The notes under the pieces were generated by a model. It was not told the origin of the DNA and made no database searches. It was given only the letters and a program-made list of their open reading frames with translations. Positions 1 to 64,000 of a DNA stretch of 64,000 nucleotides are shown here, piece by piece. Position 1 is the stretch's first letter, and the number at the start of each line of letters is the position of its first letter. Source of the stretch: Promethearchaeati archaeon SRVP18_Atabeyarchaeia-1. Lineage in GTDB: Archaea > Asgardarchaeota > Atabeyarchaeia > Atabeyarchaeales > Atabeyarchaeaceae. The translations under genes were made by a program, and so were the position numbers. Where the stretch lies: NCBI GenBank assembly GCA_037308085.1, contig CP147779.1, positions 1,248,001 to 1,312,000 on the forward strand, given 5' to 3'.

Positions 1-793
1 CCTTAGCTCGCTTTGATATGCCTTGGGCAGCAGACTCCCCACCTTTGCGAAGGATGAGCGTATCTGTTTCTCTTGAGAGGATCGTAAGGTATGTGTGAAC
101 TGTTGCAGTGTTGATGTCTTGGGTATCTTCAAAAGTCTTGGTGAAGGCTGGATAACCAACCTCGAAGGTTACCCTCATTCCGGTGACAAGTTCTTTGCTT
201 ATGGCATCCCATGGTGCACTTATCTCAAAGACCTTGAATAGACTTGCATTCCTCTGAATGATCTCGTCGCGAGATGCTTCAGAGTTGACATCAAGTTCTG
301 GAACCGCGCGCAGACCGCCCGGTCTGGCAACCCTGATAGCCTCGTAGACGTTAACCGCATCTTTTGGTGTGGTCCCCCGCATCACGCGGTCGGCTTCTTG
401 CCTTATCCCTCCAACAGTCATCATTCCTGAAGAAGAAGCCGCTCCGGCAGCCACACACAATGGTGCGAGAAGTAACACTGAACCGAGGTTGGTGTTCCCA
501 CCATGCTGCCATCTCTGGGTATCCGAAATCGCTTTCAAGATGTGCTTGCCAAGCTCCACTTCTCCCTCGGTCAGTCTTTTCAGACCAAGGAGGGCACCAT
601 TCAGCGCAAGGGTCGTCATAGCAGGAGTTATCGCCACGCCGCTACATAGGAAATGCTCATACCTAGTTTTGCTAAAGTCCTTGGTTCGGTGAACATTTCC
701 AGGCTTCGGGAATCCACTCACTTCCAGAAGTATTGAAAGTGAGGCACTTCTCCCAATGTCATCGGCAAGGTCCGAGAGAACAAATTCCTGCAA
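1..793 (-). CDS. citG: Triphosphoribosyl-dephospho-CoA synthase (CitG family), 3' part runs off the window
   Basis: Not in the ORF track. Manual translation from TTG at 793 gives MQEFVLSDLADDIGRSASLSILLEVSGFPKPGNVHRTKDF...YEHFL...GGNTNLGSVLLLAPL, with the KPGNV and NTNLG motifs of archaeal CitG. Confidence 0.8.
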   Translation of the reverse strand, partial: MQEFVLSDLADDIGRSASLSILLEVSGFPKPGNVHRTKDFSKTRYEHFLCSGVAITPAMTTLALNGALLGLKRLTEGEVELGKHILKAISDTQRWQHGGNTNLGSVLLLAPLCVAAGAASSSGMMTVGGIRQEADRVMRGTTPKDAVNVYEAIRVARPGGLRAVPELDVNSEASRDEIIQRNASLFKVFEISAPWDAISKELVTGMRVTFEVGYPAFTKTFEDTQDINTATVHTYLTILSRETDTLILRKGGESAAQGISKRAK

Positions 794-1137
794 GCCCGCA
801 AACCCTCTCACTGAACGCTAGCATTACATTGGAGGCAATTTATAGCCAAATTCTACAACGATTTCAGACATCACACCATTGAAAATCATACTACCTCAAA
901 TGATTTAACATTTTTGCTGAAAGTGGACTGCGCGTCACCAGCAAAGCCAGCCAAGAAAGCTCTGCGCCTGGACTAATTCAGAGCCTTCTGATCGATTTAG
1001 GGCTCATCCTACGCATTGGCGCCTGACAGCGCGATTCGAGAGGAGAGGTAACTATTTATCGGGATTGATCGCCTTCGTTCCATCTGGCCCCATATGCTAG
1101 CCCTGGCAGTAGAAGGTCAAAACCATTCTCGGAAAAA

Positions 1138-2727
1138 GTGTTTCCTGAGGAGATCACAGTGGCCAAACTGGCAATAGATAGACTAGACGCACTGTTCAAT
1201 CCAAGAAGTATAGCCCTCATCGGCGCTAGCAATAACCCGCTAAAGTGGGGCTTCATCATCCCCACAAATATCATAACAGGTCAGTACAAGGGAGAGCTCT
1301 TCTTGGTGAATCCAAAGGAGAAGACAATACTCGCCAGGCAATCCTATCCGAACCTTGCTGCCATACCCAGAGACATAGACCTAGCCATCATAGCGACTCC
1401 CTCCGGCACCGTACCGTCAGTAATGGAAGAGTGCATTGAGAAGCGCATCAAGGCTTCCATAGTCATAACAGCGGGCTATAGCGAGACGGGCGAAGAAGGA
1501 GCTAAACTGGAGAGAGAAGTGGTCAATATTGCCACGCGAGGCGGAATTACCGTTGTGGGACCAAACACCATGGGAGTCTACAGTGCTTCTACGAGTCTCT
1601 ACGCGCTGATGCCCCCTGTCAGACCAAAACCAGGTGCCGTTGCCTTGGTCTCCCAGAGTGGTAACCTGGGAACCCAGTTACTCGACATGGGCGAACCTGC
1701 CGGCATAGGCTTCACGAAGTTCGTAAGCTCAGGTAACGAGGCTCAGACCACCACAGAGGACTATCTCGAGTACTTCGGCAGAGACCCAGAGACAAAGGTC
1801 ATACTCGCTTACATAGAGGGTCTCAAAGGCATCGAGGGTGGAAGAAGATTCATGGAAGTCGCGCGAGAGATCACCAAGAGGAAGCCAATAATAGTCTACA
1901 AAGCCGGTCGTTCACAATCCGGCGCCAGAGCAGCAAAATCACACTCAGGCGCGATTGCGGGCTCAGAACAGATATATGAGGCAGCTTTCAAGCAGCTTGG
2001 AGTAATTCAAGCCTCGACCATAGGGCAACTACTTGACCTAGCACGGGGCTTCGAAGGATCGCCGCTCCCTCGGGGCAGACGCGTTCTAATTGAGACATGG
2101 GGTGGCGGTTACGGCGTTGTTACTGCAGACGCATGCGAAGAGGATGGACTGGAGGTAGCCAAGCTTTCACCGAACCTGGTGGCAGAGTTGGACAAGATCC
2201 TGCCGCCTTACTGGAGCAAGGGGAACCCTGTCGATCTCGTCGGCACGCTCAACAGGGATGCACACCTAAAATGCTTGGAGCTACTCGCCAAGAGCAGTGA
2301 CGGCGACGCGACTATTGCGCTAGGCGTGATTGCTGGCGCGTCACGATTTGTCGAACTCATCCTGCAGTCGGGCAGTTTGCCGGATATCAAAGGCGGAGAG
2401 GAATTTGCCCAGATGTTCAAGAAAGGTGACGAAGACTCGGTGAATGAGATATCAAAACTCGTAGCGAAGTATGGAAAACCTATAGTAGCGGTCACCCTAA
2501 CTTCAGGCGGCGGAGGGATAACAGAGGAACTAAAGCAATGGAAAAACATACTCGTTTACCCGACACCTGAAAAAGCAACCAAGGTCCTATCGAAACTATA
2601 TGAGTACCAAAGATACCTTGACACGGAAACTCAGAGAAAAGGCAAAAACGCAAAGTCTAGAGGACATGCAAGGCTGAGTCCATCAGAAGCAAGCAGAAGA
2701 AAACCAAGCCAGAACCAGGAAATCTAA
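1138..2727 (+). CDS. acdA: Acetate/acyl-CoA ligase (ADP-forming) alpha subunit
   Basis: FNPRSIALIGAS CoA-binding fold, GPNTMG, SQSGNLG, phospho-His loop SHSGAIAG, NPVDL. Start may be GTG at 1159. Confidence 0.9.
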   Translation: MFPEEITVAKLAIDRLDALFNPRSIALIGASNNPLKWGFIIPTNIITGQYKGELFLVNPKEKTILARQSYPNLAAIPRDIDLAIIATPSGTVPSVMEECIEKRIKASIVITAGYSETGEEGAKLEREVVNIATRGGITVVGPNTMGVYSASTSLYALMPPVRPKPGAVALVSQSGNLGTQLLDMGEPAGIGFTKFVSSGNEAQTTTEDYLEYFGRDPETKVILAYIEGLKGIEGGRRFMEVAREITKRKPIIVYKAGRSQSGARAAKSHSGAIAGSEQIYEAAFKQLGVIQASTIGQLLDLARGFEGSPLPRGRRVLIETWGGGYGVVTADACEEDGLEVAKLSPNLVAELDKILPPYWSKGNPVDLVGTLNRDAHLKCLELLAKSSDGDATIALGVIAGASRFVELILQSGSLPDIKGGEEFAQMFKKGDEDSVNEISKLVAKYGKPIVAVTLTSGGGGITEELKQWKNILVYPTPEKATKVLSKLYEYQRYLDTETQRKGKNAKSRGHARLSPSEASRRKPSQNQEI

Positions 2728-2787
2728 AGATTTAAGTATCCATAGAATGCTTAGCAAGAAACGAATCATCAGGCGGTGGAGTAAGCA

Positions 2788-3192
2788 TTGCCAAAACCCC
2801 TCAGTAGAGAGGAAGCGAAGAAACCCAAGAACGCCCCGACAGCTCCAACGGGAAGAGGAGCCACGCTATTCCACTACGGCGTCGCGTTTTCTCTCATAGC
2901 ATCCCTACTGATTATCGCTGAAGGCATCAAGATCATCATCTACTCGCCTCTGGCCTACCACATCCCGCTTCTTGCGGATTTCGGAGGGTACCTCAACCTC
3001 CTTTTCGGCATCATCGCGCTAATCGGGTTCATCGGCGTAACCTTGGCGAGCGGGCATAAGAAGGTCAAGAACATCAGCGCAGCCATGATTGGCCTCTTCT
3101 CCATCTTGAGCTTAATATTCTTCGGAGGAGGATTCTACCTAGGATTCATACTCGGTGTATTCGGTGCGCTCCTTACGGCGGCGCGGGAATGA
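2788..3192 (+). CDS. Small integral membrane protein (3-4 TM), unknown function
   Basis: Hydrophobic segments, GGGFYLGFILGVFG motif, upstream GGTGGAG RBS-like sequence. Confidence 0.7.
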   Translation: MPKPLSREEAKKPKNAPTAPTGRGATLFHYGVAFSLIASLLIIAEGIKIIIYSPLAYHIPLLADFGGYLNLLFGIIALIGFIGVTLASGHKKVKNISAAMIGLFSILSLIFFGGGFYLGFILGVFGALLTAARE

Positions 3193-3355
3193 GCAAGTAG
3201 TATGATGAGGCTGGGCAGAAGCGCATACACCATCCTTATTTAAGATTCCAGCCAACGTTTACAGTCCTGTTTTGGAACAACCGCACTGCAAGGTCATGAT
3301 ATATATGCAACGCATTGTTTAGGATTATGCCACGTTAGAAGAGGAGTGATGTCTA

Positions 3356-3742
3356 ATGTCTCAAATCATCGTAGACGGCGGCGATCTTGCAAAGTCTAAG
3401 GGCGACTCGATGGCAAGATTAGCCGAGTTCTTGAACGGCATTCGTTCGCTCAAGGTACAGGCCAAAGTAGGTGGAAAGGGAATAACAATAACGCCGAAAG
3501 AGGCAACGGCAAAAGCCCCAACCAGGAAAGGATCGAAAAAGAAAGGCAAAAAGGCCTCTGGGGCGGAGACGGCGACCGCGGTCATCTCGAAGACTAAACT
3601 GAAAGTATACCTGAAGAGATTCATCAACAAGGAGGGGCTTAGTGACGGGATGAGGGTCATCTCCAGTGGACCTGACGGCTTCACTTTCCATGAGAAACCG
3701 ATACTCGGAGAACAACTCGCGCCTTTGGAGGGAGAAGAGTGA
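3356..3742 (+). CDS. rpl22e: Ribosomal protein eL22 (L22e) homolog
   Basis: ISKTKLKVYLKRFINKEGLSDGMRVISSG resembles the eukaryotic eL22 core ([27 protein letters not shown]); basic protein; GAGGAGTGA RBS. Confidence 0.75.
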   Translation: MSQIIVDGGDLAKSKGDSMARLAEFLNGIRSLKVQAKVGGKGITITPKEATAKAPTRKGSKKKGKKASGAETATAVISKTKLKVYLKRFINKEGLSDGMRVISSGPDGFTFHEKPILGEQLAPLEGEE

Positions 3743-3821
3743 AAACCTGCTCTGGCATAAAGGGCGGGTTCCTCAATCCTCCTTTTCTGATTCTCAGTCA
3801 GACAAGTTGAAAGCTTATTAG

Positions 3822-3945
3822 AGTTCTGTTACCTCTGCGGCTGATAACCGTTTAGGTCAACTTCTCCGCTTTGGCTCATAGCCTTGTTGAAGGGACTAAT
3901 CACTGCTACACGTGCGGAGCGATCCAGGGTGAACCGCACCCTTTC
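3822..3945 (-). ncRNA. Putative omega-RNA scaffold overlapping the tnpB 3' end
   Basis: GGGTG-CGGTT-CACCC hairpin, CTCCGC...GCGGAG long-range stem and a terminal hairpin using the TIR. Same architecture as 12433-12565. Overlap with the tnpB 3' end is typical of TnpB omega-RNAs. Confidence 0.6.
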
Positions 3946-5058
3946 ATCTTGGGCTTTAAGCATGTTCAGACAAGCATTTACATGTCGATCTATTCCGCAG
4001 CATTCTAGGGTTTTCGCTTTCGGGTCTCGCATGATACACCCACACACCGCGCATACCCTAGAAGTGTTCCAAGGACTCACTTTGACGGCTTTGACTCCTT
4101 CCCAGAGAGCCTTGTACTCGATGAAGCCTTGTAGCCTGTGGAAGCTCCACGAGTTCAGCCTCCGCTTCAGCCTCTTGGAGCGCACGCTGATCATCTGGAC
4201 CTTCCCGTTGAAACTGTTGACGCCTAGTGCTTTCCTGTTGATTGCCCTGCGGATGTGTCTAAGGTCTTCGAGAATAATGCCTTGCCCTCTGTTCTTCGCT
4301 TGCCTAACTATTGCTGAACTCACCTGATGCAGCATCGTGTTGACTTTGTTGTTCTGGTTAGCGAACCATCTTCTCTGGATCTTCGTCGCCACCCGCCTAT
4401 CCTTAGCGTACTTGGATTGAGCTCTCCGCACCCGCTCAAAGTACCCTTGCCTAGCCTCTGAAACTCCTGACAAGTCGTGGCTTTCAACAGCCAGTTCTCC
4501 GCCTTCTCTTACGTAGGCTCCATCTATTGAGCGTTCATTCGTGTCGTACGCCACGTAGCTCCCTGGTTCGGTAATCTCAGCGGTCTTCGAGAAAACCACT
4601 GAAACCGTGGAAGCAGTCAAGGTCACTGAGCCTAACTTGAGCGCGGCGTCTGATAGGAACTGTGCCGCCCTCTTGTGGAGGGGGACGTAGAAGTACTCTC
4701 TGGGCTTGATCGGTATTCTCAGCTTGCCGTCAACGACCTTGTAGGCTTGGTTTCCCAGTTTAGCCGTGAGCTTCGTAGCTCTCGGCACTCGAGCGTTCTG
4801 GCGCCTTCTCCTCTTCGCTTTCCGGTAGTTCTTCAGGATGGCGGTGGCAGCCTCTGTGGCTGAGAGGCTGTACCAGGTGTGGAGACCGAAACCACTTAGC
4901 TGGTGGTAGACCTCGCTTTGCAGGCTGAACCTCGAGGTCACATTCTTCTCCAGGCCGACGCGGATGCAGCAGTTAACCATGGTTCTGAAGGTTTCTAGTA
5001 GGCTGAGAACACGACTTGTAGGCTCGTACGGTATCTGCACCGCTTTAATTGCCTGCAT
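3829..5058 (-). CDS. tnpB: TnpB RNA-guided endonuclease homolog (RuvC-III Asp reads His)
   Basis: RuvC-I YVAYDTNE, RuvC-II IILEDL, W..SF..LQ..IEYKA, TSRVCAVCG Zn finger, DRHVNACLN. Likely start ATG 5058, about 25 bp below a TTTAAATA box. Confidence 0.9.
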   Translation of the reverse strand: MQAIKAVQIPYEPTSRVLSLLETFRTMVNCCIRVGLEKNVTSRFSLQSEVYHQLSGFGLHTWYSLSATEAATAILKNYRKAKRRRRQNARVPRATKLTAKLGNQAYKVVDGKLRIPIKPREYFYVPLHKRAAQFLSDAALKLGSVTLTASTVSVVFSKTAEITEPGSYVAYDTNERSIDGAYVREGGELAVESHDLSGVSEARQGYFERVRRAQSKYAKDRRVATKIQRRWFANQNNKVNTMLHQVSSAIVRQAKNRGQGIILEDLRHIRRAINRKALGVNSFNGKVQMISVRSKRLKRRLNSWSFHRLQGFIEYKALWEGVKAVKVSPWNTSRVCAVCGCIMRDPKAKTLECCGIDRHVNACLNMLKAQDERVRFTLDRSARVAVISPFNKAMSQSGEVDLNGYQPQR

Positions 5059-5237
5059 AAAACCAAATAAGCCAAAAATCTTATTTAAACTCACCAACCG
5101 CAGAGGTAACAGATCCCTTATTAGGTAGGATTGTAAGATCACAGCATGCTCCTAGATACGCGCGACGCATCTAGGCTTGCTAGAGGAGCCGTGTCGGGGA
5201 AGCGCACTCTGATGGCTACTCGGAAGAGGCGATTCAC

Positions 5238-6032
5238 TTGCCAAAGGTAAAATGCAATGACATAAACATCTGTTATGAGGTTCAAGGTAAGGGGTATCCG
5301 CTTGTAATGATAATGGGGCTATCCGCCAACATGGACTGGTGGGATCCAAAGCTAATCGAGGAAACCTCGAGGAAATACAAGATAGCCATCTTCGATAATC
5401 GTGGCGCCGGGCGCACCGACGCACCCAAGATTGACTATTCCATCAAGATGTTCGCCGACGACACAGCAAAACTAATGGACAACCTGAAGATACAGAAAGC
5501 ACACGTACTCGGCATCTCAATGGGGGGAATGATAGCACAGGAATTCGCTCTTACCTATCCACAGAGAGTTGAGAAGCTCGTCCTCTGCTCAACTAGCTGC
5601 GGAGGGATCAAATCAGTGCCTCCAGCACCCAAAATAATGAGCGTCTTAAGTGGCGGTGGAGCAAGGACACCAGAGGACCTGGTAAAGAATACTATCCCAG
5701 TCCTCTTCACTGAAGACTTCATTAAAGGCAATCCTGCCTTCATAAAAGTGGTAACTGAGCGACTTATGAAGGCGCCAATTGCGCTCGACGCGTATATGCG
5801 ACAAGTAAAAGCGATTATGGCGTGGGACACGTACGCTCGGCTTCCGAAGATCAAAGCGCCCGCGTTAGTGATGCACGGTAAGAAAGATATTCTTGTTCCT
5901 CCAGAGAACGCTAAGATCCTAGCTGATAGAATACCAGGGGCAAAGCTTGCATACTTCGATAATAGCGCACATGCACTTTTCTCGCAGGAAACTGACAAGG
6001 TGATCAGCACTCTGCTTCAATTTCTTGCATGA
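5238..6032 (+). CDS. Alpha/beta-fold hydrolase
   Basis: GISMGG nucleophile elbow, FDNRGAGRT, HGKKD, catalytic His in SAH. Confidence 0.9.
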   Translation: MPKVKCNDINICYEVQGKGYPLVMIMGLSANMDWWDPKLIEETSRKYKIAIFDNRGAGRTDAPKIDYSIKMFADDTAKLMDNLKIQKAHVLGISMGGMIAQEFALTYPQRVEKLVLCSTSCGGIKSVPPAPKIMSVLSGGGARTPEDLVKNTIPVLFTEDFIKGNPAFIKVVTERLMKAPIALDAYMRQVKAIMAWDTYARLPKIKAPALVMHGKKDILVPPENAKILADRIPGAKLAYFDNSAHALFSQETDKVISTLLQFLA

Positions 6033-6036
6033 CTAC

Positions 6037-7002
6037 CGCTCTGTTAACTCTTCGGGTGACAGTTGGTGCCGTTAGCTTCTCGGCCGTATGGTGGCCTTAT
6101 TAGTCGAAGTACCCCCTTTTTCGGGCAAGCAGGCGGTCAAAGCCGTCAAGCAGAGCTACACGCCACCAACCGAACTACTCAGCCTCCTAGACGAGTTCAG
6201 AAAGATGGTGAACGACTGCATACAAATCGGTCTGGCTGAGAATGTTACGTCGATGAAGGCGCTCTCAAAGAAAGCATACCGTGAACTCGCACGATACGAC
6301 GCGCCAACCTACTACCGTCTGACTGCGATTAGTAAAGCTACCGGGATCCTTCGGAATTATGGGCACGCGCTGAGGAAGCTGCAGAGGGTGAAGAAGCCCT
6401 ATGCAACAAGGCTCATGCTCACTGACTGCTACGGCTTCAAGATAATTAATGGCGAACTCAGACTGCCCATCAGGGCAAGAGAGTACATCCATGTTCCGCT
6501 GAACGCCTACACGTTGCAGTCTATTGAGGGTTCGACTGTCCGTTCAGTCTGCTTGAGCGCCTCCGCCCTGTCATTAGCTTTCTCGAAGGAGGTTACTCAG
6601 GCTGAGCCTGCGGGTCTAATCGGGGTAGACCGCAACCTCGACAACGTAACCGCTGCATCCTCAAACGAAGGTGTGAGGAGGTATAACCTGTCAAGGGCAA
6701 CCGATATCAAGGAGAACTGCAGGCAGGCCAAGCGGGGTTTCAAGCGAGGCGATTGCCGAGTCATGAAGCAGCTCTACTCCAAATATGGGCGAATCCAGAG
6801 GAACAAGGTAAACTGGATACTGCACAACACCTCAGCAAGCATAGTGGAGCAGGCGAAGGAGAAACAGTTCGGCATAGTCATGGAGGACATCAAGGGCATC
6901 CGAAAACTCTACAGGAAGGGAAACTGGCAGGGCAAGGACTACAGGGCGAGGATGGAGCAGATGCCACCCAGCTAACTCTTCAACCGAAGAGTTAACAGAA
7001 CC
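6037..7002 (+). mobile_element. Internally deleted TnpB element with IS6-like TIRs (element 2)
   Basis: 19/20 IR: TCTGTTAACTCTTCGGGTGA (6040-6059) vs TCAACCGAAGAGTTAACAGA (6980-6999). Right end reads GGTTCTGTT on the minus strand. Degenerate flanking repeat CATGACTAC/CACGAGTAC (7/9). Confidence 0.8.
6088..6975 (+). pseudogene. tnpB: Truncated tnpB (RuvC-I and RuvC-II present; Zn finger and RuvC-III deleted)
   Basis: GVDRNLDN and IVMEDIKGIRK; N-terminus paralogous to element-1 TnpB. After RARM the ORF runs directly into the last ~46 nt of the omega-RNA/TIR. Confidence 0.8.
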
Positions 7003-7246
7003 CACGAGTACTCTCCTTTTTCTTTTGATCTGAAGCAGACGAATCCATCGTCGAACTCAAGTTCACATGTTTTGATGGCGGTATTACGCTGATCGTCTCA
7101 GTAGACGATCCAGAACATACTAGCCTTGGAAAGGGATAAAAGTGCCGCGAACTCATTGATGTGTTAAGCATGGTAGGAGATGTCTTCGGCAAAGTATCAC
7201 GTGGGGGCGGTCACTGAAGTCCACGGAGTAAGAAGAGGTAGTCGAC

Positions 7247-7747
7247 ATGACAAAAGAAGTTAAGGTACTCATTACGGGTCCCTATCGAGTAGGAAAGTCA
7301 ACCCTAGTCAGATCGATGACTAGTGGAAGGGCCATTAACATAGATCGACGCGGCACAACGGTATGCATGGACTACGGCTACATCGACCTCGACGGGATCA
7401 GACTTCACCTCTTCGGAACACCGGGACAAGAAAGATTTGCCATCATACGGGAAGTACTCTCCACGGGCATGAGAATATTGGTCATGGTAATAGACTCGAC
7501 GAAACCAGACTCCATCGCGCAGGCAAAGAAGATCTTCGGTCAGCTAGCAATGAAAGATGTTCCGTGCATAATAGCCGCCAACAAGCAGGATTGCCCAGGC
7601 GCAATGACCCCCGCAGAAGTCCAGAGAACGATAAACCTTCGAATCCCGACTGTGGGCACTTCGGCAGTCTCAAGAGGCGGTGCACAACAGTTACTCGCAG
7701 AGATGTACAAAGCCGCTCTGAAAGTCCCAGCTTCACTTATGTCCTAG
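7247..7747 (+). CDS. MglA-like small GTPase
   Basis: GPYRVGKS, TTVCMDYG, LFGTPGQERF, ANKQD, TSA. Confidence 0.85.
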   Translation: MTKEVKVLITGPYRVGKSTLVRSMTSGRAINIDRRGTTVCMDYGYIDLDGIRLHLFGTPGQERFAIIREVLSTGMRILVMVIDSTKPDSIAQAKKIFGQLAMKDVPCIIAANKQDCPGAMTPAEVQRTINLRIPTVGTSAVSRGGAQQLLAEMYKAALKVPASLMS

Positions 7748-7831
7748 GGAGCCGACAAGGAGCGCTTCCTATCTCTTTCTTCTGGAGCAGTGGCAAGCGG
7801 GAATCGCAACCAGAGGATTTGATTGCCACGG

Positions 7832-8578
7832 TCATTCCGTCTTCAGGCGTATTCCCGTGCTGGCAATCTCATACTCGACGGGTTTGAGACTGTGCGTGGT
7901 TCCACGCATTTTCAGGATCTCAATATAGCGCTTTCTTTCCTCAGTGCCTTCACTCATGGTTCTCAGAGATATCACGCCATCTGTAAGGAACGAGTCAAAC
8001 CCGAGTGGAACCCTGTGTTCAAGGCCCTGCACATTCTCTGATGTTAGGAGCGCCGTGACAAGGGCAGCGCCCAGAGTCCTGATGATCGTGGTGATGTCGT
8101 ACCGCGTCTCGAACGGGTCCTTCCTACTCTGCGCAAAAGGAGTTACAGAGTCTATAACTACCCTCTTAGCATTGATCTCCATGATGTTCTTGTTTATCAC
8201 AGAGATTAGTTCCCCAACGTGAAATCCCTTCGCACCTAGCGCAGTCTCGTCTCCAGGGATAGCATAAGTCATCTCGCGATCAACAACAACCCTAACTGGG
8301 CTCACGTCGAGAACACGCAGCGAACCCTCAGCATCACACTTCGCCAGGTCGAATCCAAGCTCCTTCGCATTCTCAAAGAGTATCTCCTTGGGCTCCTCCA
8401 TAAGAGTGACGAGAACACCATTCTCCTTATGGTTGACTATCCCATCCAGCAAGAACTGCAGACCAAAGGTCGTCTTACCAGACCCAGGATCCCCCGACAC
8501 CAGAATAGATCTACCCTTCGGATAGCCGCCATCAATTAGCTCATCAAGTCCCGGTACACCTGTTGAAACCCGCTCCAA
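7832..8578 (-). CDS. Single-domain KaiC/RAD55-like ATPase
   Basis: STGVPGLDELIDGG, Walker A GDPGSGKT, EE, Walker B VVIDS, LKMRG. Confidence 0.9.
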   Translation of the reverse strand: MERVSTGVPGLDELIDGGYPKGRSILVSGDPGSGKTTFGLQFLLDGIVNHKENGVLVTLMEEPKEILFENAKELGFDLAKCDAEGSLRVLDVSPVRVVVDREMTYAIPGDETALGAKGFHVGELISVINKNIMEINAKRVVIDSVTPFAQSRKDPFETRYDITTIIRTLGAALVTALLTSENVQGLEHRVPLGFDSFLTDGVISLRTMSEGTEERKRYIEILKMRGTTHSLKPVEYEIASTGIRLKTE

Positions 8579-8918
8579 CTAGACGCAACCCCCACAACCG
8601 ACGATAGAAGCGACGAAAAGATCGTTGCAGACATTAACACTAGGTAATTCATTAGTGACACCGATTATTTATGGGTTTCCTAAATCGGGATCGGGATCAT
8701 TTCCTTCTTCTTAATCCAAAATGTGCAACGCCTACTGAAAACCAGCTGCCACTGTACGTGGTAATTGCAGACTCATGCGGCCAATAACGGAATACGAATA
8801 AAGGATCAGAACCCGCAAACATGGAGGCCCGTTTCTAATTCAAGCTCGGACGACAGGAAATTGGGGAAAAAAAAGGAGGGGATTAGACTTTTCTTAGCGG
8901 AATTGCGCAGCAATCAGC

Positions 8919-10499
8919 CTACTTTATACTGACAGCCTTGGAACCAGACCTTTTTCGCATGAACATCAGACCAGCAACAACAATGATGGCACCCAGTGCA
9001 CTGACAATCAACAGCATCGTTGGTAGGCCGGATGGACTAGTTAGAGGCGACAACTCCACAGTGTAGGTATACGCTGGGTCGTCACACACATATAGCACGC
9101 CAGTCGCGGACCAGTATTGTGTCGCGTTCACTGGTGTCCTTGTCCCACTATCGACTTTCCAAACGGCCTTGACAGTGTACCCATCAGGAACTGCAAGTTT
9201 GAAGTACACCCAGTCTCCGAGAGATACCTTCGACAAGGTAACGTTGCGGATGCCGCCAGTGCCAGTCACTGCACCCGTGTGATCCACGAGTTGATCGGGC
9301 TCGCCAGTTCCATTGGTCGCAAAGTCAGGGACCCCATCCCAGCCATAGTCGACGAAGAACATTGTGCTACCGCCAAAGTGAGTGCTACCCTGTGCGCCAC
9401 CCCCGGTGACATCAATCTGATGGGCATAGCTGCCGTAGTAGACTATAACACCGACCTTCTTCCACACAATCGTTGCGTTCTCAGGAACCTGTATTTCATA
9501 CGTGTTCAATGACCATTGTCCACCACTGTCCGCAGTCTTGACTTCCCAGTTACTTGTAACCGCGAGTCCAAGGTAAAGTCCAAGCTCAGCAAAGACGTTG
9601 ATATCATACTGAATGTTGACATACATATGAAGCGCATCGCTGTAGCCACTGATGCCCCCATGCCCAACTACTGCAAAGTCGACTACCAGGTCAATGAATC
9701 CTCCCGCCATCAGGAGGATGTTGTCAGGCGAGGTTCCACTTGTCTTCCATACGTCAATTTTGCCAACACATTTCACAACATTGAAACCGCCTTGGATTCC
9801 AGGTATGTTAAGATCCTGGAGTGCTGTGGATACCTTACTCCATACCGAATTGAGTGCGCCTTGTATTCTGTTTCGTAGCCAAGCGCTGAAATCCCACTGA
9901 ACATGGTTTACAACGTAGTTTGTTCCTGTCCATGTGTCATTTGCGTCTGTGAACTTAATCGTCAGAGGATTGGCGCTACCAGTATGAGTGACAGGGTCTA
10001 CGCTCTCAATTGCTGGGAACGGAATACTGAAGTTCTTCGTGGTTCCTGTCGGAATAAGCCATTTGGCGTCCCAACTTGTGCTAGAATTCCACTTATTGTA
10101 GAACACATTCGCTGTGCCATTCACGTCAATGTTTACGTCGATCACCAGCATCGCATTGACAGCAATGGTTGCCGTGACAATTCCTGTTGACGTGCTAACG
10201 TTTATGTCATGGGCCGCAACTGATATCTTGGCACCTATGTACAGCTTGTTGACGTTGATGCTGTAGGAATGGAAACCAGCAATGTTTGTAGTGATGATAA
10301 CGTGTCCTGACGCGTTGATCCAGGCCATGAGAGTCCCGTTTACGTCATACAAGAGTGATCCAGGGATGGTCATAGCCATTTGCCGTTGAGGTGCCGCCTC
10401 ATTCTGCTGTGTCGAAGTTGCTGTCGCTGGAGATGCGAACGCTGCTGTTGTCGCTAGAATTGCGATGAAGAGTGCTGCGAAGATAGCTTTACCATTCAA
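8919..10499 (-). CDS. Secreted, C-terminally anchored beta-rich surface (glyco)protein
   Basis: Signal peptide after likely TTG start at 10499 (GGGGAG upstream), many N-x-S/T sequons, C-terminal TM followed by RKR. Confidence 0.75.
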   Translation of the reverse strand: MNGKAIFAALFIAILATTAAFASPATATSTQQNEAAPQRQMAMTIPGSLLYDVNGTLMAWINASGHVIITTNIAGFHSYSINVNKLYIGAKISVAAHDINVSTSTGIVTATIAVNAMLVIDVNIDVNGTANVFYNKWNSSTSWDAKWLIPTGTTKNFSIPFPAIESVDPVTHTGSANPLTIKFTDANDTWTGTNYVVNHVQWDFSAWLRNRIQGALNSVWSKVSTALQDLNIPGIQGGFNVVKCVGKIDVWKTSGTSPDNILLMAGGFIDLVVDFAVVGHGGISGYSDALHMYVNIQYDINVFAELGLYLGLAVTSNWEVKTADSGGQWSLNTYEIQVPENATIVWKKVGVIVYYGSYAHQIDVTGGGAQGSTHFGGSTMFFVDYGWDGVPDFATNGTGEPDQLVDHTGAVTGTGGIRNVTLSKVSLGDWVYFKLAVPDGYTVKAVWKVDSGTRTPVNATQYWSATGVLYVCDDPAYTYTVELSPLTSPSGLPTMLLIVSALGAIIVVAGLMFMRKRSGSKAVSIK

Positions 10500-10600
10500 A
10501 TGCTTTATCTCCCCACATTTCCATTTTGTTTCGCGTTGATCCCACTGTATGCCCACCGTCGCTTAAAAATGTTGAGGACGTAATCGGTGTATGAAGAATG

Positions 10601-10676
10601 TATATAAATGTATATTTTTAGAATAATGGCTATTTTGTGTGGCAAAGACTGCTGTAAAATATATATAAATGTATAT
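10601..10676. promoter_or_regulatory. Two copies of quasi-palindromic 15-mer TATATAAATGTATAT
   Basis: Exact direct repeat at 10601-10615 and 10662-10676 in the divergent intergenic region. Confidence 0.55.
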
Positions 10677-11026
10677 CTGATATGACTTGGGAATGTTAGA
10701 TCCCTAATGGAAAAGCTGTCTGAGAGTGGGGAGTGAGGTGGAGAACTTGGGTAATTTCCTGCCCGTAGAAGGACATCTCAGCCCCAAGCCCCAAGATGAT
10801 GCAGACCAACGGTAGGCTGGACGTAGAAGCTGCGGAACGTCGAAGCCGATAAGATATTTAACGTGAAGGCGAATGATGTACATCTCTCATGAAGACGCAC
10901 CTAACATCAGGCATCACACACCTGAGTATCCAGAGAGAATGCATTGCGTCACAAGTTGGCAGAGTTGCACACGAATTTCCTGAAAAGAGTTATTGGGTCA
11001 GAAATTCCCGATGAGATGCTCAGCGT

Positions 11027-11635
11027 ATGGAGAAGAGCTATAGTCCGCGCGAGGCTGCAGCCATACTTGGCGTTGCAGTGCACACCATTCAAGTATGGGA
11101 CAGACAGGGCAAGATACGCTGCGTCAGGCTACCTTCTGGCCGGAGGCGTGTTCCCGAGAGCGAGGTTAGACGCCTCCTGAACGTAAAGGAGGAGAGGAAA
11201 GACGCAATATATGCGAGGGTTTTCTCCAGCAACCAGAAGGGAGAACTCGAGAGGCAGGTAAGCTTACTGAAAGAATTGGCGCCCAGCGCGGTAGTGTACA
11301 CCGATGTTAGATCTGGCTTGAATTTCAAGAGGAAAGGATTATTCCAGCTTCTAGAGGATCTCGTCGACAGGAAGATCGCCAGACTCTTCATTGCGCACGA
11401 AGACAGGCTTGCAAGGATCGGATATGAGCTCATATCATGGTTGTGCGAGAAATACGGCACAGAGATAATCGTCGCAGAGAAGGAGGTAAATCCTTCTCTC
11501 CGACAAGAGTATGGCAAGGATATGATTGCACTCAACATGGCATTTTCGGCGAAGCTTTTCGGGTTGAGGAGTCATAATACAGCTAGGATTCTTCGAGCTG
11601 TAAAGGACGCCATAGCCGAAACGAGGTCTTCTTGA
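11027..11635 (+). CDS. tnpA: IS607-family serine recombinase TnpA (MerR-type HTH + resolvase), probably inactive, no tnpB partner
   Basis: YSPREAAAILGV...WDRQGKI HTH; YARVFSSNQKGELERQ, SGLNFKRKG, EDRLARIG, FSAKLFGLRSH. Confidence 0.85.
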   Translation: MEKSYSPREAAAILGVAVHTIQVWDRQGKIRCVRLPSGRRRVPESEVRRLLNVKEERKDAIYARVFSSNQKGELERQVSLLKELAPSAVVYTDVRSGLNFKRKGLFQLLEDLVDRKIARLFIAHEDRLARIGYELISWLCEKYGTEIIVAEKEVNPSLRQEYGKDMIALNMAFSAKLFGLRSHNTARILRAVKDAIAETRSS

Positions 11636-11703
11636 ATCGGAGATGAAGGTGCGATTCGCCAAGCCAGGATTATTCATAATGTGGGAGGGGGAATGCTAGA
11701 TAT

Positions 11704-12387
11704 ATGAGAATTTTCGCATCACGCAAGGTTAGGATGGAGGCTATCGAAGATTCTGGCGTGGCAACGTCGTTTGACCGTATAACCGGCATGCCTCAGTTTG
11801 GGCTTCTCCTGCGGCTATTTACCTTGAAGGCGCTCAGCAGTCAGAGTGGCGGTAGAGTCATTGACATCGGTTGCGGCGGAGGGCGACTTGTCCTCAGGCT
11901 TGCGAAAAGTTATCCCTTTGAAGAAGTCATCGGTCTGGACCTGTCTGACAAGATGCTGAGGCTAGCTAGAAGGAGGGCGATAGATGCAGGTCTCGGTGAT
12001 CGAGTCAAGTTCAAGGAGGGGAACGCGGAAATGATCCCATACCCCAGCGGATCGTTTGATCTGGTTGTGAGCACTCTGTCCTTGCATCACTGGTCGAGAC
12101 CAGAGCTTGTCTTCGATGAGATTGCGCGGGTTCTTAGGCCTGCGGGAAAGTGTGTGTTGGGAGACATGCGCAGAGATCCCATGCCCGTATTCACGGGGCT
12201 TATGTGGGTTGTAACGCATTTCATAGTTCCACGCTCTCTGAGGCGCGCAGGAGAGCCTCTTGGGTCTCTGCAGTCAGCATACACGAAGGAGGAGACCTCT
12301 GCCTTTTTGCAGAAGTCCAAACTCGGAGCCTTCAGCAAGGTCACAACGGGACCATTCTGGCTAATCATCAAAGGAAGAAAAATGTGA
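11704..12387 (+). CDS. Class I SAM-dependent methyltransferase
   Basis: VIDIGCGGG, GLDLS, GNAEMIPYPSGSFDLVVS, SLHHW, LRPAG. Confidence 0.9.
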   Translation: MRIFASRKVRMEAIEDSGVATSFDRITGMPQFGLLLRLFTLKALSSQSGGRVIDIGCGGGRLVLRLAKSYPFEEVIGLDLSDKMLRLARRRAIDAGLGDRVKFKEGNAEMIPYPSGSFDLVVSTLSLHHWSRPELVFDEIARVLRPAGKCVLGDMRRDPMPVFTGLMWVVTHFIVPRSLRRAGEPLGSLQSAYTKEETSAFLQKSKLGAFSKVTTGPFWLIIKGRKM

Positions 12388-12432
12388 TGCGCGTAGCAGA
12401 ACAGGCGGGTTGAAGTAGATACTCTATCTCAA

Positions 12433-12565
12433 GGTTCTGTCAAGTCTTCGGTTGATGACTCGACTGACTCGCATCGACTTTCAGGATTACCTTTCCTTCC
12501 GTTCCGAGGGTTCCTGTACCATCGCTTCACCTGCGAGTCCCTTCAGGCCGAACCACAGCCCTGCA
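12433..12565 (-). ncRNA. Stand-alone putative TnpB omega-RNA
   Basis: CAGGGCTG-TGGTT-CGGCCTG hairpin, perfect GACTCGCA/TGCGAGTC stem, terminal CGAGTC...GACTTG hairpin. 3' end colinear with the end of element 2. Confidence 0.65.
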
Positions 12566-12701
12566 CCTGCTTCCACGTCTACACAGGTTCTCTCTTTCCC
12601 CTCCGCCTTCAGCTATAAAGCCACATACCGCGGAGCGAGAAGACTCTTAGACTCACTACCCCGTTCCCAACATATAAATCAACCATAGACTTTGCAGAGC
12701 C
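12433..12701 (-). mobile_element. 269-bp MITE with IS6-like TIRs carrying only a putative omega-RNA (element 3)
   Basis: Ends GGTTCTGTCAAGTCTTCGGTTG and (reverse complement) GGCTCTGCAAAGTCTATGGTTG match at 17/22. TSD TATCTCAA (12425-12432) / TATTTCAA (12702-12709). TTTATA box just inside the upstream end. Confidence 0.8.
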
Positions 12702-12976
12702 TATTTCAACAAAGAATTTATATAGAAGTATGATTCGCCTTCTAGGAAGGATGAATATTACCATAAGGTAACAAATAGCGTTGTCTCCACTGCTTAGAGA
12801 CAGCGTTGAACTGACTCTATTTAGGGACTCGGCATAATCTGAACTTGTCACTAAAGTCAACTCTAAACCAGCAAGTTGTCTTGCCCTTAACGATGGGACA
12901 TGTCATGTCGGAGGCGTTGACGGGTTTGGCGTCTCACAAGGATCAGCGTAGCACTTCAGGCAAGGAAAAGACCAAG

Positions 12977-13651
12977 ATGCTAGGCGAGGCATCTGAGGAG
13001 ACAAACACGCCGGAAGCCAGTGAAGCGCCAAGAGAGGAACAGAGCGCAACACCGACGACGCCGATCGCAGATCCCATGGAAAACGAACTAGAATTATTGC
13101 GGAAATCACTTCAGGAGGAAAAGGATAGAGCGGAACAATACCTTGTTTCGCTCAAGTACCTGAAAGCTGAATTCGAGAACTATCAGAAGAGATCCGCAAA
13201 GGAAATGGATGAACTCGCCAAGAGGGGAAGCGAGAGGCTTGCCCGAAAGCTGCTCGGAATCGTGGATGACATCGAGAGAACAATTAATGCATGCAAGGCT
13301 GTAGGCGACCAGAGCAAGCTGCTCGCTGGCGTCGAGATGATCCTAAAAGAACTCGTCAATACCCTCAGAAGCGAGGGAATATTCAAGATAGAGGCAGTCG
13401 GCAAGAGGTTTGATCCTCAACTTCACGAAGCTATCATGGTGAAGAAGACAGACGAATGTCCTCCTGGCACTGTGGTTGAGGAGTTGAGAGCCGGCTACAT
13501 GTTTGATGGCAGAGTCATTAGGCCAAGCATGGTAACGGTGGCAAATCCGCCTGACCGGCAAGGCAGTCCTGAGCCAGAAAACAAGGTGAAAGGTGGGGGA
13601 GGGCAGAGGACAAGCAGTGGTGTTGACAAACGACCCCTCCACGAAACATAG
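12977..13651 (+). CDS. grpE: Nucleotide exchange factor GrpE
   Basis: AEFENYQKR, FDPQLHEA, GYMFDGRVIRPSMVTV. Start uncertain (ORF open from 12845). Confidence 0.95.
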   Translation: MLGEASEETNTPEASEAPREEQSATPTTPIADPMENELELLRKSLQEEKDRAEQYLVSLKYLKAEFENYQKRSAKEMDELAKRGSERLARKLLGIVDDIERTINACKAVGDQSKLLAGVEMILKELVNTLRSEGIFKIEAVGKRFDPQLHEAIMVKKTDECPPGTVVEELRAGYMFDGRVIRPSMVTVANPPDRQGSPEPENKVKGGGGQRTSSGVDKRPLHET

Positions 13652-13727
13652 AAGCATCAGCTGATGCCGGATACCTGCAATACAATAATGAATATCACGT
13701 AACAACTGTATCGGTTCATGGAAAGAG

Positions 13728-15719
13728 GTGAATAGACTGATGCCTTCCTCAAAAAGCGAGGCCTCTGAATGGCAGAAGCAAGAGGCGGGAAAGAAAGAGA
13801 AAGTCCTTGGAATAGATTTGGGGACAAGCAACTCAGCAGTAGCAGTCGTGATGGCCGGAAGACCAGTTGTTATCCCGGCCTCTGAGGGCGTGTCCGTTAC
13901 AGGCAAAGCTTTTCCTTCGTTCGTTGCATTCACAAAGGACGGTCAGCTACTTGTCGGAGAACCGGCGAGACGGCAAGCTGTTAGCAACCCTGAGGGAACA
14001 ATCTTAGAAGTTAAACGGAAAATGGGAACCAACGAGAAGATCAAGGTCTTCGGAAAGGAGTATACACCACAGCAGATATCAGCATTCATCCTGCAGAAAA
14101 TGAAGAAAGACGCTGAGACATTTACAGGTGAGAAGTTCGAGAAAGCCGTAATCACAGTTCCTGCCCATTACAACGACAACCAAAGGCAGGCAACCAAGGA
14201 TGCTGCCGAAATAGCTGGGCTCAAGACAATAAGGCTCATCAACGAACCTACCGCCTCAGCGCTGGCATACGGCGTGGACAAAGCTGGAAAAGAACTGAAG
14301 ATCCTCGTGTTCGAACTTGGCGGCGGAACATACGACGTCACAATCATGGAGTTCGGAAAAAATGTCTTTGAGGTAAAAGCAACCAATGGTGACACTCACC
14401 TCGGTGGAACAGATATGGACAAGAGAGTCACAGACTATATTGCCGACATGTTCAGGAAAGATACGGGCATCGATCTGAGAAATGACAAAATGGCCGCGTA
14501 CCGCTTGAAGGAAGCGTGTGAAAAGGCGAAGATAGAACTTTCCACAACCTTGGAGACAGAGATCAACTTGCCGTACATAACGGCTGACGCCACCGGTCCC
14601 AAGCACCTGAACTATAAGATGACGAGGGCCAAACTCGAGGAACTAGTGTCTCCGATACTGGAGAAATGCAAGGAGCCCCTTAGGCTGGCACTGGCCGACG
14701 CTAAGATGACTCCGCAGGACATTGACAAGATTATTCTCGTGGGAGGTCCAACCAGGATGCCCCTAGTAAACAGGTTCGTTGAGCAGATGCTAGGGAAGAG
14801 ACCTGAGAGGGGCGTTGACCCTATGGAGTGTGTGTGCATAGGTGCCGCAATACAGGGTGCAGCTCTGGCTGGAGAGATAAGCGACATACTACTCTTGGAC
14901 GTTACCCCACTATCGCTGGGAGTCGAGACTCTCGGAGGGGTTATGACGAGAGTCATGGATAGGAATACGACAATTCCTGCCAGAAGAAGCCAGATATTCA
15001 CTACGGCAGCAGACTTCCAGACCGCCGTAACCATACATGTGCTCCAAGGGGAGCGTACGATGGCATCGGACAACATATCGCTTGGAGTGTTCAACCTCAC
15101 TGGAATACCGCCCGCACCAAGAGGGACTCCTCAGGTTGAAGTCTCGTTCGACATAGATGCCAGTGGTATCCTTCACGTCACTGCAAAGGACATGGCCACG
15201 GGCAACAAACAGGAGATAGCCATAACCGCCTCCACGAAGCTGAGTCAAGAACAGAAAGACCGCATGAACAGAGAGGCTGAAACCTACGCGGAACAGGACA
15301 AGCAGAAGCGAGACGAGATCGAAACTCGAAACAACGCGGACTCCATGATCTACCAAGCTGAGAAAATGCTTCGCGACCTGGGCGAGAAGGTCTCCAAGGA
15401 CAACAAAGACAAGATAGAGAAGGCCATCAAGGAACTTAGAGGGGCGCTTGATGGAAAGGACATCTCGGGCGTCAAGGCGAAAATGGGGGAGCTATCCAAT
15501 GTGCTCCAGGAAGCTGGCGCAGCAATGTATCAGCAAGCGGGACAGCAGCAGGGACAACAGCAGCAGGGACAACGACAGCAAGAGGGACAACAGCAACAGC
15601 AGCAGGACCAACAAAGATATCCAGGCGATCAGAACAAGGGACAGAACAAGAGCTCACCAAAGGGCGGAGAAGACGTGGTCGACGCAGAATTCAAGGAAGT
15701 AAATGATGAGGACAAGTAG
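13728..15719 (+). CDS. dnaK: Chaperone DnaK (Hsp70)
   Basis: [43 protein letters not shown]. Confidence 0.98.
15531..15614 (+). repeat. Low-complexity (GGA)CAG/CAA repeat encoding the Gln-rich DnaK tail
   Basis: [28 protein letters not shown]. Confidence 0.8.
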
Positions 15720-15898
15720 GGTTAGCTTTCCACTGCCTACCCTAGAATGCCACTCTTTTCTTTAATCAAAGGCTGCCATGCCCTACCATCCTTCGGCTTG
15801 TGAGATGATTTGCTGCTACTACAAAATTAATAGAAGACCTGTGTATTCTTAGGTACAGGACTAGGGCGAGGCAATGTCCGCTCTAAGAGGTAATTTGT

Positions 15899-17017
15899 AT
15901 GAAATCAGCCACTGAGGTCGATGGGAGCGGTTTTCGGAGTCTCTTCGGATTGAAAGTGAAGTTGCTCTGCGAAGGTTTGAGGGTTCCCGAGGGTATGAAT
16001 AAGGGAAGAAAAGCAGGCGCAGGACCCGCCGGAGGCATATACCTCCAGCTCAACGACACGTTTGGTGTCAATGCCCCCACATGGCCGAAGTTTGCCCAAT
16101 ACTCCTCGATGTCACTTCAGAGCGTTGGCGAGAATTCGTGGGTGATCAGAGACGGTCAAAGGGAGTGGAGGGTCAAGCCCTTGGAAAGACCCAAATTTTA
16201 CGATAAGCTTACTAAAGACGGCATCCAGATGAGTAAGATAGTTCTGAGGCACAGCACCGACTGCATTGCCTCAACGGTACTTCAGACATGTGTCTACTGG
16301 AGAACAGGCGAACAGTGCAGATTCTGTGGAATCGAGTTATCCCTGAGAGAGAGCAATACTGTTGCCAGGAAGACACCCAGACAATTGATAGAGGTTGTCG
16401 ACGAGGCCTTATCAGAAGGAGTATGCAAACATATCACGCTTACAACTGGGACTCCAACAACGGATGACAAGGGAATCAAGACTTACGCCGGAATGGTGGA
16501 GGCTCTGAAGGTTACCCAGCCTTCCCTTCCAGTACAGGTCCAATTCGAGCCGCCAAGGACGGTGCTTACGATGGACGAGCTCAACCGAGTTGGCGTCGAC
16601 TCGGTGGGGATTCATATTGAGTCATTCGACAGGGATGTCTTGAAAAAATTATGCCCTGGCAAATCAAGAACGGCAGCCGAGGAGTATATCGAGGCTTGGA
16701 GGTATGCGACGGAGCTATTTGGGGAAGGTCAGGTAAGCACGTACATAATCGCTGGTCTGGGAGAGAGCGATGATAATATTGTGTCAGCGGCAAGGCTGCT
16801 GGCCCATCTGGGAGTCATACCGTACGTTGTGCCCCTGAGACCGATCACGGGCGCACCAATGGAAAATGTTAATCCACCTTCGACAGATAGGATGACAAAG
16901 CTCTACATGGATGTAGCTGACGTTCTCAATGAGTGTGGATTGGATCCTGCTTCCAGCAGAGCAGGATGTCCAAGATGCGGTGCCTGTTCTGCCCTCGACA
17001 CAGCAATGAAGGCATAA
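15899..17017 (+). CDS. Radical SAM protein, MSMEG_0568-like
   Basis: RKAGAGPAGG, ASTVLQTC-x8-CRFCGIE (CX8CX2C), C-terminal GCPRCGACS. Confidence 0.8.
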   Translation: MKSATEVDGSGFRSLFGLKVKLLCEGLRVPEGMNKGRKAGAGPAGGIYLQLNDTFGVNAPTWPKFAQYSSMSLQSVGENSWVIRDGQREWRVKPLERPKFYDKLTKDGIQMSKIVLRHSTDCIASTVLQTCVYWRTGEQCRFCGIELSLRESNTVARKTPRQLIEVVDEALSEGVCKHITLTTGTPTTDDKGIKTYAGMVEALKVTQPSLPVQVQFEPPRTVLTMDELNRVGVDSVGIHIESFDRDVLKKLCPGKSRTAAEEYIEAWRYATELFGEGQVSTYIIAGLGESDDNIVSAARLLAHLGVIPYVVPLRPITGAPMENVNPPSTDRMTKLYMDVADVLNECGLDPASSRAGCPRCGACSALDTAMKA

Positions 17018-17146
17018 GTCCCCAGCTGGAATAGCAGGGAATATTAAAATACGGGAGGCAATGTTGGATACTCAGTATTCTTGATCCTTCTTGGGATGCC
17101 CTGGCTTGATACCTTCATAGCTGATGAAGAGGGGGCAACTACTCGA

Positions 17147-18493
17147 ATGTCTAAAGGCAACAACATACTCAATTCGTTCTTCTCGCCCAGAAGCGTCTTG
17201 CTAGTCGGTGCTTCCGATAAGCGTGGCAAGTTTGGGAACCAGGTCATAAGAAACCTGAAGGTCATCAAGTACGCTGGAAAGATACTTCCCGTCCACCTGT
17301 CGGGAAAGCCGATACTAGGGATAAGCGCCTACAAGGACATACGCTCACTTCCAGAAGAGCCTGAGCTGGCTGTGGTGCTTTGCTCGCCCGAAGACACGGT
17401 AAGGGTTGTCAAAGGATGCGTGAACCTAGGCATTAAAGCGATTATGGTACAGTGCTCAGGTTTCTCCGAAATTGGATTATCTGGAGCGAAGCTAGAGGAA
17501 GAGATACTGAGAACAATTCAAGGAACAGGCACACGGATCATCGGACCAAACACCACCGGTCTCACAGATCTGCACTCGAGATTCACCACCCAGATACTTC
17601 CGCTGCGCCTAACTAAACCCGGTTCAATAGCATTCTTGGCTCAAAGCGGGGGTTTAAGTGGAGGATTGGGTTGGTGGGAGACACCATCATGCCGCTTCAG
17701 CAAGAGCATTGCACCTGGAAACGCTGCAGACTTGAAGGAACATGACATATTGAGCTACCTGGGGGATGATCCTGACACAAACGTCATCGCGGTATTCCTC
17801 AAGACTATGCGCGAGTCGTCGATGCTCGATATCCTGCAGAATGTGTGTAAGAAGAAACCCGTAATCATACACTGCACCGACAAGTATTGGATTTCTCGCC
17901 TAGAAGAAAGCGGAGCCATAATCGCACCAACATATCAGGACCTATTCAGCTACGCAAAGCTCTTCTCGCTAACCAAGGCTCCCCTTCGGGGATTAGACAT
18001 AGCGCTGGTGAGTCCAAGTTCGGGTCCGATAGCGATAGCTGTCAACTCCTTGAATGAAAATGGACTGAAACTAGCTAAGATGACCCAGTTGTCCGTTGAT
18101 CGCCTGCGGAACGCAGGAATACTCAGAGCCGAGAACCCAGTGGATTTGTGGCCGCCAAAGATGCTCAGTGGAAACGAGCTGTATGAGAAATACCTACAAG
18201 CGATAGATACGTTCGTGAAGGATGACAACGTTGGCTCGATAATGATACTCTATGAAGCCTTCAAGGAGATCCACTTTGACTTCAGAAAAATGCTAAAAAG
18301 CATCGAAGGCCTTGACAGCAAACCAGTAGTAATGGCGTGCATCCAACTAGAAAACAACTTAGCGAAGGAAGTAATCAAGAAGGTCGAGGAATTCAACATA
18401 CCAGTATACATCGATGACATCCACGCCGCAGCAAGGTCGCTAAGGCTATACTATGATAGGGCAAAGCGAATTGGCCAGCAAGGTAGCCCATAG
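17147..18493 (+). CDS. Acyl-CoA ligase (ADP-forming) alpha-like protein lacking the phospho-His loop
   Basis: FFSPRSVLLVGAS, GPNTTG, AQSGG, NPVDL; no SH(T/S)G segment. Confidence 0.8.
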   Translation: MSKGNNILNSFFSPRSVLLVGASDKRGKFGNQVIRNLKVIKYAGKILPVHLSGKPILGISAYKDIRSLPEEPELAVVLCSPEDTVRVVKGCVNLGIKAIMVQCSGFSEIGLSGAKLEEEILRTIQGTGTRIIGPNTTGLTDLHSRFTTQILPLRLTKPGSIAFLAQSGGLSGGLGWWETPSCRFSKSIAPGNAADLKEHDILSYLGDDPDTNVIAVFLKTMRESSMLDILQNVCKKKPVIIHCTDKYWISRLEESGAIIAPTYQDLFSYAKLFSLTKAPLRGLDIALVSPSSGPIAIAVNSLNENGLKLAKMTQLSVDRLRNAGILRAENPVDLWPPKMLSGNELYEKYLQAIDTFVKDDNVGSIMILYEAFKEIHFDFRKMLKSIEGLDSKPVVMACIQLENNLAKEVIKKVEEFNIPVYIDDIHAAARSLRLYYDRAKRIGQQGSP

Positions 18494-18520
18494 CAGAAAA
18501 GAATCAGGCCAGTGACTCAC

Positions 18521-19231
18521 CTATTCTCCTTTGAACAATATCTTATTGCCAGATAAGGTGAAGGGAACCCAAGCAGACGGCTCTTGACCCGACATTTTCC
18601 TGAGACGAACCTTGTTAACTAGCTTTTCTCCTTCCTCAAAGCCTCTGAACTCAACAATCACGTCCGAGTTGAACCCAAGGATGTCATTGATGCGCCTTCC
18701 GATTGCGACAGGCGAAAGGATGACTGAAGCAATGCCTGCCTGAACTGATACCTCCCTGAGAAGCAGTGCGAATGAGACCATTTTCGAGGCGCCATGACCA
18801 AAGAACAATGAAACAGTCGAATCCACGACGCACCTGCAGCTATTAGTCACGTCACCGGCCGCATTGTCCTTGATGGATGCAAACACGTTGACGACTTCAG
18901 CGTAGTTTGAAGGATCTCTGATGAAGTAGGTTCCTTCCTTCTCACCCCACCTAAAACCATTAATTATGAAGAATCTGCGGGACTCCTCAAATCCCTTGAC
19001 ATCCAGGCCATAGTTGCTCAATATGTGCCTGATCAACCTCGGCGAGTGATCGAAAGTTATGTAGACTCCGAACTCTTCCTTCTTGAGACCGTCGAAAAGA
19101 AGGCTGGCAGCGTGATGCCAACCGTACGTAACTGGAGAAACCTCAAATAGAATAATGCTTGAGCGTGGCAAACCTCCGCCCAGAATCTTGTCAAAGGCTG
19201 GTGAAAACGTCTTGAAAGTCGTAGCTGGCAT
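18521..19231 (-). CDS. Degenerate KaiC/RAD55-like protein
   Basis: FDKILGGGLPRSS, VVDS, SDVIVEF, LRKMSG; Walker A position reads EVSPVTYGWH. Confidence 0.75.
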   Translation of the reverse strand: MPATTFKTFSPAFDKILGGGLPRSSIILFEVSPVTYGWHHAASLLFDGLKKEEFGVYITFDHSPRLIRHILSNYGLDVKGFEESRRFFIINGFRWGEKEGTYFIRDPSNYAEVVNVFASIKDNAAGDVTNSCRCVVDSTVSLFFGHGASKMVSFALLLREVSVQAGIASVILSPVAIGRRINDILGFNSDVIVEFRGFEEGEKLVNKVRLRKMSGQEPSAWVPFTLSGNKILFKGE

Positions 19232-19516
19232 TTCATTTCCTCCAACCGGTCAACCGAGCTGATCTGAATACAGTAAGGTCCGATATCCGAGATCTTCTAT
19301 CTGAGTAATATTGGTTTTGTCCGCATATTACATTATTGATCAGCCTTCTTGCAGCCCAGCGGTAAGCTAGGGAACTTTGGCAACGTCTCGAAGGAAAACC
19401 AGAAGTCATCAAAAATGTAAGGTAATTAGAATTGGAGTGCCGACGAGTCAGCAAGGGAAAGAGCGAAGGTTCTTAGCATGCAGCCTGCCTTGCATGTTTC
19501 CCCAGCCCCGCCTGAC

Positions 19517-20095
19517 TTATTTCTTTTTGAACTCCCACTCGCACCAAGTGTTTTGCGGATGGGAGCCTGGTGGGCAGACTCTGCAGCTGACCTCAAGTTC
19601 CGGGCTGAGTTCCTCTGCAAAGCTCTTGAGGTAGCCATACCTTACGTTCTTACAGGGAAACTCCCCGAGACCCTTCTGGATCCGAGTCTCCTGGGTTCTA
19701 CATTTTGTCACTCTGAATATCCCGGATCTGCTATCCTGCATCTCCACTTCTTTGCCGACCTGATATAGAGCCCAACTCGTGTTCCTAAGAATCCACAAAA
19801 CAGTTGGAATGTCCACCTCTCCCTTGGGTACGCCAAGCTTCTCTCTAAGTTCTCTCGCCTCTAGCTTTCCGATAACCTTCCAGCAATCAGCGTCGATGTC
19901 GGTCGCCGCTTCAGTGCCGAACTTCTCCTCTATTCCGGTGAAGTAGAGGCCATCTACTCTCCATAAGTTGCGGATGTGAAGCATGAGTAAGTCGACGAGC
20001 TGGGACTTGGGCATCTCAGCCAGGAACTCACTATCTTTCTTCTCAGCCTTCAGCATTCCTAACCACACCCCACCATCAGCTTGTTCCACAAGCAA
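19517..20095 (-). CDS. DUF6125-like (V4R-related) Cys-containing protein
   Basis: DGLYFTGIEEKFGTEAA, CRTQETRIQKGLGEFPCK, CRVCPP...CEWEF. Confidence 0.7.
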   Translation of the reverse strand: MLVEQADGGVWLGMLKAEKKDSEFLAEMPKSQLVDLLMLHIRNLWRVDGLYFTGIEEKFGTEAATDIDADCWKVIGKLEARELREKLGVPKGEVDIPTVLWILRNTSWALYQVGKEVEMQDSRSGIFRVTKCRTQETRIQKGLGEFPCKNVRYGYLKSFAEELSPELEVSCRVCPPGSHPQNTWCEWEFKKK

Positions 20096-20206
20096 AATTG
20101 GTTCCGACGCTAAGAATATGACCCTAATGCGTGTACTTCAAAGCCTCATGTGTCTTAAAATATTATGGGAAAAAGCGGATGAGAATTCGTCTTTCCTTCA
20201 GATAAC

Positions 20207-21004
20207 GTGAGGATGACCATGATCGTGCCTATCAACAGAAACACCAATAAGGTGGCGCCTTCAGTCCCAATTATCGTTACACCCGGATTTCGGTTGGATC
20301 TGAGAAAGTTGAGTGGCACCCAGTTTTCTGTTGCGATCTTTGATTTAGACGGGACGCTTGTAGGGGTCAGAGACATAAAGAAACATGCCGATGATGTCCT
20401 CAAGAGAGCGCTCTCACGAGTTGGCGTAGGAAGAACTACCTTCAAAGACAGATACGAATTCTTCTTCTGCGGCGCAGAATACGTCAATCTTCTCGAGCAG
20501 TGGGGCATCACCAGCGAAAAGCAGAGGAGATCATTCGTTGAGGCTTTGAGTGCGGAGGAATACGCCGAGAAGAAGCGGCTCATGGAACGCGGCTCAGCCC
20601 GACTATACAAGGACGCGGAAATCCTTAGCTTCCTTAAGGGAAAAGTGAAGTTGGGGCTAGTGACGAATGCATCTTCACAAGCAACCTCACTCGAAGTGAA
20701 ATACCTTGGAATCGAGCAGTGCTTCGACTGCATCGTAAGCTTGGGAGACTTTGCCAATCACTTGCCACCAAAGCCTGACCCAAGTGGCATATCGTATTGC
20801 CTGAAGACACTAAATGAACCTCCATCCAAAGCCATCGTAATAGGCGACAACCTAACCGACGTAATCGCCGGAGAAAGAAGCGGAGCAAAGACAGCAATAA
20901 TACTAAGAGGAAGAGAAAGGCTCCCAAAACAAAAGGGACAGGCACAACCGAGAATCGATTTCACGCTGAGAAGCCTAAAAGACTTGGAGAAGATAATCAG
21001 ATGA
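20207..21004 (+). CDS. HAD-family hydrolase (phosphoglycolate phosphatase-like)
   Basis: FDLDGTL, LVTN, KPDP, IGDNLTD. Confidence 0.9.
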   Translation: MRMTMIVPINRNTNKVAPSVPIIVTPGFRLDLRKLSGTQFSVAIFDLDGTLVGVRDIKKHADDVLKRALSRVGVGRTTFKDRYEFFFCGAEYVNLLEQWGITSEKQRRSFVEALSAEEYAEKKRLMERGSARLYKDAEILSFLKGKVKLGLVTNASSQATSLEVKYLGIEQCFDCIVSLGDFANHLPPKPDPSGISYCLKTLNEPPSKAIVIGDNLTDVIAGERSGAKTAIILRGRERLPKQKGQAQPRIDFTLRSLKDLEKIIR

Positions 21005-21086
21005 GCCAAGAAGACGAGCCAAATCCGACCATGCCCGAGAAATGGTTTTATATTAAAGGTCGGGTTCTTCTAGGACATTCGCGGAT

Positions 21087-21278
21087 GTGAGCCTAGTGAA
21101 AGACAAAGATGAAGATGAATCCCCTCCATCACCGGAGCAGCTGAAGAAGGATAAGGAGATTATCGCCAAGCTGCAGAGCAAGAGGAAAGAGGAGCTCAAG
21201 CAGACTGAGCTAGAAAAACCGGCCGACAAGAAGAAGGCCGAAGCTCTGTTTGAGAAGAGGCTCAAGAAAGAGAAATAA
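21087..21278 (+). CDS. Small Lys/Glu-rich hypothetical protein
   Basis: 63-aa charged helical ORF with a TTTATAT box ~35 bp upstream. Confidence 0.5.
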   Translation: MSLVKDKDEDESPPSPEQLKKDKEIIAKLQSKRKEELKQTELEKPADKKKAEALFEKRLKKEK

Positions 21279-21364
21279 AGGGAACAGGAATTGAATCGAG
21301 CTCCCGCGGTGCGCTTCCCTTCCCTACGCACACACAAATGTCATTAGGTCAGCAGAGATAGGCG

Positions 21365-24300
21365 TTAAGCTTGATTGGTAGTCCTATCTGTCCAGCTCTT
21401 GGCTACCTGCGCAGCTTGCTCCACGGTCAGCTGCCTGAACACGCCTTTCTTGGTAAGCGAGTTGATCACATCCATCGCCTTGCCCCTCCTAAGCCCTTGC
21501 TTGGTGAGGAGGAAGTCCACGACTCGTGGCATGAAGAAGACTCCTCGCTCAGCGGAAAGCATCCTCGCGGTGTGTACGGCTGCTCTTTCGACGCGGTTCA
21601 GCTTCGCGCTTGGGGCTTCGAGCAACATGTAGGGCGAGCACAGTGGCATAGCGAATACCTCGTCGGCTACGTCGTCAGCGCCCTTGAACGCATTCGGGTC
21701 TCCGTCCCATGACTTAAGGGTCGCCGCATACTTCTTCTCGAAGTTCTCTGTGAAGCTTCGGAGAACGCCCTGCAGCTCTTCGCCTGCAGCCTCAGTGCAG
21801 AACAGTGTCGCCATGATGTAGTTCCCCACGTTGGAGACAACTTTATACTGACCGTAATCAGCGAACTTCAATCCTGCCCCGGTCTGCTTCTTGAAGACTT
21901 CCCCCAAGATTGCCTGGTTGGCGGAGAGAAAGCCGCTTATTAGGTTGGGGTCAACGCTCTCCTCTGACCCTATGCTCCTGCTGTACAAGGCGCGACCGCT
22001 TGCAAGGTGAACGACAATGAGCTGAGCCAGGCTCGTTGTCTGCATAAGAACCTTCGCTTTCCTCTCCTCAGTACGCTTCCTAGAACTGCGCAACCTCAAT
22101 ATGCCGACTAGCGCAACGACAAGTGCGCCACCCCCACCACCAATAATGGCAATTGTCAGCAAAGACAATCCTTGAGGGATAACGACCTCGATGTTCAGTT
22201 TGAGATCGCTGGCTGACTTTGTTATTCCATCCCCCAAGTAGGTTGCATTGACGTTGATGGACTTCATGTCGCTCGTCGCGGGAAGGGAAGATTCCCCCAC
22301 GCCACCATTGATGACCGCTGACCTAATGATGGTTATTACGGATCCATTTGTGTAAGTGACTATGAAGTTGAACTGGATGCCAAATCCGTTCGGAGCCGAG
22401 GTTCCATTCCCATATTTCAGTGCAGCAGAGACCGACAATGACGATCCAACTGTTACCGAAGTCTCAGCCACTTGAAGGGAGACGCTCATAGGTATCTTCG
22501 ATAGGTTGAGGGTAAACGCTGTTTGATTAAGGTAGGCTCCATTGTATGATGCGTAGATTGTCAGAAGGTGGCTTCCAGCCGATGGCAGATTGCGTGTCGA
22601 ATAGCTGAAGTTATAGCAGCCGCCAGCATGCTGAGTCACTCCAGTCGCAACAACGCTTCCCACCCTGAAGGCTGGGACTGGGCTTGACGGGAAGGTGGCA
22701 TTTGCGGCGTCTGTTTCATTTAGGTAGCGGACACTTAGGGCTATTATATCTCCCCACGTTGCGCCTATCACCGGCGATGCGAGTTTTATTGCCGTCTGAG
22801 CTCTAACTACATTGATTTCACTGGTCGCGAAGCTTACTTCGTTCTCCAGATCGTAGGTGTCCAAGAATGTTATGTTGTAGTTGTCGCCCTTATTGAGCTT
22901 CAAGGAGTACACAGTTGACGAACCTATGTGTATGGTGGTACTGTTGACTAGTGAGTCCGTGCTGTTGTAAGCATTAATTGTGATGCTGCTGTAGGCGAGT
23001 GGGGCGGAAATGGTTAAGTTAAACGCGCACCCCTCTATTGCCTTAGATGGCACGGACACAGTGATCGCATAGATGGACTTTACGCTGATGAGCCAATCAC
23101 TGTTCCAAGCGTTGCTGAGGTTGCTTATCTGTGAGATTAGGTAGTAGCTAGAGCTATTGGTGAAGCTAGAGACGTAGGTTCGGTTGTTCCAGATGTTGGG
23201 CGGGTGAGCGGTTCCGTTCCAGAATGGTGGGATCGGTGTGACCTTGAACGTCTTGTTATACCACGTGTACGGGTTGCCGGGCTTGCCGTCGCTTGTGAAC
23301 GTGGCGTTCCAGAGAGTGAAGTCGTCGCGGGCGATGTATCTAGTCGTGACAGCGCCGGCGGAAAAGACCTCCATCCTCGCCGTCCAGTTGACTGTGAAGG
23401 TGACCGATGTGTTCGTCACGAACATGAAAAGGCGTACATTGTTGCCGACTTGCGTAGTGTTTCTGTCTATGGGCTGGGTCGTGGCGTTAAGATACAGGTA
23501 CATATTAACTTGGGCAGGAGAGCTATACTGTCTGGGTTGCATACTGTCACTGACTGGGAGAACTCTCACAAGGGCTAAGAAGTTCCAACCCGGACCGAGA
23601 TCACTTTCCTGTTTCCAATTGTTTGTATAGTAACAGGCGAGCTTTTCGTCGTATGGCGGTGGCGTGGGGTCAGGGGAGTAATACCACTGATAATAGTTAC
23701 CAAATCCAACGATGGACGAGCCGTCCATGACAATCCAGTACCTCGTTCCGCCAGTAAGAGTGATGGGAAGCCCGGTCGGGGTGCTCACCGAAACATTGTG
23801 CCAAGCTGGATTCGCGGAGTTTGACAGCCAGCCATACCCCAGGGAGAGTGCGATGGGTGCTGGCGTCGCCTGCGGTCCACCGCTATCTGGCACAATGTGC
23901 AACATTATTGCTGGCGGATTGTTGAATGCAGAGTAGAACAGGCGGATGACGGTAATGTTGACGGTGTCGGTGGGTGTGAGGCTCATTGCCAGCATAGGAT
24001 ACCTGGGAGGGGGACCAGCAGAGAGTTGTCCGCATCCATAATCCGCAGTCGGGTCGCCGCCCTGTATCTCCCTTATGTCATTCGCGGCGACTATGTTCTT
24101 GATGGTGATGTCCTGCCAGGCTGGCTGAGAGGGATTGTTATAGAAGAACGCAGTACGATTACTGTACTGCGCGAAGGTGTTGTTGGCATTCAAGTTGTAT
24201 GATTGCCATCCGTTCACGGACTCCGTCAAGTCCATCGGGTACCCGTTCCCAGACTGGCTTGCAGGTGGCGAAAATGATGTCTGCGGGTATCCCCCAAATG

Positions 24301-24412
24301 TGCTTGCTGATGGAGGAGGAACGGAAGGCGTCAAGACTGGCATATTAAACGAGGCTATCATCATTGTCGCGAGTATCAGTGACACCAATAATAGTGAACT
24401 ACTTTTCCTCAA
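21365..24412 (-). CDS. Single-pass membrane protein: large beta-rich ectodomain + TM + cytoplasmic longin-like domain
   Basis: Signal peptide (likely TTG start 24412), sequon-rich ectodomain, TM IIGGGGGALVVALVGIL, then IVVHLASGRALYS...DPNLISGFLSA...FEKKY...WDGD. Confidence 0.75.
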   Translation of the reverse strand: MRKSSSLLLVSLILATMMIASFNMPVLTPSVPPPSASTFGGYPQTSFSPPASQSGNGYPMDLTESVNGWQSYNLNANNTFAQYSNRTAFFYNNPSQPAWQDITIKNIVAANDIREIQGGDPTADYGCGQLSAGPPPRYPMLAMSLTPTDTVNITVIRLFYSAFNNPPAIMLHIVPDSGGPQATPAPIALSLGYGWLSNSANPAWHNVSVSTPTGLPITLTGGTRYWIVMDGSSIVGFGNYYQWYYSPDPTPPPYDEKLACYYTNNWKQESDLGPGWNFLALVRVLPVSDSMQPRQYSSPAQVNMYLYLNATTQPIDRNTTQVGNNVRLFMFVTNTSVTFTVNWTARMEVFSAGAVTTRYIARDDFTLWNATFTSDGKPGNPYTWYNKTFKVTPIPPFWNGTAHPPNIWNNRTYVSSFTNSSSYYLISQISNLSNAWNSDWLISVKSIYAITVSVPSKAIEGCAFNLTISAPLAYSSITINAYNSTDSLVNSTTIHIGSSTVYSLKLNKGDNYNITFLDTYDLENEVSFATSEINVVRAQTAIKLASPVIGATWGDIIALSVRYLNETDAANATFPSSPVPAFRVGSVVATGVTQHAGGCYNFSYSTRNLPSAGSHLLTIYASYNGAYLNQTAFTLNLSKIPMSVSLQVAETSVTVGSSLSVSAALKYGNGTSAPNGFGIQFNFIVTYTNGSVITIIRSAVINGGVGESSLPATSDMKSINVNATYLGDGITKSASDLKLNIEVVIPQGLSLLTIAIIGGGGGALVVALVGILRLRSSRKRTEERKAKVLMQTTSLAQLIVVHLASGRALYSRSIGSEESVDPNLISGFLSANQAILGEVFKKQTGAGLKFADYGQYKVVSNVGNYIMATLFCTEAAGEELQGVLRSFTENFEKKYAATLKSWDGDPNAFKGADDVADEVFAMPLCSPYMLLEAPSAKLNRVERAAVHTARMLSAERGVFFMPRVVDFLLTKQGLRRGKAMDVINSLTKKGVFRQLTVEQAAQVAKSWTDRTTNQA

Positions 24413-24643
24413 GTCCCTTTTCTCCTCAATCTTCAGCAATCGGAGGAGGCACCGCGGCACATTTCTGCCCAGATGAAGAGACAGATACACCTTGGCGGGC
24501 AAGGCGGTGAAGAGTCCTCTGCTAGTTCTTAGATTCCCCCTTTAATATAGCTTCTGACATCCTCGCAGATGGCTCGGACTGCGTTGCGAAAACAACAACG
24601 GACACCCCAGACCTGTACGGCTGTTCCACCAGCTCAGCAACTG

Positions 24644-27352
24644 TCACGCACCGTTCTCTTGGTCATCGCCAATTTCGTCACTTGACTTGGAGGCGTTCTC
24701 CGTCTGGCTCATTATTAGTGCTGCTTCATTAACGGTTAGCTGTTTGAAGACGCCCTCTTCGACAAGTGAGTCGACGGTAGCAACGATCTTGCTTCGCTTG
24801 AGCTTCCTTTTGGTTAGTAGATAGTCGAAGATGCGCGGCATGAAGATAACGCTGCGAGTGGCGGAGAGCCGTCTTGCTTCGTCCACCGCTGCCTTTTCCA
24901 TCCATGAAAGCTTGACCTTCGTAAGTCGGTCTAGTTCTAGAATGTAGGGCGAGATTAGTCGAATCGAGAAGACATTGTCCGCGATCGTGTCGGCGCCCCT
25001 GAGGACTTCAAGGTCGCCATTCCATCCGACAAGTTCCTTTTGATACTTCTTCTCAAATTCGTCTGTGAACTGTTTGAGAAGGTCCTGCAGTTCCTCACCA
25101 GCGGCTTCCGTGCAGAATAGCGCTGACATGACGTGCTTGCCTACATGGGATACGACCTTATATTCACCGTAATCCGCGAATCTTAGTCCGGAAGGAGCCT
25201 TGCCTTTGAAGACTTGGCCCATGATTGACTGATTAGCAGTCAGGAATCCGCTTATGAGATTGGGATCAACGGTCTCCTCCGTGCCAAGACTTCTGCTGTA
25301 CGTGGTCAGGCCACTGCGGAGCTCAACGACGACCAGCTGGGCTAGGCTTGCGGTCTGTCTCAGTATCTTCATTTTCTTCTCTTCCTTGACTTTTCTCCTA
25401 GTCCGGTATCTCCAAGCAGCCACTACTGCTATCACCGCTCCGGCGGAGCCGCCTCCGGCAAGAAATATCGGCAATGGGGAGAGCCCCTGCGGGTCGATGT
25501 GAAGCAGCATGGTCGTCTGGTTTAGATACATTGCACTGTATGAGACGATGATCGTGAGGATGTAGTCTCCGGATGAGGGCAGGAGTCTTGTTTCAATAAC
25601 GAAGGAGAACCATCCACCTCCAGCGGCTTGAACGCTGATAGCCGTGAAATTAAGGCTGCTTGCGGTCACGTTGACGATTGGGGTGCCTGGGAATTCTTGG
25701 TCGGAGCCAAGAGTTGTGTTCCTGTACCTGAAGGCGATGGTGACAGCGTCCCCCCAAGTCGCCCTTAGTGACGAAGACTGCAGGTTAAAGGAGGTGAGAG
25801 GCGCGGTCACATTTATCGGCATTGTCAAATAACTTATGTCAGGATAGTCAGCTGTGTCGAGGAGGGTCATTACGAAGTTGCCAGTTTGATTCAACCTGAC
25901 CGGGAAGTATGTTGAGGTTGAGGGAATCAGTACAGTTCTGTTTAAGGCGACGAAATCCGTACTGTTGAAGATAGTTATCCTGCAACGTGTGGAGCTAACT
26001 GGAGCGGTTATACCGATATTGAGCTGCTTTCCCCTTATTACCAGTGAGGGGGTTGACGAACTGACCGAGTAATGAGACATCGCCACGATAGTCCAGGTTG
26101 CATCCCATCTGAGAGACACATCTACATTGTCCGTCTGCACTATATACATGGAGCTCGGGGCGGAATACGCTGCTGTGAAGTTGATGTTCTTGTCGTTCGT
26201 CACGTCAGTCGCCAGGTTGACCTCCCAGTCAAGAGGAATTGACATGACTGTCAAGGTTCGATTATACCAGACGTACGGGTCGTAGGGTCTAGTCGCGCTA
26301 AAAAACCGAGCAGTCCAGTTCGTCGATCCCGGCTGCGCTTTGTACCCCGTTTCCACCGACATCGGTAGGTGCTTCTCGAACCTTGCTGTCCAGTTCTCCA
26401 CGAAGGCGATTGAAGTATTTGTGCCCAAGTTGAAATAGCAGGCGTCCGGGCGTGGCTGCGTTACATTTAGCGTCATGTCGACCTTATCAGACGAGGAATA
26501 AGTCATAACCTGGGAAGGGTTTCCGTCTACGACTGGGAGGACCCTTAGTACCAGCATCAAGTTGATGTAGGTACCAAGCCGCGTCTCATTCCACCACGAC
26601 GTCGGAGTCGCGTATGCAGCCATGGGTCGCTGATCCATGCTCGCTCCTGCATCTCCTACGTAGCCCCAATGAATTACGTTATTTGCGGGGATGCCGCTCG
26701 CATTTACTACCACCCAATAGTAGTTTCCTCTCGTCAGGTTCAAAGGTCGGGTAAACTTCACTTCGCCCCATCCTATGTTTGGCAACGGGGGCAACGTAAC
26801 AGTTGCGACAAGTTTTCCTCCTTGCGGAGTATAGGTGCTGATACTCCCTGTTGAGTAGACTTGCAGCGGCATGGTGGTGGAATTCGAAGAGTAGCACATC
26901 CATACGCTCGTTAGGTTGGCCGTATCCGGTAGCACAAATCTCATGGCAAGCCTCTGCCACGATGAGGCCGTATTCTTTAGAGTCAAAGTGTTATTGGGAC
27001 TGGGCGCAAATTGCACCTCTCTGAAGTCAGGGGCTGCCACTAACTCGGACACCAGGAGACTCTGAGATGAGACCAAGAATCCGGTGGGGGCATTGTGGCT
27101 GAAGTTGGAATTGCGCGGACCACGGCAAGTTGTATAACTGTTAACTGTCATCTGGTTGCTCCATTGCCATCCGTAAACGGAATCAAGTAGATTGATGCTG
27201 GGTCCCGTCCCGGTCAGCGTTAGTGCAGGAGCAAAAGTTGCCCTTGGGTTGGGAGCTGAAGCGGCATAAGTTGCTGCATAAGAATCCAATGAGCTAACCG
27301 CGATGCATACTGCGAAGAGAAGCGTGAATAACAAGGCTGATCTGTTCTTCAT
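24644..27352 (-). CDS. Paralogous single-pass membrane protein with cytoplasmic longin-like domain
   Basis: Same architecture; shares DPNLISGFL, FADYG, LFCTEAAGEELQ and ATWGD with the 21365 gene. Confidence 0.75.
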   Translation of the reverse strand: MKNRSALLFTLLFAVCIAVSSLDSYAATYAASAPNPRATFAPALTLTGTGPSINLLDSVYGWQWSNQMTVNSYTTCRGPRNSNFSHNAPTGFLVSSQSLLVSELVAAPDFREVQFAPSPNNTLTLKNTASSWQRLAMRFVLPDTANLTSVWMCYSSNSTTMPLQVYSTGSISTYTPQGGKLVATVTLPPLPNIGWGEVKFTRPLNLTRGNYYWVVVNASGIPANNVIHWGYVGDAGASMDQRPMAAYATPTSWWNETRLGTYINLMLVLRVLPVVDGNPSQVMTYSSSDKVDMTLNVTQPRPDACYFNLGTNTSIAFVENWTARFEKHLPMSVETGYKAQPGSTNWTARFFSATRPYDPYVWYNRTLTVMSIPLDWEVNLATDVTNDKNINFTAAYSAPSSMYIVQTDNVDVSLRWDATWTIVAMSHYSVSSSTPSLVIRGKQLNIGITAPVSSTRCRITIFNSTDFVALNRTVLIPSTSTYFPVRLNQTGNFVMTLLDTADYPDISYLTMPINVTAPLTSFNLQSSSLRATWGDAVTIAFRYRNTTLGSDQEFPGTPIVNVTASSLNFTAISVQAAGGGWFSFVIETRLLPSSGDYILTIIVSYSAMYLNQTTMLLHIDPQGLSPLPIFLAGGGSAGAVIAVVAAWRYRTRRKVKEEKKMKILRQTASLAQLVVVELRSGLTTYSRSLGTEETVDPNLISGFLTANQSIMGQVFKGKAPSGLRFADYGEYKVVSHVGKHVMSALFCTEAAGEELQDLLKQFTDEFEKKYQKELVGWNGDLEVLRGADTIADNVFSIRLISPYILELDRLTKVKLSWMEKAAVDEARRLSATRSVIFMPRIFDYLLTKRKLKRSKIVATVDSLVEEGVFKQLTVNEAALIMSQTENASKSSDEIGDDQENGA

Positions 27353-27662
27353 AACGATCTTCCTGCACTCCTCATACTGAGGAAAACCGTCCTTCCAGAA
27401 TCGCCGCCCGAAACACTAGGTAAAAGGTTGATCAATACTGATATTTCGTCCGCTATAATAGTTTTCTGTTTCTCCGCAGATCACTTGACCCCCGTTGCGA
27501 AGGTAACAGGAACTGGGGCATCAACGAAGACCAAATAGCTATAATATATGGTGCGCAGATAAACGAACAAGAGCTCCCCAGCATCTTATGAAGACTCCAA
27601 GAGCCTGCTGTTACGAATGCCTTGCTTGGCTTTGTCTATTGCTTCGAAGAGAAGGAGGTATT

Positions 27663-29435
27663 ATGACTGGGATGTCTGATATCCTTGACAAGAGATTTCT
27701 GATAGCCCCCCGCGAAACTGAGGACAAGCGTGCCTCCCTTGATCAGGCGATTAAAGAGTTCGTGAAGCCCGGGATCACCTTGCATGTTTCATGTGCGGGA
27801 ACAATTCCATACGGGATTGGCTACGAAATCATCCGGCAGTTTGTGGGCAAGAATCCCCAGTTCAGAATTGTCGCCTTGGGTGCCACAAATCTCGTTCAGC
27901 TTCTATGTGCTACTGACCTCGTGGGTTCTCTTGTCGTCAGCTATGCTGGTGATATCTACCCAAGGCCAAATGTCTCTGCAGTGTTCCAACGGGCATTCAA
28001 GAGGGGTGTCAAGATCGAGAACTGGTCCATAGTCTCACTCATTTCGAGGCTCGTTGCGGGTGCAATGGGACTTGAATTCCTTCCAACCAGATCCATAGTG
28101 GGGTCCTCGATGGAGAGAGATAACAAGGATTCTTTCACAACCATTGACGACCCGTTTGGCACTGGTGCGAAAGTCGGATTGGTGAAGTCGCTGAGGCCCG
28201 ACGTGTCGATTGTTCACGCTTGGTGCGCTGACAACGCAGGCAATGCAATAATAGTTCCTCCTCTTGGAGATAGTAACTTCGCCTTCTACGCAAGCACTGG
28301 CGGAGTCATAGTCAGCGCTGAGAAGATAGTTCCAACGGATTTCATCAGGCAACACGCTACGATGACAAGAATACCTGGTCATCTTGTGAAAGCAGTTGTG
28401 GAGCTACCGTTTGGCGCGCATCCTAGCGCCCACTTTGGACTCCATGGGGAAGGCTATAGCGAGGACCTACAGTTCATAGTCAACCTCAGGCAAATCGGGA
28501 AAGATGAGGCGACTCTGAAGAAATGGATCGACGACTGGATTCTCGGAGTAGACCACAACAAGTACCTTGCGAAGCTTGGAACGGAGCGTCTCATGTCTCT
28601 GGTTGGTCTTAGGAATCCCGAATCGTGGAAGACCGAGATCAGGAATAAGCTGGGCATGATCCCATTTGATGAGAACTGCAGTAACATCGAGAGGGTAGTA
28701 ATCAACGGTTCTCACGAGGTTATCGAATCAACCGTCAAGGCGAATTACAGGGTTATGCTTGCGGGACAGGGAATATCGAATCTGGCTGCGTGGATGGCCC
28801 TCTATGCCCTCAGAGATAGGGGTTTGCCGGTGAATCTGCTCGCGGAGATTGGTTTCTACGGATATTTGCCGCGCGCTTCAAGCCCCTTCATATTCAACAA
28901 GAGCAACATACCAACATGCCTGATGCTGACCGACTCATTTGAAGCGCTGGGCATGACCTTAGGTAGCAGAGACAGCATCGCTGTACTCGCAGCAGCGCAG
29001 ATAGACAAGAAAGGGAACATCAATGACACGAGGGTCGGTGACTTCTTCCTTGTCGGGTCAGGCGGCGCTAATGACATCGGATCGAATGCCAAAGAGATAG
29101 TCGTTGTCGCTCCTCATGAGCCCCTCAGGTTGGTCAGCGAAGTTCCCTACGTGACCGTTCCGGGTGAGAAGGTCACAAAGCTCGTGACGGATCAGGCCGT
29201 TTTCGAGAAGATCGATGGAGAACTTGTGCTGACCAAGTGCCTTCCCCTCTTTGGTCTGCCAAATGACATGATTGTAGCAGCTTTGTCCAAGAGAACCGGC
29301 TGGAAACTCAGCGCAACAGAGGGACTACTATTCATGAAAGAGCCTAGCAGATATGAGATCCAACTGCTCCGCCTCTTCGACCCAGATAGATACTTCGTCG
29401 GAAAAGCAAAGGAAGCAAGCAAACGGGAACAGTAG
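27663..29435 (+). CDS. Fused family I CoA-transferase (glutaconate CoA-transferase A+B-like)
   Basis: AGAMGLEFLPTRS, PFGAHPS, AAQIDKKGNIN, GSGGANDI. Confidence 0.85.
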   Translation: MTGMSDILDKRFLIAPRETEDKRASLDQAIKEFVKPGITLHVSCAGTIPYGIGYEIIRQFVGKNPQFRIVALGATNLVQLLCATDLVGSLVVSYAGDIYPRPNVSAVFQRAFKRGVKIENWSIVSLISRLVAGAMGLEFLPTRSIVGSSMERDNKDSFTTIDDPFGTGAKVGLVKSLRPDVSIVHAWCADNAGNAIIVPPLGDSNFAFYASTGGVIVSAEKIVPTDFIRQHATMTRIPGHLVKAVVELPFGAHPSAHFGLHGEGYSEDLQFIVNLRQIGKDEATLKKWIDDWILGVDHNKYLAKLGTERLMSLVGLRNPESWKTEIRNKLGMIPFDENCSNIERVVINGSHEVIESTVKANYRVMLAGQGISNLAAWMALYALRDRGLPVNLLAEIGFYGYLPRASSPFIFNKSNIPTCLMLTDSFEALGMTLGSRDSIAVLAAAQIDKKGNINDTRVGDFFLVGSGGANDIGSNAKEIVVVAPHEPLRLVSEVPYVTVPGEKVTKLVTDQAVFEKIDGELVLTKCLPLFGLPNDMIVAALSKRTGWKLSATEGLLFMKEPSRYEIQLLRLFDPDRYFVGKAKEASKREQ

Positions 29436-29479
29436 CAGCAGTAGGATGGGGTTCCCTAAAAGCCAATATTGCTCTCCGT

Positions 29480-30628
29480 TCACTTTCTGGTTTTTTCGTA
29501 CCGGTCAATGCCAGGTGGAGGTATCTTGGGTTCAAGCTCCGATAGTTCTGTTATTAGTTTCCTTTGCTCACTGGTGAGTTTAGATGGAGTGCGCAAAACC
29601 ACTCTGACTAGTTCGTCCCCCTTTCCATGAGACTTGAGCTTCGCTAAGCCTTTGCCTTTCAGACGAAGAACTGTCCCACTCTCGGTTCCAGGAGGAATGC
29701 TAAACTTGACGATGCCATCCAGTGTTGGAACGGAGACCTCGTCGCCCAGCACAAGCTGAGAGTAATTTACAGGCAGATTGTACAGGATGTCTGGTCCACG
29801 CCTTTCAAAAACCTCGTCTGGCTGGACTCTTATCACGACATAGAGGTCACCTGGGGGGGCCCCTCGCTCGCCGGCTTCTCCCTCTCCCTCTAGCCGAAGG
29901 ACTGAGTCAGTGTCGACACCAGCTGGGATTTTGACTTCCAGTTTTGTATTCTTCCTCGTTGTCCCTGTTCCACCGCATACGGGACATGGGTGTGGTATGA
30001 TCTTCCCAGTTCCTCGGCATTTGTCGCAAGACGTGATCTGAACTATCTGCGTGTAACCTGCATTACGCACGTAACGCAATTCCCCACTTCCGCGGCACTT
30101 CGGGCATGTTTGTGGTTGAGTCCCTGGCTTGACTCCACTTCCGCGGCAATTATCGCACACGGATCTTCTGGGGATTTCAAGCTCTACCTTCGTGTCAACT
30201 GCCGCTTGCTGAAGGGTAATTGTGAGTTCTCGCTCTACGTCTCGCCCTTGAGCGGGTCCAGAGGGTCTGCCTGCGCTGAACCCGCCTCTTCTTCCAAATA
30301 GCGAGTCAAAGATGCCACCGAATCCGCCAAACCCGAATCCAAGGTCCCGGAAAACATCGTCGAAGTTCGCTCCCCGGAAGATGTCTTCGGATGAGTACCT
30401 GCCGGAGATCCCAGCATGCCCAAACCGGTCATACTGTGCCCTCTTATCATCGTCCGAGAGAACAGCGTAGGCCTCAGAGATCTCCTTGAACTTCTCCTCC
30501 GCGCCTGGGGACTTGTTACGGTCAGGATGGTACTTTAGAGCAAGATCACGGTAGGCCTGCTTTATCTGATCCTTGGTAGCATCCTTGGGAATGCTCAGCA
30601 CCTCATAGTAATCCTTTTTCTCACTCAT
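29480..30628 (-). CDS. dnaJ: Chaperone DnaJ
   Basis: KDYYEVL, HPD, G/F-rich region, four CxxCxGxG repeats. Confidence 0.98.
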   Translation of the reverse strand: MSEKKDYYEVLSIPKDATKDQIKQAYRDLALKYHPDRNKSPGAEEKFKEISEAYAVLSDDDKRAQYDRFGHAGISGRYSSEDIFRGANFDDVFRDLGFGFGGFGGIFDSLFGRRGGFSAGRPSGPAQGRDVERELTITLQQAAVDTKVELEIPRRSVCDNCRGSGVKPGTQPQTCPKCRGSGELRYVRNAGYTQIVQITSCDKCRGTGKIIPHPCPVCGGTGTTRKNTKLEVKIPAGVDTDSVLRLEGEGEAGERGAPPGDLYVVIRVQPDEVFERRGPDILYNLPVNYSQLVLGDEVSVPTLDGIVKFSIPPGTESGTVLRLKGKGLAKLKSHGKGDELVRVVLRTPSKLTSEQRKLITELSELEPKIPPPGIDRYEKTRK

Positions 30629-30707
30629 GGCTGAGACACATCCCTCGTCTACTGATTGAAGCAAGAGGTTTCGATATTCTATGACTCAGATCTGAGAACA
30701 GATTTTA

Positions 30708-30759
30708 AGGTTTGTTGCCTCTGCGGTTGTTGATATCGGTTTGAGGTAGCTTCTCCGCT
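30708..30759 (-). mobile_element. Remnant right end / omega-RNA 3' end related to element 1
   Basis: Minus strand AGCGGAGAAGCTACCTCAAACCGATATCAACAACCGCAGAGGCAACAAACCT aligns with element 1 AGCGGAGAAGTTGACCTAAACGGTTATCAGCCGCAGAGGTAACAGAACT. Confidence 0.7.
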
Positions 30760-30761
30760 AT

Positions 30762-31547
30762 TCATGTCTTTGCTGTAAGCGCTCTGCATGCACTGACAAT
30801 CTTGAGCATTACGTCACCGGCTTTCTCATGGATAACCACGTCGCATTGATCGTCCATCTCGGTCGGTTCCATGTTCACGAGAATCATTTTTGCCCCATTG
30901 TCCTTGGCCAGCTTAGGCAATACCGCGGCTGGATAAACGACTAAGGAGGAGCCTACAATTAGCATGACATCACACTCCATCGATTTCTTTGTTGCCTCCT
31001 GGAAGATGAGCGGAGGCAACGGCTCCCCAAATAGAACTATGTCGGGCTTCAAGATGCCGGCGTCGAGATCACACATGGGTGGATTCTCACCCATCTTTAC
31101 CAACTCCATAACCTCCTCCCGAGGATAGCGCGCCCCGCATCTTGTACACGATGCTGTCGCCATCGATCCATGAAGCTCAAGAACGTAAACGTTCCCAGCC
31201 TTCTGATGCAGACCATCGATGTTTTGGGTAACTACGGCGTTGACTTTCCCCATCTTCTCAAGTTCAGCTATGGCGACATGTGCCTTGTTGGGCTTCGCAT
31301 CCAGCACATCTGGACCTAGAGAGAGGGCCCAGATCCACCACGATTTAGGATCACTCCTGAAAGCGCCGATTGAGGCCACTTTCATCGGGTCGTACTTCGA
31401 CCAAAGCCCTCCGGGGCTTCTGAAATCAGGGATGCCACTTTCAGTGGAGATGCCTGCTCCTGTGAGGACAACTAGCTTCTTTGAATCCATTATTATTTTG
31501 GCTGCCTTGGCGATTAGGTTGTCCGCTTCTCCTTTCTTTCTACTCAA
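30762..31547 (-). CDS. cobB: NAD-dependent protein deacylase (Sir2 family)
   Basis: GAGISTESGIPDFRS, TQNIDGLH, LHGS, VGSSLVVYPAA. Confidence 0.95.
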   Translation of the reverse strand: MSRKKGEADNLIAKAAKIIMDSKKLVVLTGAGISTESGIPDFRSPGGLWSKYDPMKVASIGAFRSDPKSWWIWALSLGPDVLDAKPNKAHVAIAELEKMGKVNAVVTQNIDGLHQKAGNVYVLELHGSMATASCTRCGARYPREEVMELVKMGENPPMCDLDAGILKPDIVLFGEPLPPLIFQEATKKSMECDVMLIVGSSLVVYPAAVLPKLAKDNGAKMILVNMEPTEMDDQCDVVIHEKAGDVMLKIVSACRALTAKT

Positions 31548-31891
31548 ATCCTAAAACACATCCCTAGCTGCGAGTCGTTACGTCAGAAGAAAGCGCTTTT
31601 CAAGATCCGCTTTTCAGAAAGTCTAGATTCTGCACACTTAAAAAAGTTGCCTACTCTAGATTTGTTGCTGCATTGAGCGAAGTTCAGACTTCATTCGGGG
31701 CGATCTGCTTAGTCGAGCATATCGTGCTTGACGTGGAACAACCGCCAATCGAAGTCCAATGTGAAGAGCAGAAAAGGTATTTTAAGGTTGAACAAACATA
31801 CTAACTCGACAATCGTGTACGATTCTTCTTTAGCTGGTTTTGATCGGAGTCTTCTGAGTCACATGTCGAAAAGAGGAGTTGAGAAGGAATC

Positions 31892-33196
31892 ATGCCATCG
31901 AAAGTTTTTCACATGAATGATAGGAGCACAACTATTCCTACGAGTCTTGTGGCTAAGGCTCAGACCTTGTTTGACGAAGCAGGGCTGGCTGACTGCTTCA
32001 AGAAAGGAGACAGCGTAGCCATCAAGTGCCACATGGGTGAGTACAATAATACTGGTCACCTCCGTCCGGTACTCGTCAGAGGGATTGTTGAGAAGGTTAA
32101 GGAACACGGAGGCAAGCCCTTTGTGACTGACTGCACATGTCTGAACTATAGCCCCTTCGCGTCTAGGACGACTGCCGCTGAGTATCTGAAGACGGCGGCA
32201 AGGAACGGATTCACGGCTGAGACTATGGACTGCCCTCTTGTCATCGCCGATGGAGAGTATGGACTCGACGACGTTCACATTGATCTACCTGAAGGGCTTC
32301 TATTGCAGGAGCAATACATAGGTAAGAAGATAGCTGAAGCCGACGCCATGATTGTGGTCACACACTTTAAGGGACATCCGCAAGGAACTGTGGGTGGCTC
32401 AATAAAGAACGTCGGGGTCGGGTGCGCAAGTAAAAGGGGAAAGTACAACCTTCATATGGCGCATCACCCGAAGTATGGTGTAAACGCTTCGACCTTCAAC
32501 CCGGGTAAGTGCAAACTGAAGAAATGTGAGAAGTACGAAATATGCAGTGGTTGCTGCCCTGTTGGAGCGATAGAATTCACTGATACTGAAGTGAAATGGG
32601 ATAAGGCGAAGTGTGTTAGTTGCTTTTCCTGCGTGTATGTAGCGCAGAATTGCCTTGTTTGGTACCCACCCTACGAGTATTTCAAGGGTACGCAAGTGGG
32701 GATCGCCGATTCCGCTGCTGCCTGCATGAAGATGATGAAGGGACGAGGAGTCGGGTTCATCAACTACGCTATTGACATATCCCCATGGTGTGATTGTGTC
32801 AGTTTCTCCGACCGCGCAATAGTCCCAAGCCTTGGGGTTTTTGCCTCAAAGGATATAGTGGCAATTGATACCGCTTGCATAGACATAAGCATGAAGAGCC
32901 CTGGAATGCCTGGGTCGCAAGCCGAGGAGAAAGGCGCCATGGATCCGGGAACGCCAAAATTCACGATATGTAGCGCGCCCCTAGGAGAGGACGAGAGAAA
33001 CCAGATCAACGCGGCTGCGAAGTTGAAGATGGGAAGCCAAGAGTATGAGGTTGTTGAGGTTCAGCCCTGTAAGGATTCATGGAGGTTTGGAATAGCCCCT
33101 GTTCCCACTGGAAAGAGGCTTAGGGAAACGTACCTGAAATACGATGCCGTCCCCAAGGGGGGCTTCAAGAGACGAGAATCATATCTGGAGTTCTAG
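31892..33196 (+). CDS. DUF362 Fe-S protein with ferredoxin domain
   Basis: VAIKCHMGE, THFKGH, GGSIKNVGVG, Cys clusters, DISPWCDC, DIVAID. Confidence 0.85.
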   Translation: MPSKVFHMNDRSTTIPTSLVAKAQTLFDEAGLADCFKKGDSVAIKCHMGEYNNTGHLRPVLVRGIVEKVKEHGGKPFVTDCTCLNYSPFASRTTAAEYLKTAARNGFTAETMDCPLVIADGEYGLDDVHIDLPEGLLLQEQYIGKKIAEADAMIVVTHFKGHPQGTVGGSIKNVGVGCASKRGKYNLHMAHHPKYGVNASTFNPGKCKLKKCEKYEICSGCCPVGAIEFTDTEVKWDKAKCVSCFSCVYVAQNCLVWYPPYEYFKGTQVGIADSAAACMKMMKGRGVGFINYAIDISPWCDCVSFSDRAIVPSLGVFASKDIVAIDTACIDISMKSPGMPGSQAEEKGAMDPGTPKFTICSAPLGEDERNQINAAAKLKMGSQEYEVVEVQPCKDSWRFGIAPVPTGKRLRETYLKYDAVPKGGFKRRESYLEF

Positions 33197-33218
33197 AAGG
33201 AGAAGAGGTGAACTGTTT

Positions 33219-35084
33219 ATGGAAAAAGGCGGTTTTTGGCAAAAGCTACTCCGCGTAGATCTGTCTGCCAAAACAATGAAGGTTGAAGATCTTCCTGAGG
33301 ATTTGCTAATCAAGTACGGTGGAGGAAGCGGGATCTCGGCAAAACTACTTTACGATGAGGTTCCAGGTGACACGGATCCGCTCGGTCCCAAGAACAGGAT
33401 CTACTTCATGACAGGAGCGCTAACCGGAACTGCCGCTCCATGCTGTGGCAGGCACACCGTAGTGGCGAAGTCGCCTCTCACTGGGATATTCGGAGAATCC
33501 TCCTCAGGTGGGTTCTGGGGAGCGGAATTCAAGTGGACCGGATTAGACGGAATAGCCATACAGGGAGTTGCGGACAAACCTACCTATCTTTTCATCCACG
33601 ATGAGAAAACCGAGCTCAAGGATGCAAGCAAGTTATGGGGAAAGGACACGTTTGAGACTGAAGACTTGATCAAGAAGGAACTCAATGACCCCCGAGTCAA
33701 GGTGGCTTCGATAGGACCGGCGGGCGAGAAGCTTGTCAAGACATCGTGTATAATCAATGACAAGCACAGGGCTGCCGGAAGATGCGGAATGGGCGCCGTC
33801 ATGGGATCGAAGAAACTGAAGGCAATAGCAGTTAGAGGAACAAAGAAAGTCCCAATAGCTAACCCCGAGAAATTCAAGGAAGTCACCGACAAAGCTCGCG
33901 AACTGATCGACAATCACCTCCTGACCGTGTCCCTTTTCAAGCCACACGGCAACTGTGGGTGGCTGGATACTTACCACGAAGTCGGCGATGTACCAATCAA
34001 GTACTGGCAAAAAGGCTACTGGCCGGAAGGGGCTGACAAACTCGCTGCTAGTGTGATCACGAACAAGTACCTCAAACATCCGCAGCCATGCTATGGATGC
34101 CCAATCGGGTGTGCACGGTACATCGAAGTCAATGAAGGACCCTACGCTCCAATAAAGGGTGGAAACCCCGAGTACGAGGGCATGGCCAGCTTTGGAACAC
34201 TGCTGATGAATGACAACATCGAATCCGTCTTCAAAGCCCATGAGCTCTGTAACAGATACGGACTAGACATAATATCGGCTGGGGCGGCTATCGGTTTTGC
34301 TATGACCTTGTACGAGAAGGGCATTATCACCAAGAAGGACACGGGCGGGATGGAGATAAAGTGGGGAGACCCCAAGGTAATTCTGCAATTGATTGAGGAC
34401 ATGGCATTTAGAAAGGGGTTTGGAAACATCCTCGCTGATGACGTTAGGGAAGCCTCCAATAAGATCGGTAAGGGCTCAGAACAGTATGCGGTGCATGTCA
34501 AAGGAATGTCGGTTCCGATGCATGATCCTAGGGCTTTCTTCAGCCTAGCCGCAGGCTACGCGACGTCTACTAGAGGCGCGTATCACTTTGACGCGTTTCC
34601 GCTCGCACCTGAAATAGGTATAATCTTCCCCGACGTCGGCGTGATCAAGAGACTGGATCGGCACAAGGATGAAGGAAAGGGTGACTTGAATGTCAAGATG
34701 CAGAACTTGATGCACGCGGCAAGCGCTACGGTAATGTGTGCTTACGCGGGAGTCGGTTTTCTACCTTCGTTGATTGCTCAGGCCACTGTCGCCGCAACAG
34801 GAGTCAATGTTCCGACTCAGGAACTCATAAAAATCGGTGAGAGAGCCGTCAACGTAAAGAAGGCATTTAGCATCAAGTGTGGAGGAAAACCAGAGGACGA
34901 CACGATCCCCAAGCTGCTGCTTCAACCTCTACCTGACGGTGGAACGCAGGGAAAGGTGCCGAATCTGAAAATACAGCTTGACGACTACTACCGCATTAGG
35001 GGATGGACTCCTGAAGGGAAACCGACTAAGCAGAAGCTCATTGAACTGGGACTCGATGGCATAGCAAAAGATCTATGGCATTGA
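33219..35084 (+). CDS. aor: Aldehyde:ferredoxin oxidoreductase family protein (W/Mo)
   Basis: LRVDLS, AKSPLTG, GRCGMGAVMGSKKLKAI, CYGCPIGC, PEYE, HDPR. Confidence 0.93.
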   Translation: MEKGGFWQKLLRVDLSAKTMKVEDLPEDLLIKYGGGSGISAKLLYDEVPGDTDPLGPKNRIYFMTGALTGTAAPCCGRHTVVAKSPLTGIFGESSSGGFWGAEFKWTGLDGIAIQGVADKPTYLFIHDEKTELKDASKLWGKDTFETEDLIKKELNDPRVKVASIGPAGEKLVKTSCIINDKHRAAGRCGMGAVMGSKKLKAIAVRGTKKVPIANPEKFKEVTDKARELIDNHLLTVSLFKPHGNCGWLDTYHEVGDVPIKYWQKGYWPEGADKLAASVITNKYLKHPQPCYGCPIGCARYIEVNEGPYAPIKGGNPEYEGMASFGTLLMNDNIESVFKAHELCNRYGLDIISAGAAIGFAMTLYEKGIITKKDTGGMEIKWGDPKVILQLIEDMAFRKGFGNILADDVREASNKIGKGSEQYAVHVKGMSVPMHDPRAFFSLAAGYATSTRGAYHFDAFPLAPEIGIIFPDVGVIKRLDRHKDEGKGDLNVKMQNLMHAASATVMCAYAGVGFLPSLIAQATVAATGVNVPTQELIKIGERAVNVKKAFSIKCGGKPEDDTIPKLLLQPLPDGGTQGKVPNLKIQLDDYYRIRGWTPEGKPTKQKLIELGLDGIAKDLWH

Positions 35085-35243
35085 TATTTCACAAATCCCG
35101 GGATCTGCATCCCCCCTCCCTTGTTTTTTGAGGAAAGACGATCAAGTTCAAGTATCGATTGGAACGGACGTCGTGACCCAAAGGCTAAACAGATGAATAG
35201 CCAGCTGATCGAAGCGGTCAGTGTCCAACACCAGAATCTGTAG

Positions 35244-35271
35244 CGTCTCCTCCGTCAGAATGGAGGAGACG
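35244..35271. terminator. Strong hairpin between convergent genes
   Basis: CGTCTCCTCC-N8-GGAGGAGACG, perfect 10-bp stem. Confidence 0.4.
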
Positions 35272-35389
35272 ATCACGTGCGCCTCGGTCTTTTCTCGCAG
35301 TGATTTTTCTTGTCTCCGGGGTTTTCAAATGCGGCAATTTGAGATCAGCAAGCATTCAGTGAGTCTGGTAGCGATGGATCGGAGAAACA

Positions 35390-36487
35390 TCAAGACCGGG
35401 TCAGCTGTAGGGTTTTTCTCAGTTCTCTACCCTCGAGGATCTTGGATTGGTTTCTAATGTAGCTGAGTGAGACTACTTGCTGATCGAACGAAATAGTCAT
35501 TTCGGGCGTCAAATACGTTATGTTTGCGCTGCCAAATGATCCCGGAAACTTCTGTCTATAGGTGTCTTCCCATTTTATGTGATCGCTAATGCTGTAGTGG
35601 TTCCCAAAAAGAAGAAGATTGTACTTGCCCTCAATTATCCTGAAGCCAATTGGTACATGAGGATCCTGAACAAGCTCCCTTACAACGCTGTCCATCGAAG
35701 ACCTGATTTCAAGCAAGGAATAAGTCAAGATGTAATTTGGCGGCACAAAGAAGTTGGGAAACCTGCATACTGGGGAGGAGACCACTCCATCCTTGATCAT
35801 TGAAAGAACCCGCTTCTCAATGGTCTTCCTATGCAAGCCAGTCTTCTCGACGAGCATCGAGTAGTTGGTTCTAATTCCTTCTCCTGAGACCAGGCATGAC
35901 AATATGCTAAGATCGACTTCGTCAAGTTGACAACCATTTATAACTAGTTGCCCCTTCTCCTTGAAGTCATTCTTGATCAGCTGCATGCCCGAACTGGGGT
36001 CATACTTGATCATACGTTGGTTTGAGAAGTAGGAGGTACTTGACACAAAATCAGAGGCCGCCTCGGAAACCCCATACTTCAGTTTCAGAATCGATGGCTG
36101 CGAATCCATCCACAGTTGATAGCTCGTGATATTCTCGTGATACACAAACAGTATTGTATCATAGTCTCCCTGACGCGATCGGAAAGCGGCAAAAATAAAA
36201 GGGTCTTCCCTGATCCAGCTCTCAAATTTGTCTCGATCTGATGGGGTTTCCGGCAAGTCCAGCTGAACGACAACCAAGAGTGGATAGACGCGGTATAAGG
36301 CAGTGAAAGGAAAAACGGGGAGATGAAGTACCTGATGGCTGAATATGCTCTCGACCTTGGCCTTTACCGTATTCCTGTGCTTGCCGATAATTCTTGAGAG
36401 GGTGCTAAGATTCACACTGACCGCATCCCCAGAGACTAGATTCTCCAAAAGGGAAAAACCCCTTCGGTCGTTGATGAGAGTCGCCAT
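35390..36487 (-). CDS. Tandem Lrp/AsnC-like transcriptional regulator (duplicated HTH-ligand-binding halves)
   Basis: Two HTHs (LSRIIGKHRNTVK; LVEKTGLHRKTIEKRV), each followed by a P..FP.. linker and a RAM-like segment (GDYD/GKYN). Confidence 0.7.
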   Translation of the reverse strand: MATLINDRRGFSLLENLVSGDAVSVNLSTLSRIIGKHRNTVKAKVESIFSHQVLHLPVFPFTALYRVYPLLVVVQLDLPETPSDRDKFESWIREDPFIFAAFRSRQGDYDTILFVYHENITSYQLWMDSQPSILKLKYGVSEAASDFVSSTSYFSNQRMIKYDPSSGMQLIKNDFKEKGQLVINGCQLDEVDLSILSCLVSGEGIRTNYSMLVEKTGLHRKTIEKRVLSMIKDGVVSSPVCRFPNFFVPPNYILTYSLLEIRSSMDSVVRELVQDPHVPIGFRIIEGKYNLLLFGNHYSISDHIKWEDTYRQKFPGSFGSANITYLTPEMTISFDQQVVSLSYIRNQSKILEGRELRKTLQLTRS

Positions 36488-36630
36488 AGTTGCACTACTA
36501 GTTGGTCATAATTGATAATTCTTGCGGTAAAGAGTGCAAATTGTGACATGAAACGGCGCTAGAAATGGCGTAATATTATGGGCAGAAATGCCAAATATGG
36601 TCGCGCAAGTGCACTATTTCCATGGGAGAG

Positions 36631-36649
36631 TATGTCACTTAGTGACATA
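36631..36649. promoter_or_regulatory. Perfect palindrome TATGTCACT-T-AGTGACATA, candidate operator
   Basis: 9-bp inverted repeat between the divergent regulator and dehydrogenase, just upstream of a TTTTTAT box. Confidence 0.6.
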
Positions 36650-36696
36650 ATTCTGCGAAGAAGTGTAGTTTAGGTTTTTATTTCCGTTCGTATTGA

Positions 36697-38001
36697 TTGT
36701 GGTTAGATGACGTAAGAGGATTGCCAGGAAGTGAAAGGATGATCGACCAAATGGTCACAGAAATACAGACGCAGAGAATATCGATGCTTGGCGAGTTGCT
36801 TAAGAACACAAACGTGGCGAATTTCTACGATGAGTGGGGTCCCGAAAAGGTGGTACATGTCTATGACCCACGCGTCGGAATGGAAGGAATACTTGTTATT
36901 GACAACACAGCTCGTGGACCAGGCAAAGGCGGGTTCAGGATAGGGGCAGGCATTACGCCAATTGAGATTTTTAGACTTGCGCGAACCATGACCTGGAAAT
37001 GTGCTTTGGCAGATCTCCCGTTTGGCGGAGCCAAGGGGGGCATTGCAGCAGACCCCTACTCAATTGACAAAGTCAAGTATGTTCGTTCATTTGCAAGAGC
37101 TGTAGCGAATCTTGTTCCTGATCAGTGGATTGCTGCGCCAGACGTTAATGTCGGCGAAAAGGAGATCGAGGCGTTCGTAGAGGAAATTGGAAACCCCAAA
37201 GCAGCGACTGGCAAACCGGATCACTTGGGCGGCATACCACATGAACTTGGGACAACTGGATTTGGCGTAGGCGCTTCGATCGAGACAACCTTGGACGTAT
37301 TGTCGCAAGTAACGCCCATTCAACAGACACTAGAGGGTTTGAGAGTTGTGATTCAAGGATTCGGCAATGTTGGATCTGAACTCGCAAAGTACTTGGCGAA
37401 TAAAGGCGCCAAGATTGTTGGAGTAAGTGACTTCTGGGGAGCGGTATCCAGCCCTAGCGGTTTTGACATCTCCAAGATCCTGAGACACGCGTATGCGACT
37501 GACGAAGCAAACTCGATCAAGAGCTGCAAATGCGGGACACAGATTGACCGAGAAGAAGTTCTATACTTGGACTGTGATGTCCTGGTTCCGGCCGCCGTGT
37601 CCAACTCTATTACTGAACAAAATGCTGACAGAATCAAGGCTAAGCTGATCGTTGAGGCAGCGAACAACCCCACTACTCCTGAAGCTGAGGAGAAGCTGTT
37701 CAGGAGAGGCATCCTTGTCATTCCAGACATGCTGGTCAATGCAGGCGGGGTAATCGGTTCTTATGTCGAGTTCCTGGGCAAAAGAGCCGATGAAGCTTTC
37801 GCGGTTATCGACTCCAAAATCCGCCAAAACACCAGAGACGTACTCGAAGAAGCAATTGGCAGTGATGCCGTGGCTTTGCCGAGAAAGGTGGCAATGCGAA
37901 TCGCCACAAGACGTGTCTCTGATGCAGCAAAATCTCGTTCAAGACAAGGTCTAACATCAACCAATCGATCCGGAGGTGAAAGAGAATGGAAGAGAAAATG
38001 A
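36697..38001 (+). CDS. Glu/Leu/Phe/Val dehydrogenase
   Basis: GPGKGGFR, MTWKCA, GGAKGG, APDVN, QGFGNVG, EAANNP, NAGGV. Start uncertain. Confidence 0.93.
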   Translation: MWLDDVRGLPGSERMIDQMVTEIQTQRISMLGELLKNTNVANFYDEWGPEKVVHVYDPRVGMEGILVIDNTARGPGKGGFRIGAGITPIEIFRLARTMTWKCALADLPFGGAKGGIAADPYSIDKVKYVRSFARAVANLVPDQWIAAPDVNVGEKEIEAFVEEIGNPKAATGKPDHLGGIPHELGTTGFGVGASIETTLDVLSQVTPIQQTLEGLRVVIQGFGNVGSELAKYLANKGAKIVGVSDFWGAVSSPSGFDISKILRHAYATDEANSIKSCKCGTQIDREEVLYLDCDVLVPAAVSNSITEQNADRIKAKLIVEAANNPTTPEAEEKLFRRGILVIPDMLVNAGGVIGSYVEFLGKRADEAFAVIDSKIRQNTRDVLEEAIGSDAVALPRKVAMRIATRRVSDAAKSRSRQGLTSTNRSGGEREWKRK

Positions 38002-38294
38002 TCAAGATACTGCAGGTACTGGATAGGACTGGCGAGGCATGCCCTCTGGGTTACATAACGCTGCACACTAGCATCATAGAGCCATTGGAATTCCTAGAGA
38101 TCCTAGAGAAAGAGGGATACGTGCAGCGCTGCAAGCGTAATAGCTGGTCTCCATCGTCGGGTCTGCGATTCCAAATCACTCCAAGTGCAAGACAGAAGCT
38201 CAGGGAGCTCGAAGGCGAAGTGCTCAGCGTTCCTCTACAAGTGGTCGCAGACGTTTACGCCTCAACCCCGCAAGCCAGATCAAGCAAGAACTAG
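37998..38294 (+). CDS. Small winged-helix-like protein
   Basis: ATGA overlap with the dehydrogenase stop; LEILEKEGYV...FQITP wing pattern. Confidence 0.6.
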   Translation: MIKILQVLDRTGEACPLGYITLHTSIIEPLEFLEILEKEGYVQRCKRNSWSPSSGLRFQITPSARQKLRELEGEVLSVPLQVVADVYASTPQARSSKN

Positions 38295-38580
38295 GCGATA
38301 TTTCTTCTTTGCGGGCCAGAGACTTGGTGGTGCTCCTCACGCGCAAGGGCGTGGGGAGGCCATTTCCATTTTTGCTTCAAGCTCACACGCCCCACGATGA
38401 TCACCAAGTATCTCTTTTTGTAAGCTTGGAGAACGCTTGCCGGTGAGGGTGGGGTGAGGACCTGCAGCCATAACTATTAATATGTGCTGTAAGGAAGATA
38501 GTATCTCCTATAATGCTTGGGAGAGGAGAAAAGAAGGATCCTTTCAACGAATTCACTGCGCAACGGAGGAGCTACTCAAG

Positions 38581-39888
38581 ATGTCTGCTGGCAAAGATGT
38601 TGTGATTGTTGGGGCTGGAATTGGCGGTCTTAGTGCCGCTGCTCTTATGTCAAAGCAGGGGTACAAAGTCAAGCTTTTCGAGAAGGAGAGTAGAATTGGT
38701 GGCAGGGCATTCTCGTATCAATACGAAGGGTGCACCTTGGATAGCGGAATACAGGTCGCTGCCTTTGGTTCAGCCGGCGACTTGGGAAAAGTTCTGAAAA
38801 CCACGGGTGCCGATAAATACGTACCGATGGGAAAAGACGACGAGCCACAATTGATGATCGCAGACAAGGATTACACATTCCCGAGGAACCCAATTGAGCT
38901 CAACAAGTGGCAGGCGATACCTGTGGACGCCAGGATGGATATGGCCGACATCGCTCTGCAGGCAGTGAGCAAGCCTATTGAAGAATTGAAGAAATACGAT
39001 GAAACATCCCTGCACGATTTTCTCAGTGAAAGGTCCCAGGACGAGAAGTACCACGCGGTGATGGAAGCTCTCGCAAGATGCAACCTTCATGTTTACAGCA
39101 GCAAGGTATGCTCGCAATGGGCTTTCTTGGCTCTCTACAGGTCGAATCTTGAAACATCCAAGTTTCAGGCTTACCCAAAGCAAGGAGTCTCAAGTATATC
39201 AACTGGGCTAGAGAAAGTGGTCAAAGAGAACAAGGGCGAAATCAAGCTCAAAACTGAGGTTAAAGCAGTCCTCGTAGAGAAAGGGAAGACAAAGGGAGTC
39301 CAGCTTGCCGATGGTTCAACCGTGGAATCTGGGATAGTTGTGCTGAATCTGCCCCCGAAAAACCTTGTCAAGCTATTGGGGACCAGCGCACCAAAGGATC
39401 TTGCCGAGAAGGCAAAGAACCTCAAACCTGTCATGGACGTGTTTGTATCGCTTTGCACGGACAAGCCCGTACGAAATGGGTCCCAGACCTTGTATTTTGT
39501 CCTTGGAACAGCGCTTTACGAGATGCTTGAACCCACAAACATAAATCCGGGCTTAGCCCCTCCTGGCAAGCACATTGTTAAGATATCCCACACAGTTGAG
39601 AACGAGTCGGACTTCAAGAAGACTGAGGAGGCTATGCTGGGTGACTTCCAGAAGAAGTTCCCAGACGTGAAGGTCCACTGGAGCAAGGTCACCACAAATG
39701 GAAAGGAGAATCCAGCCTACAGTGCTGGAGAGTTTGTGGGAAACCAAAAATACAGACTTGACGTGAAGTGCAAAGAAATAGAAGGGCTGTACTTCGTCGG
39801 CGACGGAACAGGCGACCCCGCCCCAGGAATGAATGTTGCAGCTGCCTCGGCATTGAAACTTGTCAAGATGCTTTCAACGAAGAGCTAG
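38581..39888 (+). CDS. FAD-dependent oxidoreductase (phytoene dehydrogenase-like)
   Basis: VVIVGAGIGGL, EKESRIGGR, GLYFVGD. Confidence 0.85.
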   Translation: MSAGKDVVIVGAGIGGLSAAALMSKQGYKVKLFEKESRIGGRAFSYQYEGCTLDSGIQVAAFGSAGDLGKVLKTTGADKYVPMGKDDEPQLMIADKDYTFPRNPIELNKWQAIPVDARMDMADIALQAVSKPIEELKKYDETSLHDFLSERSQDEKYHAVMEALARCNLHVYSSKVCSQWAFLALYRSNLETSKFQAYPKQGVSSISTGLEKVVKENKGEIKLKTEVKAVLVEKGKTKGVQLADGSTVESGIVVLNLPPKNLVKLLGTSAPKDLAEKAKNLKPVMDVFVSLCTDKPVRNGSQTLYFVLGTALYEMLEPTNINPGLAPPGKHIVKISHTVENESDFKKTEEAMLGDFQKKFPDVKVHWSKVTTNGKENPAYSAGEFVGNQKYRLDVKCKEIEGLYFVGDGTGDPAPGMNVAAASALKLVKMLSTKS

Positions 39889-39967
39889 CTCCCACATTCC
39901 CACGAAGTGCGTCGATTCCCCGCCTCTATTTTTCTGTCTCAGAGATTGTATTAGATGTCACTATGTC

Positions 39968-40267
39968 TCATCCGCCTGAGACAGGCGGAGCTATTGCCAC
40001 AACGTCACCATCTTTCAGCTTCGCGTTTCTCTTGCCCGGAACAAACTCCACATCCGAGCTGTTGAGAAGGATCAGAGTTAGAGGGTGGAGCTCTAAGGTC
40101 TTCTCATTGAAGTAGGGTTTTGGTATCTTATCCTTGTACCTCTTGACAAACTTCGTCGCAACCTCATTGACGGTGTTGCCTTCTATATCGAGTTCCTTGA
40201 CTCCGGTGGAGAACCAGAAGGGACCCATCAAACGCAGTTTGACTTTCGCCAACCGAATAAACCCCAA
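39968..40267 (-). CDS. MoaD/ThiS/SAMP ubiquitin-like protein
   Basis: LKDGDVVAIAPPVSGG C-terminal di-Gly. Confidence 0.9.
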   Translation of the reverse strand: MGFIRLAKVKLRLMGPFWFSTGVKELDIEGNTVNEVATKFVKRYKDKIPKPYFNEKTLELHPLTLILLNSSDVEFVPGKRNAKLKDGDVVAIAPPVSGG

Positions 40268-40487
40268 TTAGAAATCTATCCTGCATCCACGAAGCAGTGG
40301 CGCTCCTTGTGTGGTTGCGATCTTTCTTAGGGAAGTCCGATTTTCTGGCTTAAGAATACATATCTGGGCAAACAATTAAAATATGGGAGGCACTTAAAAA
40401 GATACTTGTGAAGTCGTGAGGACATCACACCCAAGCTAACTTCATCATCAGTTCTTGGGATCTCGAAAACGGGGGAACTATCTCAAG

Positions 40488-41576
40488 ATGGCAATGAAGA
40501 TAACAATCCCAGAAGAGGTTCTAGATGAATTCTTCAAAGTGGAACCTCTGACCTGCGAAAAGTACCCACGGCGTGGTATTCCGTGCGTCTCATGTGGCGA
40601 GAACAAGGAGTGCGAACAAGTGGAGTCAAAGGAGATCGAGTTCGGCGATGGGGTAATGAAGAGAGTCGGGAGTTCAGCAACACTTTCTATAAGAATGCAT
40701 AAGCAAGGCGACCTAGAAGAAGCATTGCTAAAGCAGCTGGTCAAGGGAATGGTGGAAGAAAAGAAGTACATGGTAATAGCGCCTGAGGAGACTTTTGACG
40801 TAACCTTCTTCGTTTCCGTAGATAGGTACGCTGGAGGGCAGGTCACTGGTCAGAGACAGAAGAAGGCTCTAGTTCGAAGCGTCCTAGACTTCTTGGCAAG
40901 CAAACCAATTGAGGGTAGACTGACAATACACGATTGGGCGAACAAGGAGCTTGAGAAACTCGACCACAAGGTCAGAAGAGAGTACAAGGAATCTTGGGAA
41001 GAAGTGGAAGATGTTATGAAACTTGGACCGACTCCAGTGGAAACTGCCGTCAGAGCTGCAGTTGCGGCAGCAAACCTGCCTGAAACCCAGGTACCAGTTA
41101 TCCCCGAGGCAGGCAATGCCCCGAGTGGGAGCCCAAGAGAGATAATACGATTTCTGAAAGAGGACGTCGAGAAAGGCGAAGCGAAGTACGCACAGAGATT
41201 TGTGGAGTCATCAGATTCCGGCCGTCCCCTCATCCCGTTTCAGAAAGCTGAGGTACCAGGGGTAGAGAAAGAGTATCTACCCAGGAAGGCAACGGTAATA
41301 CAAGAGGTTCCCCAGCTACCGAGAGGAGACACGGCAGCGATGCTTGACCATCTTGAAAAGCTTCTCCAAGCAGATCTGCCAGCGCGATTCATAGCTGATA
41401 GGATGGAGAAGGCGCGAGAAGAAATCCGAAAGTCAGGGTACTGGGGAAAAGCCTATCTAGATATTGGTTCCGTCGCGAGAAGAATGTACCAGTACCACGA
41501 GGGGCTTGCCCTTTCTATCAACGAGAAGAAGCAGATACTCGAAAAAGTCAAGGTGTGGAAGAAGGAAGTGCAATAG
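40488..41576 (+). CDS. ARPC4-like (Arp2/3 complex subunit 4) domain protein with N-terminal Cys cluster and C-terminal extension
   Basis: SATLSIRMHKQGDLEEALLKQL...PEETFDVTFFV...KKALVRSVLDFL parallels ARPC4 [22 protein letters not shown]...PVEGYDISFLI...KHKLVDFVIHFM (by-eye alignment). Confidence 0.6.
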   Translation: MAMKITIPEEVLDEFFKVEPLTCEKYPRRGIPCVSCGENKECEQVESKEIEFGDGVMKRVGSSATLSIRMHKQGDLEEALLKQLVKGMVEEKKYMVIAPEETFDVTFFVSVDRYAGGQVTGQRQKKALVRSVLDFLASKPIEGRLTIHDWANKELEKLDHKVRREYKESWEEVEDVMKLGPTPVETAVRAAVAAANLPETQVPVIPEAGNAPSGSPREIIRFLKEDVEKGEAKYAQRFVESSDSGRPLIPFQKAEVPGVEKEYLPRKATVIQEVPQLPRGDTAAMLDHLEKLLQADLPARFIADRMEKAREEIRKSGYWGKAYLDIGSVARRMYQYHEGLALSINEKKQILEKVKVWKKEVQ

Positions 41577-41658
41577 CGCATTCTCTTCGAAGACATGTTC
41601 TCGATCCCTCGGGAAAGCAGTTCGCTATAGGATTACTATCATCGTCCGAGATTTGTAG

Positions 41659-43080
41659 TTGGCTTATCTCATTGATGGAGGCCGAGATGGAGGTGCACCG
41701 ACAATTTCACTAATACTTAACAAGGAAGAACTGGTTTCGAAAGCTGACTCTGAGTATGGGAGAAGAATTCGCCGCTATATAATTGAGGCGCTAGAAGAAG
41801 CGCTTTCGTATGCTGGTTCCCGTGAGGTAATAAGGCAAAACGTTGCCCGCGTCGGTACAGGAAAGAGCATAATGATCGGCAAGGAGATCATAGGTCTCGG
41901 CGAAGTAGACAGGATATTCATAGTCGGCGCCGGCGTGCTGGCTGCCCCCATGGCCCTCGCCTTTGAAGACATTCTCGGAGACAAAGTCGCAGGAGGAATT
42001 CTCTCTGTTCCGTTTGACCCCAAAGACGTGCAAGGACTGAAGAAACTATACATACAAAAGGCCAACCCGCTAACCCCTGATGACAACGGAGTGAGGATTG
42101 CTCAAGATGCCATCAAATACGTGCAAGGTGCAACCGGAAGAGACGTAGTATTTGTCCTGCTCAGTAGTGGAGCGTCGACGATGATGTGCTTGCCAGTAGA
42201 AGGCATAAGAACGACTGAGCTGACAGTGCTCAGAAATATGCTGATTAAGCAAGGAGCAGAAGAGACAGAAATAGCCACCGTTCTGAATCACCTCTCTGCG
42301 ATATCTGGAGGGTGGCTGCCAGTCCACACGAAAGTCTCGAAGATCTACACTCTCGTAATATCTGATGCGCTCAGCAATGACCTTACCGTGATTGGCGGCG
42401 GACCGACACATCCTGATGATTCCACATTCGCGCAGACCGATAGGATCCTCAAGAAGTACAACATCTGGAATGATGCGCCTTCCAGCATAAAGAGTTATAT
42501 CAACAAAGGACTGGAAGGAACAGCGCCTGAGACTCCTAAGACAGGCGATAAACCCTTTCAAAGAGTGAGAAACTTCCTTCTCATGAACAACAGAATGTTC
42601 GCAGAGAAGCTTGTCGAGTGCATCGAGCGCAGAGGAATAAACCCCTACCTCATGTCTTCAACCATAAGGGAGAGATCGGCCCCAGTTGGCAACCTTGTAT
42701 CAATGATAGGAAGGGACATGAGGAAGACCTTCAAGAAACCCAGCGCTCTAGTTCTTTCTGGAAACATAGGGATAACGAGTGAGATACAAAACTATGAGTC
42801 AAACATATACACTGCATTCCACTCGCTGAAGAACCTCTCTGGAGTCAAAGGACTGGAGCTCCTTTCAATCGACACTAGGGGTCTGGACGGGATGACAGAT
42901 GCCGCTGGAGCCCTTGCCGATGGAAATACGCTCAACTTCAATCTGCTGAAGGGGCCCCAGGTCGAGTTTCTCTACGACCAAGTGGAGGCATACAAGTTCC
43001 TTAAGGAAGCCGGAAGCCTAGTTTACACGGGCTGGACAGGGACTGATGTCGGCGACGTGCTCATACTTTCAAACTACTAG
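41659..43080 (+). CDS. Glycerate 2-kinase (MOFRL/TtuD) family homolog with degenerate motifs
   Basis: PETPK, ISD...GPT, DAAGA, TGTDVGD layout of the MOFRL family. Confidence 0.8.
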   Translation: MAYLIDGGRDGGAPTISLILNKEELVSKADSEYGRRIRRYIIEALEEALSYAGSREVIRQNVARVGTGKSIMIGKEIIGLGEVDRIFIVGAGVLAAPMALAFEDILGDKVAGGILSVPFDPKDVQGLKKLYIQKANPLTPDDNGVRIAQDAIKYVQGATGRDVVFVLLSSGASTMMCLPVEGIRTTELTVLRNMLIKQGAEETEIATVLNHLSAISGGWLPVHTKVSKIYTLVISDALSNDLTVIGGGPTHPDDSTFAQTDRILKKYNIWNDAPSSIKSYINKGLEGTAPETPKTGDKPFQRVRNFLLMNNRMFAEKLVECIERRGINPYLMSSTIRERSAPVGNLVSMIGRDMRKTFKKPSALVLSGNIGITSEIQNYESNIYTAFHSLKNLSGVKGLELLSIDTRGLDGMTDAAGALADGNTLNFNLLKGPQVEFLYDQVEAYKFLKEAGSLVYTGWTGTDVGDVLILSNY

Positions 43081-43098
43081 GGATGCAGAAAGAGAATT

Positions 43099-45498
43099 TC
43101 AGGGGACATCCGATATCTGTTTGATGCCCTCGATGAGTAGCTTTACGACTCCTTCGTCCTTCTCTATTGTTAGTTCTTCGCCTTTTGCTGTATGATCGTA
43201 CTCGATCTCTTCTATTTTCTTCTTCCTTTCTGGAGGGATCGAACCTACCTTGCCATTTGTTCCTAAGTATCCCCAAGCCCTTACAACAATCTCGTCTTGA
43301 CCCTTATCGTACACTGCCACTATTTCACTCGTCAGATATTTTATCTCGCCAAGTCTTGTCCTGAAGTTGATGGGCCAAACCATTGCGCTTCTTTTTGCGA
43401 TATTGACGCCCTCAATCTTCATTGGCTTGGAGGGGCTAGTCGGATCGATATAGGTAATGTCTGTCTCAACATTCTTTTCTAGGAGGTTCGTTATGTATAG
43501 TAACGCTGACCCATCGGGTGATATTCTTTCAACAACGTTTATTCCGAGCTGGCTTGAACGTACTGTGGGCTCGATTTTCAGGTGTTCAAAGAATTTGAGG
43601 AGCGCGACCATACCTTGCTCGTCCTGCGGTCTGGGGAGGAACCCCAATGCAACGACTTGCCCGTTGCCTATTTTCCTTGAGTAACCACATACATCGTCAG
43701 TTCCCGGCACCCTCGCAATTGGAACAGCCTCGTCGCTTTCGGCCTTAAGGAGAGTCACTCTTGAAACGCTTATGTTTCCAGAATCGGCGAGCTCCACCGA
43801 TTCGGTCTCGATACTGTCGAGCGGTCTGATTCTCAGGGCATCCCAGAGGACCATACATGGTTCCATATTTCTGCCAAGATGTGGAATATTGGGCCCAATT
43901 AACACGGTTGCACCATTCGCCGCGAAGTTCAGCAGGGACTTCTGCAGGTGCTCATCAAGAAAATCGTAAAGTGGCACTACTATTAGCTTGTACTTGGATG
44001 CAACGCGGGCACCCGCATACTCCAAGTCGAAGAACTCGAAGTTGAACCCGATGCCCTGCAAAGCGTCCTCAAAAAGGCTCGCTCGGCTCTGCTCTGAACC
44101 AATGTTATAAGCCAGACCAGCCATTCTCGTGTTCACAGAAGCGCACCAGTAAGCATACGGATGGTAGTAGGCGAAACCCACCTCTGCTACTTTCTCGGAT
44201 TCGATAATCGTTTCTTCGTTTGCATGGGTGAAATTCAGGAAGAGATCCATTATGGGTAGACGCCGACCGTCAGCTCCATCCTCTTGAATAGCGCAGTCAT
44301 AATCGTAGCTTTCGCCCGTTGTTCCCCATCCTCTGGGGTTGGTTCCTCCTGCCCACATGTAGTAAGACAGACCCTTTAGCCCGTGACCGAAGGCAAGCCT
44401 CTGATGTAGATGTGTCGTATTCAGAGGGATTTTAGTGTTGTACCAGCCGCCCTGAAACTCGAAGCAGATAGGGCATTTGTCAGGTGCCTGGGCTTTCAGT
44501 ATCTCGATAGGCTCCACAACTTTCGATGTCGCATCGTGGATGTCCTTTATGAAATGAGGATACATATCGATCCCGTCGAACAAGTGGCGAGACTTCTTTG
44601 CAATACTCATGACCATTCCATAGTTCATAACCTCGTTCGCATACACGGGAACCTTGATGCCACGTTCCCGAAACATGTCTACAAGTCTTTGGAGAAAATC
44701 GGTGATGACATCTTCCTTGAAGGCAGTCCAGTCGAAGACGGCTAACAGGGCATCTCTACTCTTAGGCTGTACTCGCGGGGCATCCACTTGACCAAAATCG
44801 CGGTATTGGGTACCGTAATACTTGTTCAGAGCCGAAATCTCTCTATACTTCCTTCTCAGCCAATTATGATAGATGCCCTCTACCCGTTTCTCCTTTGAGC
44901 CGATGTTAACAGGATTATAGTCTGCATCAAAAGGTGTAGGATGGAAACCGTAGCACGTCTCATTATCAGCTTGAACCAAGAGTAGCCGGTTGGGATACTT
45001 CATGTCAAACTTGTCTAGAAGCGGTATGATCTGGTCAATCCATTTTCCAACATACTGCAAGTAAGTGGGGTGGAGGTACGAGACCACGGGGGCATGTGGC
45101 TCAAGCCTGTATGTGACACGTCCAGCCGAATCCAAGCTTAGTATTTCGGGGTGCTTGTCCAGTAGCCATTGTGGGAGGCCACCGTTGACCCATTCGGCGC
45201 AGACCCAAGGACCTGGTCTGGCGAGGAGCATAAGGCCGGACTCACCGACAAGATCCAAGTAGCTTTCAACGTCTCTTTTGGGGTGGCTCTTGCCGCTGAA
45301 GTCGAATTCACCTTCCTCGGTTTCGTGCCAGTTCCACATGAAGTAAGTGCTAACTGCATTCAACCCAGCCTTCTTCATCCGTGTCAGTCTATCTGCCCAT
45401 TGATCCTTGGCCACACGTGTGTAGTGAAGCTCACCAGACCTGAGCATAAGCTTCTTTCCGCCAGCAACGATGCAATTATTGGTTATGTCGACTTTCAA
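43099..45498 (-). CDS. GH35 glycosidase, exo-beta-D-glucosaminidase (GlmA)-like / beta-galactosidase
   Basis: SGELHYTR, WNWHE, RPGPWVCAEWVNGGLP, QADNE, EFQGGW, YMWAGGTN, SYDYD. Confidence 0.9.
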   Translation of the reverse strand: MKVDITNNCIVAGGKKLMLRSGELHYTRVAKDQWADRLTRMKKAGLNAVSTYFMWNWHETEEGEFDFSGKSHPKRDVESYLDLVGESGLMLLARPGPWVCAEWVNGGLPQWLLDKHPEILSLDSAGRVTYRLEPHAPVVSYLHPTYLQYVGKWIDQIIPLLDKFDMKYPNRLLLVQADNETCYGFHPTPFDADYNPVNIGSKEKRVEGIYHNWLRRKYREISALNKYYGTQYRDFGQVDAPRVQPKSRDALLAVFDWTAFKEDVITDFLQRLVDMFRERGIKVPVYANEVMNYGMVMSIAKKSRHLFDGIDMYPHFIKDIHDATSKVVEPIEILKAQAPDKCPICFEFQGGWYNTKIPLNTTHLHQRLAFGHGLKGLSYYMWAGGTNPRGWGTTGESYDYDCAIQEDGADGRRLPIMDLFLNFTHANEETIIESEKVAEVGFAYYHPYAYWCASVNTRMAGLAYNIGSEQSRASLFEDALQGIGFNFEFFDLEYAGARVASKYKLIVVPLYDFLDEHLQKSLLNFAANGATVLIGPNIPHLGRNMEPCMVLWDALRIRPLDSIETESVELADSGNISVSRVTLLKAESDEAVPIARVPGTDDVCGYSRKIGNGQVVALGFLPRPQDEQGMVALLKFFEHLKIEPTVRSSQLGINVVERISPDGSALLYITNLLEKNVETDITYIDPTSPSKPMKIEGVNIAKRSAMVWPINFRTRLGEIKYLTSEIVAVYDKGQDEIVVRAWGYLGTNGKVGSIPPERKKKIEEIEYDHTAKGEELTIEKDEGVVKLLIEGIKQISDVP

Positions 45499-45728
45499 GA
45501 AAGAGCTCCCCTATGGGAATGCATGACCATTCGTTGCCGAACAGTGCTTTATATCTAACTCCTGCTAACAATAGGAACTCACTTTTTATAAATATATCAT
45601 CTTTTCGGCACACCTGCGATAATCTTGATGCGAACTAGGCAACAAACGATCGGTGGGGTGATACTCTTTCTGGTCAAAGCTTCATCCAAGAAGCCAAACG
45701 GAGGCAAAGTAAGTCAAGTCCGAGCCAA

Positions 45729-46646
45729 TCATATTTGGAGATTCTTCTTCTTTCTATAGTACCTCAGGTACCCCTTTATTGAGTTATTTCTATGTTCACG
45801 CTTGAAAGCGGTTGGCAAGACCTTGGTTCTAATCTCAAGCAGTGTGGAAAGTCTCTCCAGCTTTTCTTGTTCAGATCCTGGGCTTCCACTGAAAGTCTCC
45901 AGTATTCTCTCCCCCCAGAATTCAAGTTGGCGCTTTGCTTCACTCAAGATTCTCTGAACTTGTGTAACGGCGCCAAAATGAGAGAAAAGAAGTCTTCTTG
46001 GATCCAGCCTCGCCAGTTTATCTATCGTGTCGATTGCCAAATAGAGGTCAAAGTCTGGGGGAGGGGTCGTTGGAGTAACCTCACCCACATCTTCGAAGTA
46101 CAGTCCCGCGGCGTCACCTGTGAACAGAGATCTAGTCAGTTCGTCAAATATGCAGATCTCATGCGACGCGTGCCCTGGGGCGTATATGATCTTAAGCTTC
46201 CTGCCGCTTCTCAACTCTATCTCATCGCCATCGTTAACAGGTCGAACCTTGTTCTTCTTCACAGGCTTGAATTCCCCATAAAGCGAAAGAGATTCTCCGA
46301 AGACTCTTCTCGCGCTCTCAGTCAGTCTTGAAGGATCGATGATGTGCATGGCGCCGCGTTCATGAACCGCAACAACGGCGTTAGGCATACTATCAACCAC
46401 GTCTCCGACCCCCCCAGCATGATCAAAATGAATATGTGTCACAATTACGTGTGTAAAAGAACCCAGATCTGACCATTTTCGTTTGATTCCGTCAAGCAAA
46501 GCAAGCGACGATGTGCTCGGACCCGTTTCAATGAGCACGTTCTCGCCCATGGAAGATATGACGTAGCTCGAGCAATACCCTTTTATGCCCAATGCGTTGC
46601 TGTCGATTAAGTGCACGTCCCCACCGAGGCTTACTATTGACGCCAT
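45729..46646 (-). CDS. Metallo-beta-lactamase-fold hydrolase
   Basis: THIHFDHAGG, PGHASH, TGDAAG, SHFG. Confidence 0.9.
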   Translation of the reverse strand: MASIVSLGGDVHLIDSNALGIKGYCSSYVISSMGENVLIETGPSTSSLALLDGIKRKWSDLGSFTHVIVTHIHFDHAGGVGDVVDSMPNAVVAVHERGAMHIIDPSRLTESARRVFGESLSLYGEFKPVKKNKVRPVNDGDEIELRSGRKLKIIYAPGHASHEICIFDELTRSLFTGDAAGLYFEDVGEVTPTTPPPDFDLYLAIDTIDKLARLDPRRLLFSHFGAVTQVQRILSEAKRQLEFWGERILETFSGSPGSEQEKLERLSTLLEIRTKVLPTAFKREHRNNSIKGYLRYYRKKKNLQI

Positions 46647-46752
46647 CCCGAAAGTGAGCCCCCTTTATGCGCCGCTTGAACTGCGGGAAATAGTGAGTTC
46701 TTAGCGCTATGGACCCATGACACCATAAATCTTGCGATAGAGGCTCGCATAA

Positions 46753-47262
46753 TTGATGTGGTATTCCATGCGTGCAATCAGACTAGTGGTTTTTGACGCA
46801 GATGACGTAATCTTCAGTAGCTCATCTGACTGCTACCTAGGCCAGGCCGTGCTACCAGTGAGAAGGACTGATAGTGACACCGTGGAAGATGCAGCTGGTC
46901 ATAGAATAAGACTCGACAGCGAAGCCAGGTTCGTTCTGCAGGAACTTCGGAATCGAGGAATTCATGTTTCACTGAACAGTGTCAATAAGCCACGCGAGGC
47001 TAACGCAATAATCCACATTCTGGAACTCGATAGAATCTTCGAGTACCCCAAGATCAACTTTAGTGACAAAGGTGCCAATATGCTGGAGATCTTGGGGGAC
47101 TTCAACAAGAGCAACGTAGCGATACACCCCGACGACGTAATGTTCATCGATGATGTGGCGGAATTCTGCATTGACGTAAAGAGAGCCCTCGGAGGTAAAG
47201 GTCTAGTTCTGCAGATGAACAAAGACATATCTCACTTGTCAGAGCTGTTGCGCTTCTTGTAG
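46753..47262 (+). CDS. HAD subfamily IIIC phosphatase (MDP-1-like)
   Basis: VVFDADD, K...FIDD. Confidence 0.75.
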   Translation: MMWYSMRAIRLVVFDADDVIFSSSSDCYLGQAVLPVRRTDSDTVEDAAGHRIRLDSEARFVLQELRNRGIHVSLNSVNKPREANAIIHILELDRIFEYPKINFSDKGANMLEILGDFNKSNVAIHPDDVMFIDDVAEFCIDVKRALGGKGLVLQMNKDISHLSELLRFL

Positions 47263-47355
47263 GAAGATTTATGCTCTTCGCTTATGTCCACTTCAATATG
47301 GAAAAAACCCCTCCTTTCCGTGATTCTTCGGAAGGGAATCGCTACTCGGTCGTAT

Positions 47356-47628
47356 CTACTTCACTTTCGACTTGAGCTCGGCGCCAGGTTTGAATGCTGG
47401 AACCTTCTTGGCCGGTATGTTGATCTTCTCTTTAGTCTTGGGATTGATGCCGACTCTGGCGCTTCTCTTCTTCACAACAAAGGTGCCGAATCCCACTATG
47501 GAAACCTTGTCACCTCTTGCGAGCGCTCCAGCGATGCCATCAAAGAGACCGTCAACAGCTCTTGCGGCACTAGCTTTGGTCACTTCAGCATGCTTGGCAA
47601 CTAAATCGATCATATCACCCTTATTCAC
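47356..47628 (-). CDS. hup: Bacterial-type histone-like DNA-binding protein HU
   Basis: MNKGDMID, GFGTF, ARVGINPKT, PAFKPGAELK. Confidence 0.95.
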   Translation of the reverse strand: MNKGDMIDLVAKHAEVTKASAARAVDGLFDGIAGALARGDKVSIVGFGTFVVKKRSARVGINPKTKEKINIPAKKVPAFKPGAELKSKVK

Positions 47629-47861
47629 TTGGCTTTTTCACCCCCATTCTCAAGCTCCATCCCTTTTCTAATGAGCCCACCAGTATTTTAATGTTGCGAG
47701 CATTTTTGATAATTTCCTCTAAAAGATTTGTTAAGAACCAACATTAATCGACAACTGACGAATCAAGAAATAAGGCTCCAAAAATGAGAAAGTAAGTGGG
47801 TTCCAGCCAATCTAGTCGGGGCCTCTCTCGGAGTCTGAGGGTACTTCTGACTTTTCCTGTA

Positions 47862-48797
47862 TCAAAGTATCTCTTTGATCTTCTTGGCAACTGCTCCGGC
47901 GACGCTAACAACCTCGATTCCCTTAGCAGAATTGTCTATGGTGTCCGTAGTCGCAATGAAGATAGGTGAGGTCTTTCTCATCAATTCAACGGCACCTGGG
48001 CTGTGTACAGGATGAACATATGCAAAGGCGACTTTCTTTGCCCCTTTCTCCTTCTTGAGCATGTTTGCTGCCTGAGCTATTGTCTTTCCAGTACTCACTA
48101 TGTCATCGACGATCAGGATGTTTCTCCCCCTCACATCAACCTCATTGACTAGTTTCTGCTTGATCTCGCCAGTGTTGACGTTCCGCTCCTTCTCCAAAGC
48201 TGATGCTGTGTCTGAACCGATTATGCTGGCCATCTCAGTAGCCCAACCGATTCCCTCTCCATCTGGAGCAAACACCACAAACTCTTCTGGAGACTGAGCT
48301 TTGTTCTTGACGAACTCGGCAAGGGGAGCCACTCCGGAGATGTCATAAGCCTTAATGTTCGGAAACCACTTGTCTATCCCCGTTATACGGTGAACGTGCG
48401 AGGTTATTGTTATGAAGTCTGTTGCTCCGGCATCCTCAAAGATTTTCGCGACGATGCCACATGAGACAGGTTCACCTATTCTGAACTCGTTGTCTTGCCT
48501 GGCATAGGCGAAGTAAGGAAATACCTCGATCAGCCTGTCTGCCCCATATCTCTTCAGCGTTGAGAGCGTCAGAAAACTCCTCAGAACGTAATTGTTGACG
48601 GGCTCCTCTCCACCTTTCTGGAAAACTGCAACGACGCTTTTACTCTTGATGTCGTCGACTGATTCCACAAGTATTCGCGGCGCGATCTCCCCGTCTGGAA
48701 AAACGCGGTTGTCAACCTTGATAAACCTGCAATTCAATTCACTCGCTATCTTGGAGCCAAGAATGGCATCGCCGACAACAATGCATGATTCACTCAT
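47862..48797 (-). CDS. prs: Ribose-phosphate pyrophosphokinase
   Basis: FPDGE, PYFAYARQD, APDGEG, VDDIVSTGKT. Confidence 0.93.
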   Translation of the reverse strand: MSESCIVVGDAILGSKIASELNCRFIKVDNRVFPDGEIAPRILVESVDDIKSKSVVAVFQKGGEEPVNNYVLRSFLTLSTLKRYGADRLIEVFPYFAYARQDNEFRIGEPVSCGIVAKIFEDAGATDFITITSHVHRITGIDKWFPNIKAYDISGVAPLAEFVKNKAQSPEEFVVFAPDGEGIGWATEMASIIGSDTASALEKERNVNTGEIKQKLVNEVDVRGRNILIVDDIVSTGKTIAQAANMLKKEKGAKKVAFAYVHPVHSPGAVELMRKTSPIFIATTDTIDNSAKGIEVVSVAGAVAKKIKEIL

Positions 48798-48906
48798 CGC
48801 GAACGCCTCTTTGAGGTTAAATCTGCAGCGCCCTCACCGACGACTGTTGCCCCTTCTTTCACAATACGATTCTGGAGACTGGCCAAAGTTGTGCGCAGTA
48901 AATCAA

Positions 48907-49542
48907 CTACTTGGGAATAGCCTCTTTTCCTGTTCCGAGCCTCGTAGCCATCATGAGTACCCATATGTACACGGTTATGGCTGAGATAGTCTCCGGAATA
49001 GCTGCGTGTGCCCAGGACATCAGCAACCATGGGCTTGCGGCAACGACGCCAAGCAGGAGCGTTGCTACTCCAAACCATCTGGTTGCTCTGTTAGCTACCA
49101 TCGCTCCACCCAAGACCAAAAGAGCGAGTGCCATCGAAGCAAAGAGCATCACTGAGAACAGGAAATGCCACGGTGAAAAGGTTTCATTAAACAAACCTAC
49201 GCATATGAGCGCCACGGCTGCAACAAGAAGTATGCCAGTTCCAACAAGCGCTCCTATGCTTTTCCTGACGCTCCTTCCAAGTCCGAGTATGGAAAAGAAA
49301 GTTATCACTCCACCGACAATGAGGCCACTATTGAAGATCAGCGCTGATGTTGGATGCAGTACGGGATGTCCGAGATCGCTCAATGCATTTCCAGTCCAAG
49401 TAAACCAATTGCTCGATGGCGAGGAGCCACCGCTGGAGACGAGGATTGCGATCATTATGGACATAAAAGCATAGAATGGGCCTACTACCCCACAGAATGC
49501 GGCTGTGTTCGGTTCTGTCAAGCGCTTCAGAATGGTAGCCAT
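48907..49542 (-). CDS. DUF998-like membrane protein
   Basis: WFTWTGNALSDLG, FNSGLI, several TM helices, AIPE. Confidence 0.8.
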   Translation of the reverse strand: MATILKRLTEPNTAAFCGVVGPFYAFMSIMIAILVSSGGSSPSSNWFTWTGNALSDLGHPVLHPTSALIFNSGLIVGGVITFFSILGLGRSVRKSIGALVGTGILLVAAVALICVGLFNETFSPWHFLFSVMLFASMALALLVLGGAMVANRATRWFGVATLLLGVVAASPWLLMSWAHAAIPETISAITVYIWVLMMATRLGTGKEAIPK

Positions 49543-49595
49543 TTTTGATTAACGCCTCTTGTATTTCCTAGTTGAGCTAGAAGAATGACTGTTAC

Positions 49596-50831
49596 CTATA
49601 TTCTTACCTTCTTTGGAACTGGTATCTTATTAAGCTTGACATACTCGGGGAGAGGATCCCCAACTAGTGGGATGGCATATCTGTGGAATTCCTCTGTCAT
49701 TCCGTTTCCTTCATTATTGATGAATCCTCTCGGCAACGATTTTGTGGAATTTGCAACCTTCTCAAGCTCGACCAGACCAGTCGTACACCTATAGGAGCTG
49801 CTTGGTTCCCTCACTAAGGTAATCATTCTGTCGGTTTCTCCCTTTACCGCCTGTTTGACGGCGACCTGTCCAACCAAATAGGCCTCCTTGAGATCCACCT
49901 TTGAGGCTAAGGCCATTGAGACCCGTTGGATTGTACCGGGTCTGTCAAATCTTGCCTTCAGGTTCAATCTGCTGGCAACAAGCTGGCATAGATAGTCTGC
50001 TACGCCTCCCAGTTGCCTGTGACCGAATGCATCCGTATCGATCGATCTCTTGGACGCGACGACAGGTTCCCCGCTTTCATCCCTGAGCCCTTCGCAAGCG
50101 GTAACCACGCAAAATCCAAGTCGACTGCAAGCGCTTCTAATGTCCTCAATGAACTTCTCGTCATTGAACGGAATCTCAGGCACGTAGGTGAGATGAGGCG
50201 GGTCATCCTCAGAGCGCTTCCCAAGAGTTGTGGCAGCAGCAATCCAACCGGTGTCCCGCCCCATGACCTCAATTATCTTCACTTTGTCAACTATTCCAAT
50301 GGCGGCTGCGTCGAGACCCGCTTCGATTGTCGATGTGGCTACCCATCTGGCGACACTGCCATAGCCTGGAGAGTGATCTGTAGCCTTCAGATCATTATCT
50401 ACGGTTTTGGGGACTCCGATCACCCGTAATTCGTACCCTTCCTTTTGGGATATCTGAGATATTCTGTGACTGGTATCCATCGAGTCATTGCCACCAATGT
50501 AGAAAAAGTAGCGGATATCGTGGGCCCTCAGAGTGTTCAGGATCCTCGCATAGTCTTCAGGGTCGAGTTTGTGTCTACATGAGCCGAGGGCAGATGAAGG
50601 AGTAGACGTGAGTCCCCTGATAGTTGATTCACTCTCCTTCCTCAGGTCCACAAGATCCTCGTTAAGAACTCCCTCTATTCCATACAACATGCCATATATT
50701 TCACTGATATGAGAATACTTCTTGGCTTCCTCGACAACACCTGCCAGGCTACTGTTGATCACAGCCGTGGGACCGCCTGACTGACCTACAACAAGGTTCC
50801 CTTTGAGCTTGTCGGCCATAGTTGTGCTCAA
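49596..50831 (-). CDS. pfp: PfkA-family phosphofructokinase, predicted PPi-dependent
   Basis: GQSGGPTAVIN, GGNDS (Asp variant associated with PPi use), PKTVDND, EVMGR. Confidence 0.88.
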   Translation of the reverse strand: MSTTMADKLKGNLVVGQSGGPTAVINSSLAGVVEEAKKYSHISEIYGMLYGIEGVLNEDLVDLRKESESTIRGLTSTPSSALGSCRHKLDPEDYARILNTLRAHDIRYFFYIGGNDSMDTSHRISQISQKEGYELRVIGVPKTVDNDLKATDHSPGYGSVARWVATSTIEAGLDAAAIGIVDKVKIIEVMGRDTGWIAAATTLGKRSEDDPPHLTYVPEIPFNDEKFIEDIRSACSRLGFCVVTACEGLRDESGEPVVASKRSIDTDAFGHRQLGGVADYLCQLVASRLNLKARFDRPGTIQRVSMALASKVDLKEAYLVGQVAVKQAVKGETDRMITLVREPSSSYRCTTGLVELEKVANSTKSLPRGFINNEGNGMTEEFHRYAIPLVGDPLPEYVKLNKIPVPKKVRI

Positions 50832-50872
50832 CCACTCTCAACATATCCATAGGACTGATTGAGGCGATTAGT

Positions 50873-51928
50873 CTAGATCAGCCCATTGAGCAGATCCATG
50901 TTCTTGCCACGGTTAATCATGATGTACTCAACAGCCTCTTCAACGCCAAGACCCTTATGAACAATAGCGTTCACCGCTGAGGAAACTGCGAGTGGATCAT
51001 CCTTGCCAGGAAAGGTGACATTTCTCCCGACGAGTGCGCCTCGGACGTTCTTCCCTGCCTTCATACCTTCTACAAACTGTCTCAAGATATCTGTAGGATC
51101 TCCAGTTGCCTCGCCACCGAGCAGGAGAATTGGGCATGTCGTCGCCCTAGCAACTCTGTCAAAGTCGTCCGAATATGGTATCTTGAGCCAAGTGTTCAAT
51201 GAGGAGCACCCCAGACCAGATCCAACTCCAATGACTTGAACCAGAGGCTCAGCAGACTTAAGTGTCTTGTATTTCCCGCCTTCCTTCTTTACGGGCAGTG
51301 CCTCGACGAAAACTGGTATTCCAGATTTGTTAAGTTGGTTCATTACCTCCGCACAGTAGCCTAATGTGGCGCCACTTTCCTTCTCAGCTGTTTCTAGGCT
51401 GAACATTATCTTTGCTGCGTCGAGCCTCATCTCTCTGATGCTTTCAGCAGTGTAGGCAGTCATCCGATCATCCATCTCAAACGAGGTACCTGCCAACCCT
51501 CCTCGGTTCATGCACCCGAGGATTACCTTGTCGTCTAGGAAGCTTTTCCCACCGGCTTCCTTGATTAAGTGATTGATAATGAAGAGTTCCTCCACGATGT
51601 CCGGTGTACTCATCACTCCGTCAAACTCTTCATCTGTTATGACGCGGAGTATTCTGCCAAGCAGTTCGTATCTGTCTCCCATCGCGATGGGATTATCACC
51701 AACTGCGGTGACCATCCTTGCAGGGTGATCGGCAGCTAGGATCGTTAGCTTCCCGTCCTTTGTTATTCTACTTCTTCTCGTCCTGTTCTTCGCCTCCTCG
51801 AGCACTATCTGGCTTCTTTCAACCCTAGCATTCGTTATCTCGTCAAACAGAACCTTTGGGAAGAATTCCTCAACCTTGAAAACATAGCTGCCAATCGAAT
51901 AAGTTACAGGCATCGATCCCACCTCCAA
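50873..51928 (-). CDS. Class I aldolase-like TIM-barrel protein (Cgl0159-like)
   Basis: ILAADHPAR, MNRGGLAG..FEMDDR, WLKIPY, LLLGG, GALVGRN. Confidence 0.75.
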   Translation of the reverse strand: MEVGSMPVTYSIGSYVFKVEEFFPKVLFDEITNARVERSQIVLEEAKNRTRRSRITKDGKLTILAADHPARMVTAVGDNPIAMGDRYELLGRILRVITDEEFDGVMSTPDIVEELFIINHLIKEAGGKSFLDDKVILGCMNRGGLAGTSFEMDDRMTAYTAESIREMRLDAAKIMFSLETAEKESGATLGYCAEVMNQLNKSGIPVFVEALPVKKEGGKYKTLKSAEPLVQVIGVGSGLGCSSLNTWLKIPYSDDFDRVARATTCPILLLGGEATGDPTDILRQFVEGMKAGKNVRGALVGRNVTFPGKDDPLAVSSAVNAIVHKGLGVEEAVEYIMINRGKNMDLLNGLI

Positions 51929-51953
51929 TAGCCTCTAACCAAGTCAGAAGTTA

Positions 51954-52949
51954 TTAACATGTTGGAGTCCTCAGCTTGAGCACATCCGGATTCACGAGAT
52001 TCTGTGGGGCCTTTCCCCGAAGTGCGGATATGGCGTTCTCAACAGCCATGACAGCCATCTTGGTTCTCGTCTCAGTGCTTGCTGATCCTATATGTGGTAC
52101 CAGCACAACGTTCTCGAGTTTAATGAGTGGATTATCCCTATCTATGGGCTCCTTCTGAAAAACATCCAGTCCCGCTCCACTTATCGTTCCCTGTTTCAGC
52201 GCCCTGTAGAGTGCAGACTCGTCAATGACCGGTCCCCTTGAGGTGTTGATCAGAATAGCGGTTTTCTTCATCAAAGCAAGTTGCCTGTCGCTGATGAAGC
52301 CGCGCGTCTTTTCTGTTAGTGGGACGTGAATCGAGATGAAGTCGGCTTCCTTGAGAACGGTCTCCATGTCAGCATACTGGACTCCAAGCTCATCCTCTGC
52401 CTCTGGGTTTCTTTTCTCGTCATGGTACAGTATCTTCATGTTGAACCCTTTTGCCCTCTTAGCAACGGCTTGACCAATTCTACCCAATCCCATTATGCCC
52501 AGAGTCTTGGAATAGACGTCTAGTCCGGTCATGAACATGAGGTTCCACTGAATCTTCCACTTGCCGGCCCTCAGAAATTTGTCTGCCTCAACGATTCTCC
52601 TAGCTGCGGCCATAAGCAATGCCCAAGCAAGGTCTGCTGTTGTCTCAGTCAGAACTCCAGGAGTATTGGTGACGAAGATCCCCTTCTCGGTCGCCCTCTT
52701 CACGTCGATGTTGTCGTATCCAACCGCTATGTTTGCAATGACTTTGAGGTTCTCGCCAGCATCAATGACGCTTGGAGTAATCTTCTCGGTGAGCAGACAC
52801 AGCAATCCATCAACCTCCGAGACCTCACGTTTCAGCACTCCTTCGCTCGGTGGCTCATCCTTCGGGTTGAATGTGAAGTCTATGCCATTCTCTTCAAGCA
52901 AATTCAGTGCTTCGCCGGGTAGCTTCCTTGTTGAGTAAACCTTGGTCAT
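51954..52949 (-). CDS. gyaR: Glyoxylate reductase / D-2-hydroxyacid dehydrogenase
   Basis: AVGYDNID, NTPGVLTETTAD, GLGRIG, NTSRG, PHIGSAS. Confidence 0.9.
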   Translation of the reverse strand: MTKVYSTRKLPGEALNLLEENGIDFTFNPKDEPPSEGVLKREVSEVDGLLCLLTEKITPSVIDAGENLKVIANIAVGYDNIDVKRATEKGIFVTNTPGVLTETTADLAWALLMAAARRIVEADKFLRAGKWKIQWNLMFMTGLDVYSKTLGIMGLGRIGQAVAKRAKGFNMKILYHDEKRNPEAEDELGVQYADMETVLKEADFISIHVPLTEKTRGFISDRQLALMKKTAILINTSRGPVIDESALYRALKQGTISGAGLDVFQKEPIDRDNPLIKLENVVLVPHIGSASTETRTKMAVMAVENAISALRGKAPQNLVNPDVLKLRTPTC

Positions 52950-53211
52950 TTCTTCTCCGAACCTCCTCGAAAGTTAAGAAGTTCAGGCTATTTGCGGATT
53001 TCGTCATCTATTCAATAATATTCGAGTCATCATAGGAATTATATATTAGGAGTAGCCCGCGTATTTATTACATGATCATCGACCAGCGGGATCCAGAAGA
53101 AACCCGTTATGAAATTCACATTGCTGGTTGCCCTTCCTAACCCATAAGCTTCGAGACGTCAGGGAAATTGTAGCAATTCCGAGGCCCCCGTTATGAACCC
53201 GCTAAGGGAGC

Positions 53212-53889
53212 GTGCATACGATCATGATAAGAGACACGAGTGAAAGGCGAACCTACAAGCTGATAGTAATCGGAGATCCCGGTGTTGGGAAAACCTCGCT
53301 GATCCGTGCCCAAGCGGGTATGCTATTTAGACCAGAGTATATTGCCACAATTGGGGCTGACGTCATCACTAGGATCTACGGATTCAGAAATCAAACTATA
53401 TTCCTGCTTATATTTGACATCGCTGGTCAAAGTCTGTACGACTCTGTGAATGACTATTTTTTCTCTGGGGCGTCATCGGCTTTGATTGTATTTGATCTCA
53501 CGCGGAGAGACACTTTTGACCATATCCGAGACTGGTCTGGTGAGGTGAGAAAAAGAATACCTTATCCAATTCCCATTTTGCTGCTAGGAAACAAAGCGGA
53601 CTTGGAGCAGGAACGCAAGGTTTCAGCACGGGATGCAAGAGAGGTAGCCGTTGCGTCAGGAGTGCACGATTATCTTGAAACCTCCGCGAGAACAGCAGCG
53701 AACGTTGACAAGGCCTTTCTCGGGCTCGTAGCGCGTTGCATAGTGGAGGCGCCGAAAGATTCGAGGCTGGCGGACAAGATGGATGAGGTCCTCGCTGACA
53801 TTCATGCGACTGATCAGGAACTTGTCTCGGAGATAAGGAAATTGGATGATGTTGGAAGGCAAGGCCTAGGCGAGAAGAGGAAACCCTGA
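53212..53889 (+). CDS. Rab-like small GTPase
   Basis: G1 GDPGVGKT, YIATIGAD, DIAGQ, GNKAD, ETSA. Confidence 0.9.
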   Translation: MHTIMIRDTSERRTYKLIVIGDPGVGKTSLIRAQAGMLFRPEYIATIGADVITRIYGFRNQTIFLLIFDIAGQSLYDSVNDYFFSGASSALIVFDLTRRDTFDHIRDWSGEVRKRIPYPIPILLLGNKADLEQERKVSARDAREVAVASGVHDYLETSARTAANVDKAFLGLVARCIVEAPKDSRLADKMDEVLADIHATDQELVSEIRKLDDVGRQGLGEKRKP

Positions 53890-53898
53890 GGCTGGAAG

Positions 53899-54792
53899 TC
53901 AGTTCTCAAAAAGATACACTGGTTCCTCATATCTCCGCCCGTTCACAAGCTGTCCGCCGGGTAGCTTGACAAGTTTACGACTGGAGAGGGTGATCTGGAG
54001 CTTCTCATTCGCCTCTACTAGCCCGGCCTTCTTTCCATCGAGCAGATCAAGTGAAACATTCAACCCGAGCAGTCGGAAAGGAAAGACATGCCTCGTAGCC
54101 TTCGGAGCAAAGACCTCTCCTCTGAGCGCAACTCGCAGAACATCATCCTTTGTAAGTGTGGGAACAATCAGGCATGTAGCAGACTTATCGCTCAATACAA
54201 TTGTTTTCGCATCGGACTCTGTTTGATAGCTGACTCTGAGGTTTGCTGCGCGCAGCTTCTCTTCAATCCTGTATACTGTATCGTATGCTTCTTTGCAGTC
54301 GAATTCTCTTTGAGTCGTAATGAGCCACGCTGAATTAGAGGAGCGCAGGGCGCTGAAAGTCTTTCCTTCTCCAACCTGTCTGTATATGCTATCTGAATCT
54401 GCTTCAACGGTCTTGAGACCTTCAGAAGAAGATTTGGCCAGTCTGAGTATCTGGGAGATGGGTGCATCGCCTGTTATTATGCGATACCAAGCCCCGAGCT
54501 GGACGACTGGGAGTCTGTAATTGATAAGGCAACACGGGACGTATGCACAGCCCATCTCTCTTAGGGCGACGACTCTGTGCATCCCATCTAGGATGACTAG
54601 AGTCTCCTCATCAACGAGGACTGGATCCTTGACAACCTTCTCTTCAATTATGGATTCTTTCAGGGTTTTGATGAAGTCAGGTATGACCTTCTCGTGAAGC
54701 TTGACACTCCACACATCCTCAAGAGCAACTTTCAGAAGCCCGTCTCTGATAGGGAAAACGCTTCGCTTCGAGACCCCCAAGCTCAACAACAC
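53899..54792 (-). CDS. ParB/Srx N-terminal domain protein (SerK/SbnI-like)
   Basis: LHEKV, PVLVD...ILDGMHR, PKATRH. Confidence 0.75.
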   Translation of the reverse strand: MLLSLGVSKRSVFPIRDGLLKVALEDVWSVKLHEKVIPDFIKTLKESIIEEKVVKDPVLVDEETLVILDGMHRVVALREMGCAYVPCCLINYRLPVVQLGAWYRIITGDAPISQILRLAKSSSEGLKTVEADSDSIYRQVGEGKTFSALRSSNSAWLITTQREFDCKEAYDTVYRIEEKLRAANLRVSYQTESDAKTIVLSDKSATCLIVPTLTKDDVLRVALRGEVFAPKATRHVFPFRLLGLNVSLDLLDGKKAGLVEANEKLQITLSSRKLVKLPGGQLVNGRRYEEPVYLFEN

Positions 54793-55111
54793 CCGGCTGA
54801 CATTGAGGTTACCGATATTCTAATTAACTGAATGTCCGGAAATCTTGACGGTTGTGCGCTGCAGTTCCGACCAGAACGGCTTATCCTGACTTGGCAAGGC
54901 TTACAGGAGATAGAAAGAGGGTACTTTTTCTCTCGGATAAAAGTGTTCCTAGGTAGTCTGGGCAGTTGCTTCTCATGGGGTTCCCCGGAAATTGACGGCT
55001 GTCGCAAGACCGTTTGCGGCTTTCTCAAGAATAGGGAGGATCGCTGCTATTCTCTCAGCAAGGCTTATAGGAACTGCAATGTTATGGCTCTTTAAGAGGT
55101 AGCAGCCTCAA

Positions 55112-55456
55112 ATGAACAAGACGCATGGGGGAGACTTTATGAAAGAAGGCTCGCTTTCAGCGTCAGCCACGCAACAGTCTAGTGTTGCTGCTCTCGAGGC
55201 TCTGAAGGAGCATGCAGAAGACTCGATCGAGCTCCTAATGCAAATTGACTCCGACATGAATCCGTTCAGAGAAAAGTTGGTTCTTAACGAAATCATCGCC
55301 GACATTCGTAAGGCTTCATCAACTGACGAACTGCGAACGGTCGTAGGCGAATGCTTGGACGCAGTCAAGAACGTCGTTGCAACCTACTTGGAGCTAGACA
55401 GGTTAATTGAAGAAGTGCAGGGCGAGCTCGTTTGGGGACTACTTTCAAAGAAGTAG
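55112..55456 (+). CDS. Hypothetical helical protein
   Basis: 114-aa acidic amphipathic ORF; GGGGGAG upstream of the second Met. Confidence 0.55.
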   Translation: MNKTHGGDFMKEGSLSASATQQSSVAALEALKEHAEDSIELLMQIDSDMNPFREKLVLNEIIADIRKASSTDELRTVVGECLDAVKNVVATYLELDRLIEEVQGELVWGLLSKK

Positions 55457-55602
55457 CTTCCTTGGTCCACATTTCCTTGGGTAACTCCTCACCATTGCTG
55501 TAGATCCAAGGAAAAAGGAATGGGAAGATGCTTGCTTGCTGAACAAGTTGATAATCAATGGTTCCCCTGCAGTCGATTTCTTCGTGCCATACTCCTCTTC
55601 TT

Positions 55603-56838
55603 CTACTCTGATGCTAGCGCGCCATATACTAGTTCCACAATATCTTTTACTTGTATCCTCGTTTTCTTTGCTTTAGCGGCGTCCAGAAAGTTTCCTCGGC
55701 AGAATGGGCACGCTGAGGATAGGTAACTGGCTTTGGTGGTCTCAGCTTCGGCTAGTCTGTCGACGCCGACGCTTGTGGCTAGGTCGGAGAATGCAGATTT
55801 GACTCCTCCTCCAGCACCGCAGCACCATGCATTCTCTCGGATTCTCTTCATTTCAACGAGTTGGATGCCTGGAATAGCCTTCAGGACTTCTCTTGGGGCA
55901 TCGTAGACGCCAGCCTGTCGCCCAAGGTGACATGGATCATGGTAAGTCACCTTGACCTGATTCTCAGCCTCTTGGAAGTTCAGCTTACCATCATTGATCA
56001 AGTTACGGATGAACTCAGTTGCGTGGATCACGTTGAATGGAAGCTTTCCGACTAGGTCGGGATAGTCGACCTTCATTGTTCTGAAACAACCTGCGCAGTG
56101 GACTAGGACGTTCTTTGCCCCTGCCTTCTTCAGCGCGTCAACGTTGTGCTTTGCGAGATCCTGGGCAAGTGACTTGTTCCCCGTTCTGATCGCTACTGAT
56201 CCACAGCAGTATTCGTTCGGGTTCATTATGGCAGGCTTGACTCCCGCCGCGTCGAGTATTCCCAAGAGTGAGGTAAGTACCTCTGGCTGGCGGTAGGGTT
56301 CGGTGCACCCGGTGAACAGAACTAGGTCACCCTTTGTTGGCATTTCCCTGCCTTCGGGTATCCATTTTCCCCTGTCTGCATGCTTCTCGAAGTATGGGTT
56401 ATGCTCCTTCTCGATTGATCCCATGATCTCCTTATGTCTAGGCATCGGTCCGAAACCCGCCTCGACAAGGTCAGCTCGAAGGGCCTCGAATACCTTGACG
56501 TGGTCTATCCAGCGGCTGATTGGAAGCTCTATACATGCGTTTCCAGATTTGTGACACGCCTCTTTGCAGCTTCCGCAGAGCGTGCATTCGTAGATCGACT
56601 TGGTCAGACCATCGCTAACTTGGAGTGTCCCCTTCAGCAGGCCGTCAGCCATTGTGAGTTTGCCCCTAGCTACGTATGGCTCAAATCCGCCAAGATAGTC
56701 CTTGACTGGGCACACGTCGTATCTTCCTACAGCCGGTTTGACCATCTGTCTACAGTCACCGATTCGCGAGCAAGCCGAAACCATCTGCTGAAGTTTTCTC
56801 AGATTTGTGAACGGCACCTTACTTGTTTGTTTTGACAT
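55603..56838 (-). CDS. Fe-S oxidoreductase, GlcF/HdrD-like (4Fe-4S dicluster + two CCG domains)
   Basis: CTLCGSCKEAC, YCCG, CAGC, YHDPCHLGR, WCCGAGGG, ACPFC. Confidence 0.9.
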   Translation of the reverse strand: MSKQTSKVPFTNLRKLQQMVSACSRIGDCRQMVKPAVGRYDVCPVKDYLGGFEPYVARGKLTMADGLLKGTLQVSDGLTKSIYECTLCGSCKEACHKSGNACIELPISRWIDHVKVFEALRADLVEAGFGPMPRHKEIMGSIEKEHNPYFEKHADRGKWIPEGREMPTKGDLVLFTGCTEPYRQPEVLTSLLGILDAAGVKPAIMNPNEYCCGSVAIRTGNKSLAQDLAKHNVDALKKAGAKNVLVHCAGCFRTMKVDYPDLVGKLPFNVIHATEFIRNLINDGKLNFQEAENQVKVTYHDPCHLGRQAGVYDAPREVLKAIPGIQLVEMKRIRENAWCCGAGGGVKSAFSDLATSVGVDRLAEAETTKASYLSSACPFCRGNFLDAAKAKKTRIQVKDIVELVYGALASE

Positions 56839-56860
56839 ATTCCGACACCCTCCCGTGTTA

Positions 56861-58354
56861 TTAGAGATAGAATTTTCCTGGACTGAGGATTCTGTTTGGA
56901 TCCAGCGTGTGCTTTATTGATCGCAGAAAGTCGTAGTATGGTCCGGGGTATGCGCCTGCGGCTACGAATGCCCGGCTTATCGCCTCGCCCAAAATGTATG
57001 GCAATCCGCCTTCTTTGGCAATCATTTTGAGCTGATCCATCCAGAGATCGTAATTCAGCGCCCTTTTGTCTTCGTCCTGCCAGACTGCTAGTCCACAGTC
57101 CATTTCGACAGTTGTGTGTCCACAAAGTAGTGCCATAGCCAAAGCACTTATTGCTGGTCCAGCCTTTGTCAGTTTGTCGAGGTTCTTCGTCTCCCACTCT
57201 CCCAGCTTCTTGTTCATCTCTGGGAACCTATGTATTGGAACGTGGTGTTCGGTGTCGCACGGTATGCTCCCAGGTCCTATGCAACCCCACAACGAATGAT
57301 AGTTTTGCCAGTGCCCATTTTCCTCATAGTGCCATTTTGCCCAATTGCCCTTCTCAACCGTGTCTCCAAGCGGCTCTCCGCCGTTTTCCGTCACAATTTT
57401 GTCTACGATCTTCTGCTTTGACTCCAGCTCTTCTTGGGTTTCACCTTCCATAGTGTAGAAGAAGATGGCTTTGTTGATTCCCTTCCAGGGTTTGACTACG
57501 GGGAAGTTGACTTGGGGCACTAGACCTCCCGTGAGACCTAGAACTGCTATCATTGGCCAGTACTGAGAATCATATATGCCCAGTTCGCCTCGTTTTCTCC
57601 ACGCTAACCAGATCTTCGCGGCATTAACATCAGATGGCTCTTTCAATGTGAAGGTCTTCGCGGCGTGGTACGGTGGCTTCGGGAATATTTCCAAGGTAGC
57701 CTCAGTCTTCACTCCAAGTATTCCTTGGTCGCCCAAAAACATCGAGCAGAGGTCCGGTCCAAGACCATACCTGCAGAAAGGTTCTTTCACGTAGACGCTT
57801 GCGTTTGAACCTGTCTGAATTATGTCGCCCTGAGGCAGGACAACTTGGAGAGCTACCACATGCTGTGTACAGGCTCCGTACTTCGCTCCCCCTCCGCCCC
57901 CAACACTGTGGTGACAGAGCCCGCCTCCTACAGTTGCTGACATGCCGCTACCCGGACCAAGGTTGCCGGTGTAGTAGCCTTTCTCGAATAACACGCTATT
58001 CAGCTGAGCCCAGGTTATTCCTGCCTGCGCTGTGACGGTAAGTGACAGCTCGTCGACATTCACTATTCTGTTCATCCGCGTCAGATCTATTACTATTCCC
58101 CCTCCTTCGATGGGTTTCGAGCCTCCTGAGATATCACATCCTCCTCCACGCGGAACAACTGGGGTTCTATTTCTGTTAGCTACGAAAAGAATCTGAGAAA
58201 CCTCATCGGCGGATCCAGGGCGGACAACAATGTCAGGCCAGCGTTCAGGCAAACCACCATCATTGCTTCTGCCATAGGTTTGTCTAACAAAGTCTTCCTC
58301 AGAAACATATTTCGATCCTACAACATCTTCAATAGCTTTAAAGACATTTGTCAA
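56861..58354 (-). CDS. FAD-linked oxidase/dehydrogenase, GlcD/D-lactate dehydrogenase-like
   Basis: VVRP, PRGGG, IDLTRMN, ATVGG, QGILGV, LDPNRILSPGK. Confidence 0.9.
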   Translation of the reverse strand: MTNVFKAIEDVVGSKYVSEEDFVRQTYGRSNDGGLPERWPDIVVRPGSADEVSQILFVANRNRTPVVPRGGGCDISGGSKPIEGGGIVIDLTRMNRIVNVDELSLTVTAQAGITWAQLNSVLFEKGYYTGNLGPGSGMSATVGGGLCHHSVGGGGGAKYGACTQHVVALQVVLPQGDIIQTGSNASVYVKEPFCRYGLGPDLCSMFLGDQGILGVKTEATLEIFPKPPYHAAKTFTLKEPSDVNAAKIWLAWRKRGELGIYDSQYWPMIAVLGLTGGLVPQVNFPVVKPWKGINKAIFFYTMEGETQEELESKQKIVDKIVTENGGEPLGDTVEKGNWAKWHYEENGHWQNYHSLWGCIGPGSIPCDTEHHVPIHRFPEMNKKLGEWETKNLDKLTKAGPAISALAMALLCGHTTVEMDCGLAVWQDEDKRALNYDLWMDQLKMIAKEGGLPYILGEAISRAFVAAGAYPGPYYDFLRSIKHTLDPNRILSPGKFYL

Positions 58355-58684
58355 GATTTCTTACTCCTCCTAAAGAAAGTCGGTGAAGAAGATCCGCTTA
58401 ATCGTTCGGATTGTTGATTCTGCCTTTTGCGCTTATGTTGCATATATTGGTTTGCTTTGGTCTCCTCTTCACAATTCTATCGCAGGGAAGCCCGCATCCT
58501 TCAGAGATGTGAGGAACCGCGGCGACGAGAAAGTCCGTTCAAGTACTTTCGCCGCGTATGCCCGTTTGGACCTTGGGGCGAGGAAAGCCCACGAGCTCTT
58601 CAATCCGAGGGAAGAGGTTACCCAGACTTCCCATCAATTGAAAAGCTCTTAGGAATGGCCAGTTCCAGTTCGCGTCAACAAGAT

Positions 58685-59479
58685 TCATCTGTTGTTCTTT
58701 CTAGCCACTCGGTTAGCCATTAGCGCTGCCACCGTTCCTGCTGCAACACCCGCATCGATATTAACCACTGCTATACCTAGGGCGCATGCTTGGAGCATTG
58801 CAGTCAGGGCGCTCATACCCTTCTCACCTATTCCGTAACCTGTCGACGTAGGAACTGCTATAACCGGGATATCAATTAGACCAGCAACAACTGATGGCAG
58901 AGCACCTTCTCTTCCGGCTACGGCAACCACAACATCTACATCCTTTTCTATGAGTTCCCTCAGTGCTGGGAAAAGCCTGTGAATTCCAGCCACTCCAACA
59001 TCATAAGCCGCATGGGTTTCACACCCCATTTCTTCGGCTATGATTCTAGCTTCTTCTGCAACCGCTATATCTGATGTCCCTGCTGCAAGAATGCCTATCT
59101 TTCCCCCCGTTTTGCTCAAGTGATAGTCAGCGCTTCTCGCTACAACCATTCTCGCTTTCTCAAAGACAGTCAAGGTCACAGACGAGCCGCGTTTGAACTC
59201 TTTTTGAAGCGAGACGATGTGCTCCTTGCTAACCCTGCTGACTATGGCTCTGCCACAGCTACCCAGCAACTTTGAGGTTATTTCGGTAGTCTCCTCCGGC
59301 GTCTTTCCCTCAGCCAAGACTATCTCAGGTACGCTTCTCCGGCACTCCCTTCCAACATCGATCCTAGCCATGCTACCGACTTCTTCAACCATGAAAAGCT
59401 TGAGCAGCTTCTCAGCCTCGTCGACGGAGATCTCCTTAGCAGCCAATTTCTCCAAAACGTCCCTCAATCTTTCTCGCAC
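58685..59479 (-). CDS. larB: Nickel pincer cofactor biosynthesis protein LarB
   Basis: PEIVLAEGKT, AGTSD, DVGVAGIHRL, AGREGALPSVV, PTSTGYG, VVNID. Confidence 0.93.
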   Translation of the reverse strand: MRERLRDVLEKLAAKEISVDEAEKLLKLFMVEEVGSMARIDVGRECRRSVPEIVLAEGKTPEETTEITSKLLGSCGRAIVSRVSKEHIVSLQKEFKRGSSVTLTVFEKARMVVARSADYHLSKTGGKIGILAAGTSDIAVAEEARIIAEEMGCETHAAYDVGVAGIHRLFPALRELIEKDVDVVVAVAGREGALPSVVAGLIDIPVIAVPTSTGYGIGEKGMSALTAMLQACALGIAVVNIDAGVAAGTVAALMANRVARKNNR

Positions 59480-59527
59480 TCCAAGTATCTCTTCCGCACA
59501 ATTACCAAATGACTTTAATAAAGCATT

Positions 59528-60868
59528 TTGATCTTATGTCTAATGTCTCTATGCCAGCCCGATGCACTTCAAAAGTGGGATGTGGAAGTTGTGGAGAAGC
59601 TAGGGAATCGCATAATGGTCATAGATTGCCAACTCTCAGGAATATCGGGTGACATGATTCTTGGCGCACTTCTTGGGATTGGGGCAGATGAGGATAAGGT
59701 CAAGCGGGCTGTCGAGTCTGTCAGGAGTCATGTGGGCTGGTGCGAGGAGATCAAAGTCAACGTCAGAGACGTAATGAAGGGAGAATTCAAAGCTAAGGAA
59801 GTCGATATTGACATAAGGGAAACTGTTCCTCAGAAAGGAAAAGGTAGGTCCTCCAACTATCTAAGAGACGCGGTTAACGACTCGGTTAGAGAACTTGAGT
59901 TATCGGATCGCGCTCAGGAGTTTGCATCTAAGGCGATAGATACACTTGTTGAAGCCGAGAGAAAAATCCACGGAGAAAGCCACGGAAGCGAACCTGAGCT
60001 TCGCGAGCTAGGCTCAACGGACACGGTGGCTGACATTGTCGGCGCCGCAACAGCTCTTGACGACCTTAGAGCTTTAGATGAAGCCACTATCTACTCTACG
60101 CCTGTAGCTGTTGGTGGCGGACTATTCAAATTCTCGCACGGCGTATTGCAGTCTCCTGGACCGGCCGCACTGGAGATTCTTCGCAAGTTCTCCTTCGCGA
60201 TGATCGGTGGTCCTGTCGAAGCAGAGCTGATAACGCCTACAGGCGCTTCGTTGCTAGTCAACATGGCAAGCGGAGGATCAAGCAGGTTTTACCCCGGTCT
60301 GAAGCCTACCGCCGTGGGCTATGGCGCAGGCAAGAATGATCTTGGCGACGTGCCCAATGTCTTACGGATAGTTCTCGGGAGCACAATAGACTATGAACTA
60401 TTGACGGATAGAGTCTACGTCCTAGAAACTAACCTTGACGATGTTCAGGGCGAGACTATCGGATTCCTCATGGAGCGGCTGCTAAGAGAGAAAGTCAGAG
60501 ACGCTTGCATTATACCAGTGACAATGAAGAAGGGTCGTCCAGGACAGATACTGAAAGTCATGGTAGATGAAAGCGAGGTTGAAAGAATATCGCGGGTCCT
60601 AATTGATGAGACTGGCACACTGGGCGTGCGCGGCTATCCGGTTAGGAGGTATGTTGCTTCACGCGAGATTGTTCCAATCGAGGTCTCAATAGATGGCAAG
60701 ATCAAGAGGGTGAGAGTCAAAATCGGGAGAACAAGGAGTGGCAAAGTGATCAGCCTGAAACCTGAGTACGAAGACGTGAGTAGCATCTCGATTGAGACCA
60801 ACAAACCTTTCAAAGACGTCGAAGAGATTGTTAAGGAAGAAGCCAGAAAAAGGATAGGGCCGGACTAG
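59528..60868 (+). CDS. larC: Nickel insertase LarC
   Basis: SGISGDMILGAL, AERKIHG, ELITPTGA, ETNLDD, MKKGRPG, ETGTLGVR, KPEYED. True start probably ~59588. Confidence 0.93.
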   Translation: MILCLMSLCQPDALQKWDVEVVEKLGNRIMVIDCQLSGISGDMILGALLGIGADEDKVKRAVESVRSHVGWCEEIKVNVRDVMKGEFKAKEVDIDIRETVPQKGKGRSSNYLRDAVNDSVRELELSDRAQEFASKAIDTLVEAERKIHGESHGSEPELRELGSTDTVADIVGAATALDDLRALDEATIYSTPVAVGGGLFKFSHGVLQSPGPAALEILRKFSFAMIGGPVEAELITPTGASLLVNMASGGSSRFYPGLKPTAVGYGAGKNDLGDVPNVLRIVLGSTIDYELLTDRVYVLETNLDDVQGETIGFLMERLLREKVRDACIIPVTMKKGRPGQILKVMVDESEVERISRVLIDETGTLGVRGYPVRRYVASREIVPIEVSIDGKIKRVRVKIGRTRSGKVISLKPEYEDVSSISIETNKPFKDVEEIVKEEARKRIGPD

Positions 60869-60876
60869 AAGACAAG

Positions 60877-62745
60877 TTATTGTCCCCTCAAAGCCAAGTT
60901 TAGGTATTCTCCGTCTTCGCTGTAGACGAGCTCGTGTTTTAGGAAGAGGTCTAGTTTCTCCTTGATGAGCGCCTTGCTCAGATGTGGCAGGGCGTGCTGC
61001 AGAGTGTCCAAAGTCTGGACATCCTCGCACAGTATGAATATGTCTCTTTCGTCATGCTCAAGCGTGAAGATCTTGACCACTTTGTGCGTGCGTTCGTCTC
61101 TTATCTGAAGAAAAGACTTCATGTCATGGTACTCGAGTTCGGGATACTCAGACTGCCACTTGCTCAGTGATTCATCAAGGACTTTTCTGAACTCCACCAA
61201 TTGGCTATAGGTAGTTGCGTTCTGATTCTCCAACTTGAAGGAATAGAAGTATGGGAGAATCAGGTCTCTCATCTTGTCGGGAAGCCACGGAAATATGTCC
61301 TGTCCGAACAGCAGTCTTGCGATCTCGTCTTCGGCGAAGTTTTTCAGGTTCGCTCCGAGGTTTATCGTAACGCCGAATTGCTTCGGGTTTACATACACGG
61401 TAGACCCATAGTTGAGGTTGAAATCAGCAGTCGTGACATACTGGAGTAGATTGCTGCAGCTCTTCATGACCCTGAGCGATGTCTGGAGGTCCTCGACTGT
61501 TTCGCCGGGGAATCCCACTATCACATTTCCACTTACTTTCATACCGAGCTGCTTGCCCCATTTGAGAACCTTTATGTTATCCATAACCCTGGAGTTCTTC
61601 TGCATCTTCCTTAGAAGTGGGTTGCTGAATGACTCAAAGCCAACTTGGAGTCTCTTAAATCCTGCCTTCTGCATTTTCTCAAGCAGTTGCCTGCTGATGT
61701 CTTGGGGACAGGTCTCTGCAAAGAGGTCGAAATCCCGGTCTTCACTTATCAGAAGGTCACACAGCCTCTCAAGGTTCGCGATATTCCCTAATATGTCGAG
61801 GTCGATGAAGACGAAGCGTCGGGTCTTGTGCCTATCACTTTCATAGAGCAACTCTTTGAAAACCTGCTCGGCTGGTCGGGCTCTATATCCAGGAGTTGAA
61901 AAGGAGGTGCAGAATGCGCACTTGCCCCAGGGGCATCCTCTCCCCATTTCTATGAGTAGTTCTTCGATCTTGTCAGAATTCGGATAGTCGCTGTAGTCCG
62001 GAAACGAGAGTGAGGACAGGTCAGATGCCAAGGGTTGTGGAGGGTTTCGGACGACCGTCTCGCCGCGCCTTTGAATTGTTCCTTTGACAGAGCTCATTTT
62101 GATTTCTCGATTTAGGCCCTTGGCCAAGTCCTTGATGATTGGCTCTCCTTCTCCGTCGGCGATGATGTCAATCTGGTTAAAATTCTCGATGAGCTGGACA
62201 CCGAAATTGCCATGGCATGCGAATCCTCCAAAGACGGTTTTCGTGTTAGGGCTCATCGATTTGATTGACGCGGCCAAGTATAGCCCTGGAATGAGTTGCG
62301 TCAGGGTGACAGTTGAGATCCCTACAATCTCAAAGCTTTTCCAATCAATGCTCTCAATCCACTTGTCTGTCCATTCAGTTACCTCTGATTGAAAGAATGA
62401 AAGGCGATCATTGAAGTCGTAGTCGCCATTCTCTTCGACAACTTCTTTGACCATTTTGAGTATTTTCCTGCTTTTGTTATCATAATACTTGGGGAATAAC
62501 ATTGAGGAAAAGGCGTAGAGTGTAAGTATTGCATCTTCAGGCTCAATCGCATCGAGCTCTCCAGACAGAAAGTTGTGGTATTCAGCATTCCAGTGCCGAC
62601 ATGAGCATTCGGTTTTAATTGACAATAGCACGGATTTCAGGTAGCTGGTCGCCAGCGAAGGGTACCAGTAGACCCCACCTACGAATTGAGACACGAGGTG
62701 GTGGATCGGCGGATCCACCAAGATTATTCTAGCTACCAAACCCAA
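60877..62745 (-). CDS. B12-binding radical SAM enzyme, RiPP-maturation-like
   Basis: B12-binding region (GIST...FGG...GEGE), GRGCPWGKCAFC, QVGFESFS, GFPGET, C-terminal small domain. Confidence 0.8.
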   Translation of the reverse strand: MGLVARIILVDPPIHHLVSQFVGGVYWYPSLATSYLKSVLLSIKTECSCRHWNAEYHNFLSGELDAIEPEDAILTLYAFSSMLFPKYYDNKSRKILKMVKEVVEENGDYDFNDRLSFFQSEVTEWTDKWIESIDWKSFEIVGISTVTLTQLIPGLYLAASIKSMSPNTKTVFGGFACHGNFGVQLIENFNQIDIIADGEGEPIIKDLAKGLNREIKMSSVKGTIQRRGETVVRNPPQPLASDLSSLSFPDYSDYPNSDKIEELLIEMGRGCPWGKCAFCTSFSTPGYRARPAEQVFKELLYESDRHKTRRFVFIDLDILGNIANLERLCDLLISEDRDFDLFAETCPQDISRQLLEKMQKAGFKRLQVGFESFSNPLLRKMQKNSRVMDNIKVLKWGKQLGMKVSGNVIVGFPGETVEDLQTSLRVMKSCSNLLQYVTTADFNLNYGSTVYVNPKQFGVTINLGANLKNFAEDEIARLLFGQDIFPWLPDKMRDLILPYFYSFKLENQNATTYSQLVEFRKVLDESLSKWQSEYPELEYHDMKSFLQIRDERTHKVVKIFTLEHDERDIFILCEDVQTLDTLQHALPHLSKALIKEKLDLFLKHELVYSEDGEYLNLALRGQ

Positions 62746-63282
62746 TCCTACCCGATTTCATATTAGTGCTCCTCGTAATCAATCTTGCTATGTCACTTCA
62801 GATCGTGGAAGATTTATGCATCCAGCGACACGGGTGTACGGATATCCGAGCTGATCGAGGCAATAGCGGAAGGAGTAACAAGGTTGCTCGGGCGTGATGG
62901 AGATTACGGGTAGCACAGATCCAAAGACCAAAATAAATATGGGATACCCGAAAAGTGATCCCAAAACTCACCCCCCCCTCTTTTTTCTATGTTTCTAAAT
63001 AGCCGCATTCAGCGCTTCCAGTGTACGATGGGAAAACTTCCGTCGGGAGCATCTCCGTCAGGAGCATCACCGAGCTTTCGCGCGCGTGGCTCGGGTTCCG
63101 CTTCAAGGTGATCTACACGGAGAATGCAATGTTTAGGGGCGAGTCGTTGGATGGGGCCTGCCCGCGTGAAGCCAAGGTGGTAACGTGGTAGACCGATCAG
63201 ACCATGCGAAGGTATAAATGTGATTCATAGATAGATGCTCTCAGCTGTGTACGTGTCTTCCATTTTGTTTTGGTGATGGGTT

Positions 63283-63981
63283 TTGTCGAGAGACGAGAAC
63301 AATTTCAAGATGTTTGAAAAGGCGCCCTACGCCCTTCCCGACGCGAAGGCGCTGCTGAAGGCACAGACAGATGGAATAAAGGTGCAGGAGAAGATATTTG
63401 GCCCAGTTTTCACGACGAGACTTGTCTCGAGTGCGGTCGAGTTCGCGTCGCGAAAGGTTGGGGAGAAACCGGCTAATGAAGTGAAGACTCTTGATCAGCT
63501 GACGAGCTACCTCCTCTCCTTGACTGCGAGGTACCCGACGCCTTACTGCGCGGTAATGTACGCCCAGCACAGAGTTGAGTGGGACCTACAAGGAAAGGGG
63601 GCACTGGGTCGCGTAGGGGACATGGGCTTCGAGAGGAAATTCGCCGAGGTGCAGAAAGTTGGTGGGAAGATCGTAGACTTCGACAAGATTGTGTCCGACC
63701 TCCGTAGTGCGTCGGTGATGATGAAGCTCAGCCCCAGCGAGTTCGGCTACAGGAAGAACAAGTATGGTGGGGTGGACTTCGTCGTGCCAAACTGCTTTTA
63801 CCTAGACGGGTGCAGGCAAGCGTTAAGAGAGGGCTTGTTGAAGAGACCCGATGGAAGAACGCAGTGCGATCTGGGATCGTCGCTGTGCCAGTTCTTTAAG
63901 GTGGCGACAGGCTCAGAGTATGACTATGACCTGCTGGAAGTGCATGACCCTCGGTGCGTAATCACCTACTATGTGATGTGA
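63283..63981 (+). CDS. Hypothetical protein with V4R-like Cys pattern
   Basis: CFYLDGC...QC...C near the C-terminus; TATAAA upstream. Confidence 0.6.
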   Translation: MSRDENNFKMFEKAPYALPDAKALLKAQTDGIKVQEKIFGPVFTTRLVSSAVEFASRKVGEKPANEVKTLDQLTSYLLSLTARYPTPYCAVMYAQHRVEWDLQGKGALGRVGDMGFERKFAEVQKVGGKIVDFDKIVSDLRSASVMMKLSPSEFGYRKNKYGGVDFVVPNCFYLDGCRQALREGLLKRPDGRTQCDLGSSLCQFFKVATGSEYDYDLLEVHDPRCVITYYVM

Positions 63982-64000
63982 AGATTCGCCATAAAATGGG

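Follow-up and report, generated by a model that had tools for sequence, protein, structure and literature searches.

TnpB is commonly accounted for as a partner of the scarless, duplication-free transposition of IS605 and IS607 elements. The locus described here raises a different question: how do a tnpB gene and its RNA scaffold come to lie between inverted repeats flanked by duplicated target sequence, and what would TnpB do there? The window (the whole 64-kb stretch of DNA that was analysed) belongs to an Asgard host, as a preliminary description had suspected, and one same-family genome is that of Ca. Atabeyarchaeum deiterrae.

A family of elements with inverted ends

The window holds four members of one family: an intact 1295-bp tnpB element (A), an internally deleted copy (B), a 269-bp miniature and an end relic of ~55 bp, all lying where the preliminary description had placed them. 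The family tips are true terminal inverted repeats of 19–25 bp with the form GGTTCTGT(T/C)A.... With up to 2 mismatches allowed, the end motif TCTGTYAMNTCTKCGG matches the window six times (at 3825, 6040, 12436 and 30711, and on the minus strand at 5098 and 6984), compared with ~0.9 matches expected, and none of 100 shuffles reached six. The features are as follows.

3814–3821 (no strand): CTTATTAG duplication copy flanking element A at its tnpB-3' end; with the element and one copy removed, the locus is colinear with the related genome G001
3822–5116 (minus): element A, a non-autonomous transposon of 1295 bp that carries no gene but tnpB; loose contig ends at 3823 and 5113 are the limits of the repeat unit
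3822–3840 (minus): tnpB-3' terminal inverted repeat of element A (AGTTCTGTTACCTCTGCGG on the plus strand), from the end scan
3822–3971 (minus): predicted omegaRNA scaffold of element A, wholly within the 3' end of tnpB and stopping at the element tip (covariance model 33.8 bits, E 1.7e-7)
3829–5058 (minus): tnpB of element A, 409 aa, intact (Pfam Cas12f1-like_TNB 52 bits; NCBIfam guided_TnpB 89.7 bits)
5082–5089 (minus): TATA-like box TTTAAATA immediately internal to the 5' repeat of element A, a predicted tnpB promoter read from the sequence only
5098–5116 (minus): tnpB-5' terminal inverted repeat of element A (GGATCTGTTACCTCTGCGG read inward), from the end scan
5117–5124 (no strand): second CTTATTAG copy of element A, from the paired-end scan
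6025–6036 (plus): TTG (6025–6027), then the 9-bp duplication copy CATGACTAC (6028–6036), on the tnpB-5' side of element B, from the empty-site comparison
6037–7002 (plus): element B, a tnpB element of clade B that has lost 294 bp internally, from its match to a full-length copy
7003–7011 (no strand): second, decayed copy of the 9-bp duplication of element B, CACGAGTAC (7/9 against CATGACTAC); removal of 6037–7011 gives a gapless alignment to G001
12425–12432 (no strand): TATCTCAA, the duplication copy next to the scaffold-3' end of the miniature, from the empty-site comparison
12433–12701 (minus): miniature element of 269 bp that has no tnpB, only two terminal repeats (5' and 3'), a TATA box and an omegaRNA scaffold; one of seven copies in the genome
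12433–12588 (minus): predicted omegaRNA scaffold of the miniature (covariance model 169 bits)
12671–12678 (minus): TATA box TTTATATG immediately following the 5' repeat of the miniature, a predicted scaffold promoter, in the same place in 7/7 miniature copies
12702–12712 (no strand): duplication copy TATTTCAA (12702–12709), then CAA (12710–12712), from reading of the flank
30708–30765 (plus, end approximate): solo A-type 3' end remnant with the repeat and ~40 nt of scaffold, resembling the 3' end of element A, from sequence match

The inverted ends of element A match at 17/19 positions and its duplication CTTATTAG is exact; within the repeat at 3822–3840 tnpB reaches its stop codon and the last hairpin of the scaffold has its 3' arm. 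The three bases beyond the copy at 5117–5124 read TAC in tnpB orientation, where the usual motif of the clade is TTA. On the other side, the copy at 3814–3821 corresponds to the predicted first 8 nt of the guide region. The miniature is flanked by TATCTCAA and TATTTCAA, which match at 7/8 bases, and the CAA at 12710–12712 is TTG in scaffold orientation, i.e., a TAM-like motif. These two elements are the ones at which clear duplications had been noticed before, and rightly so, except that comparison with an empty site of the same genus adds the decayed 9-bp pair CATGACTAC/CACGAGTAC at element B, the one case in the family where the duplication is 9 bp and not 8 bp. Element B consists of positions 1–918 and 1213–1261 of the full-length copy at genome 1697571–1698831; the deletion, with its junction at 6954/6955, has removed RuvC-II/III and most of the scaffold, and contigs of full-length copies continue beyond 6954. 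It keeps both repeats (6037–6055 and 6984–7002), which are perfect over a 16-base core. The solo remnant sits between dnaJ and a SIR2-family gene.

Orthologous loci in the related genomes G001 and G002 are empty for three of the window elements: that of element B in both genomes and that of the miniature in G002 among them. Because these empty sites fix the boundaries at the repeat tips, the ends are not of the IS605 type. Among contigs from public runs, none bridged an empty site for element A. The window elements are non-autonomous transposons with IS6-type inverted repeats, an assignment already made from their ends: the tip GGTTCTGTT fits the bacterial IS6/IS26 consensus GGTTCTGTTGCAAA with G1, G2 and G7 in place, and the duplications are of 8 bp.

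The whole-genome scan that the preliminary description had proposed gave 22 paired end-motif matches, and the 8-bp duplications match at 7–8 of 8 bases in 11 of the 13 full-length pairs. There are ~14 full-length copies in the genome, ~1.26–1.30 kb long with tnpB as the sole gene, and in clades A and B alike 7 nt separate the stop codon from the element tip. The 3' end of tnpB is thus within 250 bp of the element end and the inverted ends are symmetric, which are the properties by which DDE-associated TnpBs are recognized. The miniature form, in turn, consists of the ends, the TATA box and the scaffold only. As a negative control, 17 distant TnpBs of the same genome were inspected, none of which has such inverted ends. 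The same architecture is present in Nitrososphaeria and Bathyarchaeia; it is widespread in archaea and not peculiar to the Atabeyarchaeia host.

Transposases and RNA scaffold

A DDE transposase with the same ends had been expected outside the window, and the genome contains two that are IS6-like, at 549896–551047 (element X) and 615503–616258 (element Y), each with matching repeats and an 8-bp duplication. Specifically, element X (549276–555829, 6554 bp) carries B-like repeats, and its TGGAGAAC duplication is exact; element Y (614149–618567, 4419 bp) has perfect 25-bp A-type repeats and the duplication TGAAAAAA/TGAAAAAC (7/8). For a third end type (C), the cognate element of 6159 bp lies in the sister genome G002, bounded by C-type repeats and flanked by two identical copies of TGGATTTC. 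Almost every 3' end has the tip GGTTCTGTT, and so do the ends of element X, element Y and the C-type element of G002. The X and Y transposases match Pfam DDE_Tnp_IS240 at 63.7–67.6 bits (cut-off 27) and align to the NCBIfam IS6 model over its full length, scoring 116.1 and 120.7 bits, just below its cut-off of 125, with the next family under 48 bits. All three transposase-bearing units hold several other genes and so depart from the compact single-gene IS6 layout, a type IIG restriction-modification enzyme being part of the cargo; a covariance-model search of these tnpB-less cargo elements found no full scaffold. The Y transposase may be defective, because it is without the ~134-aa N-terminal zinc-finger region present in its four closest relatives. 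We propose that the IS6-like DDE transposases of such larger, same-ended cargo elements would mobilize the tnpB elements in trans, the supply being two transposases in this genome and, for the third end type, one in the sister genome.

The covariation predicts a structured RNA scaffold that overlaps the last ~150 nt of tnpB and ends exactly at the element tip. The scaffold of the B and miniature family has 31 pairs, 9 of them compensatory, and 97.7% of cells are paired compared with 25–41% when the partners are slid; for the terminal hairpin, repeat bases included, 5 of 9 pairs are compensatory. The A-family alignment has its own covariation (34 pairs, 6 compensatory). The covariance model, built from the B/miniature family, recovers unseen copies in G001 and G002 at 120–144 bits and the A-clade ends at 29–40 bits. 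An RNA-library contig spans 12299–12561 and crosses the 3' boundary of the miniature. We infer that the inner repeat bases have two roles: they serve as the transposase site and also form the 3' arm in the last hairpin of the scaffold. Judged from the alignments, RNA scaffold and ends have co-evolved, in that repeat bases in the last hairpin change together with their partners. The preliminary description had supposed that ends, RNA and nuclease co-evolved: the compensatory changes bear this out for the ends and the RNA, but a strict three-way version including the nuclease is unsupported because end types and TnpB clades mix in combinations.

The one-sided motif and the role of TnpB

Just outside the duplication, TTA is found on the tnpB-5' side in 7/12 cases versus 1/12 on the 3' side (background 0.9%), and TTG in 10/15 versus 0/15 (background 1.9%). 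The two motifs split by TnpB clade (p = 2.5e-4), and where repeat type and clade are mixed the motif goes with the clade: an A-body copy with C-type ends has TTA, and the B-like TnpBs of G001 with TTACC ends have TTG in 2/3. Because the motif flanks the duplication on the tnpB-5' side only and follows the clade, the guide would read the empty site.

Alternatively, the one-sided TTA or TTG could be a target preference of the IS6-like transposase, with at most a TAM that evolved to match, much as the TAM of IS605 elements matches the TnpA target. The transposase itself may indeed prefer the motif, since two of the three cargo elements without tnpB show it on a single side, Y with GATTA ahead of the left duplication and the C-type element of G002 with ACTTG; in neither is there a tnpB gene or a full scaffold. 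However, near-identical repeats predict a symmetric preference, at odds with the 1/12 and 0/15 on the 3' side, the motif tracks the TnpB clade in the mixed cases, and element X is flanked by neither TTA nor TTG, all of which makes this reading unlikely.

A separate question is whether TnpB still cuts. Its family assignment comes from Pfam PF07282, NCBIfam guided_TnpB (89.7 and 108.9 bits) and PDB matches to TnpB/Cas12f. The dN/dS of tnpB is 0.14–0.20, which indicates strong purifying selection, and synonymous divergence is lowered over the scaffold, in the last 52 codons. Clade B retains the canonical D, E and DRD residues. The TnpB of element A has the RuvC-I D and the RuvC-II E, with DRH (Asp to His) at RuvC-III, as in all A-clade copies, and the zinc-finger half of A-clade TnpBs is shortened. 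Cutting by clade A is therefore uncertain, because His replaces the catalytic RuvC-III Asp. These traits would also suit a protein that, at least in clade A, has lost its nuclease and acts as an RNA-guided DNA binder, e.g., as a repressor of flanking or element genes, and nuclease-dead TnpB relatives with regulatory roles have been published (discussed in PMC10691335). The Asp-to-His change is, however, known in other TnpB branches, and the same paper, where it treats them, takes conserved branches of this kind as probably active (PMC10691335). Together with the intact D/E/D of clade B, and with a purifying selection, a spread of copies and a TAM-like motif that all suit a role in the element's own propagation, this leaves the loss of cutting improbable.

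Taken as a whole, the data are probably best explained by non-autonomous, IS6-ended tnpB/scaffold elements that are mobilized in trans by IS6-like DDE transposases and whose TnpB targets empty alleles. Transcription would run through the 3' repeat into the flank, so that the guide would start with the fresh 8-bp duplication and continue into the downstream flank. The order in an empty allele would be TAM, 8-bp target, flank, giving a full guide match beside a TAM, which would be TTA in clade A and TTG in clade B, and the occupied site would be protected because the repeat tip occupies the TAM position. With a full match and TAM in the empty allele and the occupied site protected, TnpB would cleave or bind alleles that lack the element and promote its being copied there, which would explain why surviving insertions adjoin a TAM. 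IS26 transposes by copy-in and its donor is not excised; if the transposases here do the same, the usual rationale for TnpB weakens. More tentatively, transposase and TnpB might together form a self-programming drive: the duplication made by each insertion would seed the guide, the TAM would remain just beyond it, and each new copy would from the start be armed against its own empty allele while safe from its own action. The repeat tip would double as the terminal hairpin of the scaffold and, since IS6-type elements may never excise, TnpB might bring about allele conversion, when cells are polyploid or have exchanged DNA, and not donor-site repair, in a lineage that would be old and extend across Asgard archaea, Nitrososphaeria and Bathyarchaeia.

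Comparison with known systems

A reading of the family as ordinary IS200/IS605 (IS1341-group) elements that depend on a Y1 TnpA for movement, with inverted ends and flanking repeats that are incidental, is scarcely credible even in a genome with three Y1 transposases and many other tnpB genes, given more than 15 independent copies with 7–8/8 duplications (chance ~0.04% each), empty sites in relatives that show gain of the element plus 8–9 bp, ends common to DDE-transposase elements, distant tnpB genes without such ends, and no Y1 gene adjoining any A or B copy. Membership of that group was accordingly rejected on the inverted repeats and 8–9-bp duplications, as confirmed by the empty sites. 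The likeness to IS200/IS605 TnpB/omegaRNA elements (ISDra2, IS608 and the solo-tnpB IS1341 group) lies in the same TnpB family, in a scaffold that shares sequence with the 3' end of the gene and terminates where the element does and, as proposed here, in a guide that would come from the flank with the TAM 5' of the target in the empty site. Those elements, however, have no inverted repeats, make no duplication and use a Y1 or serine TnpA with scarless excision; they have subterminal hairpins and insert 3' of a fixed 4–5-nt site. Here, by contrast, the duplication would lie between TAM and element, and the guide would open with its 8 nt. In annotation, a large number of archaeal tnpB genes called 'IS1341-like' deserve a check for IS6-like ends.

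With the IS6/IS26 family (IS26, IS257; archaeal ISH14 and ISH29) the elements share GG tips, G7 and the cTGTt motif, with identity to the consensus over GGTTCTGTT, as well as 8-bp duplications (9 bp is known for ISH15), the DDE_Tnp_IS240 match and IS6 as the best family model (PMC6807381, PMC7986276). Typical members are 700–890 bp long with one gene, the listed exceptions being one passenger-gene case and two miniatures (PMC6807381, PMC7986276); unlike these, the transposases here sit in 4.4–6.6-kb cargo elements, abundant derivatives carry tnpB, and the NCBIfam score is just below cut-off. Archaeal 'IS6' elements have been argued to fall outside the IS6 family proper (PMC6807381).

The preliminary description had rated novelty too high, because TnpBs associated with DDE transposases and bounded by inverted ends (branches DDE-1 to DDE-6), as well as trans-mobilized solo TnpBs that share those ends, were described by Altae-Tran et al. 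2023 (PMC10691335), and the architecture is widespread in archaea. As in the systems described there, tnpB lies between symmetric inverted repeats with its 3' end close to the element end, and solo copies and transposase-bearing elements have common ends, which implies mobilization in trans; unlike in those systems, no element here encodes both genes and the transposases are in 4–6.6-kb cargo elements. The only DDE partner named in the main text of PMC10691335 is IS630, and the partner list of a 2026 review gives ISL2, IS630 and IS1031 without naming IS6 (PMC13565253); by that main text and that review, an IS6-like partner extends the 2023 pairing of TnpB with DDE transposons to a new partner. 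A duplication serving as guide seed, covariation of the repeat within a hairpin and scaffold-only miniatures are likewise absent from the main text of PMC10691335.

TnpB thus appears here stably tied to a duplication-making DDE transposon that may replicate without excising, and because the fit of guide, TAM, duplication and self-protection is stated by anatomy, the purpose of TnpB on a DDE transposon becomes testable in simple assays. The family also yields compact TnpB/scaffold pairs with short predicted TTA or TTG motifs, and natural scaffold-only miniatures with their own predicted promoter. As for Fanzor, no specific sequence link was found, the PDB match to a TnpB-like viral protein being weak (E 1.4e-4). 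Fanzors in eukaryotic terminal-inverted-repeat transposons are eukaryotic or viral, longer, and have other partner superfamilies, but they too are TnpB-family nucleases carried as DDE-transposon cargo, with duplications and many non-autonomous copies (PMC3627910), and the elements described here are likely a prokaryotic analogue of such Fanzor-bearing inverted-repeat transposons.

Elements in the window and their boundaries

The feature is real, and its interpretation as TnpB/omega-RNA elements on IS6-type ends holds. Against an expectation of about one match, the end motif has six in the window, and six were reached in 0/100 shuffles; all four elements that the preliminary description had grouped by their common ends were confirmed:

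3822-5116, minus strand: element A, inverted ends agreeing at 17/19, exact 8-bp target-site duplication CTTATTAG
6037-7002, plus strand: element B, 16-base core of the ends perfect
12433-12701, minus strand: miniature element, flanks TATCTCAA/TATTTCAA
30708-~30765, plus strand: solo remnant, similar to the 3' end of element A

Element A encodes an intact TnpB of 409 aa, with the repeat tip only 7 nt from the tnpB stop codon and a TATA-like box just interior to the 5' repeat. Aligned to a full-length B copy, element B covers positions 1-918 and 1213-1261, and has therefore suffered a 294-bp internal deletion; among the contigs of public runs, its junction at 6954 is crossed by those of full-length copies. 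The 269-bp miniature is one of seven such copies in the genome, in each of which a conserved TTTATAT(A/G) box and then about 150 nt of homology to B-clade 3' ends lie between a 5' and a 3' repeat.

The boundaries of these elements can be read from a same-genus Asgard MAG (G001) and the same-family Ca. Atabeyarchaeum deiterrae (G002), in both of which the elements are absent from the orthologous loci. These relatives mark the host as an Asgard archaeon of the Atabeyarchaeia type. Taking out element A with one 8-bp copy leaves sequence colinear with G001 and G002, and taking out the miniature with 8 bp leaves sequence colinear with G002. Removal of element B alone leaves a 9-nt gap, while with 6037-7011 removed the sequence aligns to G001 without gaps, and element B thus made a 9-bp duplication that now matches at 7/9. 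An adjacent deletion as the reason for a missing duplication at element B is ruled out by this realignment. The empty sites, which the preliminary description had named as one way to refute its reading, accordingly place the boundaries at the repeat tips and not at IS605-type ends. No contig bridging an empty site of element A was found among the assembled public-run contigs. For the miniature, a joint from 12377 to 12712 in one wetland run was considered as an empty allele, and rejected as too weak: one side is 26 nt, and it skips 334 nt rather than 277.

Two of the elements lie near grpE and dnaJ (Pfam matches; 12845-15719 and 29480-30664). The miniature is directly upstream of a TTTATATA box (site 12702-12730) preceding grpE (12845-13651), and may affect the grpE promoter. 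An ORF of 663 aa (13728-15719) directly downstream of grpE occupies the position expected of dnaK. Beyond the insertions, nothing unusual was seen in these regions.

The family across the genome and its transposases

The window occupies 1248001-1312000 of the single 2.81-Mb contig of the genome, in which the end motif forms 22 paired matches, 13 of them full-length (1228-1295 bp), and the duplications match at 7-8 of 8 bases in 11 of these 13. Two TnpB clades, A and B, with about 37-40% identity between them (tblastn, genome), lie within ends of three types. Some 17 more distant tnpB genes elsewhere in the genome have no such repeats or duplications by the same search, so the association is specific to clades A and B. 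Of three Y1 transposase genes in the genome, none adjoins an A or B copy.

The genome also contains two DDE_Tnp_IS240 genes (Pfam), each within a larger cargo element with matching ends, X and Y. Both the further paired copies and the IS6-like transposases with the same ends that the preliminary description expected outside the window are thus present. The third end type is represented by an element in G002, so that across this archaeal family a matching transposase element exists for every end type, the C-type one being in G002 and not in this genome.

End types and transposase-bearing elements with corresponding repeats.
A: GGTTCTGTTACCTCTGCGGTTGAT; element Y, 614149-618567, 4419 bp; 25-bp perfect A-type repeats; duplication TGAAAAAA/TGAAAAAC
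B: GGTTCTGTTAACTCTTCGGGTGAT; element X, 549276-555829 (L119:76-6629), 6554 bp; B-like repeats; exact TGGAGAAC duplication
C: GGTTCTGTCAAGTCTTCGG; G002 element, 6159 bp; C-type repeats; exact TGGATTTC duplication

The X and Y transposases are 78% identical and cover the NCBIfam IS6 model over its full length at 116-121 bits, just under the cut-off of 125 bits, with other families scoring far lower. An N-terminal SWIM/zinc-ribbon region is found in the X, G001, G002 and G011 homologues, and the Y transposase is without it. Bacterial IS6 ends have the consensus GGTTCTGTTGCAAA, with G1, G2 and G7 fixed, and the elements duplicate 8 bp of target; archaeal members, whose placement in the family is disputed, have longer repeats (PMC6807381). 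A review of the family lists one passenger-gene case and two miniatures, and does not mention TnpB (PMC7986276). For these reasons 'IS6-like' is the safe term.

The cargo of X includes the gene for a 995-aa Eco57I/MmeI-like type IIG restriction-modification enzyme, a defence gene on an IS6-like transposon; that of Y includes an HxlR-like regulator along with other small genes. Within about 90 nt of each tip, both elements have two to three more repeat-like motifs, e.g., GCTGTTACTTTTCGGTTGA, which the tnpB elements do not have; these may be additional transposase-binding sites. No element with both a transposase and tnpB was found. The one candidate, G001 contig C238, is really a cargo element nested in a tnpB copy: an IS6-like element on this contig (locus L156, 715-3463) has its right end inside a B-clade tnpB, one family member having landed in another.

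Nuclease, RNA scaffold and insertion-site motif

All A-clade TnpBs, including the one in the window (3829-5058), have (D/N/G)RH instead of DRD in RuvC-III, with His replacing Asp, and the second half of their zinc finger is shortened; clade B has a canonical RuvC-III. Other TnpB branches with the Asp-to-His change have been published. A PDB sequence search gave short zinc-finger/RuvC matches only. Five intact A-clade copies have dN/dS of 0.14-0.20 at dS of 0.54-0.97, and in 8 of 10 A-clade pairs synonymous divergence is lower across the last 52 codons, as would be expected of an overlapping RNA. Pairwise identity among A-clade copies never exceeds 89% (dS 0.5-0.9), yet the 8-bp duplications have hardly decayed; the copies therefore come from functional lineages that diverged long ago and inserted separately. 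Each seems to have arrived on its own, as a distinct lineage, and not through a local burst. One metatranscriptome has contigs 100% identical to tnpB A (4040-4793) and others spanning the 3' boundary of the miniature (12299-12561), in a 9.9-kb stretch where 21 of 30 bins have no cover. Since these contigs carry neither strand nor ends, they are only a hint of expression.

The predicted omegaRNA scaffold was analyzed by aligning the seven miniatures with four B-clade 3' ends. Across the 31 pairs of the fold 97.7% of cells are paired, compared with 25-41% after shifting the partners by 1-3 columns; compensatory change is seen in nine pairs, and all shuffles stayed below the observed values. In the last hairpin the inner repeat bases pair with sequence just upstream, and in 5 of its 9 pairs both partners differ between the TTAAC and TCAAG end types. 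The covariance model from this alignment recovers G001 and G002 copies outside its training set at 120-144 bits, and the 3' ends of clade A at 29-40 bits. The A family shows separate covariation, with a U-A pair switched to C-G in the copy with C-type ends. Rfam gave no family match in window 3000-13500 at E up to 0.1, and in X, Y and the G002 element the covariance model found no full scaffold, only end-sized matches of 11-15 bits. An extra scaffold-like match at genome 2751907-2752055 (44.5 bits) has GGTCCTGTTTACTCTTCCGG (read inward) at its end and may represent a fourth end type.

The proposed co-evolution of ends, scaffold and nuclease therefore stands for the ends, which change together with one another and, through compensatory pairs, with the RNA hairpin, but not strictly for the nuclease, since mixed combinations exist: an A-clade body with C-type ends (genome 655232) and G001 B-like TnpBs with TTACC ends.

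With copies oriented by tnpB or scaffold, the three bases just beyond the duplication are one-sided. In clade A, TTA is found on the 5' side in 7/12 copies and on the 3' side in 1/12; for clade B and the miniatures, TTG is found in 10/15 and 0/15 (motif backgrounds 0.9% and 1.9%; TTA vs TTG by clade, p = 2.5e-4). After realignment, element B has TTG immediately before its duplication; element A, with TAC, is an exception. If these motifs act as TAMs, a read-through guide consisting of the duplication and downstream flank would match the empty allele beside the TAM, and at the occupied site the repeat tip would stand at the TAM's expected place. Alternatively, the one-sided motif may come from a preference of the transposase, as suggested by TTA or TTG on one side in two of three cargo elements without tnpB.

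Relation to known systems

Among 80 loci of related TnpBs (28-84% identity), many, belonging to Nitrososphaeria, Bathyarchaeia and Asgard genomes, have GGTTCTG-type ends and duplications that agree at 7-8/8 positions. A narrow motif occurs at both ends of 17 of the 69 scorable loci and at a single end of another 29. Nitrosotalea genomes with such elements contain several DDE_Tnp_IS240 genes, some adjoining the same kind of end.

No relevant paper came up in a literature search on TnpB and IS6. The Atabeyarchaeia genome paper describes five IS-like transposons, as well as mobile elements of 1.3 kb or more, and its text names neither TnpB nor IS6. In the accessible literature we did not find described an IS6-like partner, a duplication serving as guide seed with the TAM outside it, repeat bases doubling as an RNA hairpin, or scaffold-only miniatures. 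The DDE partners of TnpB in a 2026 review are ISL2, IS630 and IS1031, and the only one named in the accessible part of Altae-Tran et al. (2023) is IS630. The same part describes six DDE-associated TnpB branches, all with inverted ends, and solo TnpBs with the same ends that are probably moved in trans. The elements in the window belong to this published kind.

Follow-up and report, generated by a model that had tools for sequence, protein, structure and literature searches.

TnpB elements in the window

The window analysed here is a stretch of 64,000 nucleotides from the genome of Promethearchaeati archaeon SRVP18_Atabeyarchaeia-1 (contig CP147779.1, positions 1,248,001 to 1,312,000 of the forward strand), and all coordinates are positions within it. 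It contains an intact family-A TnpB element (element 1), a family-B TnpB element with an internal deletion (element 2), a MITE (element 3), and a decayed right-end remnant, with the following features.

3822..5116, minus strand: element 1, intact family-A TnpB element
3829-5058, minus strand: tnpB ORF of element 1, 409 aa counted from the first ATG
3814..3821 and 5117-5124: 8-bp target duplication of element 1, CTTATTAG, two perfectly matching copies
3822..3861, minus strand: right end of element 1, with 5' arm GTTGACCT (3861-3854), inner hairpin CGGTT/AGCCG, 3' arm GAGGTAAC (3835-3828) and tail AGAACT
5095..5116, minus strand: left TIR of element 1, GGATCTGTTACCTCTGCGGTTG, 19/22 identical to the right end
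6037..7002, plus strand: element 2, family-B TnpB element with a 294-bp internal deletion
6037..6058, plus strand: left TIR of element 2, CGCTCTGTTAACTCTTCGGGTG, matching the reverse-complemented right end at 19 of 22 positions
6088..6975, plus strand: truncated tnpB ORF of element 2, 295 aa, N-terminal part only
6971..6978, plus strand: 5' arm of the element 2 hairpin, GCTAACTC, outside the TIR that is common to the DDE elements
6979..7002, plus strand: right TIR of element 2, comprising loop TTCAACCGAA, 3' arm and tail
6989-6996, plus strand: 3' arm of the element 2 hairpin, GAGTTAAC
6997-7002, plus strand: tail of element 2, AGAACC
12433..12701, minus strand: element 3, a 269-bp MITE consisting of a left TIR and an omega-RNA region, with no ORF
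12433..12464, minus strand: terminal hairpin and tail of element 3, with 5' arm GTCGAGTC (12464-12457), loop ATCAACCGAA, 3' arm GACTTGAC (12446-12439) and tail AGAACC (12438-12433)
30708..30759 (approximate), minus strand: decayed family-A right-end remnant, GCTACCTC ... GAGGCAACAAACC, with five mismatches to the TIR core

In blastn, element 2 aligns with a full-length copy in two blocks (1-918 with 1-918, and 918-966 with 1213-1261), which is how the deletion was placed; a global MAFFT alignment against the full copy had shifted it to the end. As a result of this deletion, the tnpB stop codon sits in the 5' arm of the hairpin. The truncated ORF is 36% identical to family A over residues 15-317, and no Pfam TNB domain was found in it. 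There is no target duplication at element 2, where the flanks ATGACTAC and CACGAGTA mismatch. Only the last 49 nt of the element lie beyond the deletion and the upstream scaffold is gone, so its hairpin is a relic and not a working part. Element 3 has the target duplication TTGAAATA/TTGAGATA, with TTG preceding the left copy, and in element 1 the stop codon TAA lies within the TIR, 7 nt before the end. A solo IS607-type tnpA (166 bits) is located at 11027-11635, outside all of these elements.

Terminal inverted repeats and DDE elements with the same ends

The elements are bounded by TIRs of approximately 22 bp that start with GGTTCTGT and are flanked by 8-bp target duplications. Of 53 elements, 49-53 carry GGTTCTGT at the right end, and 38 are flanked by a duplication matching at 7 or more of its 8 positions. 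Over the 22 bp, left and right ends agree with a per-position identity of 0.70-0.98. The IS6/IS26 family has the end consensus GGTTCTGTTGCAAA and likewise generates 8-bp duplications (PMC6807381). Measured against the features described for that family (PMC6807381), the TIRs have the GG start and G7 and agree with the consensus GGTTCTGTT. The elements fall outside IS200/IS605, which has a Y1 TnpA and subterminal hairpins at both ends, on account of their TIRs, their duplications and a hairpin present at the right end only. They fall outside IS607, which has a serine-recombinase TnpA and a GG core, on account of their TIRs and duplications.

Neither the TnpB elements nor the MITEs contain a transposase gene. 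Instead, two elements of the same genome with the same termini and 8-bp duplications of their own encode DDE_Tnp_IS240, and their ends agree with the TIRs at 24/24 bases for family A and 23/24 for family B. The full-length family-B TIR ATCACCCGAAGAGTTAACAGAACC and the end of DDE element L031, ATCACCCGAAGACTTAACAGAACC, differ at one base, and the target duplication of L031, TGGAGAAC, is perfect. The best NCBIfam match of the DDE protein is IS6 at 120.7 bits (cut-off 125), and Pfam DDE_Tnp_IS240 matches at 65 bits (cut-off 27). A DDE protein of 383 aa is encoded at genome positions 549899-551047. Only one intact DDE copy is present in this genome; homologues (at most 62% identical) occur in all five of the other host genomes tested, some of them between GGTTCTGT...ACAGAACC ends with an 8-bp duplication. 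Because they contain no transposase and the DDE gene lies elsewhere, the TnpB elements are non-autonomous users of IS6-like ends, and the DDE protein would be expected to bind those ends.

Compensatory changes in the terminal hairpin

An earlier reading from the sequence alone had proposed that the right TIR doubles as the 3' hairpin of the RNA scaffold. The right-end strings it quoted are present at elements 1, 2 and 3 and at the remnant. Element 2, whose quoted right end spans 6955-7002, ends (6959-7002) in ...GATGCCACCCAG-CTAACTC-TTCAACCGAA-GAGTTA-ACAGAACC, and element 3 (12433-12480, minus strand, ending at 12433) in ...GATGCGAGTCAGT-CGAGTC-ATCAACCGAA-GACTTG-ACAGAACC. Three stem pairs differ between these two elements and pairing is retained at each, as had been claimed: from element 2 to element 3, U-A becomes C-G, A-U becomes G.U, and C-G becomes G-C. 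The loop of element 2 carries further changes relative to the full-length family-B TIR. The hairpin of element 2 folds at -11.2 kcal/mol (z -4.3) and that of element 3 at -13.2 kcal/mol (z -2.8).

The stem of family A is weaker; it is bulged and contains several C.A mismatches. In element 1 the right end reads ...GTTGACCT...AGGTAACAGAACT on the minus strand (3861-3822), and the imperfect stem there contains one bulge and one G.U. The ACCT/AGGT pairing reported there is present, although it forms just the inner part of the stem GUUG(A)CCU/AGGUAAC. When the 51-mer is folded in isolation (z -2.0), a structure other than this stem has the minimum energy, and the remnant at 30708-30759 shows no significant fold (z 0). 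One family-A copy in genome 655232 carries a compensated GTCA/TGAC variant. The further claim, that the opposite-end TIR changes in step, is fully borne out in elements 1 and 2. In element 3 it is borne out in part, as the left end GGCTCTGCAAAGTC shows the G/C swap but differs at two other positions.

Covariation across related loci

An RNAalifold consensus from 12 copies in the window's own genome comprises 28 pairs, and a covariance model (R1) was built from the same genome's 12 ends. In element 3, R1 matches 12433-12573 with 157.7 bits. Among 80 related tnpB loci from Asgard archaea, Bathyarchaeia and Thaumarchaeota, it also finds a match at the 3' end of 73. These other phyla were reached through a protein-guided locus search, not by searching kin genomes with R1; among 100 relatives chosen by genome kinship, R1 detected the RNA in three genomes, all from the window's own family. 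Family-A right ends in two related genomes yielded one extra copy, too few for a separate covariation test. Rfam 15 gave no match, either at the gathering threshold or at E<=1.

The sequence-only reading had made its case depend on covariation in a larger alignment, and across the 73 loci this covariation is strong. In the R1 alignment, which is itself structure-fitted, 91.1% of cells are paired, compared with 64.9% after shuffling and 29-37% when the partner is slid. Double changes occur at 26 of the 28 consensus pairs. Helix 7, the TIR hairpin, is 91.8% paired, with double changes at all seven of its pairs.

Such covariation could in principle be an artefact, given that the sequences are related, that covariance-model alignment leans towards structure, and that the commonest arm, GTTAAC, is its own reverse complement. 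We regard this explanation as highly improbable, and it is already contradicted on several counts. A structure-blind control, in which the arms were cut at fixed offsets from a GATG anchor and from the element end, gave the same result, with 82.8% pairing against 68.4±1.4% in shuffles, none of 5000 of which was as high. For this control the HMM was kept solely as an anchor from which raw offsets were read; regex rules for the 5' arm (which misplaced about 15 sequences) and hmmalign match columns (which lost 3' ends behind long loop inserts) were dropped. Non-palindromic arm types pair as well, including GTCAAG/CTTGAC, GTTACC/GGTAAC, GATAAC/GTTATC, GTCGGG/CCCGAC, GCCAAG/CTTGGC, GCTAAG/CTTAGC and GTTGC/GCAAC. 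The haplotypes are divided, with pair 6 being GC in 29 and CG in 20, and pair 3 being UA in 25 and CG in 15. On a FastTree phylogeny of TnpB, whose topology may inflate such counts, at least 30 switches from one Watson-Crick pair to another are required (minima of 5, 9, 3, 6 and 7 for pairs 2-6), and the slide controls fall far below the observed pairing.

The stem is not perfect throughout. At pair 7, C.A (11) outnumbers G.U (4), which leaves a firm stem of 6 bp, and one Nitrosopumilus lineage has an uncompensated C.C or C.U at pair 3. Selection acts on the terminal hairpin, as the dozens of compensating base changes found in three archaeal phyla show. The hairpin has been kept among TnpBs that are 38-80% identical, in keeping with the long co-evolution that had been suggested.

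RNA structure and right-end specificity

In pairs 1-6, G.U exceeds A.C by 37 to 10, an excess that points to sense-strand RNA. This bears on the alternative that the palindrome works as DNA, either by forming a cruciform or by giving the transposase a second, inverted site with which to tell the two ends apart, with the arms co-varying because the same protein binds both. The 5' arm does adjoin the TIR, the ends of the DDE elements hold a second, subterminal copy of the motif, and DNA hairpins are used at the ends of IS200/IS605 (PMC13565253). Yet a roughly fourfold excess of sense-strand G.U over A.C is not expected from duplex DNA or from protein recognition, and the stem is kept even though the loop ranges from 9 to 83 nt. 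The subterminal copies at DDE-element ends are direct repeats, not inverted, with no complementary arm other than the self-complementary GTTAAC; non-palindromic arm types are there at background complementarity. Left ends also lack the arm: pairing at all six positions is found in 61% of right ends, whereas at left ends the share is 12% for the top strand and 2% for the bottom strand. We therefore consider a purely DNA-level role very unlikely. The 5' arm, being absent from left ends and from DDE-element ends, appears to be dispensable for transposition.

Right ends are also the more strictly conserved at their outermost bases. TIR positions 1-6 show 8 deviations at right ends versus 46 at left ends, and position 3 alone shows 0 versus 16 (p = 7e-6). 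Coding constraint on the tail was ruled out, since the position of the stop codon varies (7 nt from the end in just 30 of 79). Other tnpB families of this genome, with ends TTTCTAGAAACGG or GTTGAAACCC, have unrelated right ends and are uninformative about the origin of the hairpin.

TnpB, guide geometry and expression

The TnpB of element 1 matches Pfam Cas12f1-like_TNB with 51.9 bits. Family B scores 108.9 bits and family A 89.7 against NCBIfam guided_TnpB (cut-off 100), and 69 and 62 bits, respectively, against TIGR01766 (cut-off 32). The RuvC-III motif is DRHVNA in family A versus DRDxNA in family B. One family-B TnpB is located at genome positions 1697622-1698824. The elements that encode such proteins may be capable of RNA-guided DNA cleavage.

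TT[G/A] stands ahead of the left duplication in 25 of 38 elements, versus 6 of 38 on the mirrored right side. This one-sided placement suggests a guide that starts directly after the TIR, and is compatible with TT[G/A] as a putative TAM. Together with right-end conservation and weak metatranscriptome contigs, the geometry suggests that the mature RNA contains the TIR. The contigs come from a wetland metatranscriptome run (X1). Some lie on the tnpB of element 1, and others cross from the right end into the flank at element 3 and at another MITE. They are unstranded, show no RNA ends and could reflect DNA carry-over or neighbouring mRNA, and so are weak hints only. Three further RNA runs gave no contigs, and uncovered parts are not evidence of silence.

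Alternatively, the hairpin might be a real RNA structure that lies outside the mature guide RNA, serving the tnpB transcript in 3' stability, termination or processing, with the omega-RNA either ending before the TIR or having the TIR and duplication trimmed from it. Archaeal 3' hairpins can stabilise transcripts, and this hairpin lies at the extreme end of the ORF, where it often holds the stop codon. No U-run follows it, however, which rules out an intrinsic terminator and counts against the transcript role more generally. MITEs with no ORF nevertheless retain the whole domain and the hairpin, and TT[G/A], separated from the left end by precisely the length of one duplication, fits a guide right after the TIR. 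Similarly, conservation of the outermost bases specifically at right ends, and an invariant loop complementary to them, fit a pseudoknot next to the guide. A pseudoknot of this kind is present in known TnpB RNAs, as in IStron PK-2 (bioRxiv 10.64898/2026.03.11.711047). Here the pairing is nearly invariant, with only four doubly changed cells. On balance, a role confined to the transcript seems unlikely, though less so than one confined to DNA.

A proposed double use of the right end

We propose that these are non-autonomous TnpB/omega-RNA elements (1.2-1.3 kb) and omega-RNA-only MITEs (approximately 220-270 bp), lying between the ends of IS6-like DDE transposons, and that the last 24 bp or so of the right end are used twice, as a DNA end and as an RNA hairpin. 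As double-stranded DNA, the right end mirrors the left, and a DDE transposase encoded elsewhere would bind both, driving transposition that leaves a target duplication of 8 bp. In the RNA, which would be transcribed together with tnpB, TIR positions 7-14 would supply the 3' arm of the last scaffold stem, the partner arm being located directly upstream of the TIR. A pseudoknot probably forms as well, between the outermost GAACC and the invariant GGUUC loop of the first scaffold hairpin. The guide would then begin at the first flanking base, and so with the target duplication, and cutting of the empty site would use the TT[G/A] before the left-hand duplication as its TAM. Drift or exchange of the TIR would be followed by matching changes in the left TIR, preserving the symmetry that the transposase recognises, and in the upstream arm, preserving the pairing of the RNA.

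We consider this account as a whole, with a right end that serves as both DNA and RNA, to be probable. The dual constraint had been put forward in the sequence-only reading, and both of its halves withstood the tests applied, namely TIRs and duplications for the transposase end and covariation for the RNA stem. A bolder version is tentative, and we give it slightly less than an even chance: that some 30 nt hold four overlapping codes (C-terminal codons and stop, omega-RNA stem, pseudoknot, and DDE binding and cleavage site), that the partnership is ancient among Asgard archaea, Bathyarchaeia and Thaumarchaeota, and that the duplication supplies the first 8 nt of the guide. If true, this would be the prokaryotic equivalent of Fanzor-in-TIR-transposon systems, perhaps even their forerunner, and would place a homing nuclease in the service of a transposon type thought to profit little from one.

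Relation to known systems

The underlying ideas are already known, both dual-use right ends (IS605/IS607, IStrons) and a TIR within the scaffold (Fanzor). In IS200/IS605, IS607 and IStrons, the sequence of the right end is constrained as DNA by the transposase and as RNA by scaffold and pseudoknot (bioRxiv 10.64898/2026.03.11.711047; PMC13565253). As in ISDra2, IS608 and CseIStron, representing IS200/IS605 and IS607, the omega-RNA scaffold overlaps the 3' end of tnpB and reaches the right end, with a guide presumed to come from flanking DNA and a TAM presumed at the left flank. Those families lack TIRs and target duplications and use a Y1 or serine transposase, whereas the elements described here have IS6-like TIRs, 8-bp duplications, a DDE enzyme in trans, and a duplication that would make up the initial 8 nt of the presumed guide.

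Fanzor1 and Fanzor2* (Yoon et al. 2023, PMC10711439) similarly place a TnpB-family nuclease in a TIR/TSD transposon of the cut-and-join type. In those eukaryotic and viral transposons the duplication is also part of the scaffold or TAM (PMC10711439). Here TT[G/A] precedes the duplication, which therefore looks like guide, unlike in the Fanzors. The present elements also differ in having archaeal hosts and in resting on comparative evidence from dozens of compensatory changes, as opposed to a single predicted fold. Among prokaryotes, the DDE-1 to DDE-6 TnpB branches (Altae-Tran et al. 2023, PMC10691335) are comparable in having inverted terminal repeats. Solo TnpBs of those branches have ends nearly identical to those of transposase-carrying elements, with the tnpB 3' end at most 250 bp from the element end (PMC10691335). 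The DDE families named there or in a 2026 review (PMC13565253) are IS630, ISL2 and IS1031, with no IS6-like partner among them, and PMC10691335 does not report an analysis of the TIR as an RNA stem.

With IS6/IS26 (Harmer and Hall 2019, PMC6807381) the elements and their partners share the GGTTCTGT start, the 8-bp duplication and a DDE transposase. In IS6/IS26 TIRs, G1, G2 and G7 are conserved and positions 3-4 are the most variable (PMC6807381), whereas positions 3-4 are invariant at the right ends of the TnpB elements. These elements also carry no transposase, and the partner enzyme differs in having an N-terminal SWIM/zinc module and in scoring just below the NCBI cut-off for IS6.

Our analysis extends the dual-use right end from IS605/IS607 to archaeal IS6-like TIR elements, and offers comparative evidence, beyond a predicted fold, that an RNA scaffold and the putative site of an unrelated DDE transposase have bases in common and co-evolve. 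It would also define an omega-RNA family, absent from Rfam, with clear boundaries between scaffold and guide (the TIR end, the duplication as guide start and a putative TT[G/A] TAM), useful for work on compact archaeal TnpBs. The elements may further provide a tractable system for studying how TnpB modules are captured and retained by DDE transposons, the presumed route to eukaryotic Fanzors, and what a copy-in element of the IS6 type gains from a homing nuclease.

Paired ends in the window

In the small TnpB-related transposons of this window, the probable last stem of the omega-RNA scaffold has its 3′ arm inside the right terminal inverted repeat (TIR), and it has stayed paired while its sequence changed. 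The dual constraint proposed by the sequence-only reading, in which one sequence serves as both transposon end and omega-RNA stem, is supported. The ends from which that reading argued are all present in the following features:

3822-5116, minus strand: element 1 (family A), with an intact TnpB matching the Pfam Cas12f1-like_TNB and NCBIfam TnpB models; right end at 3822
6037-7002, plus strand: element 2, a TnpB element of family B that has lost 294 bp internally; quoted end at 6955-7002
12433-12701, minus strand: element 3, a 269-bp MITE consisting of a left TIR and the RNA domain; right end at 12433
near 30708-30759: decayed right-end remnant, matching the quoted end

The last 48 nt of element 2 read GAGCAGATGCCACCCAG-CTAACTC-TTCAACCGAA-GAGTTA-ACAGAACC and fold into a 9-bp hairpin (-11.2 kcal/mol; z -4.3 against shuffles). 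Where elements 2 and 3 differ, pairing is kept, with U-A becoming C-G, A-U becoming G.U and C-G becoming G-C. The deletion in element 2 removed the C-terminal third of TnpB and all but the last 49 nt of the RNA domain, so its hairpin is a relic rather than part of a working RNA. Comparison of its flanks revealed no target duplication; element 1 lies between perfect 8-bp direct repeats, CTTATTAG.

The host genome (2.81 Mb, single contig), whose nearest named relative is an Atabeyarchaeia (Asgard) MAG, carries about 12 copies of family A, 4-5 of family B and at least 8 MITEs. Both termini of each read ...AACCG[A/C]AGA[G/C][G/T]T[A/G]ACAGAACC, one inverted relative to the other, and 8-bp duplications flank most copies. 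Several MITEs of ~220-270 bp consist only of a left TIR and the family-B omega-RNA domain (genome 537714-537951, 868840-869096, 2198749-2199010, 673143, 1526452 and 2205851; window 12433-12701), and could be an extra source of guides for TnpB in trans. Family-A TnpB (window 3829-5058, minus strand, and other copies) has DRHVNA in the RuvC-III region, versus the usual DRD(V/E)NA in family B, which may mean that its catalytic site is rearranged or inactive.

Covariation of the right-end RNA

Twelve right ends from this genome (three full copies and nine MITEs or fragments) gave an RNAalifold consensus of 28 pairs, which includes the terminal hairpin and a long-range helix with, for example, a GUGGCA/UGCCAC to CUCGCA/UGCGAG switch. 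A covariance model, R1, was built from the same 12 ends. Searched against 100 relatives picked by kinship, R1 recovered only the window's own family. A protein-guided search extended the set to 80 related tnpB loci (38-81% protein identity) from MAGs of Asgard, Bathyarchaeia and Thaumarchaeota, and 73 of these gave an R1 match at the 3′ end. Across these 73 loci, pairing is kept in 91.1% of cells, compared with 64.9% after shuffling and 29-37% when the partner is slid, and double changes occur in 26 of the 28 consensus pairs. In the terminal hairpin (helix 7), 91.8% of cells pair, and every one of the seven pairs is doubly changed. The covariation expected by the earlier reading holds in this larger alignment.

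Because the R1 alignment is fitted to the structure, the arms were re-derived without it: the 5′ arm (8 nt) was located by its fixed distance from an HMM anchor based on sequence only (GATG...), and the 3′ arm was the 8 nt preceding the terminal AGAACC. Among 59 distinct haplotypes, 82.8% of positions pair, against 68.4±1.4% with shuffled partners, a level reached in 0 of 5000 shuffles. At pair 6, 29 haplotypes have G-C and 20 have C-G; at pair 3, 25 have U-A and 15 have C-G. Observed arm pairs include GTTAAC/GTTAAC, GTCAAG/CTTGAC, GTTACC/GGTAAC, GATAAC/GTTATC, GTCGGG/CCCGAC, GCCAAG/CTTGGC, GCTAAG/CTTAGC and GTTGC/GCAAC, across loops of 9 to 83 nt. On a TnpB tree built without the C-terminal 45 residues, pairs 2-6 require at least 5, 9, 3, 6 and 7 switches from one Watson-Crick type to another, ~30 double substitutions in all. 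The firm stem is 6 bp, as pair 7 is weak (11 C.A). In pairs 1-6, G.U outnumbers A.C by 37 to 10, an excess expected of RNA from the tnpB strand and not of duplex DNA.

The tnpB frame usually extends into the hairpin, and in 30 of 79 elements the stop (TAA, TGA or TAG) is the T[A/G][A/G] of the 3′ arm, 7 nt from the end. Coding nevertheless does not account for the conserved pairing, since in the other elements the stop varies in position within ~50 nt.

The right end compared with the left

The TIR alone does not account for the hairpin. At 61% of right ends the arm has a 6/6 partner within 65 nt, compared with 12% (top strand) and 2% (bottom strand) of left ends. The ends of transposase-encoding (DDE) elements with the same termini carry the terminal motif as a direct subterminal repeat and show background complementarity only, the exception being arms of the self-complementary type GTTAAC. 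This makes the 5′ arm a specific feature of RNA-bearing right ends. The opposite-end TIR largely tracks the changes, as first proposed: over TIR positions 7-14, the two ends of an element are identical at 88% of positions, against 64±3% when partners are shuffled. Departures from GGTTCT in the outermost six bases number 46 on the left and 8 on the right (position 3: 16 versus 0, p = 7e-6). Positions 3-4 are the most variable of IS6 TIRs generally (PMC6807381), so the right end bears an extra constraint.

One possible reason is base pairing between the terminal GAACC of the TIR and the invariant, complementary GGUUC loop of the first scaffold hairpin (columns 25-28 and 332-335 of alignment A3; about window 12550 and 12433-12437 in element 3). 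Pairing is seen in 93% of cells, with double changes in 4 where 0.4 would be expected. As the pairing varies so little, this guide-adjacent pseudoknot is put forward as a hypothesis.

The motif TT[G/A] precedes the left duplication in 25 of 38 independent insertions, and its mirror on the right occurs in 6 of 38. Such one-sidedness fits a TAM rather than a target preference of the DDE enzyme, which would be symmetric. The guide would then begin with the duplication, directly after the TIR, in which case the scaffold must run through the TIR. In a wetland metatranscriptome run, contigs bridge the right end and its flank at element 3 (12299-12561) and at the MITE copy at genome 673143; being unstranded and unable to show RNA ends, they lend this reading weak support. 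Other contigs of this metatranscriptome lie on the element 1 tnpB (4040-4793) and on an ORF at 8919-10556.

For element 1, the ACCT/AGGT pairing originally suggested was partly right. A stem homologous by position is present in family A (GUU[A/G](A)CC/GGUAAC, with an inner helix CGGUU/AACCG), but this stem is bulged and less stable, and on its own the sequence favours another fold. One copy (genome 655232) has a compensated GUCA/UGAC variant, and several decayed copies have C.A mismatches. The relatives searched contained only one further family-A copy.

A probable IS6-like partner

The element termini start GGTTCTGT; for IS6/IS26, the published consensus is GGTTCTGTTGCAAA, accompanied by 8-bp duplications (PMC6807381). 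Two larger elements of the same genome, at 549276-555829 (L031) and 614149-618567, share these termini, each with its own 8-bp duplication, so the TIR reading is sound. Both encode a DDE_Tnp_IS240 transposase with a SWIM zinc finger, one copy intact and one broken, whose top NCBIfam match is IS6 at 120.7 bits, slightly below the cut-off of 125. Their terminal 24 nt match the family-A TIR at 24 of 24 bases and the family-B TIR at 23 of 24. Homologues (at most 62% identity) occur in all five other genomes tested with related TnpB elements, some in elements with visible GGTTCTGT...ACAGAACC ends and an 8-bp duplication. We infer that the DDE transposase binds the TIRs of the TnpB elements. L031 itself is IS6-like and 6.55 kb long; its 8-bp duplication, TGGAGAAC, is perfect, and the terminal motif is present twice in tandem at each end. 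It encodes an intact 383-aa SWIM-DDE transposase and, as cargo, a 995-aa Eco57I/MmeI-like restriction-modification enzyme.

For IS607 and IStrons, it is established that transposase and omega-RNA determinants overlap at the right end (bioRxiv 10.64898/2026.03.11.711047), and Fanzor guide RNAs are predicted to include TIRs and duplications (PMC10711439). Among prokaryotes, TnpBs associated with DDE transposases and having inverted repeats have been reported, as have solo TnpBs sharing those ends (PMC10691335), and the DDE partners of TnpB named in a 2026 review are ISL2, IS630 and IS1031 only (PMC13565253). In the literature we found no description of an IS6-like partner of TnpB, nor of covariation between a TIR and an omega-RNA stem.

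Other mobile and repeated sequences

A solo IS607-family serine transposase (window 11027-11635, plus strand; NCBIfam transpos_IS607, 166 bits) has MerR HTH and resolvase domains, and is followed 3′ by a SAM methyltransferase gene (11704-12387) with no tnpB. The genome has at least two further tnpB families, presumably of IS605/IS607 type, whose conserved 3′ ends, ...TTTCTAGAAACGG and ...[G/A]TTGAAACCC, are unrelated (genome 1177042, 1995582, 1556269 and 750789; and 848230, 1511910, 342867 and others). A 147-nt direct repeat with 73% identity (window 21728-21874 and 25043-25189) lies in two large adjoining minus-strand ORFs of 1045 and 902 aa, which are probably paralogues.

Follow-up and report, generated by a model that had tools for sequence, protein, structure and literature searches.

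Here we analyzed a 64,000-nt window (positions 1248001–1312000) of the 2.81-Mb single-contig genome of SRVP18_Atabeyarchaeia-1, in which the spacer between a methyltransferase gene and grpE holds a 269-bp element (Table 1). The element is bounded by 23-bp terminal inverted repeats (TIRs), with 18 of 23 positions agreeing between the RE and LE repeats, and by a target-site duplication (TSD) of 8 bp. A preliminary description of the locus had proposed an element of this length with TIRs and a 7/8 TSD, and both its boundaries and its duplication are confirmed here. Reading along the tnpB strand (the window's minus strand), the element carries two TATA-like boxes near LE, a short junction, and a structured region that reaches RE.

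Table 1 Features of the element, its copies and the candidate transposases. Coordinates are those of the window unless marked as genome positions.
Feature	Coordinates	Strand	Sequence	Remarks
Element	12433-12701			269 bp; between methyltransferase gene (11704-12387, plus) and grpE (12845-13651, plus)
RE terminal inverted repeat	12433-12455		GGTTCTGTCAAGTCTTCGGTTGA	IS6-like: GG tip and CTGT core (motif compared with PMC7986276)
LE terminal inverted repeat	12679-12701		GGCTCTGCAAAGTCTATGGTTGA	Sequence in inward reading
Target-site duplication, RE-side copy	12425-12432		TATCTCAA	7/8 match to LE-side copy
Target-site duplication, LE-side copy	12702-12709		TATTTCAA	7/8 match to RE-side copy
TATA-like box 1	12672-12679	minus	ATTTATAT	Inner edge of LE repeat; kept in 7/7 MITE copies
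TATA-like box 2	12613-12620	minus	CTTTATAG	Homologous to tnpB promoter box of T1808-type elements
MITE-specific junction, LE-derived part to ωRNA part	12568-12612	minus		45 nt; no counterpart in tnpB elements
Predicted TnpB ωRNA scaffold	12433-12567	minus		From alignment to tnpB-element 3' ends, covariation and covariance model
Scaffold hairpin with GGUUC loop	12545-12561	minus
Scaffold long-range stem	12532-12541 with 12466-12473	minus	GGGACUCGCA with UGCGAGUC
Scaffold terminal hairpin	12439-12464	minus		Includes RE repeat
Predicted guide	12413-12432	minus	TTGAGATAGAGTATCTACTT	Directly 3' of scaffold; first 8 nt are the RE-side duplication
Candidate TAM	12710-12714	minus	CTTTG	TTG abuts LE-side duplication
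Exact metatranscriptome contig	12299-12561	unstranded		264 nt; covers hairpin 1 through RE of the scaffold and 134 nt of flank
Sibling MITE copies (genome)	2198749, 673143, 2205592, 868840, 537694, 1526452
Transposase 1 (genome)	549899-551059			383 aa, SWIM and zinc-ribbon parts; in 6.55-kb element 549276-555829
Transposase 2 (genome)	615506-616282			251 aa; in 4.4-kb element 614149-618567

A dispersed element with empty sites in related genomes

A BLAST search of the same genome returned six full-length siblings of 72–90% identity, as well as four partial matches that are restricted to the first 135 nt of the element and each lie directly 3' of a tnpB gene. With seven copies genome-wide, the window copy is not a unique decay product without siblings. 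All seven are intergenic, measure 257–269 bp, and have every sense frame interrupted by two to five stops; the copies have no conserved reading frame in common, which bears out the earlier impression that the element has no credible ORF. The RE repeat is 93% identical among the copies. Duplications of 8 bp flank five of the seven (three exact, the window copy with one mismatch, and M1526 with an indel), those of the siblings being 8/8 (gagttaag, tcatgtga) or near-perfect. The remaining two, M2198 and M673, have no recognisable target duplication. Flank exchange between copies was considered as the cause, and no matching half-sites were seen.

The insertion is polymorphic. A genome of the same genus (G001) and one of the same family (G002) both have the methyltransferase–grpE spacer without the element, and the window is colinear with both if the element and a single copy of the duplication are taken out; the flanking matches lie 281 nt closer together in G002. 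Since the G001 empty site has a C at the mismatched position of the duplication, as in the RE-side copy, that copy looks ancestral. Intergenic identity to outgroups, at about 75–80%, is too low to polarize the other 7/8 duplications. The insertion point is 15 bp upstream of a TTTATATA box, the TATA box of grpE, which is kept before grpE in all three genomes. A search of 40 related genomes for the full element found none, and the ωRNA part alone was found in G001 and G002. These two genomes contain six strong or intermediate covariance-model matches, five of which follow an ORF of 391–424 aa and none of which lies in a short MITE-like element, though the G001 assembly is fragmented and copies there could be unassembled. 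The element is thus a MITE: it is short and encodes no protein, has TIRs and a TSD, occurs in dispersed copies, is polymorphic for insertion, and has ends like those of transposase elements.

Those ends point to the IS6 family, whose members duplicate 8 bp of target and have termini with GG at the tip and a cTGTt core (Varani et al. 2021, PMC7986276). The MITE end motifs, GGTTCTGTCAAG at RE and GGCTCTGCAAAG at LE, fit the GG tip and the cTGTt (and caaa) motif. About 20 elements in this genome, comprising the MITEs, family A, and family B, have the same kind of end together with 8-bp direct repeats, many of them exact, and the family-A elements of G001 and G002 are likewise flanked by 8-bp duplications. 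The preliminary description had left the transposition system unnamed. The genome encodes two PF13610 (IS6/IS240-type) transposases (E-values of 8e-18 and 2.5e-17). The element around transposase 1 has inverted ends of ~52 bp and an exact (8/8) TGGAGAAC duplication; a right end near 551 kb was rejected in favor of the partner end at 555829. The element around transposase 2 has inverted ends of 64 bp and a 7/8 duplication. The ends of the transposase elements read GGTTCTGTTAA(C/G)..GGGTGAT and GGTTCTGTTACCTCTGCGGTTGAT, with tips that barely differ from the tips of the MITE and of the tnpB elements. In this genome the transposase and tnpB are never found within one element.

Judged by these motifs, the MITE ends and 8-bp duplication are IS6-like and not IS200/IS605-like. 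Y1 TnpA was also considered as the mobiliser, as the genome has three PF01797 genes, but inverted ends and 8-bp duplications do not fit such an enzyme; nor are ends and direct repeats of this kind the behavior of IS200/IS605 or IS607. An IS6-type transposase from another locus of the genome probably mobilises the MITE, an activity that we infer from the matching ends.

Relationship to tnpB elements and the conserved fold

The final 135 nt of the MITE can be aligned base by base to the 3' ends of three 1.26-kb tnpB elements (1808115-1809377, 1697571-1698831, and 899438-900695), and scaffold identity to the 3' ends of the tnpB elements at genome positions 1808115, 1698702, 899438, and 763485 is 73–80%. 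In the 1808115-1809377 element, the tnpB ORF stops only 7 nt short of RE, so the scaffold sits inside the last ~45 tnpB codons. The LE side of the MITE has in common with the 1.26-kb elements a GGCTTTAT(T)AGC box, which those elements have ~30 nt upstream of their ATG; box 2 of the MITE aligns with GGCTTTATTAGCC, placed ~30 nt before the tnpB start codon by the T1808/T1697/T899 elements. In M868 and M537, two of the seven copies, box 2 is degenerate. Box 1 occupies the position of the TTTAAAT box in T1251/T655-type tnpB elements. The TTTATA box named in the preliminary description is therefore present, but the minus strand has two TATA-like boxes rather than the single one proposed. As the seven MITEs are colinear through a homologous junction, they go back to one ancestral deletion and diversified later as MITEs. 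On these alignments, the MITE evidently derives from a tnpB-only element in which one internal deletion took out tnpB and left the ends, the promoter region, and the last ~135 nt.

Three intact tnpB genes of the cognate type are present in the genome, in line with the earlier proposal that a protein-free element would rely on a TnpB encoded elsewhere. The product of the gene in the 1808115-1809377 element retains the RuvC D/E/D motifs (VGVDRN, IVMEDIRG, VDRDENGALN) and a CxxC...CxxC zinc finger, and its comparison with TnpB and Cas12f structures gave distant matches only. Deletion also produces one-off derivatives of tnpB elements in this genome, with lengths of 381 bp (763237-763617), 733 bp (2135115-2135847), and 966 bp (window 6037-7002). 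Decay is therefore common, and the MITE could be one more deletion remnant whose ends alone are moved by the IS6-type transposase, its ωRNA-like part being a functionless leftover. The pattern of divergence among the copies argues otherwise.

In layout, the scaffold matches the 3' tail of the window tnpB element at 3822-5116; its colinearity with the truncated element at 6037-7002 covers the last ~48 nt of that element. Both resemblances had been pointed out before and hold up here. We aligned 15 RE regions, consisting of the seven MITEs, four tnpB-linked regions from this genome, and four from G001/G002. The consensus fold has 27 pairs, arranged as a GGUUC-loop hairpin, a long-range stem that encloses two inner helices, and a terminal hairpin containing the RE repeat. 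Across the 15 sequences, pairing is kept in 99% of 405 cells compared with 23–44% for controls slid by 1–3 columns, and double changes occur in nine pairs. The covariation score is 0.41 versus 0.04–0.10 for the slid controls, and none of 500 shuffles reaches the observed score. The fold of a single sequence is unremarkable (z = -1.6), and the support for the structure is its covariation.

An alignment of the MITEs alone (n = 7) gave a similar picture, with 99.5% pairing, double changes in five pairs (e.g., CUCGCA/UGCGAG, CUUGCA/UGCAAG, and GUAGCA/UGCUAC), and a covariation score of 0.31 versus 0.04–0.07. Between MITE subfamilies, identity is 94% in the RE repeat and 77% in the ωRNA body, and it has fallen to 57% in the 5' interior. 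Since the MITEs by themselves keep the pairs through compensatory changes while the 5' interior has drifted, the fold has been kept by selection after the loss of tnpB. This is not the pattern expected of a leftover, particularly as ends of ~20 bp suffice for the transposase.

The conserved structure could instead serve a role other than guiding, such as a subterminal cis site for transposition, a stable RNA or terminator for neighboring genes, or a decoy for TnpB. The overlap between the terminal hairpin and the RE repeat is compatible with such a role, as is the intergenic placement of every copy, including the window copy just upstream of the conserved grpE TATA box. However, G-U pairs are frequent on the tnpB strand, which points to a structure formed in RNA rather than DNA, and intact tnpB elements of three genomes have the same fold, with invariant loop nucleotides, in their ωRNA regions.

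Covariance model R1 scores the scaffold of the window MITE at 152.9 bits. Across the genome it finds 11 strong matches, which are the seven MITEs and the four tnpB-linked regions, and 12 weak full-length matches, located at RE in the elements of another tnpB family (family B) that includes the window element at 3822-5116. A scan of window positions 3500-13200 against Rfam 15 gave no match at E ≤ 1, this type of ωRNA being absent from the library. Based on alignment and covariation, the RE-side 135 nt are identified as encoding a TnpB ωRNA scaffold, and binding by TnpB is predicted. The mobile, protein-free guide-RNA cassette of the preliminary description is consequently upheld by the sibling copies, the empty sites in two genomes, and the covariation, with the ωRNA function itself as a prediction.

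The hint that the MITE is transcribed is a weak one, which leaves room for an inert remnant. Run X1, a small wetland metatranscriptome with an unstranded assembly at a depth of about 3, contains a contig identical to the window across the RE–flank junction. We do not read its boundary at 12561 as the 5' end of an RNA, because contig ends probably reflect repeat-induced breaks. A second X1 contig comprises 139 nt of flank and the RE tip of the copy at genome position 673143, which has no ORF of at least 100 aa within 500 bp. Contigs from an RNA library thus span the RE–flank junction of two MITE copies; they may also represent DNA carry-over or, at the window copy, read-through from the convergent methyltransferase gene. 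Runs X5, X8, and X9 gave no contig for this stretch, a result that speaks neither for nor against expression.

The flank motif and the predicted guides

We counted flank motifs at 19 elements, each oriented along tnpB. Immediately 5' of the LE-side duplication, 12 of the 19 have TTA or TTG (TTR) where 0.5 are expected, based on a genome frequency of 2.8% per position (binomial P of about 1e-14). At the mirrored position beyond the RE-side duplication, TTR occurs in 2/19, and the motif is therefore one-sided. Family A and the MITEs, which belong to one ωRNA family, mostly have TTG and family B mostly TTA, despite near-identical tips. TTG is present in three of four family-A elements of G001/G002, and two Bathyarchaeia relatives with the same ends have TTG in one case and TTA in the other. 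Within the MITEs, the TTG is found at four of seven flanks under a strict reading and at six of seven when a 1-nt offset of the duplication is allowed; M2198 has no flank motif. In the empty site, the motif falls immediately 5' of the 8 bp and the flank that would be read as guide, a geometry that was checked on real empty sites. The motif could also come from an orientation-specific target preference of the transposase. Because it tracks the RNA and nuclease family and not the ends, we regard the TTR as a candidate TAM. The ACC at the RE terminus is not a TAM, consistent with self-avoidance.

Retention of TTG at the MITE flanks adds to the case against an inert remnant, which we consider unlikely. 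A non-guide role would leave the TAM-like motif without a function, and a decoy in particular would need no TAM in the flank; on balance, such a role is quite improbable.

Each copy necessarily reads a different flank, so a new guide would be acquired with every insertion, as had been proposed. For the window copy, the only genomic match to the guide with at most one mismatch is its own flank, which is preceded by GAACC (not a TAM). Among the guides of the seven MITEs and three intact relatives, none has a second genomic match with at most one mismatch over the first 16 nt. Other matches have two or more mismatches, are scattered, and mostly lack a TTR motif in front. Since the guides match only their own flank and the TTR sits at the TAM position of the empty site, they appear to be aimed at the unoccupied allele of each copy's own locus, suggestive of selfish homing. 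The predicted target for the window MITE is TTG followed by TTGAGATAGAGTATCT.

This does not bear out the dispersed repertoire of trans-acting guides suggested in the preliminary description. That MITE copies direct TnpB to other loci for regulation or defence is highly improbable: the flank-derived guide does differ from copy to copy and TnpB has to work in trans, but the guides lack second genomic sites at this threshold, the flank motif fits each copy's own empty site, and catalytic residues are retained in the cognate TnpBs, in contrast to domesticated regulators.

A proposed mechanism and comparison with known systems

The account that we favor, and hold to be fairly likely, is that the element is a doubly non-autonomous MITE, moved by an IS6-type transposase and producing an RNA that recruits TnpB in trans to cut the empty allele. 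An IS6-type DDE transposase from elsewhere would recognize the 23-bp ends and insert the element with an 8-bp target duplication. One or both internal TATA boxes would then drive a minus-strand transcript through the scaffold and out across RE, and the transcript would end in a guide copied from the flank, made up of the duplication and the sequence beyond it. TnpB from one of the three intact related elements would bind this RNA, and the complex would recognize TTG followed by the guide match, a combination that is confined to the same site in its unoccupied form. Such a site could be present on another chromosome copy or on incoming DNA. Cleavage there by the RNA–TnpB complex, followed by repair from the occupied copy, would spread or retain the MITE. 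Counting against this account, just one of the family's three genomes was found to contain the full MITE.

Transposition within the IS6 family is said to be replicative (PMC7986276), and for this reason the usual rationale for TnpB, which is to restore an excised copy, is not directly applicable and a role in gene drive must be assumed. Taken a step further, the MITE could represent RNA-guided homing stripped down to a 269-bp RNA-only parasite that relies on an IS6-type DDE transposase for its movement and on TnpB for gene drive, both supplied in trans from unlinked loci. We put this forward tentatively, at slightly less than even confidence.

The closest counterparts in function are the PATEs (palindrome-associated transposable elements) of IS200/IS605, which "often encode ωRNAs" that are necessarily used in trans by the TnpBs of other elements (Meers et al. 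2023, doi 10.1101/2023.03.14.532601). PATEs were defined in Haloquadratum and have neither inverted ends nor a duplication (PMC3119063). Like a PATE, the MITE is a protein-free core-deletion derivative of a tnpB element that has kept both ends and the ωRNA. PATEs, however, lack inverted terminal repeats and a TSD, are moved by Y1 TnpA, which recognizes their subterminal palindromes, and insert directly 3' of the TAM, whereas the MITE has 23-bp inverted ends, an 8-bp duplication, and a pairing with an IS6-type DDE transposase. Because of the duplication, the MITE guide would begin with the duplicated 8 bp and the TAM would lie one duplication away from LE.

TnpB branches associated with DDE transposases and inverted repeats, along with solo tnpBs that have the same ends, have been described, with IS630 named in the excerpts of that study considered here (Altae-Tran et al. 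2023, PMC10691335). As described in those excerpts, TnpB lies in inverted-repeat elements with the 3' end of tnpB within 250 bp of the element end, and solo tnpB copies have at their borders the ends of relatives that carry a transposase; both arrangements resemble the present case. A difference is that here the transposase and tnpB are always in separate elements. The same excerpts do not describe gene-less derivatives that carry only an ωRNA. A 2026 review lists ISL2, IS630, and IS1031 as DDE families linked to TnpB (PMC13565253), and IS6 is not named as TnpB-linked in the excerpts of either source.

With the IS6 family, the MITE shares the 8-bp duplication, the GG tip, and the cTGTt core, and MITEs are known there: two are on record, of 227 and 336 bp, along with a single member that has a passenger gene, and the review of the family reports neither RNA-guided-nuclease cargo nor a guide RNA (PMC7986276). 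The transposases in this genome differ in having extra N-terminal SWIM and zinc-ribbon parts and in lying within cargo-bearing elements of 4.4–6.5 kb. Fanzor, the eukaryotic TnpB, is likewise an RNA-guided nuclease in DDE elements with TIRs and TSDs, where guide and TAM must accommodate the duplication; the short, sequence-specific TSD of Fanzor elements is read as part of the TAM (PMC13565253). In the MITE, by contrast, the 8-bp duplication has no sequence preference and would form the start of the guide, with the TTR outside it.

The main text of the Atabeyarchaeia mobile-element paper, in the sections considered, makes no mention of TnpB, MITEs, or IS6 (PMC11529989), and a paper on archaeal circular ωRNAs does not mention MITEs or PATEs (PMC12558985). 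We found no description of an IS6-type, TSD-making, RNA-only derivative in the literature on PATEs, DDE-linked TnpB, and IS6, part of it in excerpt. Based on this comparison, the MITE would work like an ωRNA-bearing PATE, yet it belongs by its ends among the IS6-type MITEs.

The biology of TnpB was established with IS200/IS605 and IS607 elements, which excise without a scar and insert beside the TAM, and in which the nuclease restores the excised copy. The same guide-RNA logic appears here on IS6-like ends that make an 8-bp duplication and belong to a family described as replicative. The fold and the TAM-side motif have been maintained while the copies diverged over a long time, which suggests that the guide RNA by itself is a unit of selection, and that TnpB may pay off as a drive even without excision. 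The locus also provides a natural ωRNA that is compact (~135 nt) and comes with a likely TTG TAM and a candidate cognate nuclease of ~390 aa, in a lineage of archaea that is difficult to work with, and the three-part system of transposase, nuclease, and RNA-only element can be rebuilt in a model host. If the homing interpretation is true, the TAM would be imposed by selection after insertion and not by the target choice of the transposase. TnpB would then benefit replicative elements, whose donor site is never left empty, by serving as a drive between the chromosome copies or cells of an Asgard archaeon.

Deletion derivatives, a probable decayed element and an apparent nested element

Internal-deletion derivatives of tnpB elements that keep both ends occur as single copies (Table). 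The 381-bp derivative still has a complete ωRNA as well as the zinc-finger tail, and therefore represents an intermediate stage toward a MITE such as the gene-less 269-bp element with IS6-like ends and a TnpB ωRNA scaffold. Using a covariance model of the ωRNA, built from 15 aligned RE (scaffold-side) regions of MITEs and tnpB-linked copies, we also found an intermediate-scoring match (E 2e-10) where the RE end is degenerate and the upstream tnpB coding sequence survives only as remnants. A decayed member of a third subfamily is the likely source. The model had no match in a 299-bp element. The ~235-bp interior of this element belongs to another repeat, of which the genome contains at least 11 copies at 80–97% identity. 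The 299-bp element looks like a minimal IS6-type MITE with a second small element nested inside it.

Locations of elements, related loci and imperfect duplications
Feature	Location	Size	Ends and duplication
tnpB-element deletion derivative	window 6037-7002	966 bp	both ends kept
tnpB-element deletion derivative	genome 763237-763617	381 bp	both ends kept
tnpB-element deletion derivative	genome 2135115-2135847	733 bp	both ends kept
Probable decayed element	genome 2751921-2752055		RE end degenerate
Apparent minimal MITE with a nested element	genome 2346131-2346429	299 bp	IS6-like ends, exact TTGAGATC duplication
Cargo-carrying transposon, IS6-type transposase	genome 549276-555829	6.55 kb	long inverted ends, 8-bp duplication
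Cargo-carrying transposon, IS6-type transposase	genome 614149-618567	4.4 kb	long inverted ends, 8-bp duplication
TnpB relatives, Bathyarchaeia MAG	L072, L073		GGTTCTGTT... ends
TnpB relative, Nitrososphaerota MAG	L079		GGTTCTGTT... ends
One-base-differing duplication, window MITE	window 12425-12432 vs 12702-12709		
One-base-differing duplications, further examples	genome 234279, 644510, 1171598, 1808115, 2173232		

Duplication mismatches and the insertion upstream of grpE-dnaK

Where the 8-bp duplications differ by one base, the mismatch falls at central position 4 or 5 in six of eight cases genome-wide (binomial P ~0.004, in a test chosen post hoc). For the window MITE, outgroup comparison suggests that the altered copy is the one on the LE (promoter-box) side. 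It is possible that copies with a direct repeat broken mid-way survive better; alternatively, central changes may give relief from TnpB seed binding beside the LE promoter. Around window 12710-12724, the grpE-dnaK operon has its TTTATATA box 15 bp downstream of this MITE; the box is also kept in the same-genus and same-family genomes with an empty site. The upstream promoter context of this heat-shock operon was replaced by the insertion.

IS6-type transposons and TnpB relatives in other archaea

Both cargo-carrying transposons are unusually large for IS6. One of their two transposases bears SWIM and zinc-ribbon N-terminal parts, and among the ORFs carried as cargo are one of 997 aa and one that resembles an aspartyl protease. 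Across the 2.8-Mb genome, at least 40 stretches exceed the curated cut-off of PF07282, the TnpB zinc-finger domain, against only three Y1 TnpA and two IS6-type transposase genes. In other archaeal phyla, TnpB relatives with 42–59% identity also sit between GGTTCTGTT... inverted ends, and L073, a Bathyarchaeia locus, has an exact 8-bp duplication with TTTG before it. The design of tnpB on IS6-like ends is therefore widespread among soil archaea.
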